From Eledone cirrhosa (Eukaryota): a stretch of 64,000 nt of DNA. A model generated the notes under the pieces. It searched no databases. It was not told the origin of the DNA and was given only the letters and a program-made list of their open reading frames with translations. The position numbers and the translations under genes are program-made. The stretch spans positions 415,276,001 through 415,340,000 of the forward strand of contig OZ024741.1 of NCBI GenBank assembly GCA_964016885.1, given 5' to 3'. Below are positions 1 through 64,000 of this stretch, piece after piece (positions within the stretch are counted from its first letter, which is position 1; each line of letters opens with the position of its first letter).

Positions 1-3000
1 CTCCTCCTCCATGGTAGACCATATTACTCTCAAACTCCTGTCTCACCTCCTCCTCCATGGTAGACCACATTACTCTCAAACTCCTGTCTCACCTCCTCCT
101 CCATGGTAGACCACATTACTCTCAAACTCCTGTCTCACCTCCTCCTCCATGGTAGTCCATATTACTCTCAAACTCCTGTCTCACCTCCTCCTCCATGGTA
201 GACCATATTACTGTCAAACTCCTGTCTCACCTCCTCCTCCATGGTAGTCCACATTACTCTCAAACTCCTGTCTCACCTCCTCCTCCATGGTACACCACAT
301 TACTCTCAAACTCCTGTCTCGGCTCCTCCTCCATGGTAGTCCATATTACTCTCAAACTCCTGTCTCACCTCCTCCTCCATGGTAGTCTACATTACTCTCA
401 AACTCCTGTCTCACCTCCTCCTCCATGGTAGACCATATTACTCTCAAACTCCTGTCTCACCTCCTCCTGTCTCACCTCCTCCTCCATGGTAGACCACATT
501 ACTGTCAAACTCCTGTCTCACCTCCTCCTCCATGGTAGTCCACATTACTCTCAAACTCCTGTCTCACCTCCTCCTCCATGGTACACCATATTACTCTCAA
601 ACTCCTGTCTCACCTCCTCCTCCATGGTAGTCCACATTACTCTCAAACTCCTGTCTCACCTCCTCCTCCATGGTACACCATATTACTCTCAAACTCCTGT
701 CTCACCTCCTCCTCCATGGTACACCATATTACTCTCAAACTCCTGTCTCACCTCCTCCTCCATGGTAGACCACATTACTGTCAAACTCCTGTCTCACCTC
801 CTCCTCCATGGTAGTCCACATTACTCTCAAACTCCTGTCTCACCTCCTCCTCCATGGTACACCATATTACTCTCAAACTCCTGTCTCACCTCCTCCTCCA
901 TGGTACACCATATTACTCTCAAACTCCTGTCTCACCTCCTCTTCCATGGTACACCATATTACTCTCAAACTCCTGTCTCACCTCCTCCTCCATGGTAGTC
1001 CACATTACTGTCAAACTCCTGTCTCACCTCCTCCTCCATGGTAGTCCACATTACTCTCAAACTCCTGTCTCACCTCCTCCTCCATGGTAGACCACATTAC
1101 TCTCAAACTCCTGTCTCACCTCCTCCTCCATGGTACACCACATTACTCTCAAACTCCTGTCTCACCTCCTCCTCCATGGTAGACCACATTACTCTCAAAC
1201 TCCTGTCTCACCTCCTCCTCCATGGTAGTCCATATTACTCTCAAACTCCTGTCTCACCTCCTCCTCCATGGTAGTCCACATTACTCTCAAACTTCTGTCT
1301 CACCTCCTCCTCCATGGTAGTCCACATTACTCTCAAACTCCTGTCTCACCTCCTCCTCCATGGTAGTCCACATTACTCTCAAACTCCTGTCTCACCACCT
1401 CCTCCATGGTAGACCACATTACTCTCAAACTCCTGTCTCACCTCCTCCTCCATGGTAGTCCACATTACTCTCAAACTCCTGTCTCACCTCCTCCTCCATG
1501 GTAGTCCATATTACTCTCAAACTCCTGTCTCACCTCCTCCTCCATGGTAGTCCACATTACTGTCAAACTCCTGTCTCACCTCTTCCTCCATGGTACACCA
1601 CATTACTGTCAAACTCCTGTCTCACCTCCTCCTCCATGGTAGTCCACATTACTCTCAAACTCCTGTCTCACCTCCTCCTCAATGGTACACCACATTACTC
1701 TCAAACTCCTGTCTCACCTCCTCCTCCATGGTAGACCACATTACTGTCAAACTCCTGTCTCACCACCTCCTCCATGGTAGTCCACATTACTCTCAAACTC
1801 CTGTCTCACCTCCTCCTCCATGGTACACCACATTACTCTCAAACTCCTGTCTCACCACCTCCTCCATGGTAGTCCACATTACTCTCAAACTCCTGTCTCA
1901 CCTCCTCCTCCATGGTAGTCCACATTACTCTCAAACTCCTGTCTCACCTCCTCCATGGTAGTCCACATTACTCTCAAACTCCTGTCTCACCACCTCCTCC
2001 ATGGTAGTCCACATTACTCTCAAACTCCTGTCTCACCTCCTCCTCCATGGTAGACCACATTACTCTCAAACTCCTGTCTCACCTCCTCCTCCATGGTACA
2101 CCACATTACTCTCAAACTCCTGTCTCACCTCCTCCTCCATGGTAGACCACATTACTCTCAAACTCCTGTCTCACCTCCTCCTCCATGGTAGTCCATATTA
2201 CTCTCAAACTCCTGTCTCACCTCCTCCTCCATGGTAGTCCATATTACTCTCAAACTCCTGTCTCACCTCCTCCTCCATGGTAGTCCACATTACTCTCAAA
2301 CTCCTGTCTCACCTCCTCCTCCATGGTAGTCCACATTACTCTCAAACTCCTGTCTCACCTCCTCCTCCATGGTAGACCACATTACTCTCAAATTCCTGTC
2401 TCACCTCCTCCTCCATGGTACACCACATTACTCTCAAACTCCTGTCTCACCACCTCCTACATGGTAGACCATATTACTCTCAAACTCCTGTCTCACCTCC
2501 TCCTCCATGGTAGACCATATTACTCTCAAACTCCTGTCTCACCTCCTCCTCCATGGTACACCACATTACTCTCAAACTCCTGTCTCACCTCCTCCTCCAT
2601 GGTAGTCCATATTACTCTCAAACTCCTGTCTCACCTCCTCCTCCATGGTAGTCCACATTACTCTCAAACTCCTGTCTCACCTCCTCCTCCATGGTAGTCC
2701 ACATTACTCTCAAACTCCTGTCTCACCTCCTCCTCCATGGTAGTCCACATTACTCTCAAACTCCTGTCTCACCCCCTCCTCCATGGTACACCACATTACT
2801 GTCAGAAACTCCTGTCTCACCCCCTCCTCCATGGTACACCACATTACTGTCAGAAACTCCTGTCTCACCCCCTCCTCCATGGTACACCACATTACTGTCA
2901 GAAACTCCTGTCTCACCTCCTCCTCCATGGTACACCACATTACTGTCAAACTCCTGTCTCACCTCCTCCTCCATGGTAGTCCACATTACTCTCAAACTCC

Positions 3001-6000
3001 TGTCTCACCTCCTCCTCCATGGTAGACCACATTACTGTCAGAAACTCCTGCCTCACCTCCTCCTCCATGGTACACCACATTACTGTCAAACTCCTGTCTC
3101 ACCTCCTCCTCCATGGTACACCACATTACTCTCAAACTCCTGTCTCACCTCCTCCTCCATGGTAGACCACATTACTGTCAGAAACTCCTGCCTCACCTCC
3201 TCCTCCATGGTACACCACATTACTGTCAAACTCCTGTCTCACCTCCTCCTCCATGGTACACCACATTACTCTCAAACTCCTGTCTCACCACCTCCTCCAT
3301 GGTAGACCACATTACTGTCAAACTCCTGTCTCACCTCCTCCTCCATGGTAGACCACATTACTCTCAAACTCCTGTCTCACCTCCACCTCCATGGTAGACC
3401 ACATTACTGTCAGAAACTCCTGCCTCACCTCCTCCTCCATGGTACACCACATTACTGTCAAACTCCTGTCTCACCTCCTCCTCCATGGTACACCACATTA
3501 CTCTCAAACTCCTGTCTCACCACCTCCTCCATGGTACACCACATTACTGTCAAACTCCTGTCTCACCTCCTCCTCCATGGTAGACCATATTACTGTCAAA
3601 CTCCTGCCTCACCTCCTCCTCCATGGTACACCACATTACTCTCAAACTCCTGTCTCACCACCTCCTCCATGGTACACCACATTACTGTCAAACTCCTGTC
3701 TCACCTCCTCCTCCATGGTAGACCATATTACTGTCAAACTCCTGCCTCACCTCCTCCTCCATGGTACACCACATTACTCTCAAACTCCTGTCTCACCACC
3801 TCCTGCATGGTACACCACATTACTGTCAAACTCCTGTCTCACCTCCTCCTCCATGGTAGACCATATTACTGTCAAACTCCTGTCTCACCTCCTCCTCCAT
3901 GCTACACCACATTACTCTCAAACTCCTGTCTCACCACCTCCTCCATGGTACACCACATTACTGTCAAACTCCTGTCTCACCTCCTCCTCCATGGTAGACC
4001 ATATTACTGTCAAACTCCTGCCTCACCTCCTCCTCCATGGTACACCACATTACTCTCAAACTCCTGTCTCACCACCTCCTCCATGGTACACCACATTACT
4101 GTCAAACTCCTGTCTCACCTCCTCCTGCATGGTACACCACATTACTCTCAAACTCCTGTCTCACCACCTCCTCCATGGTACACCACATTACTCTCAAACT
4201 CCTGTCTCACCACCTCCTCCATGGTACACCACATTACTGTCAAACTCCTGCCTCACCTCCTCCTCCATGGTACACCACATTACTCTCAAACTCCTGTCTC
4301 ACCACCTCCTCCATGGTACACCACATTACTGTCAAACTCCTGTCTCACCTCCTCCTCCATGGTAGACCATATTACTGTCAAACTCCTGCCTCACCTCCTC
4401 CTCCATGGTACACCACATTACTCTCAAACTCCTGTCTCACCTCCTCCTCCATGGTACACCACATTACTCTCAAACTCCTGTCTCACCACCTCCTCCATGG
4501 TACACCACATTACTGTCAAACTCCTGTCTCACCTCCTCCTCCATGGTAGACCATATTACTGTCAAACTCCTGCCTCACCTCCTCCTCCATGGTACACCAC
4601 ATTACTCTCAAACTCCTGTCTCACCACCTCCTCCATGGTACACCACATTACTGTCAAACTCCTGTCTCACCTCCTCCTCCATGGTAGACCATATTACTGT
4701 CAAACTCCTGCCTCACCTCCTCCTCCATGGTACACCACATTACTGTCAGAAACTCCTGTCTCACCCCCTCCTCCATGGTACACCACATTACTGTCAGAAA
4801 CTCCTGTCTCACCCCCTCCTCCATGGTACACCACATTACTGTCAGAAACTCCTGTCTCACCTCCTCCTCCATGGTACACCACATTACTGTCCAACTCCTG
4901 TCTCACCACCTCCTCCATGGTACACCACATTACTGTCAAACTCCTGTCTCACCTCCTCCTCCATGGTAGACCATATTACTGTCAAACTCCTGCCTCACCT
5001 CCTCCTCCATGGTACACCACATTACTCTCAAACTCCTGTCTCACCACCTCCTCCATGGTACACCACATTACTGTCAAACTCCTGTCTCACCACCTCCTCC
5101 ATGGTAGACCATATTACTCTCAAACTCCTATCTCACCACCTCCTCCATGGTAGACCATATTACTCTCAAACTCCTGTCTCACCTCCTCCTCCATGGTAGT
5201 CTACATTACTCTCAAACTCCTGTCTCACCTCCTCCTCCATGGTAGTCCACATTACTGTCAAACTCCTGTCTCACCTCCTCCTCCATGGTACACCATATTA
5301 CTCTCAAACTCCTGTCTCACCTCCTCATCCATGGTACACCACATTACTCTCAAACTCCTGTCTCACCTCCTCCTCCATGGTACACCATATTACTCTCAAA
5401 CTCCTGTCTCACCTCCTCCTCCATGGTACACCATATTACTCTCAAACTCCTGTCTCACCTCCTCCTCCATGGTACACCATATTACTCTCAAACTCCTGTC
5501 TCACCTCCTCCTCCATGGGAGACCACATTACTGTCAAACTCCTGTCTCACCTCCTCCTCCATGGTAGTCCACATTACTCTCAAACTCCTGTCTCACCTCC
5601 TCCATGGTAGTCCACATTACTGTCAAATTCCTGTCTCACCTCCTCCTCCATGGTACACCATATTACTCTCAAACTCCTGTCTCACCTCCTCCTCCATGGT
5701 ACACCATATTACTGTCAAACTCCTGTCTCACCTCCTCCTCCATGGTAGTCCATATTACTCTCAAACTCCTGTCTCACCTCCTCCTCCATGGTAGACCACA
5801 TTACTCTCAAACTCCTGTCTCACCACCTCCTCCATGGTACACCATATTACTCTCAAACTCCTGTCTCACCTCCTCCTCCATGGTAGACCACATTACTCTC
5901 AAACTCCTGTCTCACCTCCTCCTCCATGGTACACCACATTACTCTCAAACTCCTGTCTCACCTCCTCCTCCATGGTAGACCATATTACTCTCAAACTCCT

Positions 6001-9000
6001 GTCTCACCTCCTCCTCCATGGTAGACCACATTACTCTCAAACTCCTGTCTCACCTCCTCCTCCATGGTACACCACATTACTCTCAAACTCCTGTCTCACT
6101 TCCTCCTCCATGGTAGACCATATTACTCTCAAACTCCTGTCTCACCTCCTCCTCCATGGTAGACCACATTACTCACAAACTCCTGTCTCACCTCCTCCTC
6201 CATGGTAGTCCATATTACTCTCAAACTCCTGTCTCACCTCCTCCTCCATGGTAGACCACATTACTCTCAAACTCCTGTCTCACCTCCTCCTCCATGGTAG
6301 TCCATATTACTCTCAAACTCCTGTCTCACCTCCTCCTCCATGGTAGACCACATTACTGTCAAACTCCTGTCTCACCTCCTCCTCCATGGTAGTCCACATT
6401 ACTCTCAAACTCCTGTCTCACCTCCTCCTCCATGGTACACCACATTACTCTCAAACTCCTGTCTCACCTCCTCCTCCATGGTAGTCCATATTACTCTCAA
6501 ACTCCTGTCTCACCTCCTCCTCCATGGTAGTCCACATTACTCTCAAACTCCTGTCTCACCTCCTCCTCCATGGTAGACCATATTACTCTCAAACTCCTGT
6601 CTCACCTCCTCCTGTCTCACCTCCTCCTCCATGGTAGACCACATTACTGTCAAACTCCTGTCTCACCTCCTCCTCCATGGTAGTCCACATTACTCTCAAA
6701 CTCCTGTCTCACCTCCTCCTCCATGGTACACCATATTACTCTCAAACTCCTGTCTCACCTCCTCCTCCATGGTAGTCCACATTACTCTCAAACTCCTGTC
6801 TCACCTCCTCCTCCATGGTACACCATATTACTCTCAAACTCCTGTCTCACCTCCTCCTCCATGGTACACCATATTACTCTCAAACTCCTGTCTCACCTCC
6901 TCCTCCATGGTAGACCACATTACTGTCAAACTCCTGTCTCACCTCCTCCTCCATGGTAGTCCACATTACTCTCAAACTCCTGTCTCACCTCCTCCTCCAT
7001 GGTACACCATATTACTCTCAAACTCCTGTCTCACCTCCTCCTCCATGGTACACCATATTACTCTCAAACTCCTGTCTCACCTCCTCCTCCATGGTACACC
7101 ATATTACTCTCAAACTCCTGTCTCACCTCCTCCTCCATGGTAGTCCACATTACTGTCAAACTCCTGTCTCACCTCCTCCTCCATGGTAGTCCACATTACT
7201 GTCAAACTCCTGTCTCACCTCCTCCTCCATGGTACACCACATTACTCTCAAACTCCTGTCTCACCTCCTCCTCCATGGTACACCACATTACTCTCAAACT
7301 CCTGTCTCACCTCCTCCTCCATGGTACACCACATTACTCTCAAACTCCTGTCTCACCTCCTCCTCCATGGTAGACCATATTACTCTCAAACTCCTGTCTC
7401 ACCTCCTCCTCCATGGTAGACCACATTACTCTCAAACTCCTGTCTCACCTCCTCCTCCATGGTAGACCACATTACTCTCAAACTCCTGTCTCACCTCCTC
7501 CTCCATGGTAGTCCATATTACTCTCAAACTCCTGTCTCACCTCCTCCTCCATGGTAGACCATATTACTGTCAAACTCCTGTCTCACCTCCTCCTCCATGG
7601 TAGTCCACATTACTCTCAAACTCCTGTCTCACCTCCTCCTCCATGGTACACCACATTACTCTCAAACTCCTGTCTCACCTCCTCCTCCATGGTAGTCCAT
7701 ATTACTCTCAAACTCCTGTCTCACCTCCTCCTCCATGGTAGTCTACATTACTCTCAAACTCCTGTCTCACCTCCTCCTCCATGGTAGACCATATTACTCT
7801 CAAACTCCTGTCTCACCTCCTCCTGTCTCACCTCCTCCTCCATGGTAGACCACATTACTGTCAAACTCCTGTCTCACCTCCTCCTCCATGGTAGTCCACA
7901 TTACTCTCAAACTCCTGTCTCACCTCCTCCTCCATGGTACACCATATTACTCTCAAACTCCTGTCTCACCTCCTCCTCCATGGTAGTCCACATTACTCTC
8001 AAACTCCTGTCTCACCTCCTCCTCCATGGTACACCATATTACTCTCAAACTCCTGTCTCACCTCCTCCTCCATGGTACACCATATTACTCTCAAACTCCT
8101 GTCTCACCTCCTCCTCCATGGTAGACCACATTACTGTCAAACTCCTGTCTCACCTCCTCCTCCATGGTAGTCCACATTACTCTCAAACTCCTGTCTCACC
8201 TCCTCCTCCATGGTACACCATATTACTCTCAAACTCCTGTCTCACCTCCTCCTCCATGGTACACCATATTACTCTCAAACTCCTGTCTCACCTCCTCTTC
8301 CATGGTACACCATATTACTCTCAAACTCCTGTCTCACCTCCTCCTCCATGGTAGTCCACATTACTGTCAAACTCCTGTCTCACCTCCTCCTCCATGGTAG
8401 TCCACATTACTCTCAAACTCCTGTCTCACCTCCTCCTCCATGGTAGACCACATTACTCTCAAACTCCTGTCTCACCTCCTCCTCCATGGTACACCACATT
8501 ACTCTCAAACTCCTGTCTCACCTCCTCCTCCATGGTAGACCACATTACTCTCAAACTCCTGTCTCACCTCCTCCTCCATGGTAGTCCATATTACTCTCAA
8601 ACTCCTGTCTCACCTCCTCCTCCATGGTAGTCCACATTACTCTCAAACTTCTGTCTCACCTCCTCCTCCATGGTAGTCCACATTACTCTCAAACTCCTGT
8701 CTCACCTCCTCCTCCATGGTAGTCCACATTACTCTCAAACTCCTGTCTCACCACCTCCTCCATGGTAGACCACATTACTCTCAAACTCCTGTCTCACCTC
8801 CTCCTCCATGGTAGTCCACATTACTCTCAAACTCCTGTCTCACCTCCTCCTCCATGGTAGTCCATATTACTCTCAAACTCCTGTCTCACCTCCTCCTCCA
8901 TGGTAGTCCACATTACTGTCAAACTCCTGTCTCACCTCTTCCTCCATGGTACACCACATTACTGTCAAACTCCTGTCTCACCTCCTCCTCCATGGTAGTC

Positions 9001-10595
9001 CACATTACTCTCAAACTCCTGTCTCACCTCCTCCTCAATGGTACACCACATTACTCTCAAACTCCTGTCTCACCTCCTCCTCCATGGTAGACCACATTAC
9101 TGTCAAACTCCTGTCTCACCACCTCCTCCATGGTAGTCCACATTACTCTCAAACTCCTGTCTCACCTCCTCCTCCATGGTACACCACATTACTCTCAAAC
9201 TCCTGTCTCACCACCTCCTCCATGGTAGTCCACATTACTCTCAAACTCCTGTCTCACCTCCTCCTCCATGGTAGTCCACATTACTCTCAAACTCCTGTCT
9301 CACCTCCTCCATGGTAGTCCACATTACTCTCAAACTCCTGTCTCACCACCTCCTCCATGGTAGTCCACATTACTCTCAAACTCCTGTCTCACCTCCTCCT
9401 CCATGGTAGACCACATTACTCTCAAACTCCTGTCTCACCTCCTCCTCCATGGTACACCACATTACTCTCAAACTCCTGTCTCACCTCCTCCTCCATGGTA
9501 GACCACATTACTCTCAAACTCCTGTCTCACCTCCTCCTCCATGGTAGTCCATATTACTCTCAAACTCCTGTCTCACCTCCTCCTCCATGGTAGTCCATAT
9601 TACTCTCAAACTCCTGTCTCACCTCCTCCTCCATGGTAGTCCACATTACTCTCAAACTCCTGTCTCACCTCCTCCTCCATGGTAGTCCACATTACTCTCA
9701 AACTCCTGTCTCACCTCCTCCTCCATGGTAGACCACATTACTCTCAAATTCCTGTCTCACCTCCTCCTCCATGGTACACCACATTACTCTCAAACTCCTG
9801 TCTCACCACCTCCTACATGGTAGACCATATTACTCTCAAACTCCTGTCTCACCTCCTCCTCCATGGTAGACCATATTACTCTCAAACTCCTGTCTCACCT
9901 CCTCCTCCATGGTACACCACATTACTCTCAAACTCCTGTCTCACCTCCTCCTCCATGGTAGTCCATATTACTCTCAAACTCCTGTCTCACCTCCTCCTCC
10001 ATGGTAGTCCACATTACTCTCAAACTCCTGTCTCACCTCCTCCTCCATGGTAGTCCACATTACTCTCAAACTCCTGTCTCACCTCCTCCTCCATGGTAGT
10101 CCACATTACTCTCAAACTCCTGTCTCACCACCTCCTCCACGGTAGACCACATTACTGTCAAACTCCTGTCTCACCTCCTCCTCCATGGTAGACCACATTA
10201 CTCTCAAACTCCTGTCTCACCTCCTCCTCCATGGTACACCACATTACTCTCAAACTCCTGTCTCACCTCCTCCTCCATGGTAGTCCATATTACTCTCAAA
10301 CTCCTGTCTCACCTCCTCCTCCATGGTAGTCCACATTACTGTCAAACTCCTGTCTCACCTCTTCCTCCATGGTACACCACATTACTGTCAAACTCCTGTC
10401 TCACCTCCTCCTCCATGGTAGTCCACATTACTCTCAAACTCCTGTCTCACCTCCTCCTCCATGGTACACCACATTACTGTCAAACTCCTGTCTCACCTCC
10501 TCGTCCATGGTAGTCCACATTACTCTCAAACTCCTGTCTCACCTCCTCCTCCATGGTACACCACATTACTCTCAAACTCCTGTCTCACCTCCACC
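1..10595. repeat. 46-bp tandem satellite (~230 units; consensus CTCACCTCCTCCTCCATGGTA[GA/GT/CA]CCA[C/T]ATTACT[C/G]TCAAACTCCTGT), runs off the left edge; presumed intronic
   Basis: A 46-nt period is directly visible, with one CCATGG per unit and variation concentrated at 4-5 positions. The array ends abruptly at ~10595, about 110 nt before the acceptor at 10705. Confidence 0.98.
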
Positions 10596-10705
10596 ACACA
10601 TGTTATTGTGTATCTGGAACCACTTATATGTCGGGGTTGTATTAGTAATTCTACTAAATATTTTAGTCATTGAAACTCTATTTACTAAGCTATCTACTGT
10701 TATAG

Positions 10706-10776
10706 AAGCAGCACCATATTCTATGACTAAAGACCAATTAAGACTGCGAGAATCTGTTAGAGACAGCATCACCATG
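10706..10776 (+). CDS. rec8: Internal coding exon A of Rad21/Rec8-family kleisin (REC8-like): (x)AAPYSMTKDQLRLRESVRDSITM
   Basis: Acceptor ctactgttatag| (10705) and donor ATG|gtatgt (10777). It ends in phase 0 and joins exon B to give 'DSITMIEAQP', resembling the kleisin 'IT[M/I/L]xE' motif (RAD21 EEITMRE; REC8 EAITILEAEP, recalled). Tandem acceptors TAG-AAG-CAG make the start uncertain by 3-6 nt. Confidence 0.7.
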
Positions 10777-10896
10777 GTATGTTGGCTCTTGTTTTCTTTC
10801 AAATATTTTACTCATTTATAAATTGTCCTGCCATTATCCTTGGAAGTTTGGTCTGTTGATGCTCTGAGGTAGTTTAAATCATATGTCGGTGGTGTC

Positions 10897-11175
10897 AAGG
10901 TGTGTGGCTTTGTGGTTAGGGTATTCAACTCAAGATTGTAAAGTTGTCAGTTTGTTTCCTGGCAGTGCATTGTGTCATTCAGCAAGACACTTTATTTCAT
11001 GTTGCTCCAGTTTACTCAACTGAGTTGTACCTGTAATTTGAAGAGTCAGCCTTGTCACATTCTGTGTCATGCTGAATCTTCCTGAGAACTATGTTAAAGG
11101 TATGCATAGCCACTTATACGTTAACTTCATGAGCAGGTTGTTCTGTTGTATCAACTAAAATACTCATCACAACCG
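10897..11175 (+). mobile_element. Degenerate tRNA-derived SINE-like fragment
   Basis: A-box-like TGGCTTTGTGGTTAGGG near 10904, followed by 'tgtgtcattcagcaagacactttatttcatgttgctccag'. This resembles the conserved central domain of invertebrate tRNA-SINEs (recalled, not searched). Boundaries are approximate. Confidence 0.5.
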
Positions 11176-11426
11176 GCAGAGTGCCACTAATGTCACTGGT
11201 ACTTTCAGAGAGTAACACCAATAATCACCTCATGACGTATCAAGGAATTGAAAGAGCAAGAGTAATTTTTCATTTTTCTTTATGTTATTTTAGGTTTATT
11301 TATGTAATTGTTCAACTAATAGCTGTCTGACGAGGTCATAACTGTGGCATAACAGTTATCATTGAAATATGTATTACAGCAATTGTGTAATGAAAAAATG
11401 AAGTAAATTCTAACCTGTGGACTTAT

Positions 11427-11582
11427 AATGCTTTCCAGCAAAGATACGTCTCTTTACGGTCTGTGTTCAAATCCCGCCGAGGTTGACTTTGCCTTTCATC
11501 CTTATAGGGTCGATAAAATAAAGTACCAATAATGTACTGGGTAATTGCTGGCCTTGTGCCAAAAGTAGAAACAATTATTAAA
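11427..11582 (+). mobile_element. tRNA-derived SINE fragment (octopus-type), copy 1
   Basis: Pol III B-box GTTCAAATCC at 11465-11474, then 'gccgaggttgactttgcctttcatcc...gtcgataaaataaagtacca' and an AATTATT tail. A diverged second copy lies at ~12035-12190. Confidence 0.65.
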
Positions 11583-11650
11583 ATTATACTTGCATACTTC
11601 ATTGAGTGCTCTATTTTGCATACACTAGTGTCGGTTATTTAACCAACACA

Positions 11651-11696
11651 TATTATATATATATATATATAGAGAGAGAGATATGTGTGTGTGTAT
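11651..11696. repeat. Compound microsatellite (TA)n(GA)n(TG)n
   Basis: tattatatatatatatatatagagagagagatatgtgtgtgtgtatg is read directly. Confidence 0.9.
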
Positions 11697-12034
11697 GCGA
11701 AAAGTAAACAAAACAACACAGAAAAACGATACAGTACAATGTAAATATATTTTAGTTTAATACCTGATACAGTAGGAAAAGAGTTTTAAAGTTTCTGATG
11801 CTAGTCCTTCATCATAAAATAGAATGAGTTATAAAAGAAAGATATAGGAGAGTGAGGGATAATGTTGAGAAGAGAAAAGTGGTGGTGAGTTGTGGGATAT
11901 TGTTATGCAGAAAGCAATGTAAAAAGTCCAATGATCCAAAGAGATATAGAAGTTCTTGTAAAGTCTCGGTAAAATTCAGTTTCAGGGTGAAAATCTAAAG
12001 TAGATCCTCATTTAATGTCTGTTCTCCTGGGCCG

Positions 12035-12190
12035 TGAATTGACAGTGTTGTTAAAATGTCAGGATGTTTTGCAGTACTTGTCCTAGCTCTCTTCTCTCTG
12101 AGTTTAAATCCTGCCACAGGCAACTTTACCTTTCATCTTTTCATGGTTGATAAAAAGTACCAGTCAAGTACTGGGATCAATTCCTCCTCT
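12035..12190 (+). mobile_element. tRNA-derived SINE fragment, diverged copy 2 of the family at 11427
   Basis: 'gagtttaaatcctgccacaggcaactttacctttcatcttttcatggttgataaaaagtaccagtcaagtactggg' aligns by eye with 11463-11541. Confidence 0.6.
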
Positions 12191-12281
12191 AATATCTCTT
12201 TATCAGTTTCTCTTTCATTCTCTATCCTTCTCTGGCAGAAATCTACTATGTTCAGACCTGGAGAGATGGGCTCCGCCAGGC

Positions 12282-12459
12282 TTAACCCATTAGCATTTAA
12301 ACCAGCCATAACTGGTTTCTCATACTGATGTTAAGGTATTGTTCTCAAAATAAATAATATCAAAATCTCGTAGATTCAATATTATGTGAGATAATTATAA
12401 AGCCTTTATCACAAAAATACAATAGTATATATAGAGTAATGTAAATGCTAAAGTGCTAA
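12282..12459. mobile_element. ~178-bp MITE with piggyBac-like ends (TTAA + CCC.. terminal inverted repeat)
   Basis: The left end TTAACCCATTAGCATTTA (12282-12299) and right end TAAATGCTAAAGTGCTAA (12442-12459) match 15/18 as reverse complements. The interior is AT-rich and non-coding. Confidence 0.6.
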
Positions 12460-12574
12460 GAAATGCCCTAGAAATGATGTATGCCACAATGGAACCCCTA
12501 CAACTCCATCAGGAGTTACAGTACCATACAATACCCAGTTTTAATGATCAACTTATCTTCGTTCTCTATTGTAG

Positions 12575-12699
12575 ATTGAAGCACAACCTGATTTACCATC
12601 ATTTGATGCTGGAGGTCTTCAAATGATCATAAGTGACCAAACCGATCTTAATATTTCTATACCAGTAACAACTACAGATGCCTTAGCTGAACCACCAAA
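12575..12699 (+). CDS. rec8: Internal coding exon B of REC8-like kleisin: IEAQPDLPSFDAGGLQMIISDQTDLNISIPVTTTDALAEPP(K)
   Basis: Strong acceptor cttatcttcgttctctattgtag| (12574). The 125 nt are stop-free in phase 0. The donor is AA|gttagt (12700), and its phase 2 matches exon C (AA+G = Lys). This exon is absent from the ORF track. Confidence 0.75.
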
Positions 12700-12716
12700 G
12701 TTAGTGAACTTTTACG

Positions 12717-13810
12717 TCCAGTCTATCCTTGATCCAGTCTTTACCTTCAATCTATCCTTGATCCAGTCTTTACCTTCAGTCTATCCTTGATCCAGTCTTT
12801 ACCTTCAGTCTATCCTTGATCCATTCTTTACCTTCAGTCTATCCTTGATCCAGTCTTTACCTTCAGTCTATCCTTGATCCATTCTTTACCTTCAGTCTAT
12901 CCTTGATCCAGTCTTTACCTTCAGTCTATCCTTGATCCATTCTTTACCTTCAGTCTATCCTTGATCCAGTCTTTACCTTCAGTCTATCCTTGATCCGGTC
13001 TTTACCTTCAGTCTATCCTTGATCCAGTCTTTACCTTCAGTCTATCCTTTATCCAGTCTTTACCTTCAGTCTATCCTTGATCCAGTCTTTACCTTCAGTC
13101 TATCCTTGATTCAGTCTTTACTTTCAGTCTATCCTTTATCCAGTCTTTACCTTCAGTCTATCCTTGATCCAGTCTTTACCTTCAGTCTATCCTTTATCCA
13201 GTCTTTACCTTCAGTCTATCCTTGATCCAGTCTTTACTTTCAGTCTATCCTTGATCCAGTCTTTACCTTCAGTCTATCCTTGATCCAGTCTTTACCTTCA
13301 GTCTATCCTTGATCCAGTCTTTACCTTTATCCAGTCTTTACCTTCAGTCTATCCTTGATCCAGTCTTTACTTTCAGTCTATCCTTGATTCAGTCTTTACC
13401 TTCAGTCTATCCTTGATCCAGTCTTTACCTTCAGTCTATCCTTGATCCAGTCTTTACCTTCAGTATATCATTGATCCATTCTTTACCTTCAGTCTATCCT
13501 TGATCCAGTCTTTACCTTCAGTCTATCCTTGATCCAGTCTTTACTTTCAGTCTATCCTTGATCCAGTCTTTACTTTCAATCTATCCTTGATCAAGTCTTA
13601 ACCTTCAGTCTATCCTTGATCCAGTCTTTACCTTCAGTCTATCCTTGATCCAGTCTTTACTTTCAGTCTACCCTTGATCAAGTCTTTAACTTCAGTCTTT
13701 CCTTGATCAAGTCATTACCTTCAGTCTACCCTTGATCCAGTCTTTACCTTCAGTCTATCCTTGATCCAGTCTTCAGTTTCAGTCTACCCTTGATCAAGTC
13801 TTTAACCTCA
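12717..13810. repeat. 29-bp minisatellite (TCCAGTCTTTACCTTCAGTCTATCCTTGA), ~37 units, intronic
   Basis: The 29-nt period is direct. The unit is itself a diverged dimer (CAGTCTTTACCTT / CAGTCTATCCTT), and units become more divergent toward the 3' end. Confidence 0.97.
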
Positions 13811-14077
13811 ATATCACCTTAGCCTCTTCAGTGCCATAGATGAGATAACTCATCCTAACATGTAAGCATTCCAGTGCCATGGATGAGATAACTTGAACTC
13901 CTTTTCAACAGTTCATAACTTCAAAGTTATGAAGTCGTTTCCAAGTAACCCCATCTAGCTTGAAAACACTAGGTGGAGTTACTAGTTTATTGATGTGACG
14001 TTTGTCAATCAAAATAGTCATTTTACTGAAAAATGGCAACTGTAACTGTGTAAAATATACACGGCAGTCAGCAGGTT

Positions 14078-14416
14078 AATCCAGCCTCTAGCTTCAGTCC
14101 ACTCTTGATCCAGTCTTTAACTTCACTCCATCCTTGATCCAGCCTTTAGCTTCACTCCACTCTTGATCCAGCCTTTAGCTTCACTCCACCCTTTATTCCA
14201 CCTTTAGCTTTACTCCACTCTTGATCCCACCTCTAACTTTACTCCACCCTTGATCCCACTTCTAGCTTCACTCCACCCTCGATCCAGTCTCTAGCTTCAC
14301 TCCATCCTTGATCCCACCTCTAGCTTCATTCCACCCTTGATCCAGTCTCTAGCTTCATTCCATCCTTGATCCTGCCTTTAGCTTCACTCCATCCTTGATT
14401 AAGTCTTTATCTTCAA
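14078..14416. repeat. Diverged second block of the 29-bp minisatellite (TCCAGCCTTTAGCTTCACTCCATCCTTGA), ~11-12 units
   Basis: Same period and CCTTGATCC core as 12717-13810, but with block-specific substitutions and higher unit-to-unit divergence. Confidence 0.9.
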
Positions 14417-14619
14417 TCAACAATGATGAAACAGACTTGTGGTTAAAAGAATCCCAGCTCTGATCAACCTGTCTTATGTAGAGCTATCCAGGACAGCATT
14501 ATCTAATATGTCCTATTATTTATTAAGCTAGTTAGAACAAGATTTAAATGAAAATTTGCTGCTATTTCTAGAAGGTTGAGGGTGGTTTATATTACTTGAG
14601 CTTTGCTTTACTATTTCAG

Positions 14620-14779
14620 GAACCAGGTTTTAGAAGAAGTTTTGGATCAAGTGGAACAAGTCACCCCCAAGGGAGAAGTACCTGATGGTCGTACACCAGG
14701 AGCGCCACAAAGAGGGGTCCCAAAACAAGAAGATGCTGATACCACAGTTGTTTCTGAGAAACCACGTACAAGACGTCCA
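14620..14779 (+). CDS. rec8: Internal coding exon C of REC8-like kleisin: NQVLEEVLDQVEQVTPKGEVPDGRTPGAPQRGVPKQEDADTTVVSEKPRTRRP
   Basis: Acceptor ctttgctttactatttcag| (14619) and donor CCA|gtaatg (14780). It lies in the ORF 14603-14842 frame, is charged and Pro-rich like a disordered kleisin linker, and its phases match both neighbours. Confidence 0.8.
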
Positions 14780-14830
14780 GTAATGATGGAGTTTTTTGTT
14801 TTGCTATTTCTGTTTCATGATATGTCTGAA

Positions 14831-14950
14831 GTAGCTGTGTAATGTCTGCAGTAACTGTGTAATGTCTGTAATAGCTGTGTAATGTCTGTAGTTGCTGTGT
14901 AATGTATGCAGTAACTGTAATATCTGCAATAGCTGTGTAATGTATGTAGT
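14831..14950. repeat. 20-bp tandem repeat (GTAGCTGTGTAATGTCTGCA-like), ~6 units, followed by a degenerate (GTA/GAT)n microsatellite to ~14986
   Basis: A 20-nt period is visible within the 269-nt intron 14780-15048. Confidence 0.88.
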
Positions 14951-15048
14951 AGTGGTAGTATGATGATGATGGTGATGATGTTGATAAAAAATATATTATT
15001 TTCCATTGAGTTTTTGCCATTTTAAAAATGTATTTCTCTAATTATCAG

Positions 15049-15198
15049 CGAATAATTCCATTGGTTCTCCCTGACATTGAACATCCTAGAAAAAGACGTC
15101 GTATTCGGCATTTGATGATCGACATAGATACTAGTCTTGACAAGAAAGAAATACAGAGGAACATTGTAAATACTAAAGACATTGTAAGAAGCATTCAG
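15049..15198 (+). CDS. rec8: Internal coding exon D of REC8-like kleisin: RIIPLVLPDIEHPRKRRRIRHLMIDIDTSLDKKEIQRNIVNTKDIVRSIQ (start of STAG/Scc3-binding region)
   Basis: Acceptor tatttctctaattatcag| (15048) and donor CAG|gtaaat (15199); exactly 150 nt, phase 0/0. The basic cluster plus L-x-I-D..T.L...I...I....DIV matches recalled RAD21 '[30 protein letters not shown]' and REC8 'RRRRR.LLFWDKETQIS'. The family call is firmer than the paralog call (REC8 vs RAD21/RAD21L). Confidence 0.85.
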
Positions 15199-15225
15199 GT
15201 AAATATCTCTTCTTGGATTTTAGTT

Positions 15226-18200
15226 TTAACCCTTTAGTTACCAACCTGGTCAACACTAACCAGGACTATTACCTACAGTTGTCTTAACCCTTTAAATTCC
15301 AACCTGGTCAACACTGACCAGGACTATTGCCTACAGTTGTCTTAACCCTTTAGTTACCAACCTGGTCAACACTGACCAGAACTATTACCTACAGTTGTCT
15401 TAACCCTTTAGTTACCAACCTGGTCAACACTTACCAGGACTATTACCTACAGTTGTCTTAACCCTTTAGTTACCAACCTGGTCAACACTTACCAGGACTA
15501 TTACCTACAGTTGTCTTAACCCTTTAGTTACCAACCTGGTCAACACTGACCAGGACTATTACCTACAGTTGTCTTAACCCTTTAGTTACCAACCTGGTCA
15601 ACACTTACCAGGACTATTACCTACAGTTGTCTTAACCCTTTAGTTACCAGTCTGGTCAACACTAACCAGGACTATTACCTACAGTTGTCTTAACACTTTA
15701 GTTACCAATCTGGTCAACACTGACCAGGACTATTACCTACAGTTCTCTTAACCCTTTAGTTACCAGCCTGGTCAACACTGACCAGCACTATTATCTACAG
15801 TTGTCTTAACCCTTTGGTTACCAACCTGGTCAACACTGACCAGCACTATTATCTACAGTTGTCGTAACCCTTTAGTTACCAACCTGGTCAACACTGACCA
15901 GGACTATTACCTACAGTTGTCTTAACCCTTTAGTTACCAACCTGGTCAACACTGACCAGAACTATTAGCTACAGTTGTCTTAACCCTTTAGTTACCAACC
16001 TGGTCAACACTAACCAGGACTATTACCTACAGTTGTCTTAACCCTTTAGTTACCAACCTGGTCAACACTTACCAGGACTATTACCTACAGTTGTCTTAAC
16101 CCTTTAGTTAGAAACCTGGTCAACAATAACCAGGACTATTACCTACAGTTGTATTAACCCTTTAGTTACCAACCTGGTCAACACTGACCAGGACTATTAC
16201 CTACAGTTGTCTTAACCCTTTAGTTACTAACCTGGTCAACACTGACCAGGACTATTACCTACAGTTGTCCTAACCCTTTAGTTACCAATCTGGTCAACAC
16301 TAACCAGGACTATTATCTACAGTTGTCTTAACCCTTTAGTTACCAACCTGGTCAACACTTACCAGGACTATTACCTACAGTTGTCTTAACCCTTTAGTTA
16401 CCAACCTAGTCAACACTAACCAGGACTATTACCTACAGTTGTCTTAACTCTTTAGTTACCAACCTGGTCAACACTAACCAGGACTATTACCTACAGTTGT
16501 CTTAACTCTTTAGTTACCAACCTGGTCAACACTGACCAGGACTATTACCTACAGTTGTCTTAACCCTTTAGTTACCAACCTGGTCAACACTAACCAGGAC
16601 TATTACCTACAGTTGTCTTAACCCTTTAAATTCCAACCTGGTCAACACTGACCAGGACTATTGCCTACAGTTGTCTTAACCCTTTAGTTACCAACCTGGT
16701 CAACACTGACCAGAACTATTACCTACAGTTGTCTTAACCCTTTAGTTACCAACCTGGTCAACACTGACCAGGACTATTACCTACAGTTGTCTTAACCCTT
16801 TAGTTACCAACCTGGTCAACACTGACCAGGACTATTACCTACAGTTGTCTTAACCTTTAGTTACCAACCTGGTCAACACTGACCAGGACTATTACCTACA
16901 GTTGTTTTAACCCTTTAGTTACCAACCTGGTCAACACTGACCAGGACTATTACCTACAGTTGTCTTAACCCTTTAGTTACCAACCTGGTCAACACTGACC
17001 AGGACTATTGCCTACAGTTGTCTTAACCCTTTAGTTACCAACCTGGTCAACACTGACCAGAATTATTGCCTACAGTTGTCTTAACCCTTTAGTTACCAAC
17101 CTGGTCAACACTGACCAGGACTATTACCTACAGTTGTCTTAACCCTTTAGTTACCAGTCTGGTCAACACTGACCAGCACTATTATCTACAGTTGTCTTAA
17201 CCCTTTAGTTACCAACCTGGTCAACATTTACCAGGACTATTACCTACAGTTGTCTTAACCCTTTAGTTACCAACCTGGTCAACACTTACCAGGACTATTA
17301 CCTACAGTTGTCTTAACCCTTTAGTTACCAACCTGGTCAACACTTACCAGGACTATTACCTACAGTTGTCTTAACCCTTTAGTTACCAACCTGGTCAACA
17401 CTAACCAGGACTATTACCTACACTTGTCTTAACCCTTTAGTTACCAGTCTGGTCAACACTAACCAGGACTATTACCTACAGTTGTCTTAACACTTTAGTT
17501 ACCAATCTGGTCAACACTGACCAGGACTATTACCTACAGTTGTCTTAACCCTTTAGTTACCAGCCTGGTCAACACTGACCAGCACTATTATCTACAGTTG
17601 TCTTAACCCTTTGGTTACCAACCTGGTCAACACTGACCAGCACTATTATCTACAGTTGTCGTAACCCTTTAGTTACCAACCTGGTCAACACTGACCAGGA
17701 CTATTACCTACAGTTGTCTTAACCCTTTAGTTACCAACCTGGTCAACACTGACCAGAACTATTAGCTACAGTTGTCTTAACCCTTTAGTTACCAACCTGG
17801 TCAACACTAACCAGGACTATTACCTACAGTTGTCTTAACCCTTTAGTTACCAACCTGGTCAACACTTACCAGGACTATTACCTACAGTTGTCTTAACCCT
17901 TTAGTTACAAACCTGGTCAACAATAACCAGGACTATTACCTACAGTTGTCTTAACCCTTTAGTTACCAACCTGGTCAACACTGACCAGGACTATTACCTA
18001 CAGTTGTCTTAACCCTTTAGTTACTAACCTGGTCAACACTGACCAGGACTATTACCTAGAGTTGTCCTAACCCTTTAGTTACCAATCTGGTCAACACTAA
18101 CCAGGACTATTATCTACAGTTGTCTTAACCCTTTAGTTACCAACCTGGTCAACACTTACCAGGACTATTACCTACAGTTGTCTTAACCCTTTAGTTACCA

Positions 18201-21200
18201 ACCTGGTCAACACTAACCAGGACTATTACCTACAGTTGTCTTAACCCTTTAGTTACCAGTCTGGTCAACACTAACCAGGACTATTACCTACAGTTGTCTT
18301 AATACTTTAGTTACCAATCTGGTCAACACTGACCAGGACTATTACCTACAGTTCTCTTAACCCTTTAGTTACCAGCCTGGTCAACACTGACCAGCACTAT
18401 TATCTACAGTTGTCTTAACCCTTTGGTTACCAACCTGGTCAACACTGACCAGCACTATTATGTACAGTTGTCGTAACCCTTTAGTTACCAACCTGGTCAA
18501 CACTGACCAGGACTATTACCTACAGTTGTCTTAACCCTTTAGTTACCAACCTGGTCAACACTGACCAGAACTATTAGCTACAGTTGTCTTAACCCTTTAG
18601 TTACCAACCTGGTCAACACTAACCAGGACTATTACCTACAGTTGTCTTAACCCTTTAGTTACCAACCTGGTCAACACTTACCAGGACTATTACCTACAGT
18701 TGTCTTAACCCTTTAGTTACAAACCTGGTCAACAATAACCAGGACTATTACCTACAGTTGTCTTAACCCTTTAGTTACCAACCTGGTCAACACTGACCAG
18801 GACTATTACCTACAGTTGTCTTAACCCTTTAGTTACTAACCTGGTCAACACTGACCAGGACTATTACCTACAGTTGTCTTAACCCTTTAGTTACCAACCT
18901 GGTCAACACTTACCAGGACTATTACCTACAGTTGTCTTAACCCTTTAGTTACCAACCTGGTCAACACTAACCAGGACTATTACCTACAGTTGTCTTAACC
19001 CTTTAGTTACCAGTCTGGTCAACACTAACCAGAACTATTACCTACAGTTGTCTTAACCCTTTAGTTACAAACCTGGTCAACAATAACCAGGACTATTACC
19101 TACAGTTGTCTTAACCCTTTAGTTACCAACCTGGTCAACACTGACCAGGACTATTACCTACAGTTGTCTTAACCCTTTAGTTACTAACCTGGTCAACACT
19201 GACCAGGACTATTACCTACAGTTGTCCTAACCATTTAGTTACCAATCTGGTCAACACTAACCAGGACTATTATATACAGTTGTCTTAACCCTTTAGTTAC
19301 CAACCTGGTCAACACTTACCAGGACTATTACCTACAGTTGTCTTAACCCTTTAGTTACCAACCTGGTCAACACTTACCAGGACTATTACCTACAGTTGTC
19401 TTAACCCTTTAGTTACAAACCTGGTCAACACTGACCAGGACTATTACCTACAGTTGTCTTAACCCTTTAGTTACTAACCTGGTCAACACTGACCAGGACT
19501 ATTACCTACAGTTGTCCTAACCCTTTAGTTACCAATCTGGTCAACACTAACCAGGACTATTATCTACAGTTGTCTTAACCCTTTAGTTACCAACCTGGTC
19601 AACACTTACCAGGACTATTACCTACAGTTGTCTTAACCCTTTAGTTAACAACCTGGTCAACACTAACCAGGACTATTACCTACACTTGTCTTAACCCTTT
19701 AGTTACCAGTCTGGTCAACACTAACCAGGACTATTACCTACAGTTGTCTTAACACTTTAGTTACCAATCTGGTCACCACTGACCAGGACTATTACCTACA
19801 GTTCTCTTAACCCTTTAGTTACCAGCCTGGTCAACACTGACCAGCACTATTATCTACAGTTGTCTTAACCCTTTGGTTACTAACCTGGTCAACACTGACC
19901 AGCACTATTATCTACAGTTGTCGTAACCCTTTAGTTACCAACCTGGTCAACACTGACCAGGACTATTACCTACAGTTGTCTTAACCCTTTAGTTACCAAC
20001 CTGGTCAACACTGACCAGAACTATTAGCTACAGTTGTCTTAACCCTTTAGTTACCAACCTGGTGAACACTAACCAGGACTATTACCTACAGTTGTCTTAA
20101 CCCTTTAGTTACCAACCTGGTCAACACTTACCAGGACTATTACCTACAGTTGTCTTAACCCTTTAGTTACAAACCTGGTCAACAATAACCAGGACTATTA
20201 CCTACAGTTGTCTTAACCCTTTAGTTACCAACCTGGTCAACACTGACCAGGACTATTACCTACAGTTGTCTTAACCCTTTAGTTACTAACCTGGTCAACA
20301 CTGACCAGGACTATTACCTAGAGTTGTCCTAACCCTTTAGTTACCAATCTGGTCAACACTAACCAGGACTATTATCTACAGTTGTCTTAACCCTTTAGTT
20401 ACCAACCTGGTCAACACTTACCAGGACTATTACCTACAGTTGTCTTAACCCTTTAGTTACCAGTCTGGTCAACACTAACCAGGACTATTACCTACAGTTG
20501 TCTTAACCCTTTAGTTACCAGTCTGGTCAACACTAACCAGGACTATTACCTACAGTTGTCTTAACACTTTAGTTACCAATCTGGTCAACACTGACCAGGA
20601 CTATTACCTACAGTTGTCTTAACCCTTTAGTTACCAACCTGGTCAACACTGACCAGAACTATTAACTACAGTTGTCTTAACTCTTTAGTTACCAACCTGG
20701 TCAACACTAACCAGGACTATTACCTACAGTTGTCTTAACCCTTTAGTTACCAACCTGGTCAACACTTACCAGGACTATTACCTACAGTTGTCTTAACCCT
20801 TTAGTTACAAACCTGGTCAACAATAACCAGGACTATTACCTACAGTTGTCTTAACCCTTTAGTTACCGACCTGGTCAACACTGACCAGGACTATTACCTA
20901 CAGTTGTCTTAACCCTTTAGTTACTAACCTGGTCAACACTGACCAGGACTATTACCTACAGTTGTCTTAACCCTTTAGTTACCAACCTGGTCAACACTTA
21001 CTAGGACTATTACCTACAGTTGTCTTAACCCTTTAGTTACCAACCTGGTCAACACTAACCAGGACTATTACCTACAGTTGTCTTAACCCTTTAGTTACCA
21101 GTCTGGTCAACACTAACCAGGACTATTACCTAGAGTTGTCTTAACACTTTAGTTACCAATCTGGTCAACACTGACCAGGACTATTACCTACAGTTCTCTT

Positions 21201-24200
21201 AACCCTTTAGTTACCAGCCTGGTCAACACTGACCAGCACTATTATCTACAGTTGTCTTAACCCTTTAGTTACCAACCTGGTCAACACTTACCAGGACTAT
21301 TACCTACAGTTGTCTTAACCCTTTAGTTACAAACCTGGTCAACAATAACCAGGACTATTACCTACAGTTGTCTTAACCCTTTAGTTACCAACCTGGTCAA
21401 CACTGACCAGGACTATTACCTACAGTTGTCTTAACCCTTTAGTTACTAACCTGGTCAACACTGACCAGGACTATTACCTACAGTTGTCCTAACCCTTTAG
21501 TTACCAATCTGCTCAACACTAGCCAGGACTATTATCTACAGTTGTCTTAACCCTTTAGTTACTAACCTGCTCAACACTGACCAGGACTATTACCTACAGT
21601 TGTCCTAACCCTTTAGTTACCAATCTGGTCAACACTAACCAGGACTATTATCTACAGTTGTCTTAACCCTTTAGTTACCAACCTGGTCAACACTTACCAG
21701 GACTATTACCTACAGTTGCCTTAACCCTTTAGTTACCAACCTGGTCAACACTAACCAGGACTATTACCTACAGTTGTCTTAATCCTTTAGTTACCAGTCT
21801 GGTCAACACTAACCAGGACTATTACCTACAGTTGTCTTAACACTTTAGTTACCAATCTGGTCAACACTGACCAGGACTATTACCTACAGTTCTCTTAACC
21901 CTTTAGTTACCAGCCCGGTCAACACTGACCAGCACTATTATCTACAGTTGTCTTAACCCTTTGGTTACCAACCTGGTCAACACTGACCAGCACTATTATG
22001 TACAGTTGTCTTAACCCTTTAGTTACCAACCTGGTCAACACTGACCAGGACTATTACCTACAGTTGTCTTAACCCTTTAGTTACCAACCTGCTCAACACT
22101 GACCAGAACTATTAGCTACAGTTGTCTTAACCCTTTAGTTACCAACCTGGTCAACACTAACCAGGACTATTACCTACAGTTGTCTTAACCCTTTAGTTAC
22201 CAACCTGGTCAACACTTACCAGGACTATTACCTACAGTTGTCTTAACCCTTTAGTTACAAACCTGGTCAACAATAACCAGGACTATTACCTACAGTTGTC
22301 TTAACCCTTTAGTTACCAACCTGGTCAACACTGACCAGGACTATTACCTACAGTTGTCTTAACCCTTTAGTTACTAACCTGGTCAACACTGACCAGGACT
22401 ATTACCTACAGTTGTCTTAACCCTTTAGTTACCAACCTGGTCAACACTTACCAGGACTATTACCTACAGTTGTCTTAACCCTTTAGTTACCAACCTGGTC
22501 AACACTAACCAGGACTATTACCCACACTTGTCTTAACCCTTTAGTTACCAGTCTGGTCAACACTAACCAGGACTATTACCTACAGTTGTCTTAACACTTT
22601 AGTTACCAATCTGGTCAACACTGACCAGGACTATTACCTACAGTTCTCTTAACCCTTTAGTTACCAGCCTGGTCAACACTGACCAGCACTATTATCTACA
22701 GTTGTCTTAACCCTTTGGTTACCAACCTGGTCAACACTGACCAGCACTATTATCTACAGTTGTCGTAACCCTTTAGTTACCAACCTGGTCAACACTGACC
22801 AGGACTATTACCTACAGTTGTCTTAACCCTTTAGTTACCAACCTGGTCAACACTGACTAGAACTATTAGCTACAGTTGTCTTAACCCTTTAGTTACCAAC
22901 CTGGTCAACACTAACCAGGACTATTACCTACAGTTGTCTTAACCCTTTAGTTACCAACCTGGTCAACACTTACCAGGACTATTACCTACAGTTGTCTTAA
23001 CCCTTTAGTTACAAACCTGGTCAAAAATAACCAGGACTATTACCTACAGTTGTCTTAACCCTTTAGTTACCAACCTGGTCAACACTGACCAGGACTATTA
23101 CCTACAGTTGTCTTAACCCTTTAGTTACTAACCTGGTCAACACTGACCAGGACTATTACCTAGAGTTGTCCTAACCCTTTAGTTACCAATCTGGTCAACA
23201 CTAACCAGGACTATTATCTACAGTTGTCTTAACCCTTTAGTTACCAACCTGGTCAACACTTACCAGGACTATTACCTACAGTTGTCTTAACCCTTTAGTT
23301 ACCAACCTGGTCAACACTAACCAGGACTATTACCTACAGTTGTCTTAACCCTTCAGTTACCAGTCTGGTCAACACTAACCAGGACTATTACCTACAGTTG
23401 TCTTAACCCTTTAGTTACCAACCTGGTCAACACTAACCAGGACTATTACCTACAGTTGTCTTAACCCTTTAGTTACCAACCTGGTCAACACTGACCAGGA
23501 CTATTACCTACAGTTGTCTTAACCCTTTAGTTACTAACCTGGTCAACACTGACCAGCACTATTATCTACAGTTGTCGTAACACTTTAGTTACCAACCTGG
23601 TCAACACTTACCAGGACTATTACCTACAGTTGTCTTAACACTTTAGTTACCAACCTGGTCAACACTTACCAGGACTATTACCTACAGTTGTCTTATCCCT
23701 TTAGTTACCAACCTGGTCAACACTGACCAGGACTATTACCTACAGTTGTCTTAACCCTTTAGTTACCAACCTGGTCAACACTGACCAGGACTATTACCTA
23801 CAGTTGTCTTAAACCTTTAGTTTCCAACCTGGTCAACACTGACCAGGAATATTACCTGCAGTTGTCTTAACCCTTTAGTTACCAACCTGGTCAACACTAA
23901 CCAGGACTATTACCTAAAGTTGTCTTAACCCTTTAGTTAAGTTACCAACCTGGTCAATAGTGACCAGAACTATTACCTACAGTTGTCTTAACCCTTTAGT
24001 TACCAACCTGGTCAACACTGACCAGGACTATTACCTACAGTTGTCTTGACTCTTTAGTTTCCAACCTGGTCAACACTGACCAGGACTATTACCTTCAGTT
24101 GTCTTAACCCTTTAGTTACCAGTCTGGTCAACCCTGACCAGCACTATTATCTACAGTTGTCTTAACCCTTTAGTTACCACTCTGGTCAACACTGACCAGC

Positions 24201-27200
24201 ACTATTATCTACAGTTGTCTTGACCCTTTAGTTAGCAGTCTGGTCAACACTGACCAGGACTATTACCTACAGTTGTCGTAACACTTTAGTTATCAACCTA
24301 GTCAACACTAACCAGGACTATTATCTGCAGTTGTCGTAACACTTTAGTTACCAAACTGGTCAACACTTACCAGGACTATTACCTACAGTTGTCTTAACAC
24401 TTTAGTTACCAGCCTGGTCAACACTTACCAGGACTATTACCTACAGTTGTCTTAACCCTTTAGTTACCAACCTAGTCAACACTAACCAGGACTATTAACT
24501 ACAGTTGTCTTGACCCTTTAGTTACCAACCTGGTCAACATTGACCAGGACTAATACCTACAGTTGTCTTAACCCTTTAGTTACCAACCTGGTCAACACTG
24601 ACCAGGACTATTACCTACAGTTGTCTTAACCCTTTAGTTACCAACCTGGTCAACACTAACCAGGAATATTATCTACAGTTGTGTTAACCCTTTAGTTACC
24701 AACCTGGTCAACACTAACCAGGACTATTACCTACAGTTGTCTTAAACCTTTAGTTTCCAACCTGGTCAACACAGACCAGGACTATTACCTACAGTTGTCT
24801 TAACCCTTTAGTTACCAACCCAGTCAACACTAACCAGGACGATTACCTACAGTTCTCTTAACCCTTTAGTTACCAACCTGGTCAACACTGACCAGCACTA
24901 TTATCTACAGTTGTCTTAAGCCTTTAGTTAACAGTCTGGTCAACACTGACCGGCACTATTATCTACAGTTGTCTTAACCCTTTAGTTACCAGTCTAGTCA
25001 ACACTGACCAGCACTATTATCTACAGTTGTCGTAACACTTTAGTTACCAATCTGGTCAACACTTACCAGGACTATTACCTACAGTTGATGTAACCCTTTA
25101 GTTACCAACCTGGTCAACACTAACCAGGACTATTACCTACAGTTGTCTTAACCCTTTAAATTCCAACCTGGTCAACACTGACCAGGACTATTACCTACAG
25201 TTGATGTAACCCTTTAGTTACCAACCTGGTCAACACTAACCAGGACTATTACCTACAGTTGTCTTAACCCTTTAAATTCCAACCTGGTCAACACTGACCA
25301 GGACTATTGCCTACAGTTGTCTTAACCCTTTAGTTACCAACCTGGTCAACACTGACCAGGACTATTGCCTACATTTGTCTTAACCCTTTAGTTACCAACC
25401 TGGTCAACACTGACCAGAACTATTGCCTACAGTTGTCTTAACCCTTTAGTTACCAACCTGGTCAACACTGACCAGGACTATTACCTACAGTTGTCTTAAC
25501 CCTTTAGTTACCAACCTGGTCAACACTGACCAGGACTATTACCTACAGTTCTCTTAACCCTTTAGTTACCAGTCTGGTCAACACTGACCTGCACTATTAT
25601 CTACAGTTGTCTTAACCCTTTAGTTACCAACCTGGTCAACATTTACCAGGACTATTACCTACAGTTGTCTTAACCCTTTAGTTACCAACCTGGTCAACAC
25701 TGACCAGGACTATTACCTACAGTTGTCTTAACCCTTTAGTTACCAACCTGGTCAACACTTACCAGGACTATTACCTACAGTTGTCTTAACCCTTTAGTTA
25801 CCAACCTGGTCAACACTAACCAGGACTATTACCTACAGGTGTCTTAACCTTTAGTTACCAACCTGGTCAACACTAACCAGGACTATTACCTACAGTTGTC
25901 TTAACCCTTTAGTTACCAACCTGGTCAACACTTACCAGGACTATTACCTACAGTTGTCTTAACCCTTTAGTTACAAACCTGGTCAATAATAACCAGGACT
26001 ATTACCTACAGTTGTCTTAACCCTTTAGTTACCAACCTGGTCAAGACTGACCAGGACTATTACCTACAGTTGTCTTAACCCTTTAGTTACTAACCTGGTC
26101 AACACTGACCAGGACTATTACCTACAGTTGTCCTAACCCTTTAGTTACCAATCTGGTCAACACTAACCAGGACTATTATCTACAGTTGTCTTAACCCTTT
26201 AGTTACCAACCTGGTCAAAACTTACCAGGACTATTACCTAAAGTTGTCTTAACCCTTTAGTTACCAACCTGGTCAACACTAACCAGGACTATTACCTACA
26301 GTTGTCTTAACCCTTTAGTTACCAGTCTGGTCAACACTAACCAGGACTATTACCTACAGTTGTCTTAACACTTTAGTTACCAATCTGGTCAACACTGACC
26401 AGGACTATTACCTACAGTTCTCTTAACCCTTTAGTTACCAGCCTGGTCAACACTGACCAGCACTATTATCTACAGTTGTCTTAACCCTTTGGTTACCAAC
26501 CTGGTCAACACTGACCAGCACTATTATGTACAGTTGTCGTAACCCTTTAGTTACCAACCTGGTCAACACTGACCAGGACTATTACCTACAGTTGTCTTAA
26601 CCCTTTAGTTACCAACCTGGTCAACACTGACCAGAACTATTAGCTACAGTTGTCTTAACCCTTTAGTTACCAACCTGGTCAACACTAACCAGGACTATTA
26701 CCTACAGTTGTCTTAACCCTTTAGTTACCAACCTGGTCAACACTTACCAGGACTATTACCTACAGTTGTCTTAACCCTTTAGTTACAAACCTTTTCAACA
26801 ATAACCAGGACTATTACCTACAGTTGTCTTAACCCTTTAGTTACCAACCTGGTCAACACTGACCAGAACTATTACCTACAGTTGTCTTAACCCTTTAGTT
26901 ACTAACCTGGTCAACACTGACCAGGACTATTACCTACAGTTGTCTTAACCCTTTAGTTCCCAACCTGGTCAACACTTACCAGGACTATTACCTACAGTTG
27001 TCTTAACCCTTTAGTTACCAACCTGGTCAACACTAACCAGGACTATTACCTACAGTTGTCTTAACCCTTTAGTTACCAGTCTGGTCAACACTAACCAGGA
27101 CTATTACCTACAGTTGTCTTAACACTTTAGTTACCAATCTGGTCAACACTGACCAGGACTATTACCTACAGTTCTCTTAACCCTTTAGTTACCAGCCTGG

Positions 27201-30200
27201 TCAACACTGACCAGCACTATTATCTACAGTTGTCTTAACCCTTTGGTTACCAACCTGGTCAACACTGACCAGCACTATTATCTACAGTTGTCGTAACCCT
27301 TTAGTTACCAACCTGGTCAACACTGACCAGGACTATTACCTACAGTTGTCTTAACCCTTTAGTTACCAACCTGGTCAACACTGACCAGAACTATTAGCTA
27401 CAGTTGTCTTAACCCTTTAGTTACCAACCTGGTCAACACTAACCAGGACTATTACCTACAGTTGTCTTAACCCTTTAGTTACCAACCTGGTCAACACTTA
27501 CCAGGACTATTACCTACAGTTGTCTTAACCCTTTAGTTACAAACCTGGTGAACAATAACCAGGACTATTACCTACAGTTGTCTTAACCCTTTAGTTACCA
27601 ACCTGGTCAACACTGACCAGGACTTACCTACAGTTGTCTTAACCCTTTAGTTACTAACCTGGTCAACACTGACCAGGACTATTACCTACAGTTGTCTTAA
27701 CCCTTTAGTTACCAACCTGGTCAACACTTACCAGGACTATTACCTACAGTTGTCTTAACCCTTTAGTTACCAACCTGGTCAACACTAACCAGGACTATTA
27801 CCTACAGTTGTCTTAACCCTTTAGTTACCTGTCTGGTCAACACTAACCAGGACTATTACCTAGAGTTGTCTTAACACTTTAGTTACCAATCTGGTCAACA
27901 CTGACCAGGACTATTACCTACAGTTCTCTTAACCCTTTAGTTACCAGCCTGGTCAACACTGACCAGCACTATTATCTACAGTTGTCTTAACCCTTTGGTT
28001 ACCAACCTGGTCAACGCTGACCAGCACTATTATCTACAGTTGTCGTAACCCTTTAGTTACCAACCTGGTCAACACTGACCAGGACTATTACCTACAGTTG
28101 TCTTAACCCTTTAGTTACTAACCTGGTCAACACTGACCAGGACTATTACCTACAGTTGTCTTAACCCTTTAGTTACCAACCTGGTCAACACTTACCAGGA
28201 CTATTACCTACAGTTGTCTTAACCCTTTAGTTACCAACCTGGTCAACACTAACCAGGACTATTACCTACACTTGTCTTAACCCTTTAGTTACCAGTCTGG
28301 TCAACACTAACCAGGACTATTACCTACAGTTGTCTTAACACTTTAGTTACCAATCTGGTCAACACTGACCAGGACTATTACCTACAGTTCTCTTAACCCT
28401 TTAGTTACCAGCCTGGTCAACACTGACCAGCACTATTATCTACAGTTGTCTTAACCCTTTGGTTACCAACCTGGTCAACACTGACCAGCACTATTATCTA
28501 CAGTTGTCGTAACCCTTTAGTTACCAACCTGGTCAACACTGACCAGGACTATTACCTACAGTTGTCTTAACCCTTTAGTTACCAACCTGGTCAACACTGA
28601 CTAGAACTATTAGCTACAGTTGTCTTAACCCTTTAGTTACCAACCTGGTCAACACTAACCAGGACTATTACCTACAGTTGTCTTAACCCTTTAGTTACCA
28701 ACCTGGTCAACACTTACCAGGACTATTACCTACAGTTGTCTTAACCCTTTAGTTACAAACCTGGTCAACAATAACCAGGACTATTACCTACAGTTGTCTT
28801 AACCCTTTAGTTACCAACCTGGTCAACACTGACCAGGACTATTACCTACAGTTGTCTTAACCCTTTAGTTACTAACCTGGTCAACACTGACCAGGACTAT
28901 TACCTAGAGTTGTCCTAACCCTTTAGTTACCAATCTGGTCAACACTAACCAGGACTATTATCTACAGTTGTCTTAACCCTTTAGTTACCAACCTGGTCAA
29001 CACTTACCAGGACTATTACCTACAGTTGTCTTAACCCTTTAGTTACCAACCTGGTCAACACTAACCAGGACTATTACCTACAGTTGTCTTAACCCTTTAG
29101 TTACCAGTCTGGTCAACACTAACCAGGACTATTACCTACAGTTGTCTTAACACTTTAGTTACCAATCTGGTCAACACTGACCAGGACTATTACCTACAGT
29201 TCTCTTAACCCTTTAGTTACCAGCCTGGTCAACACTGACCAGCACTATTATCTACAGTTGTCTTAACCCTTTGGTTACCAACCTGGTCAACACTGACCAG
29301 CACTATTATGTACAGTTGTCGTAACCCTTTAGTTACCAACCTGGTCAACACTGACCGGGACTATTACCTACAGTTGTCTTAACCCTTTAGTTACCAACCT
29401 GGTCAACACTGACCAGAACTATTAGCTACAGTTGTCTTAACCCTTTAGTTACCAACCTGGTCAACACTAACCAGGACTATTACCTACAGTTGTCTTAACC
29501 CTTTAGTTACCAACCTGGTCAACACTTACCAGGACTATTACCTACAGTTGTCTTAACCCTTTAGTTACAAACCTGGTCAACAATAACCAGGACTATTACC
29601 TACAGTTGTCTTAACCCTTTAGTTACCAACCTGGTCAACACTGACCAGGACTATTACCTACAGTTGTCTTAACCCTTTAGTTACTAACCTGGTCAACACT
29701 GACCAGGACTATTACCTACAGTTGTCTTAACGCTTTAGTTACCAACCTGGTCAACACTTACCAGGACTATTACCTACAGTTGTCTTAACCCTTTAGTTAC
29801 CAACCTGGTCAACACTAACCAGGACTATTACCTACAGTTGTCTTAACCCTTTAGTTACCAACCTGGTCAACACTGACCAGGACTATTACCTACAGTTGTC
29901 TTAACCCTTTAGTTACTAACCTGGTCAACACTGACCAGCACTATTATCTACAGTTGTCGTAACACTTTAGTTACCAACCTGGTCAACACTTACCAGGACT
30001 ATTACCTACAGTTGTCTTAACACTTTAGTTACCAACCTGGTCAACACTTACCAGGACTATTACCTACAGTTGTCTTATCCCTTTAGTTACCAACCTGGTC
30101 AACACTGACCAGGACTATTACCTACAGTTGTCTTAACCCTTTAGTTACCAACCTGGTCAACACTGACCAGGACTATTACCTACAGTTGTCTTAAACCTTT

Positions 30201-33200
30201 AGTTACCAACCTGGTCAACACTGACCAGGACTATTACCTACAGTTGTCTTAAACCTTTAGTTTCCAACCTGGTCAACACTGACCAGGAATATTACCTGCA
30301 GTTGTCTTAACCCTTTAGTTACCAACCTGGTCAACACTAACCAGGACTATTACCTAAAGTTGTCTTAACCCTTTAGTTAAGTTACCAACCTGGTCAATAG
30401 TGACCAGAACTATTACCTACAGTTGTCTTAACCCTTTAGTTACCAACCTGGTCAACACTGACCAGGACTATTACCTACAGTTGTCTTGACTCTTTAGTTT
30501 CCAACCTGGTCAACACTGACCAGGACTATTACCTTCAGTTGTCTTAACCCTTTAGTTACCAGTCTGGTCAACCCTGACCAGCACTATTATCTACAGTTGT
30601 CTTAACCCTTTAGTTACCACTCTGGTCAACACTGACCAGCACTATTATCTACAGTTGTCTTGACCCTTTAGTTAGCAGTCTGGTCAACACTGACCAGGAC
30701 TATTACCTACAGTTGTCGTAACACTTTAGTTATCAACCTAGTCAACACTAACCAGGACTATTATCTGCAGTTGTCGTAACACTTTAGTTACCAAACTGGT
30801 CAACACTTACCAGGACTATTACCTACAGTTGTCTTAACACTTTAGTTACCAGCCTGGTCAACACTTACCAGGACTATTACCTACAGTTGTCTTAACCCTT
30901 TAGTTACCAACCTAGTCAACACTAACCAGGACTATTAACTACAGTTGTCTTGACCCTTTAGTTACCAACCTGGTCAACATTGACCAGGACTAATACCTAC
31001 AGTTGTCTTAACCCTTTAGTTACCAACCTGGTCAACACTGACCAGGACTATTACCTACAGTTGTCTTAACCCTTTAGTTACCAACCTGGTCAACACTAAC
31101 CAGGAATATTATCTACAGTTGTGTTAACCCTTTAGTTACCAACCTGGTCAACACTAACCAGGACTATTACCTACAGTTGTCTTAAACCTTTAGTTTCCAA
31201 CCTGGTCAACACAGACCAGGACTATTACCTACAGTTGTCTTAACCCTTTAGTTACCAACCCAGTCAACACTAACCAGGACGATTACCTACAGTTCTCTTA
31301 ACCCTTTAGTTACCAACCTGGTCAACACTGACCAGCACTATTATCTACAGTTGTCTTAAGCCTTTAGTTAACAGTCTGGTCAACACTGACCGGCACTATT
31401 ATCTACAGTTGTCTTAACCCTTTAGTTACCAGTCTAGTCAACACTGACCAGCACTATTATCTACAGTTGTCGTAACACTTTAGTTACCAATCTGGTCAAC
31501 ACTTACCAGGACTATTACCTACAGTTGATGTAACCCTTTAGTTACCAACCTGGTCAACACTAACCAGGACTATTACCTACAGTTGTCTTAACCCTTTAAA
31601 TTCCAACCTGGTCAACACTGACCAGGACTATTACCTACAGTTGATGTAACCCTTTAGTTACCAACCTGGTCAACACTAACCAGGACTATTACCTACAGTT
31701 GTCTTAACCCTTTAAATTCCAACCTGGTCAACACTGACCAGGACTATTGCCTACAGTTGTCTTAACCCTTTAGTTACCAACCTGGTCAACACTGACCAGG
31801 ACTATTGCCTACATTTGTCTTAACCCTTTAGTTACCAACCTGGTCAACACTGACCAGAACTATTGCCTACAGTTGTCTTAACCCTTTAGTTACCAACCTG
31901 GTCAACACTGACCAGGACTATTACCTACAGTTGTCTTAACCCTTTAGTTACCAACCTGGTCAACACTGACCAGGACTATTACCTACAGTTCTCTTAACCC
32001 TTTAGTTACCAGTCTGGTCAACACTGACCTGCACTATTATCTACAGTTGTCTTAACCCTTTAGTTACCAACCTGGTCAACATTTACCAGGACTATTACCT
32101 ACAGTTGTCTTAACCCTTTAGTTACCAACCTGGTCAACACTGACCAGGACTATTACCTACAGTTGTCTTAACCCTTTAGTTACCAACCTGGTCAACACTT
32201 ACCAGGACTATTACCTACAGTTGTCTTAACCCTTTAGTTACCAACCTGGTCAACACTAACCAGGACTATTACCTACAGGTGTCTTAACCCTTTAGTTACC
32301 AACCTGGTCAACACTAACCAGGACTATTACCTACAGTTGTCTTAACCCTTTAGTTACCAACCTGGTCAAAACTTACCAGGACTATTACCTACAGTTGTCT
32401 TAACCCTTTAGTTACAAACCTGGTCAATAATAACCAGGACTATTACCTACAGTTGTCTTAACCCTTTAGTTACCAACCTGGTCAAGACTGACCAGGACTA
32501 TTACCTACAGTTGTCTTAACCCTTTAGTTACTAACCTGGTCAACACTGACCAGGACTATTACCTACAGTTGTCCTAACCCTTTAGTTACCAATCTGGTCA
32601 ACACTAACCAGGACTATTATCTACAGTTGTCTTAACCCTTTAGTTACCAACCTGGTCAAAACTTACCAGGACTATTACCTACAGTTGTCTTAACCCTTTA
32701 GTTACCAACCTGGTCAACACTAACCAGGACTATTACCTACAGTTGTCTTAACCCTTTAGTTACCAGTCTGGTCAACACTAACCAGGACTATTACCTACAG
32801 TTGTCTTAACACTTTAGTTACCAATCTGGTCAACACTGACCAGGACTATTACCTACAGTTGCCTTAACCCTTTAGTTACCAACCTGGTCAACACTAACCA
32901 GGACTATTACCTACAGTTGTCTTAACCCTTTAGTTACCAGTCTGGTCAACACTAACCAGGACTATTATGTACAGTTGTCGTAACCCTTTAGTTACCAACC
33001 TGGTCAACACTGACCAGGACTATTACCTACAGTTGTCTTAACCCTTTAGTTACCAACCTGGTCAACACTGACCAGAACTATTAGCTACAGTTGTCTTAAC
33101 CCTTTAGTTACCAACCTGGTCAACACTAACCAGGACTATTACCTACAGTTGTCTTAACCCTTTAGTTACCAACCTGGTCAACACTTACCAGGACTATTAC

Positions 33201-36200
33201 CTACAGTTGTCTTAACCCTTTAGTTACAAACCTTTTCAACAATAACCAGGACTATTACCTACAGTTGTCTTAACCCTTTAGTTACCAACCTGGTCAACAC
33301 TGACCAGAACTATTACCTACAGTTGTCTTAACCCTTTAGTTACTAACCTGGTCAACACTGACCAGGACTATTACCTACAGTTGTCTTAACCCTTTAGTTC
33401 CCAACCTGGTCAACACTTACCAGGACTATTACCTACAGTTGTCTTAACCCTTTAGTTACCAACCTGGTCAACACTAACCAGGACTATTACCTACAGTTGT
33501 CTTAACCCTTTAGTTACCAGTCTGGTCAACACTAACCAGGACTATTACCTACAGTTGTCTTAACACTTTAGTTACCAATCTGGTCAACACTGACCAGGAC
33601 TATTACCTACAGTTCTCTTAACCCTTTAGTTACCAGCCTGGTCAACACTGACCAGCACTATTATCTACAGTTGTCTTAACCCTTTGGTTACCAACCTGGT
33701 CAACACTGACCAGCACTATTATCTACAGTTGTCGTAACCCTTTAGTTACCAACCTGGTCAACACTGACCAGGACTATTACCTACAGTTGTCTTAACCCTT
33801 TAGTTACCAACCTGGTCAACACTGACCAGAACTATTAGCTACAGTTGTCTTAACCCTTTAGTTACCAACCTGGTCAACACTAACCAGGACTATTACCTAC
33901 AGTTGTCTTAACCCTTTAGTTACCAACCTGGTCAACACTTACCAGGACTATTACCTACAGTTGTCTTAACCCTTTAGTTACAAACCTGGTGAACAATAAC
34001 CAGGACTATTACCTACAGTTGTCTTAACCCTTTAGTTACCAACCTGGTCAACACTGACCAGGACTTACCTACAGTTGTCTTAACCCTTTAGTTACTAACC
34101 TGGTCAACACTGACCAGGACTATTACCTACAGTTGTCTTAACCCTTTAGTTACCAACCTGGTCAACACTTACCAGGACTATTACCTACAGTTGTCTTAAC
34201 CCTTTAGTTACCAACCTGGTCAACACTAACCAGGACTATTACCTACAGTTGTCTTAACCCTTTAGTTACCTGTCTGGTCAACACTAACCAGGACTATTAC
34301 CTAGAGTTGTCTTAACACTTTAGTTACCAATCTGGTCAACACTGACCAGGACTATTACCTACAGTTCTCTTAACCCTTTAGTTACCAGCCTGGTCAACAC
34401 TGACCAGCACTATTATCTACAGTTGTCTTAACCCTTTGGTTACCAACCTGGTCAACACTGACCAGCACTATTATCTACAGTTGTCGTAACCCTTTAGTTA
34501 CCAACCTGGTCAACACTGACCAGGACTATTACCTACAGTTGTCTTAACCCTTTAGTTACTAACCTGGTCAACACTGACCAGGACTATTACCTACAGTTGT
34601 CTTAAACCTTTAGTTACCAACCTGGTCAACACTGACCAGGACTATTACCTACAGTTGTCTTAAACCTTTAGTTTCCAACCTGGTCAACACTGACCAGGAA
34701 TATTACCTGCAGTTGTCTTAACCCTTTAGTTACCAACCTGGTCAACACTAACCAGGACTATTACCTAAAGTTGTCTTAACCCTTTAGTTAAGTTACCAAC
34801 CTGGTCAATAGTGACCAGAACTATTACCTACAGTTGTCTTAACCCTTTAGTTACCAACCTGGTCAACACTGACCAGGACTATTACCTACAGTTGTCTTGA
34901 CTCTTTAGTTTCCAACCTGGTCAACACTGACCAGGACTATTACCTTCAGTTGTCTTAACCCTTTAGTTACCAGTCTGGTCAACCCTGACCAGCACTATTA
35001 TCTACAGTTGTCTTAACCCTTTAGTTACCACTCTGGTCAACACTGACCAGCACTATTATCTACAGTTGTCTTGACCCTTTAGTTAGCAGTCTGGTCAACA
35101 CTGACCAGGACTATTACCTACAGTTGTCGTAACACTTTAGTTATCAACCTAGTCAACACTAACCAGGACTATTATCTGCAGTTGTCGTAACACTTTAGTT
35201 ACCAAACTGGTCAACACTTACCAGGACTATTACCTACAGTTGTCTTAACACTTTAGTTACCAGCCTGGTCAACACTTACCAGGACTATTACCTACAGTTG
35301 TCTTAACCCTTTAGTTACCAACCTAGTCAACACTAACCAGGACTATTAACTACAGTTGTCTTGACCCTTTAGTTACCAACCTGGTCAACATTGACCAGGA
35401 CTAATACCTACAGTTGTCTTAACCCTTTAGTTACCAACCTGGTCAACACTGACCAGGACTATTACCTACAGTTGTCTTAACCCTTTAGTTACCAACCTGG
35501 TCAACACTAACCAGGAATATTATCTACAGTTGTGTTAACCCTTTAGTTACCAACCTGGTCAACACTAACCAGGACTATTACCTACAGTTGTCTTAAACCT
35601 TTAGTTTCCAACCTGGTCAACACAGACCAGGACTATTACCTACAGTTGTCTTAACCCTTTAGTTACCAACCCAGTCAACACTAACCAGGACGATTACCTA
35701 CAGTTCTCTTAACCCTTTAGTTACCAACCTGGTCAACACTGACCAGCACTATTATCTACAGTTGTCTTAAGCCTTTAGTTAACAGTCTGGTCAACACTGA
35801 CCGGCACTATTATCTACAGTTGTCTTAACCCTTTAGTTACCAGTCTAGTCAACACTGACCAGCACTATTATCTACAGTTGTCGTAACACTTTAGTTACCA
35901 ATCTGGTCAACACTTACCAGGACTATTACCTACAGTTGATGTAACCCTTTAGTTACCAACCTGGTCAACACTAACCAGGACTATTACCTACAGTTGTCTT
36001 AACCCTTTAAATTCCAACCTGGTCAACACTGACCAGGACTATTACCTACAGTTGATGTAACCCTTTAGTTACCAACCTGGTCAACACTAACCAGGACTAT
36101 TACCTACAGTTGTCTTAACCCTTTAAATTCCAACCTGGTCAACACTGACCAGGACTATTGCCTACAGTTGTCTTAACCCTTTAGTTACCAACCTGGTCAA

Positions 36201-39200
36201 CACTGACCAGGACTATTGCCTACATTTGTCTTAACCCTTTAGTTACCAACCTGGTCAACACTGACCAGAACTATTGCCTACAGTTGTCTTAACCCTTTAG
36301 TTACCAACCTGGTCAACACTGACCAGGACTATTACCTACAGTTGTCTTAACCCTTTAGTTACCAACCTGGTCAACACTGACCAGGACTATTACCTACAGT
36401 TCTCTTAACCCTTTAGTTACCAGTCTGGTCAACACTGACCTGCACTATTATCTACAGTTGTCTTAACCCTTTAGTTACCAACCTGGTCAACATTTACCAG
36501 GACTATTACCTACAGTTGTCTTAACCCTTTAGTTACCAACCTGGTCAACACTGACCAGGACTATTACCTACAGTTGTCTTAACCCTTTAGTTACCAACCT
36601 GGTCAACACTTACCAGGACTATTACCTACAGTTGTCTTAACCCTTTAGTTACCAACCTGGTCAACACTAACCAGGACTATTACCTACAGGTGTCTTAACC
36701 CTTTAGTTACCAACCTGGTCAACACTAACCAGGACTATTACCTACAGTTGTCTTAACCCTTTAGTTACCAACCTGGTCAAAACTTACCAGGACTATTACC
36801 TACAGTTGTCTTAACCCTTTAGTTACAAACCTGGTCAATAATAACCAGGACTATTACCTACAGTTGTCTTAACCCTTTAGTTACCAACCTGGTCAAGACT
36901 GACCAGGACTATTACCTACAGTTGTCTTAACCCTTTAGTTACTAACCTGGTCAACACTGACCAGGACTATTACCTACAGTTGTCCTAACCCTTTAGTTAC
37001 CAATCTGGTCAACACTAACCAGGACTATTATCTACAGTTGTCTTAACCCTTTAGTTACCAACCTGGTCAAAACTTACCAGGACTATTACCTACAGTTGTC
37101 TTAACCCTTTAGTTACCAACCTGGTCAACACTAACCAGGACTATTACCTACAGTTGTCTTAACCCTTTAGTTACCAGTCTGGTCAACACTAACCAGGACT
37201 ATTACCTACAGTTGTCTTAACACTTTAGTTACCAATCTGGTCAACACTGACCAGGACTATTACCTACAGTTCTCTTAACCCTTTAGTTACCAGCCTGGTC
37301 AACACTGACCAGCACTATTATCTACAGTTGTCTTAACCCTTTGGTTACCAACCTGGTCAACACTGACCAGCACTATTATGTACAGTTGTCGTAACCCTTT
37401 AGTTACCAACCTGGTCAACACTGACCAGGACTATTACCTACAGTTGTCTTAACCCTTTAGTTACCAACCTGGTCAACACTGACCAGAACTATTAGCTACA
37501 GTTGTCTTAACCCTTTAGTTACCAACCTGGTCAACACTAACCAGGACTATTACCTACAGTTGTCTTAACCCTTTACTTACCAACCTGGTCAACACTTACC
37601 AGGACTATTACCTACAGTTGTCTTAACCCTTTAGTTACAAACCTTTTCAACAATAACCAGGACTATTACCTACAGTTGTCTTAACCCTTTAGTTACCAAC
37701 CTGGTCAACACTGACCAGAACTATTACCTACAGTTGTCTTAACCCTTTAGTTACTAACCTGGTCAACACTGACCAGGACTATTACCTACAGTTGTCTTAA
37801 CCCTTTAGTTCCCAACCTGGTCAACACTTACCAGGACTATTACCTACAGTTGTCTTAACCCTTTAGTTACCAACCTGGTCAACACTAACCAGGACTATTA
37901 CCTACAGTTGTCTTAACCCTTTAGTTACCAGTCTGGTCAACACTAACCAGGACTATTACCTACAGTTGTCTTAACACTTTAGTTACCAATCTGGTCAACA
38001 CTGACCAGGACTATTACCTACAGTTCTCTTAACCCTTTAGTTACCAGCCTGGTCAACACTGACCAGCACTATTATCTACAGTTGTCTTAACCCTTTGGTT
38101 ACCAACCTGGTCAACACTGACCAGCACTATTATCTACAGTTGTCGTAACCCTTTAGTTACCAACCTGGTCAACACTGACCAGGACTATTACCTACAGTTG
38201 TCTTAACCCTTTAGTTACCAACCTGGTCAACACTAACCAGGACTATTACCTACAGTTGTCTTAACCCTTTAGTTACCAACCTGGTCAACACTTACCAGGA
38301 CTATTACCTACAGTTGTCTTAACCCTTTAGTTACAAACCTGGTGAACAATAACCAGGACTATTACCTACAGTTGTCTTAACCCTTTAGTTACCAACCTGG
38401 TCAACACTGACCAGGACTTACCTACAGTTGTCTTAACCCTTTAGTTACTAACCTGGTCAACACTGACCAGGACTATTACCTACAGTTGTCTTAACCCTTT
38501 AGTTACCAACCTGGTCAACACTTACCAGGACTATTACCTACAGTTGTCTTAACCCTTTAGTTACCAACCTGGTCAACACTAACCAGGACTATTACCTACA
38601 GTTGTCTTAACCCTTTAGTTACCTGTCTGGTCAACACTAACCAGGACTATTACCTAGAGTTGTCTTAACACTTTAGTTACCAATCTGGTCAACACTGACC
38701 AGGACTATTACCTACAGTTCTCTTAACCCTTTAGTTACCAGCCTGGTCAACACTGACCAGCACTATTATCTACAGTTGTCTTAACCCTTTGGTTACCAAC
38801 CTGGTCAACACTGACCAGCACTATTATCTACAGTTGTCGTAACCCTTTAGTTACCAACCTGGTCAACACTGACCAGGACTATTACCTACAGTTGTCTTAA
38901 CCCTTTAGTTACTAACCTGGTCAACACTGACCAGGACTATTACCTACAGTTGTCTTAACCCTTTAGTTACCAACCTGGTCAACACTTACCAGGACTATTA
39001 CCTACAGTTGTCTTAACCCTTTAGTTACCAACCTGGTCAACACTAACCAGGACTATTACCTACACTTGTCTTAACCCTTTAGTTACCAGTCTGGTCAACA
39101 CTAACCAGGACTATTACCTACAGTTGTCTTAACACTTTAGTTACCAATCTGGTCAACACTGACCAGGACTATTACCTACAGTTCTCTTAACCCTTTAGTT

Positions 39201-42200
39201 ACCAGCCTGGTCAACACTGACCAGCACTATTATCTACAGTTGTCTTAACCCTTTGGTTACCAACCTGGTCAACACTGACCAGCACTATTATCTACAGTTG
39301 TCGTAACCCTTTAGTTACCAACCTGGTCAACACTGACCAGGACTATTACCTACAGTTGTCTTAACCCTTTAGTTACCAACCTGGTCAACACTGACTAGAA
39401 CTATTAGCTACAGTTGTCTTAACCCTTTAGTTACCAACCTGGTCAACACTAACCAGGACTATTACCTACAGTTGTCTTAACCCTTTAGTTACCAACCTGG
39501 TCAACACTTACCAGGACTATTACCTACAGTTGTCTTAACCCTTTAGTTACAAACCTGGTCAACAATAACCAGGACTATTACCTACAGTTGTCTTAACCCT
39601 TTAGTTACCAACCTGGTCAACACTGACCAGGACTATTACCTACAGTTGTCTTAACCCTTTAGTTACTAACCTGGTCAACACTGACCAGGACTATTACCTA
39701 GAGTTGTCCTAACCCTTTAGTTACCAATCTGGTCAACACTAACCAGGACTATTATCTACAGTTGTCTTAACCCTTTAGTTACCAACCTGGTCAACACTTA
39801 CCAGGACTATTACCTACAGTTGTCTTAACCCTTTAGTTACCAACCTGGTCAACACTAACCAGGACTATTACCTACAGTTGTCTTAACCCTTTAGTTACCA
39901 GTCTGGTCAACACTAACCAGGACTATTACCTACAGTTGTCTTAACACTTTAGTTACCAATCTGGTCAACACTGACCAGGACTATTACCTACAGTTCTCTT
40001 AACCCTTTAGTTACCAGCCTGGTCAACACTGACCAGCACTATTATCTACAGTTGTCTTAACACTTTGGTTACCAACCCGGTCAACACTGACCAGCACTAT
40101 TATGTACAGTTGTCGTAACCCTTTAGTTACCAACCTGGTCAACACTGACCGGGACTATTACCTACAGTTGTCTTAACCCTTTAGTTACCAACCTGGTCAA
40201 CACTGACCAGAACTATTAGCTACAGTTGTCTTAACCCTTTAGTTACCAACCTGGTCAACACTAACCAGGACTATTACCTACAGTTGTCTTAACCCTTTAG
40301 TTACCAACCTGGTCAACACTTACCAGGACTATTACCTACAGTTGTCTTAACCCTTTAGTTACAAACCTGGTCAACAATAACCAGGACTATTACCTACAGT
40401 TGTCTTAACCCTTTAGTTACCAACCTGGTCAACACTGACCAGGACTATTACCTACAGTTGTCTTAACCCTTTAGTTACTAACCTGGTCAACACTGACCAG
40501 GACTATTACCTACAGTTGTCTTAACGCTTTAGTTACCAACCTGGTCAACACTTACCAGGACTATTACCTACAGTTGTCTTAACCCTTTAGTTACCAACCT
40601 GGTCAACACTAACCAGGACTATTACCTACAGTTGTCTTAACCCTTTAGTTACCAACCTGGTCAACACTGACCAGGACTATTACCTACAGTTGTCTTAACC
40701 CTTTAGTTACTAACCTGGTCAACACTGACCAGCACTATTATCTACAGTTGTCGTAACACTTTAGTTACCAACCTGGTCAACACTTACCAGGACTATTACC
40801 TACAGTTGTCTTAACACTTTAGTTACCAACCTGGTCAACACTTACCAGGACTATTACCTACAGTTGTCTTATCCCTTTAGTTACCAACCTGGTCAACACT
40901 GACCAGGACTATTACCTACAGTTGTCTTAACCCTTTAGTTACCAACCTGGTCAACACTGACCAGGACTATTACCTACAGTTGTCTTAAACCTTTAGTTTC
41001 CAACCTGGTCAACACTGACCAGGAATATTACCTGCAGTTGTCTTAACCCTTTAGTTACCAACCTGGTCAACACTGACCAGGACTATTGCCTAAAGTTGTC
41101 TTAACCCTTTAGTTAAGTTACCAACCTGGTCAATAGTGACCAGAACTATTACCTACAGTTGTCTTAACCCTTTAGTTACCAACCTGGTCAACACTGACCA
41201 GGACTATTACCTACAGTTGTCTTGACTCTTTAGTTTCCAACCTGGTCAACACTGACCAGGACTATTACCTTCAGTTGTCTTAACCCTTTAGTTACCAGTC
41301 TGGTCAACCCTGACCAGCACTATTATCTACAGTTGTCTTAACCCTTTAGTTACCACTCTGGTCAACACTGACCAGCACTATTATCTACAGTTGTCTTGAC
41401 CCTTTAGTTACCAGTCTGGTCAACACTGACCAGGACTATTACCTACAGTTGTCGTAACACTTTAGTTATCAACCTAGTCAACACTAACCAGGACTATTAT
41501 CTACAGTTGTCGTAACACTTTAGTTACCAAACTGGTCAACACTTACCAGGACTATTACCTACAGTTGTCTTAACACTTTAGTTACCAGCCTGGTCAACAC
41601 TTACCAGGACTATTACCTACAGTTGTCTTAACCCTTTAGTTACCAACCTAGTCAACACTAACCAGGACTATTAACTACAGTTGTCTTGACCCTTTAGTTA
41701 CCAACCTGGTCAACATTGACCAGGACTATTACCTACAGTTGTCTTAACCCTTTAGTTACCAACCTGGTCAACACTGACCAGGACTATTACCTACAGTTGT
41801 CTTAACCCTTTAGTTACCAACCTGGTCAACACTAACCAGGAATATTATCTACAGTTGTGTTAACCCTTTAGTTACCAACCTGGTCAACACTAACCAGGAC
41901 TATTACCTACAGTTGTCTTAAACCTTTAGTTTCCAACCTGGTCAACACAGACCAGGACTATTACCTACAGTTGTCTTAACCCTTTAGTTACCAACCCAGT
42001 CAACACTAACCAGGACGATTACCTACAGTTCTCTTAACCCTTTAGTTACCAACCTGGTCAACACTTACCAGCACTATTATCTACAGTTGTCTTAAGCCTT
42101 TAGTTAACAGTCTGGTCAACACTGACCAGCACTATTATCTACAGTTGTCTTAACCCTTTAGTTACCAGTCTAGTCAACACTGACCAGCACTATTATCTAC

Positions 42201-45200
42201 AGTTGTCGTAACACTTTAGTTACCAACCTGGTCAACACTTACCAGGACTATTACCTACAGTTGATGTAACCCTTTAGTTACCAACCTGGTCAACACTAAC
42301 CAGGACTATTACCTACAGTTGTCTTAACCCTTTAAATTCCAACCTGGTCAACACTGACCAGGACTATTGCCTACAGTTGTCTTAACCCTTTAGTTACCAA
42401 CATGGTCAACACTGACCAGGACTATTGCCTACATTTGTCTTAACCCTTTAGTTACCAACCTGGTCAACACTGACCAGAACTATTGCCTACAGTTGTCTTA
42501 ACCCTTTAGTTACCAACCTGGTCAACACTGACCAGGACTATTACCTACAGTTGTCTTAACCCTTTAGTTACCAACCTGGTCAACACTGACCAGGACTATT
42601 ACCTACAGTTCTCTTAACCCTTTAGTTACCAGTCTGGTCAACACTGACCAGCACTATTATCTACAGTTGTCTTAACCCTTTAGTTACCAACCTGGTCAAC
42701 ATTTACCAGGACTATTACCTACAGTTGTCTTAACCCTTTAGTTACCAACCTGGTCAACACTGACCAGGACTATTACCTACAGTTGTCTTAACCCTTTAGT
42801 TACCAACCTGGTCAACACTTACCAGGACTATTACCTACAGTTGTCTTAACCCTTTAGTTACCAACCTGGTCAACACTAACCAGGACTATTACCTACAGGT
42901 GTCTTAACCCTTTAGTTACCAACCTGGTCAACACTAACCAGGACTACTACCTACAGTTGTCTTAACCCTTTAGTTACCAACCTGGTCAACACTTACCAGG
43001 ACTATTACCTACAGTTGTCTTAACCCTTTAGTTACAAACCTGGTCAATAATAACCAGGACTATTACCTACAGTTGTCTTAACCCTTTAGTTACCAACCTG
43101 GTCAAGACTGACCAGGACTATTACCTACAGTTGTCTTAACCCTTTAGTTACTAACCTGGTCAACACTGACCAGGACTATTACCTACAGTTGTCCTAACCC
43201 TTTAGTTACCAATCTGGTCAACACTAACCAGGACTATTATCTACAGTTGTCTTAACCCTTTAGTTACCAACCTGGTCAAAACTTACCAGGACTATTACCT
43301 ACAGTTGTCTTAACCCTTTAGTTACCAACCTGGTCAACACTAACCAGGACTATTACCTACAGTTGTCTTAACCCTTTAGTTACCAGTCTGGTCAACACTA
43401 ACCAGGACTATTACCTACAGTTGTCTTAACACTTTAGTTACCAATCTGGTCAACACTGACCAGGACTATTACCTACAGTTCTCTTAACCCTTTAGTTACC
43501 AGCCTGGTCAACACTGACCAGCACTATTATCTACAGTTGTCTTAACCCTTTGGTTACCAACCTGGTCAACACTGACCAGCACTATTATGTACAGTTGTCG
43601 TAACCCTTTAGTTACCAACCTGGTCAACACTGACCAGGACTATTACCTACAGTTGTCTTAACCCTTTAGTTACCAACCTGGTCAACACTGACCAGAACTA
43701 TTAGCTACAGTTGTCTTAACCCTTTAGTTACCAACCTGGTCAACACTAACCAGGACTATTACCTACAGTTGTCTTAACCCTTTAGTTACCAACCTGGTCA
43801 ACACTTACCAGGACTATTACCTACAGTTGTCTTAACCCTTTAGTTACAAACCTTTTCAACAATAACCAGGACTATTACCTACAGTTGTCTTAACCCTTTA
43901 ATTACCAACCTGGTCAACACTGACCAGAACTATTACCTACAGTTGTCTTAACCCTTTAGTTACTAACCTGGTCAACACTGACCAGGACTATTACCTACAG
44001 TTGTCTTAACCCTTTAGTTCCCAACCTGGTCAACACTTACCAGGACTATTACCTACAGTTGTCTTAACCCTTTAGTTACCAACCTGGTCAACACTAACCA
44101 GGATTATTACCTACAGTTGTCTTAACCCTTTAGTTACCAGTCTGGTCAACACTAACCAGGACTATTACCTACAGTTGTCTTAACACTTTAGTTACCAATC
44201 TGGTCAACACTGACCAGGACTATTACCTACAGTTCTCTTAACCCTTTAGTTACCAGCCTGGTCAACACTGACCAGCACTATTATCTACAGTTGTCTTAAC
44301 CCTTTGGTTACCAACCTGGTCAACACTGACCAGCACTATTATCTACAGTTGTCGTAACCCTTTAGTTACCAACCTGGTCAACACTGACCAGGACTATTAC
44401 CTACAGTTGTCTTAACCCTTTAGTTACCAACCTGGTCAACACTGACCAGAACTATTAGCTACAGTTGTCTTAACCCTTTAGTTACAAACCTGGTCAACAA
44501 TAACCAGGACTATTACCTACAGTTGTCTTAACCCTTTAGTTACCAACCTGGTCAACACTGACCAGGACTTACCTACAGTTGTCTTAACCCTTTAGTTACT
44601 AACCTGGTCAACACTGACCAGGACTATTACCTACAGTTGTCTTAACCCTTTAGTTACCAACCTGGTCAACACTTACCAGGACTATTACCTACAGTTGTCT
44701 TAACCCTTTAGTTACCAACCTGGTCAACACTAACCAGGACTATTACCTACAGTTGTCTTAACCCTTTAGTTACCTGTCTGGTCAACACTAACCAGGACTA
44801 TTACCTAGAGTTGTCTTAACACTTTAGTTACCAATCTGGTCAACACTGACCAGGACTATTACCTACAGTTCTCTTAACCCTTTAGTTACCAGCCTGGTCA
44901 ACACTGACCAGCACTATTATCTACAGTTGTCTTAACCCTTTGGTTACCAACCTGGTCAACACTGACCAGCACTATTATCTACAGTTGTCGTAACCCTTTA
45001 GTTACCAACCTGGTCAACACTGACCAGGACTATTACCTACAGTTGTCTTAACCCTTTAGTTACCAACCTGGTCAACACTAACCAGGACTATTACCTACAG
45101 TTGTCTTAACCCTTTAGTTACCAACCTGGTCAACACTTACCAGGACTATTACCTACTGTTGTCTTAACCCTTTAGTTACAAACCTGGTCAACAATAACCA

Positions 45201-48200
45201 GGACTATTACCTACAGTTGTCTTAACCCTTTAGTTACCAACCTGGTCAACACTGACCAGGACTATTACCTACAGTTGTCTTAACCCTTTAGTTACTAACC
45301 TGGTCAACACTGACCAGGTCTATTACCTACAGTTGTCCTAACCCTTTAGTTACCAATCTGGTCAACACTAGCCAGGACTATTATCTACAGTTGTCTTAAC
45401 CCTTTAGTTACCAACCTGGTCAACACTTACCAGGACTATTACCTACAGTTGTCTTAACCCTTTAGTTACCAACCTGGTCAACACTTACCAGGACTATTAC
45501 CTACAGTTGTCTTAACCCTTTAGTTACAAACCTGGTCAACACTGACCAGGACTATTACCTACAGGTGTCTTAACCCTTTAGTTACTAACCTGGTCAACAC
45601 TGACCAGGACTATTACCTACAGTTGTCCTAACCCTTTAGTTACCAATCTGGTCAACACTAACCAGGACTATTATCTACAGTTGTCTTAACCCTTTAGTTA
45701 CCAACCTGGTCAACACTTACCAGGACTATTACCTACAGTTGCCTTAACCCTTTAGTTACCAACCTGGTCAACACTAACCAGGACTATTACCTACAGTTGT
45801 CTTAATCCTTTAGTTACCAGTCTGGTCAACACTAACCAGGACTATTACCTACAGTTGTCTTAACAATTTAGTTACCAATCTGGTCAACACTGACCAGGAC
45901 TATTACCTACAGTTCTCTTAACCCTTTAGTTACCAGCCCGGTCAACACTGACCAGCACTATTATCTACAGTTGTCTTAACCCTTTGGTTACCAACCTGGT
46001 CAACACTGACCAGCACTATTATGTACAGTTGTCTTAACCCTTTAGTTACCAACCTGGTCAACACTGACCAGGACTATTACCTACAGTTGTCTTAACCCTT
46101 TAGTTACCAACCTGCTCAACACTGACCAGAACTATTAGCTACAGTTGTCTTAACCCTTTAGTTCCCAACCTGGTCAACACTTACCAGGACTATTACCTAC
46201 AGTTGTCTTAACCCTTTAGTTACCAACCTGGTCAACACTAACCAGGACTATTACCTACAGTTGTCTTAACCCTTTAGTTACCAGTCTGGTCAACACTAAC
46301 CAGGACTATTACCTACAGTTGTCTTAACACTTTAGTTACCAATCTGGTCAACACTGACCAGGACTATTACCTACAGTTCTCTTAACCCTTTAGTTACCAG
46401 CCTGGTCAACACTGACCAGCACTATTATCTACAGTTGTCTTAACCCTTTGGTTACCAACCTGGTCAACACTGACCAGCACTATTATCTACAGTTGTCGTA
46501 ACCCTTTAGTTACCAACCTGGTCAACACTGACCAGGACTATTACCTACAGTTGTCTTAACCCTTTAGTTACCAACCTGGTCAACACTGACCAGGACTATT
46601 ACCTACAGTTGTCTTAACCCTTTAGTTACTAACCTGGTCAACACTGACCAGGACTATTACCTACAGTTGTCCTAACCCTTTAGTTACCAATCTGCTCAAC
46701 ACTAGCCAGGACTATTATCTACAGTTGTCTTAACCCTTTAGTTACCAACCTGGTCAACACTTACCAGGACTATTACCTACAGTTGTCTTAACCCTTTAGT
46801 TACCAACCTGGTCAACACTTACCAGGACTATTACCTACAGTTGTCTTAACCCTTTAGTTACAAACCTGGTCAACACTGACCAGGACTATTACCTACAGTT
46901 GTCTTAACCCTTTAGTTACTAACCTGCTCAACACTGACCAGGACTATTACCTACAGTTGTCCTAACCCTTTAGTTACCAATCTGGTCAACACTAACCAGG
47001 ACTATTATCTACAGTTGTCTTAACCCTTTAGTTACCAACCTGGTCAACACTTACCAGGACTATTACCTACAGTTGCCTTAACCCTTTAGTTACCAACCTG
47101 GTCAACACTAACCAGGACTATTACCTACAGTTGTCTTAAACCTTTAGTTTCCAACCTGGTCAACACAGACCAGGACTATTACCTACAGTTGTCTTAACCC
47201 TTTAGTTACCAACCCAGTCAACACTAACCAGGACGATTACCTACAGTTCTCTTAACCCTTTAGTTACCAACCTGGTCAACACTTACCAGCACTATTATCT
47301 ACAGTTGTCTTAAGCCTTTAGTTAACAGTCTGGTCAACACTGACCAGCACTATTATCTACAGTTGTCTTAACCCTTTAGTTACCAGTCTAGTCAACACTG
47401 ACCAGCACTATTATCTACAGTTGTCGTAACACTTTAGTTACCAACCTGGTCAACACTTACCAGGACTATTACCTACAGTTGATGTAACCCTTTAGTTACC
47501 AATCTGGTCAACACTAACCAGGACTATTACCTACAGTTGTCTTAACCCTTTAAATTCCAACCTGGTCAACACTGACCAGGACTATTGCCTACAGTTGTCT
47601 TAACCCTTTAGTTACCAACCTGGTCAACACTGACCAGGACTATTGCCTACATTTGTCTTAACCCTTTAGTTACCAACCTGGTCAACACTGACCAGAACTA
47701 TTGCCTACAGTTGTCTTAACCCTTTAGTTACCAACCTGGTCAACACTGACCAGGACTATTACCTACAGTTGACTTAACCCTTTAGTTACCAACCTGGTCA
47801 ACACTGACCAGGACTATTACCTACAGTTCTCTTAACCCTTTAGTTACCAGTCTGGTCAACACTGACCAGCACTATTATCTACAGTTGTCTTAACCCTTTA
47901 GTTACCAACCTGGTCAACATTTACCAGGACTATTACCTACAGTTGTCTTAACCCTTTAGTTACCAACCTGGTCAACACTGACCAGGACTATTACCTACAG
48001 TTGTCTTAACCCTTTAGTTACCAACCTGGTCAACACTTACCAGGACTATTACCTACAGTTGTCTTAACCCTTTAGTTACCAACCTGGTCAACACTAACCA
48101 GGACTATTACCTACAGGTGTCTTAACCCTTTAGTTACCAACCTGGTCAACACTAACCAGGACTATTACCTACAGTTGTCTTAACCCTTTAGTTACCAACC

Positions 48201-51200
48201 TGGTCAACACTTACCAGGACTATTACCTACAGTTGTCTTAACCCTTTAGTTACAAACCTGGTCAATAATAACCAGGACTATTACCTACAGTTGTCTTAAC
48301 CCTTTAGTTACCAACCTGGTCAAGACTGACCAGGACTATTACCTACAGTTGTCTTAACCCTTTAGTTACTAACCTGGTCAACACTGACCAGGACTATTAC
48401 CTACAGTTGTCCTAACCCTTTAGTTACCAATCTGGTCAACACTAACCAGGACTATTATCTACAGTTGTCTTAACCCTTTAGTTACCAACCTGGTCAAAAC
48501 TTACCAGGACTATTACCTACAGTTGTCTTAACCCTTTAGTTACCAACCTGGTCAACACTAACCAGGACTATTACCTACAGTTGTCTTAACCCTTTAGTTA
48601 CCAGTCTGGTCAACACTAACCAGGACTATTACCTACAGTTGTCTTAACACTTTAGTTACCAATCTGGTCAACACTGACCAGGACTATTACCTACAGTTCT
48701 CTTAACCCTTTAGTTACCAGCCTGGTCAACACTGACCAGCACTATTATCTACAGTTGTCTTAACCCTTTGGTTACCAACCTGGTCAACACTGACCAGCAC
48801 TATTATGTACAGTTGTAACCCTTTAGTTACCAACCTGGTCAACACTGACCAGGACTATTACCTACAGTTGTCTTAACCCTTTAGTTACCAACCTGGTCAA
48901 CACTGACCAGAACTATTAGCTACAGTTGTCTTAACCCTTTAGTTACCAACCTGGTCAACACTAACCAGGACTATTACCTACAGTTGTCTTAACCCTTTAG
49001 TTACCAACCTGGTCAACACTTACCAGGACTATTACCTACAGTTGTCTTAACCCTTTAGTTACAAACCTTTTCAACAATAACCAGGACTATTACCTACAGT
49101 TGTCTTAACCCTTTAGTTACCAACCTGGTCAACACTGACCAGAACTATTACCTACAGTTGTCTTAACCCTTTAGTTACTAACCTGGTCAACACTGACCAG
49201 GACTATTACCTACAGTTGTCTTAACCCTTTAGTTCCCAACCTGGTCAACACTTACCAGGACTATTACCTACAGTTGTCTTAACCCTTTAGTTACCAACCT
49301 GGTCAACACTGACCAGGACTATTACCTACAGTTGTCTTAACCCTTTAGTTACTAACCTGGTCAACACTGACCAGGACTATTACCTAGAGTTGTCCTAACC
49401 CTTTAGTTACCAATCTGGTCAACACTAACCAGGACTATTATCTACAGTTGTCTTAACCCTTTAGTTACCAACCTGGTCAACACTTACCAGGACTATTACC
49501 TACAGTTGTCTTAACCCTTTAGTTACCAGTCTGGTCAACACTAACCAGGACTATTACCTACAGTTGTCTTAACCCTTTAGTTACCAGTCTGGTCAACACT
49601 AACCAGGACTATTACCTACAGTTGTCTTAACACTTTAGTTACCAATCTGGTCAACACTGACCAGGACTATTACCTACAGTTGTCTTAACCCTTTAGTTAC
49701 CAACCTGGTCAACACTGACCAGAACTATTAACTACAGTTGTCTTAACTCTTTAGTTACCAACCTGGTCAACACTAACCAGGACTATTACCTACAGTTGTC
49801 TTAACCCTTTAGTTACCAACCTGGTCAACACTTACCAGGACTATTACCTACAGTTGTCTTAACCCTTTAGTTACAAACCTGGTCAACAATAACCAGGACT
49901 ATTACCTACAGTTGTCTTAACCCTTTAGTTACCGACCTGGTCAACACTGACCAGGACTATTACCTACAGTTGTCTTAACCCTTTAGTTACTAACCTGGTC
50001 AACACTGACCAGGACTATTACCTACAGTTGTCTTAACCCTTTAGTTACCAACCTGGTCAACACTTACCAGGACTATTACCTACAGTTGTCTTAACCCTTT
50101 AGTTACCAACCTGGTCAACACTAACCAGGACTATTACCTACAGTTGTCTTAACCCTTTAGTTACCAGTCTGGTCAACACTAACCAGGACTATTACCTAGA
50201 GTTGTCTTAACACTTTAGTTACCAATCTGGTCAACACTGACCAGGACTATTACCTACAGTTCTCTTAACCCTTTAGTTACCAGCCTGGTCAACACTGACC
50301 AGCACTATTATCTACAGTTGTCTTAACCCTTTAGTTACCAACCTGGTCAACACTTACCAGGACTATTACCTACAGTTGTCTTAACCCTTTAGTTACAAAC
50401 CTGGTCAACAATAACCAGGACTATTACCTACAGTTGTCTTAACCCTTTAGTTACCAACCTGGTCAACACTGACCAGGACTATTACCTACAGTTGTCTTAA
50501 CCCTTTAGTTACTAACCTGGTCAACACTGACCAGGACTATTACCTACAGTTGTCCTAACCCTTTAGTTACCAATCTGCTCAACACTAGCCAGGACTATTA
50601 TCTACAGTTGTCTTAACCCTTTAGTTACCAACCTGGTCAACACTTACCAGGACTATTACCTACAGTTGTCTTAACCCTTTAGTTACCAACCTGGTCAACA
50701 CTTACCAGGACTATTACCTACAGTTGTCTTAACCCTTTAGTTACAAACCTGGTCAACACTGATCAGGACTATTACCTACAGTTGTCTTAACCCTTTAGTT
50801 ACTAACCTGCTCAACACTGACCAGGACTATTACCTACAGTTGTCCTAACCCTTTAGTTACCAATCTGGTCAACACTAACCAGGACTATTATCTACAGTTG
50901 TCTTAACCCTTTAGTTACCAACCTGGTCAACACTTACCAGGACTATTACCTACAGTTGCCTTAACCCTTTAGTTACCAACCTGGTCAACACTAACCAGGA
51001 CTATTACCTACAGTTGTCTTAATCCTTTAGTTACCAGTCTGGTCAACACTAACCAGGACTATTACCTACAGTTGTCTTAACACTTTAGTTACCAATCTGG
51101 TCAACACTGACCAGGACTATTACCTACAGTTCTCTTAACCCTTTAGTTACCAGCCCGGTCAACACTGACCAGCACTATTATCTACAGTTGTCTTAACCCT

Positions 51201-54200
51201 TTGGTTACCAACCTGGTCAACACTGACCAGCACTATTATGTACAGTTGTCTTAACCCTTTAGTGACCAACCTGGTCAACACTGACCAGGACTATTACCTA
51301 CAGTTGTCTTAACCCTTTAGTTACCAACCTGCTCAACACTGACCAGAACTATTAGCTACAGTTGTCTTAACCCTTTAGTTACCAACCTGGTCAACACTAA
51401 CCAGGACTATTACCTACAGTTGTCTTAACCCTTTAGTTACCAACCTGGTCAACACTTACCAGGACTATTACCTACAGTTGTCTTAACCCTTTAGTTACAA
51501 ACCTGGTCAACAATAACCAGGACTATTACCTACAGTTGTCTTAACCCTTTAGTTACCAACCTGGTCAACACTGACCAGGACTATTACCTACAGTTGTCTT
51601 AACCCTTTAGTTACTAACCTGGTCAACACTGACCAGGACTATTACCTACAGTTGTCTTAACCCTTTAGTTACCAACCTGGTCAACACTTACCAGGACTAT
51701 TACCTACAGTTGTCTTAACCCTTTAGTTACCAACCTGGTCAACACTAACCAGGACTATTACCCACACTTGTCTTAACCCTTTAGTTACCAGTCTGGTCAA
51801 CACTAACCAGGACTATTACCTACAGTTGTCTTAACACTTTAGTTACCAATCTGGTCAACACTGACCAGGACTATTACCTACAGTTCTCTTAACCCTTTAG
51901 TTACCAGCCTGGTCAACACTGACCAGCACTATTATCTACAGTTGTCTTAACCCTTTGGTTACCAACCTGGTCAACACTGACCAGCACTATTATCTACAGT
52001 TGTCGTAACCCTTTAGTTACCAACCTGGTCAACACTGACCAGGACTATTACCTACAGTTGTCTTAACCCTTTAGTTACCAACCTGGTCAACACTGACTAG
52101 AACTATTAGCTACAGTTGTCTTAACCCTTTAGTTACCAACCTGGTCAACACTAACCAGGACTATTACCTACAGTTGTCTTAACCCTTTAGTTACCAACCT
52201 GGTCAACACTTACCAGGACTATTACCTACAGTTGTCTTAACCCTTTAGTTACAAACCTGGTCAAAAATAACCAGGACTATTACCTACAGTTGTCTTAACC
52301 CTTTAGTTACCAACCTGGTCAACACTGACCAGGACTATTACCTACAGTTGTCTTAACCCTTTAGTTACTAACCTGGTCAACACTGACCAGGACTATTACC
52401 TAGAGTTGTCCTAACCCTTTAGTTACCAATCTGGTCAACACTAACCAGGACTATTATCTACAGTTGTCTTAACCCTTTAGTTACCAACCTGGTCAACACT
52501 TACCAGGACTATTACCTACAGTTGTCTTAACCCTTTAGTTACCAACCTGGTCAACACTAACCAGGACTATTACCTACAGTTGTCTTAACCCTTCAGTTAC
52601 CAGTCTGGTCAACACTAACCAGGACTATTACCTACAGTTGTCTTAACCCTTTAGTTACCAACCTGGTCAACACTAACCAGGACTATTACCTACAGTTGTC
52701 TTAACCCTTTAGTTACCAACCTGGTCAACACTGACCAGGACTATTACCTACAGTTGTCTTAACCCTTTAGTTACTAACCTGGTCAACACTGACCAGCACT
52801 ATTATCTACAGTTGTCGTAACACTTTAGTTACCAACCTGGTCAACACTTACCAGGACTATTACCTACAGTTGTCTTAACACTTTAGTTACCAACCTGGTC
52901 AACACTTACCAGGACTATTACCTACAGTTGTCTTATCCCTTTAGTTACCAACCTGGTCAACACTGACCAGGACTATTACCTACAGTTGTCTTAACCCTTT
53001 AGTTACCAACCTGGTCAACACTGACCAGGACTATTACCTACAGTTGTCTTAAACCTTTAGTTTCCAACCTGGTCAACACTGACCAGGAATATTACCTGCA
53101 GTTGTCTTAACCCTTTAGTTACCAACCTGGTCAACACTAACCAGGACTATTACCTAAAGTTGTCTTAACCCTTTAGTTAAGTTACCAACCTGGTCAATAG
53201 TGACCAGAACTATTACCTACAGTTGTCTTAACCCTTTAGTTACCAACCTGGTCAACACTGACCAGGACTATTACCTACAGTTGTCTTGACTCTTTAGTTT
53301 CCAACCTGGTCAACACTGACCAGGACTATTACCTTCAGTTGTCTTAACCCTTTAGTTACCAGTCTGGTCAACCCTGACCAGCACTATTATCTACAGTTGT
53401 CTTAACCCTTTAGTTACCACTCTGGTCAACACTGACCAGCACTATTATCTACAGTTGTCTTGACCCTTTAGTTACCAGTCTGGTCAACACTGACCAGGAC
53501 TATTACCTACAGTTGTCGTAACACTTTAGTTATCAACCTAGTCAACACTAACCAGGACTATTATCTGCAGTTGTCGTAACACTTTAGTTACCAAACTGGT
53601 CAACACTTACCAGGACTATTACCTACAGTTGTCTTAACACTTTAGTTACCAGCCTGGTCAACACTTACCAGGACTATTACCTACAGTTGTCTTAACCCTT
53701 TAGTTACCAACCTAGTCAACACTAACCAGGACTATTAACTACAGTTGTCTTGACCCTTTAGTTACCAACCTGGTCAACATTGACCAGGACTAATACCTAC
53801 AGTTGTCTTAACCCTTTAGTTACCAACCTGGTCAACACTGACCAGGACTATTACCTACAGTTGTCTTAACCCTTTAGTTACCAACCTGGTCAACACTAAC
53901 CAGGAATATTATCTACAGTTGTGTTAACCCTTTAGTTACCAACCTGGTCAACACTAACCAGGACTATTACCTACAGTTGTCTTAAACCTTTAGTTTCCAA
54001 CCTGGTCAACACAGACCAGGACTATTACCTACAGTTGTCTTAACCCTTTAGTTACCAACCCAGTCAACACTAACCAGGACGATTACCTACAGTTCTCTTA
54101 ACCCTTTAGTTACCAACCTGGTCAACACTGACCAGCACTATTATCTACAGTTGTCTTAAGCCTTTAGTTAACAGTCTGGTCAACACTGACCGGCACTATT

Positions 54201-57200
54201 ATCTACAGTTGTCTTAACCCTTTAGTTTCCAGTCTAGTCAACACTGACCAGCACTATTATCTACAGTTGTCGTAACACTTTAGTTACCAATCTGGTCAAC
54301 ACTTACCAGGACTATTACCTACAGTTGATGTAACCCTTTAGTTACCAACCTGGTCAACACTAACCAGGACTATTACCTACAGTTGTCTTAACCCTTTAAA
54401 TTCCAACCTGGTCAACACTGACCAGGACTATTACCTACAGTTGATGTAACCCTTTAGTTACCAACCTGGTCAACACTAACCAGGACTATTACCTACAGTT
54501 GTCTTAACCCTTTAAATTCCAACCTGGTCAACACTGACCAGGACTATTGCCTACAGTTGTCTTAACCCTTTAGTTACCAACCTGGTCAACACTGACCAGG
54601 ACTATTGCCTACATTTGTCTTAACCCTTTAGTTACCAACCTGGTCAACACTGACCAGAACTATTGCCTACAGTTGTCTTAACCCTTTAGTTACCAACCTG
54701 GTCAACACTGACCAGGACTATTACCTACAGTTGTCTTAACCCTTTAGTTACCAACCTGGTCAACACTGACCAGGACTATTACCTACAGTTGTCTTAACCC
54801 TTTAGTTACCAACCTGGTCAACACTTACCAGGACTATTACCTACAGTTGTCTTAACCCTTTAGTTACCAACCTGGTCAACACTAACCAGGACTATTACCT
54901 ACAGGTGTCTTAACCCTTTAGTTACCAACCTGGTCAACACTAACCAGGACTATTACCTACAGTTGTCTTAACCCTTTAGTTACCAACCTGGTCAACACTT
55001 ACCAGGACTATTACCTACAGTTGTCTTAACCCTTTAGTTACAAACCTGGTCAATAATAACCAGGACTATTACCTACAGTTGTCTTAACCCTTTAGTTACC
55101 AACCTGGTCAAGACTGACCAGGACTATTACCTACAGTTGTCTTAACCCTTTAGTTACTAACCTGGTCAACACTGACCAGGACTATTACCTACAGTTGTCC
55201 TAACCCTTTAGTTACCAATCTGGTCAACACTAACCAGGACTATTATCTACAGTTGTCTTAACCCTTTAGTTACCAACCTGGTCAAAACTTACCAGGACTA
55301 TTACCTACAGTTGTCTTAACCCTTTAGTTACCAACCTGGTCAACACTAACCAGGACTATTACCTACAGTTGTCTTAACCCTTTAGTTACCAGTCTGGTCA
55401 ACACTAACCAGGACTATTACCTACAGTTGTCTTAACACTTTAGTTACCAATCTGGTCAACACTGACCAGGACTATTACCTACAGTTCTCTTAACCCTTTA
55501 GTTACCAGCCTGGTCAACACTGACCAGCACTATTATCTACAGTTGTCTTAACCCTTTGGTTACCAACCTGGTCAACACTGACCAGCACTATTATGTACAG
55601 TTGTCGTAACCCTTTAGTTACCAACCTGGTCAACACTGACCAGGACTATTACCTACAGTTGTCTTAACCCTTTAGTTACCAACCTGGTCAACACTGACCA
55701 GAACTATTAGCTACAGTTGTCTTAACCCTTTAGTTACCAACCTGGTCAACACTAACCAGGACTATTACCTACAGTTGTCTTAACCCTTTAGTTACCAACC
55801 TGGTCAACACTTACCAGGACTATTACCTACAGTTGTCTTAACCCTTTAGTTACAAACCTTTTCAACAATAACCAGGACTATTACCTACAGTTGTCTTAAC
55901 CCTTTAGTTACCAACCTGGTCAACACTGACCAGAACTATTACCTACAGTTGTCTTAACCCTTTAGTTACTAACCTGGTCAACACTGACCAGGACTATTAC
56001 CTACAGTTGTCTTAACCCTTTAGTTCCCAACCTGGTCAACACTTACCAGGACTATTACCTACAGTTGTCTTAACCCTTTAGTTACCAACCTGGTCAACAC
56101 TAACCAGGACTATTACCTACAGTTGTCTTAACCCTTTAGTTACCAGTCTGGTCAACACTAACCAGGACTATTACCTACAGTTGTCTTAACACTTTAGTTA
56201 CCAATCTGGTCAACACTGACCAGGACTATTACCTACAGTTCTCTTAACCCTTTAGTTACCAGCCTGGTCAACACTGACCAGCACTATTATCTACAGTTGT
56301 CTTAACCCTTTGGTTACCAACCTGGTCAACACTGACCAGCACTATTATCTACAGTTGTCGTAACCCTTTAGTTACCAACCTGGTCAACACTGACCAGGAC
56401 TATTACCTACAGTTGTCTTAACCCTTTAGTTACCAACCTGGTCAACACTGACCAGAACTATTAGCTACAGTTGTCTTAACCCTTTAGTTACCAACCTGGT
56501 CAACACTAACCAGGACTATTACCTACAGTTGTCTTAACCCTTTAGTTACCAACCTGGTCAACACTTACCAGGACTATTACCTACAGTTGTCTTAACCCTT
56601 TAGTTACAAACCTGGTGAACAATAACCAGGACTATTACCTACAGTTGTCTTAACCCTTTATTTACCAACCTGGTCAACACTGACCAGGACTTACCTACAG
56701 TTGTCTTAACCCTTTAGTTACTAACCTGGTCAACACTGACCAGGACTATTACCTACAGTTGTCTTAACCCTTTAGTTACCAACCTGGTCAACACTTACCA
56801 GGACTATTACCTACAGTTGTCTTAACCCTTTAGTTACCAACCTGGTCAACACTAACCAGGACTATTACCTACAGTTGTCTTAACCCTTTAGTTACCTGTC
56901 TGGTCAACACTAACCAGGACTATTACCTAGAGTTGTCTTAACACTTTAGTTACCAATCTGGTCAACACTGACCAGGACTATTACCTACAGTTCTCTTAAC
57001 CCTTTAGTTACCAGCCTGGTCAACACTGACCAGCACTATTATCTACAGTTGTCTTAACCCTTTGGTTACCAACCTGGTCAACACTGACCAGCACTATTAT
57101 CTACAGTTGTCGTAACCCTTTAGTTACCAACCTGGTCAACACTGACCAGGACTATTACCTACAGTTGTCTTAACCCTTTAGTTACTAACCTGGTCAACAC

Positions 57201-60200
57201 TGACCAGGACTATTACCTACAGTTGTCTTAACCCTTTAGTTACCAACCTGGTCAACACTTACCAGGACTATTACCTACAGTTGTCTTAACCCTTTAGTTA
57301 CCAACCTGGTCAACACTAACCAGGACTATTACCTACACTTGTCTTAACCCTTTAGTTACCAGTCTGGTCAACACTAACCAGGACTATTACCTACAGTTGT
57401 CTTAACACTTTAGTTACCAATCTGGTCAACACTGACCAGGACTATTACCTACAGTTCTCTTAACCCTTTAGTTACCAGCCTGGTCAACACTGACCAGCAC
57501 TATTATCTACAGTTGTCTTAACCCTTTGGTTACCAACCTGGTCAACACTGACCAGCACTATTATCTACAGTTGTCGTAACCCTTTAGTTACCAACCTGGT
57601 CAACACTGACCAGGACTATTACCTACAGTTGTCTTAACCCTTTAGTTACCAACCTGGTCAACACTGACTAGAACTATTAGCTACAGTTGTCTTAACCCTT
57701 TAGTTACCAACCTGGTCAACACTAACCAGGACTATTACCTACAGTTGTCTTAACCCTTTAGTTACCAACCTGGTCAACACTTACCAGGACTATTACCTAC
57801 AGTTGTCTTAACCCTTTAGTTACAAACCTGGTCAACAATAACCAGGACTATTACCTACAGTTGTCTTAACCCTTTAGTTACCAACCTGGTCAACACTGAC
57901 CAGGACTATTACCTACAGTTGTCTTAACCCTTTAGTTACTAACCTGGTCAACACTGACCAGGACTATTACCTAGAGTTGTCCTAACCCTTTAGTTACCAA
58001 TCTGGTCAACACTAACCAGGACTATTATCTACAGTTGTCTTAACCCTTTAGTTACCAACCTGGTCAACACTTACCAGGACTATTACCTACAGTTGTCTTA
58101 ACCCTTTAGTTACCAACCTGGTCAACACTAACCAGGACTATTACCTACAGTTGTCTTAACCCTTTAGTTACCAGTCTGGTCAACACTAACCAGGACTATT
58201 ACCTACAGTTGTCTTAACACTTTAGTTACCAATCTGGTCAACACTGACCAGGACTATTACCTACAGTTCTCTTAACCCTTTAGTTACCAGCCTGGTCAAC
58301 ACTGACCAGCACTATTATCTACAGTTGTCTTAACCCTTTGGTTACCAACCTGGTCAACACTGACCAGCACTATTATGTACAGTTGTCGTAACCCTTTAGT
58401 TACCAACCTGGTCAACACTGACCGGGACTATTACCTACAGTTGTCTTAACCCTTTAGTTACCAACCTGGTCAACACTGACCAGAACTATTAGCTACAGTT
58501 GTCTTAACCCTTTAGTTACCAACCTGGTCAACACTAACCAGGACTATTACCTACAGTTGTCTTAACCCTTTAGTTACCAACCTGGTCAACACTTACCAGG
58601 ACTATTACCTACAGTTGTCTTAACCCTTTAGTTACAAACCTGGTCAACAATAACCAGGACTATTACCTACAGTTGTCTTAACCCTTTAGTTACCAACCTG
58701 GTCAACACTGACCAGGACTATTACCTACAGTTGTCTTAACCCTTTAGTTACTAACCTGGTCAACACTGACCAGGACTATTACCTACAGTTGTCTTAACGC
58801 TTTAGTTACCAACCTGGTCAACACTTACCAGGACTATTACCTACAGTTGTCTTAACCCTTTAGTTACCAACCTGGTCAACACTAACCAGGACTATTACCT
58901 ACAGTTGTCTTAACCCTTTAGTTACCAACCTGGTCAACACTGACCAGGACTATTACCTACAGTTGTCTTAACCCTTTAGTTACTAACCTGGTCAACACTG
59001 ACCAGCACTATTATCTACAGTTGTCGTAACACTTTAGTTACCAACCTGGTCAACACTTACCAGGACTATTACCTACAGTTGTCTTAACACTTTAGTTACC
59101 AACCTGGTCAACACTTACCAGGACTATTACCTACAGTTGTCTTATCCCTTTAGTTACCAACCTGGTCAACACTGACCAGGACTATTACCTACAGTTGTCT
59201 TAACCCTTTAGTTACCAACCTGGTCAACACTGACCAGGACTATTACCTACAGTTGTCTTAAACCTTTAGTTTCCAACCTGGTCAACACTGACCAGGAATA
59301 TTACCTGCAGTTGTCTTAACCCTTTAGTTACCAACCTGGTCAACACTGACCAGGACTATTGCCTAAAGTTGTCTTAACCCTTTAGTTAAGTTACCAACCT
59401 GGTCAATAGTGACCAGAACTATTACCTACAGTTGTCTTAACCCTTTAGTTACCAACCTGGTCAACACTGACCAGGACTATTACCTACAGTTGTCTTGACT
59501 CTTTAGTTTCCAACCTGGTCAACACTGACCAGGACTATTACCTTCAGTTGTCTTAACCCTTTAGTTACCAGTCTGCTCAACCCTGACCAGCACTATTATC
59601 TACAGTTGTCTTAACCCTTTAGTTACCACTCTGGTCAACACTGACCAGCACTATTATCTACAGTTGTCTTGACCCTTTAGTTACCAGTCTGGTCAACACT
59701 GACCAGGACTATTACCTACAGTTGTCGTAACACTTTAGTTATCAACCTAGTCAACACTAACCAGGACTATTATCTACAGTTGTCGTAACACTTTAGTTAC
59801 CAAACTGGTCAACACTTACCAGGACTATTACCTACAGTTGTCTTAACACTTTAGTTACCAGCCTGGTCAACACTTACCAGGACTATTACCTACAGTTGTC
59901 TTAACCCTTTAGTTACCAACCTAGTCAACACTAACCAGGACTATTAACTACAGTTGTCTTGACCCTTTAGTTACCAACCTGGTCAACATTGACCAGGACT
60001 ATTACCTACAGTTGTCTTAACCCTTTAGTTACCAACCTGGTCAACACTGACCAGGACTATTACCTACAGTTGTCTTAACCCTTTAGTTACCAACCTGGTC
60101 AACACTAACCAGGAATATTATCTACAGTTGTGTTAACCCTTTAGTTACCAACCTGGTCAACACTAACCAGGACTATTACCTACAGTTGTCTTAAACCTTT

Positions 60201-63200
60201 AGTTTCCAACCTGGTCAACACAGACCAGGACTATTACCTACAGTTGTCTTAACCCTTTAGTTACCAACCCAGTCAACACTAACCAGGACGATTACCTACA
60301 GTTCTCTTAACCCTTTAGTTACCAACCTGGTCAACACTTACCAGCACTATTATCTACAGTTGTCTTAAGCCTTTAGTTAACAGTCTGGTCAACACTGACC
60401 AGCACTATTATCTACAGTTGTCTTAACCCTTTAGTTACCAGTCTAGTCAACACTGACCAGCACTATTATCTACAGTTGTCGTAACACTTTAGTTACCAAC
60501 CTGGTCAACACTTACCAGGACTATTACCTACAGTTGATGTAACCCTTTAGTTACCAACCTGGTCAACACTAACCAGGACTATTACCTACAGTTGTCTTAA
60601 CCCTTTAAATTCCAACCTGGTCAACACTGACCAGGACTATTGCCTACAGTTGTCTTAACCCTTTAGTTACCAACATGGTCAACACTGACCAGGACTATTG
60701 CCTACATTTGTCTTAACCCTTTAGTTACCAACCTGGTCAACACTGATCAGAACTATTGCCTACAGTTGTCTTAACCCTTTAGTTACCAACCTGGTCAACA
60801 CTGACCAGGACTATTACCTACAGTTGTCTTAACCCTTTAGTTACCAACCTGGTCAACACTGACCAGGACTATTACCTACAGTTCTCTTAACCCTTTAGTT
60901 ACCAGTCTGGTCAACACTGACCAGCACTATTATCTACAGTTGTCTTAACCCTTTAGTTACCAACCTGGTCAACATTTACCAGGACTATTACCTACAGTTG
61001 TCTTAACCCTTTAGTTACCAACCTGGTCAACACTGACCAGGACTATTACCTACAGTTGTCTTAACCCTTTAGTTACCAACCTGGTCAACACTTACCAGGA
61101 CTATTACCTACAGTTGTCTTAACCCTTTAGTTACCAACCTGGTCAACACTAACCAGGACTATTACCTACAGGTGTCTTAACCCTTTAGTTACCAACCTGG
61201 TCAACACTAACCAGGACTACTACCTACAGTTGTCTTAACCCTTTAGTTACCAACCTGGTCAACACTTACCAGGACTATTACCTACAGTTGTCTTAACCCT
61301 TTAGTTACAAACCTGGTCAATAATAACCAGGACTATTACCTACAGTTGTCTTAACCCTTTAGTTACCAACCTGGTCAAGACTGACCAGGACTATTACCTA
61401 CAGTTGTCTTAACCCTTTAGTTACTAACCTGGTCAACACTGACCAGGACTATTACCTACAGTTGTCCTAACCCTTTAGTTACCAATCTGGTCAACACTAA
61501 CCAGGACTATTATCTACAGTTGTCTTAACCCTTTAGTTACCAACCTGGTCAAAACTTACCAGGACTATTACCTACAGTTGTCTTAACCCTTTAGTTACCA
61601 ACCTGGTCAACACTAACCAGGACTATTACCTACAGTTGTCTTAACCCTTTAGTTACCAGTCTGGTCAACACTAACCAGGACTATTACCTACAGTTGTCTT
61701 AACACTTTAGTTACCAATCTGGTCAACACTGACCAGGACTATTACCTACAGTTCTCTTAACCCTTTAGTTACCAGCCTGGTCAACACTGACCAGCACTAT
61801 TATCTACAGTTGTCTTAACCCTTTGGTTACCAACCTGGTCAACACTGACCAGCACTATTATGTACAGTTGTCGTAACCCTTTAGTTACCAACCTGGTCAA
61901 CACTGACCAGGACTATTACCTACAGTTGTCTTAACCCTTTAGTTACCAACCTGGTCAACACTGACCAGAACTATTAGCTACAGTTGTCTTAACCCTTTAG
62001 TTACCAACCTGGTCAACACTAACCAGGACTATTACCTACAGTTGTCTTAACCCTTTAGTTACCAACCTGGTCAACACTTACCAGGACTATTACCTACAGT
62101 TGTCTTAACCCTTTAGTTACAAACCTTTTCAACAATAACCAGGACTATTACCTACAGTTGTCTTAACCCTTTAGTTACCAACCTGGTCAACACTGACCAG
62201 AACTATTACCTACAGTTGTCTTAACCCTTTAGTTACTAACCTGGTCAACACTGACCAGGACTATTACCTACAGTTGTCTTAACCCTTTAGTTCCCAACCT
62301 GGTCAACACTTACCAGGACTATTACCTACAGTTGTCTTAACCCTTTAGTTACCAACCTGGTCAACACTAACCAGGACTATTACCTACAGTTGTCTTAACC
62401 CTTTAGTTACCAGTCTGGTCAACACTAACCAGGACTATTACCTACAGTTGTCTTAACACTTTAGTTACCAATCTGGTCAACACTGACCAGGACTATTACC
62501 TACAGTTCTCTTAACCCTTTAGTTACCAGCCTGGTCAACACTGACCAGCACTATTATCTACAGTTGTCTTAACCCTTTGGTTACCAACCTGGTCAACACT
62601 GACCAGCACTATTATCTACAGTTGTCGTAACCCTTTAGTTACCAACCTGGTCAACACTGACCAGGACTATTACCTACAGTTGTCTTAACCCTTTAGTTAC
62701 CAACCTGGTCAACACTGACCAGAACTATTAGCTACAGTTGTCTTAACCCTTTAGTTACCAACCTAGTCAACACTAACCAGGACTATTACCTACAGTTGTC
62801 TTAACCCTTTAGTTACCAACCTGGTCAACACTTACCAGGACTATTACCTACAGTTGTCTTAACCCTTTAGTTACAAACCTGGTCAACAATAACCAGGACT
62901 ATTACCTACAGTTGTCTTAACCCTTTAGTTACCAACCTGGTCAACACTGACCAGGACTTACCTACAGTTGTCTTAACCCTTTAGTTACTAACCTGGTCAA
63001 CACTGACCAGGACTATTACCTACAGTTGTCTTAACCCTTTAGTTACAAACCTGGTCAACACTTACCAGGACTATTACCTACAGTTGTCTTAACCCTTTAG
63101 TTACCAACCTGGTCAACACTAACCAGGACTATTACCTACAGTTGTCTTAACCCTTTAGTTACCTGTCTGGTCAACACTAACCAGGACTATTACCTAGAGT

Positions 63201-64000
63201 TGTCTTAACACTTTAGTTACCAATCTGGTCAACACTGACCAGGACTATTACCTACAGTTCTCTTAACCCTTTAGTTACCAGCCTGGTCAACACTGACCAG
63301 CACTATTATCTACAGTTGTCTTAACCCTTTGGTTACCAACCTGGTCAACACTGACCAGCACTATTATCTACAGTTGTCGTAACCCTTTAGTTACCAACCT
63401 GGTCAACACTGACCAGGACTATTACCTACAGTTGTCTTAACCCTTTAGTTACCAACCTGGTCAACACTAACCAGGACTATTACCTACAGTTGTCTTAACC
63501 CTTTAGTTACCAACCTGGTCAACACTTACCAGGACTATTACCTACTGTTGTCTTAACCCTTTAGTTACAAACCTGGTCAACAATAACCAGGACTATTACC
63601 TACAGTTGTCTTAACCCTTTAGTTACCAACCTGGTCAACACTGACCAGGACTATTACCTACAGTTGTCTTAACCCTTTAGTTACTAACCTGGTCAACACT
63701 GACCAGGACTATTACCTACAGTTGTCCTAACCCTTTAGTTACCAATCTGGTCAACACTAGCCAGGACTATTATCTACAGTTGTCTTAACCCTTTAGTTAC
63801 CAACCTGGTCAACACTTACCAGGACTATTACCTACAGTTGTCTTAACCCTTTAGTTACCAACCTGGTCAACACTTACCAGGACTATTACCTACAGTTGTC
63901 TTAACCCTTTAGTTACAAACCTGGTCAACACTGACCAGGACTATTACCTACAGGTGTCTTAACCCTTTAGTTACTAACCTGGTCAACACTGACCAGGACT
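15226..64000. repeat. 58-bp tandem satellite (~840 units; TTAACCCTTTAGTTACCAACCTGGTCAACACT[G/A/T]ACCAGGACTATTACCTACAGTTGTC) with higher-order structure, runs off the right edge; inside the intron following exon D
   Basis: Uninterrupted 58-nt period from 15226 to the window end. I saw no unique inserts or inversions, and no ORFs are reported in this region. Confidence 0.98.

Follow-up and report, generated by a model that had tools for sequence, protein, structure and literature searches.

Megabase introns composed of simple 5-bp satellites make up more than 99% of the Y-linked Drosophila loci kl-3 and kl-5, which are expressed only in spermatogenesis and for which transcription and dedicated RNA-binding proteins have been shown (Fingerhut 2019, PMC6508621). 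The intron 'sequence stuttering' of avian dot chromosomes is kilobase-scale (1.6 to 2.9 kb in the case shown) and linked to high GC content (PMC12954441), while the human genes PTPRN2 and DLGAP2 are subtelomeric and VNTR-rich, with many small GC-rich VNTRs (PMC7608644), and the introns of the mouse PAR are short and minisatellite-filled (bioRxiv 10.1101/2022.03.26.485930). In the mollusc MITE DTC84 of clams, up to five tandem repeats occur and the target duplication is AA (PMC3879986). A literature search for octopus REC8 or cephalopod satellite introns, the coverage of which excluded most subscription journals, turned up no account of such a locus.

The window analyzed here, a stretch of 64,000 nucleotides from Eledone cirrhosa (OZ024741.1, scaffold C2:415,276,001-415,340,000), is situated ~1 Mb short of the end of the 416-Mb scaffold in a 3.0-Gb genome, and harbors the central exons of a REC8 gene. 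Like kl-3 and kl-5 (PMC6508621), this is a germline gene with a small coding sequence and satellite-filled giant introns, tandem repeats accounting for 96% of its 718 kb. Unlike in kl-3 and kl-5, this architecture is not confined to spermatogenesis genes, as the neuronal gene UNC79 is built alike, while the units in the giant introns are 44 to 118 bp in size (20 to 118 bp across all REC8 arrays) and appear to be transposon-seeded. As in avian stuttering (PMC12954441), the expansions lie between conserved exons, the repeat differs from intron to intron, intergenic DNA is affected too and the phenomenon is, in the present case probably, tied to a chromosome region rather than to gene function; the REC8 arrays, however, reach 100 to 300 kb, have a GC content of 41-49% in the window and are apparently MITE- or SINE-seeded. 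With PTPRN2 and DLGAP2 (PMC7608644) and the mouse PAR (bioRxiv 10.1101/2022.03.26.485930) the locus shares chromosome-end minisatellites that fill introns, including those of brain-expressed genes, but here single arrays constitute nearly the whole of introns of 100 to 300 kb. DTC84 (PMC3879986) similarly has tandem units in a non-autonomous element, short inverted ends and a palindrome in the unit, although the elements described here hold 4,477 to 7,002 units each and have TTAA flanks and CCC ends. The locus looks like kl-3 and kl-5 but would work more like avian stuttering combined with subtelomeric VNTR loading, fed by MITEs and ~100-fold larger. A meiotic and a neuronal gene, both of them conserved, can persist with near-pure minisatellite introns of 100 to 300 kb, on a scale ~100 times that of the dot-chromosome introns in birds, the seeds being traceable to MITE-like elements.

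Structure of REC8 and its giant introns

The REC8 gene comprises 17 coding exons with 603 codons and 0 internal stops over a span of 718,402 bp, with GT-AG ends in 16/16 introns and 0 N across a contiguous 840 kb of the assembly. Splice sites were set by hand, with the reading frame and an intronless copy of the gene as guides. A preliminary description of the window had proposed a putative meiosis gene and, by sequence comparison, the gene is a meiotic-type kleisin and an ortholog of REC8. The Octopus sinensis REC8 protein (XP_036365276.1) aligns to exons 1-6 (56% identity; residues 1-183) and that of O. vulgaris (CAI9733164.1) to exons 5-17 minus exon 12 (55% identity; residues 110-603), both database models being partial. 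Identity to the RAD21 protein encoded on C15 is only 33-40%, over two stretches of ~45 residues, as against 55-56% over most of the length for the Octopus REC8 proteins. Exon 3 encodes a Rad21_Rec8_N domain (25.4 bits; cut-off: 23.1), which is matched in the REC8 orthologue with an E-value of 4e-22, while the last exon, as a single-exon query, scores 19.3 bits (E-value: 7e-4; cut-off: 22.7) against the Rad21_Rec8 winged-helix domain, which is found at the C-terminus of the O. vulgaris orthologue above the cut-off. A PF04825 profile search of the genome matched only the compact RAD21 gene on C15 and this locus, the REC8 exon in question being located 317 kb upstream from the window, and a second REC8 was not evident in this search. 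Homologue searches with single REC8 exons, and PDB searches with exon 3 and exon 10, returned no matches. A second match in the HMMER representative set, beside O. sinensis REC8, was dropped as a low-complexity protein.

Four coding exons of the forward strand, A to D, lie in the window and represent exons 7-10 of the 17, namely A (71 nt; 10706..10776), B (125 nt; 12575..12699), C (160 nt; 14620..14779) and D (150 nt; 15049..15198). They share one frame and have GT-AG ends. Exons A to C are supported by the retrocopy, through its join in the case of exon A, and by alignment to O. vulgaris REC8, with which exon D shares 33/50 identical residues. Exon D further encodes a basic KRRR motif, which we take to be typical of the STAG-binding region of kleisins. 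The preliminary count of 506 coding nt in 64 kb agrees with the in-frame sum of the four exons, and exon D is indeed open up to its donor, with no stop before the splice site.

The satellites described for the flanking introns, >10.5 kb of 46-bp and >48.7 kb of 58-bp repeat, were both recovered by TRF. The 46-bp array (1..10592, forward strand; 229 copies, 93%) is the 3′ part of the array in intron 6, and the 58-mer array (15226..64000, forward strand; 841 copies, 93%) is the initial 48.8 kb of that in intron 10. Array size in the window is understated, the full arrays measuring 15.3 kb and 259.8 kb, respectively, as assembled. TRF also located the 29-bp and 20-bp repeats of the two internal introns on the forward strand. 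Intron 8 contains two 29-bp arrays (12719..13804 and 14079..14399), the units of which show mutual similarity (score: 53; shuffle maximum: 21), and the 269-bp intron 9 contains a degenerate 20-bp repeat (14822..14943; 6 copies, 76%). Clear similarity among the 46-, 29-, 20- and 58-mer families is absent (shuffle p 0.05-0.95), in line with their description as unrelated.

Arrays of >100 bp are present in 8/16 REC8 introns. Intron 1 (101,100 bp) carries a 118-mer and a 45-mer, intron 3 (308,562 bp) a ~308-kb array of 7,002 copies of a 44-mer, intron 6 (15,646 bp) the 46-mer array of 331 copies, and intron 10 (260,509 bp) a 58-mer array of 259,751 bp (~4,477 copies, 92%). Exact duplications of at least 1 kb span 72-91% of the four big arrays.

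The downstream exons, the presence of which on the same contig had been suggested as a check, were found on the same scaffold past the 58-mer array. They were placed 260 kb beyond exon D by means of the 3′ part of the intronless copy, with exon 11 at window-relative position 275,708. This copy is a processed retrocopy located by DNA search at C2:402.6 Mb, and shares 79.6% identity with its parent over 1,285 aligned bases. It joins 11/11 covered junctions with 0 extra bases, the junction of exon D with exon 11 included. Exon order is the same in the Octopus REC8 proteins, and exons D and 11 are adjacent in that of O. vulgaris. The retrocopy has decayed, its 415 codons being interrupted by 9 stops and 13 of its 17 indels shifting the frame. 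The parent is free of such lesions, and the comparison of the two gives a dN/dS of 0.58 and a dS of 0.34. Its existence would imply that REC8 mRNA was once made in the germline.

A truncated pseudogene or a misjoin affecting exon order, which had been raised as alternatives, can be ruled out because the retrocopy joins and the Octopus REC8 proteins agree, over 603 open codons. It could still be argued that REC8 was pseudogenised recently, crippled by its arrays such that the full transcript is never made, and the age of the retrocopy, which by its dS may predate the expansions, is compatible with this. The intact reading frame and splice sites, the dN/dS between parent and retrocopy, and the PF04825 search, in which a replacement REC8 is not evident, nevertheless make recent pseudogenisation highly improbable.

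Array lengths, as distinct from exon order, could partly be an artefact of an over- or under-collapsed assembly. The 58-mer array contains one exact duplication of 20.2 kb, several of 6-9 kb occur in the 58- and 44-mer arrays, and the sequencing runs with the locus, among which no RNA run was found, derive from one 2023 sample, their contigs stopping short of spanning the array. Exons C and D are identical in the contigs of three such runs, which lend no independent support because they come from a single sample, which may also have supplied the assembly, and leave the array unspanned. N gaps are, however, absent, 331 distinct anchored unit variants occur among 3,001 units of the 58-mer, the flanking exons are ordered and in frame over all three giant introns, and the junctions match the retrocopy and two Octopus proteins. 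We consider such a length artefact to be improbable.

Repeat origin and the terminal satellite field

The 58-mer unit corresponds to the left end of a dispersed MITE-like element of ~235 bp together with an 8-bp hairpin (z -2.4; 4/200 shuffles as good), while no fold was obtained for the 46- and 29-mers. At least 39 more near-full-length copies of this element (84-91%) are found on many chromosomes among the 40 scored of 2,400 candidates. The 44-mer array is situated inside another MITE-like element, the interior of which has been amplified, and an unexpanded short copy of the latter was recognized by eye on the forward strand in the intron between exons A and B (12282..12460, ends approximate). 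Both elements have inverted ends and TTAA flanks, with the 44-mer array within the one and the 58-mer array at the left end of the other; given the TTAA flanks and CCC ends, these are presumably piggyBac-type elements. As judged from these matches, the 58- and 44-mers probably grew out of dispersed MITE-like elements. The intron 1 45-mer, which recurs as a 20-kb array beyond the end of REC8, is similar to an interspersed repeat, common in this genome, that we assume to be a SINE.

The repeats had been described as private to their introns, which does not hold. A second 58-mer array of ~117 kb (C2:416,154,582-416,271,289; ends read, interior sampled) is found 0.9 Mb from that in REC8, and relatives of the 46-mer (85-89%) form arrays on C7, C20, C24 and C1574, among the 39 scored of 95 candidates.

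Satellite makes up ~80-90% of the terminal ~3 Mb of this scaffold, and a contiguous 1.02 Mb of the region is 92% tandem repeat. The scaffold sequence finishes in (AT)n, and its end may accordingly be either subtelomeric or pericentromeric. Repeat content is at least 90% in 16/20 samples toward the scaffold end and in 7/10 samples upstream, out to 1.6 Mb. An array of ~500 kb with a 21-mer unit lies outside any gene found, and the open reading frames of the flanking unique DNA are LINE and other transposon fragments, with the exception of one UNC79 exon.

The UNC79 gene, the product of which belongs to the neuronal NALCN channel complex as a subunit, is located ~26 kb upstream of the REC8 start codon on the opposite strand, in head-to-head orientation. 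Its identity is given by PDB matches (E-values: 4e-14 and 1e-9), and ten Pfam-matched exons extend over 500 kb. The gaps between them include four of 331, 109, 34 and 18 kb, the first of which may conceal an unmatched exon. In the two largest gaps, 5/5 samples of 10 kb are 100% tandem repeat (55-, 39- or 43-mer), and further arrays with units of 20-62 bp occur at 8/10 exon-centred UNC79 loci. One UNC79 intron has a 29-mer which, by eye, matches the first half of the 58-mer. The two genes share a DNA neighbourhood but are active in different tissues, and the pair therefore represents a natural control for distinguishing a germline timing device from tolerated regional growth. As UNC79 is built like REC8, satellite filling is likely a trait of the chromosome end and not a timer specific to meiosis, with two giant-array genes (REC8 and UNC79) examined in the field.

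The germline-specific device after the manner of kl-3 and kl-5 that had been envisaged is thus unsupported, since UNC79 has the same architecture, nearby intergenic DNA is equally filled and the repeats lack both privacy to their introns and novelty of origin. The neutral, position-based alternative fits best, the satellite filling being shared by UNC79 and intergenic DNA. We consider it probable that regional, near-neutral tandem amplification of transposon pieces has inflated the REC8 introns, a process to which long genes of this region would be subject irrespective of function. The observed anatomy comprises the exon chain, its arrays, the MITE-like elements bracketing the 44- and 58-mer arrays, the likeness to UNC79 and the exact duplications of several kilobases. 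An intron would first acquire a MITE or SINE fragment, a piece of which, 20-120 bp in size, would undergo duplication; the array could then grow to hundreds of kilobases by unequal exchange or by rolling amplification, and each intron would have its own seed and therefore its own repeat. Purifying selection would keep the exons and splice sites. With an assumed rate of 1-3 kb/min, transcription of 718 kb would take 4-12 h. Germline- or neuron-restricted genes may tolerate such added hours, which highly expressed housekeeping genes may not.

Equal filling of all neighbours regardless of function, which had been named as an observation that would refute the germline reading, is largely what is seen, in that the giant gaps of neuronal UNC79 each have a different satellite. 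It does not extend to a small glyoxalase-domain gene in the field, which has 3 exons, is a compact 8.5 kb and carries one 1.4-kb array. The compactness of this gene counts against the regional explanation. A position of the second 58-mer array in an intron of the glyoxalase gene was considered and rejected, as it begins 4 kb past the last exon.

Meiotic genes, paralogues and controls

Gene sizes were compared across a small tally of five meiotic genes, namely REC8, DMC1, SPO11, MSH4 and a HORMAD-like gene, with names beyond REC8 and UNC79 assigned from Pfam matches and diagnostic motifs. MND1, TEX11/SPO22 and MSH5, for which one or two exons each were found, stand outside the tally, and Sec63 and MCM matches were not split into meiotic and mitotic members. 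Four of the five exceed their non-meiotic paralogues or controls in size, and two of the five are satellite-filled, both in satellite-rich regions. DMC1, one intron of which contains a 52-mer, spans at least 47 kb as compared to 4 kb for RAD51, and four samples flanking it average 42% repeat. MSH4 extends over at least 65 kb, against 17 kb for MSH3, 21 kb for MSH6 and 31 kb for MSH2, the last of which has a 50-mer intron array of at least 4.8 kb. SPO11 covers at least 757 kb in the interior of a 443-Mb chromosome, at 58 Mb, with exon matches in the correct order of which 3/4 are weak (E-values: 0.005-0.98). The domain of the HORMAD-like gene lies within 8.4 kb that is 0% repeat. RAD21 is 10.6 kb in size and located at 1.5 Mb of C15. 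That this housekeeping gene is compact though near a chromosome end counts against the regional explanation, as does the apparent enlargement of DMC1, MSH4 and SPO11 beyond what position would give. Nine multi-exon chaperonin controls measure 4-31 kb (two single-block matches excluded), the SMC genes 46-97 kb, and SNF transporter genes up to at least 257 kb among the 82 scored of 427 candidates.

Satellite was considered as the filler of the giant SPO11 introns and rejected, with 0/12 samples at or above 90% repeat, a median of 2% and LINE-like open reading frames. It was likewise rejected for the MSH4 gap (0/4 samples; average 4% repeat).

Meiotic genes of this octopod may have been selected for length, such that the time taken to transcribe 718 kb would defer REC8 until the appropriate prophase stage, with satellites serving as local filler. 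The sizes of REC8 relative to RAD21, DMC1 to RAD51 and MSH4 to its paralogues are in line with such intron delay, as are SPO11 and the nine small chaperonin genes. The HORMAD-like domain argues against it, as do the large somatic genes (SNF and SMC genes, and UNC79 with at least 500 kb), and an identical pattern would be expected if selection were relaxed on genes of narrow expression. Selection for length is therefore, in our assessment, unlikely. In a stronger form, octopod meiotic genes would be systematically gigantic whatever the filler, with transcription time as a clock of meiotic prophase and the 100- to 300-kb REC8 arrays as heritable timing alleles, which we likewise regard as doubtful. 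Relative to their paralogues, DMC1 is enlarged 10-fold and MSH4 2- to 4-fold, and the SPO11 filler is transposon-rich. As to timing alleles, the REC8 arrays would be fast-changing, on a chromosome for which no sex limitation is known.

A dedicated satellite-transcript programme resembling the kl-3 and kl-5 Y-loops, with RNA-binding factors and length alleles affecting fertility, would accord with the shared gross anatomy of exons scattered in satellite, with the satellite-filled intron of DMC1, and with the sense strands of the intronic arrays, where AATAAA is absent in 10/10 examined. The anatomy is, however, common to UNC79, the SPO11 giant introns have little tandem repeat, and housekeeping MSH2 carries its own intron array. 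The units are, moreover, 20-118 bp rather than simple 5-mers, and the absence of AATAAA mostly follows from unit composition, the extragenic 58-mer array having the same strand asymmetry. Such a programme is accordingly judged improbable. The lack of sense-strand poly(A) and donor motifs was also considered as a sign of selection and rejected, as it mostly follows the unit sequence. Short-read octopus annotations may split genes of this kind, and both REC8 database models were found to be partial.

Neighbours of REC8 and the end of scaffold C2

UNC79 is located head-to-head with REC8 on scaffold C2 of the genome assembly G000 (G000:C2:414,327,024-414,830,842; genome stretches L241-L250, L075 and L076). 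The portion located, comprising the first approximately one fifth of the protein, is already stretched over 500 kb, and most of its introns contain minisatellite, which differs from intron to intron. A 21-mer array of ~500 kb, extending from G000:C2:415,620,124 to about 416,129,650, of which 180 kb was read contiguously and the remainder by samples, is broken up by an RTE-like LINE with an open frame of 861 codons (L143). This array and the second 58-mer array flank a compact three-exon glyoxalase-domain gene, presumably GLOD5-like (L145:6807 to L153:5310; G000:C2:416.142-416.150 Mb). The scaffold terminus comprises several kb of (AT)n in which no telomere repeat was seen (L152), and as such the term subtelomeric, raised in the preliminary description, is unproven for this end. 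A 52-mer array of at least 10 kb in a chromosome interior (G000:C1:57.90 Mb; L216) shows that large arrays also occur away from chromosome ends.

Intron content of meiotic and housekeeping genes

In DMC1 (G000:C12:7,654,566-7,701,365; L158-L161), a gap of ~41 kb is mostly occupied by a 52-bp array, alongside 87-, 204-, 36- and 24-mer repeats, whereas RAD51 spans 4 kb and contains none of such arrays. SPO11 extends over at least 757 kb inside a chromosome, away from its ends (G000:C1:58,122,821-58,879,797; L237, L199, L200 and L197). In the samples taken, its introns are not filled with satellite, with LINEs and microsatellites abundant instead (samples L204-L215). Intronic minisatellites, of smaller size, are also found in the housekeeping genes MSH2 (50-mer array of at least 4.8 kb; L181:5163-10000, G000:C4:98.55 Mb) and RAD21 (1.4 kb 46-mer array; scaffold C15, L131-L132).

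REC8 gene models, retrocopy and interspersed repeats

The O. sinensis REC8 model (P0001) is partial, ending where exon 6 ends, a position corresponding to the 46-mer intron of Eledone cirrhosa REC8, while that of O. vulgaris (P0003) lacks exons 1-4; large introns there may be the cause. A processed, 5′-truncated REC8 pseudogene on the minus strand (L002:430-1960; G000:C2:402,601,765-402,603,295) shares 80% identity with REC8 and contains stops and frameshifts. Two interspersed repeats, which we take to be SINE-like, are located within REC8 intron 7 (window positions 10980-11120 and 11460-11580).
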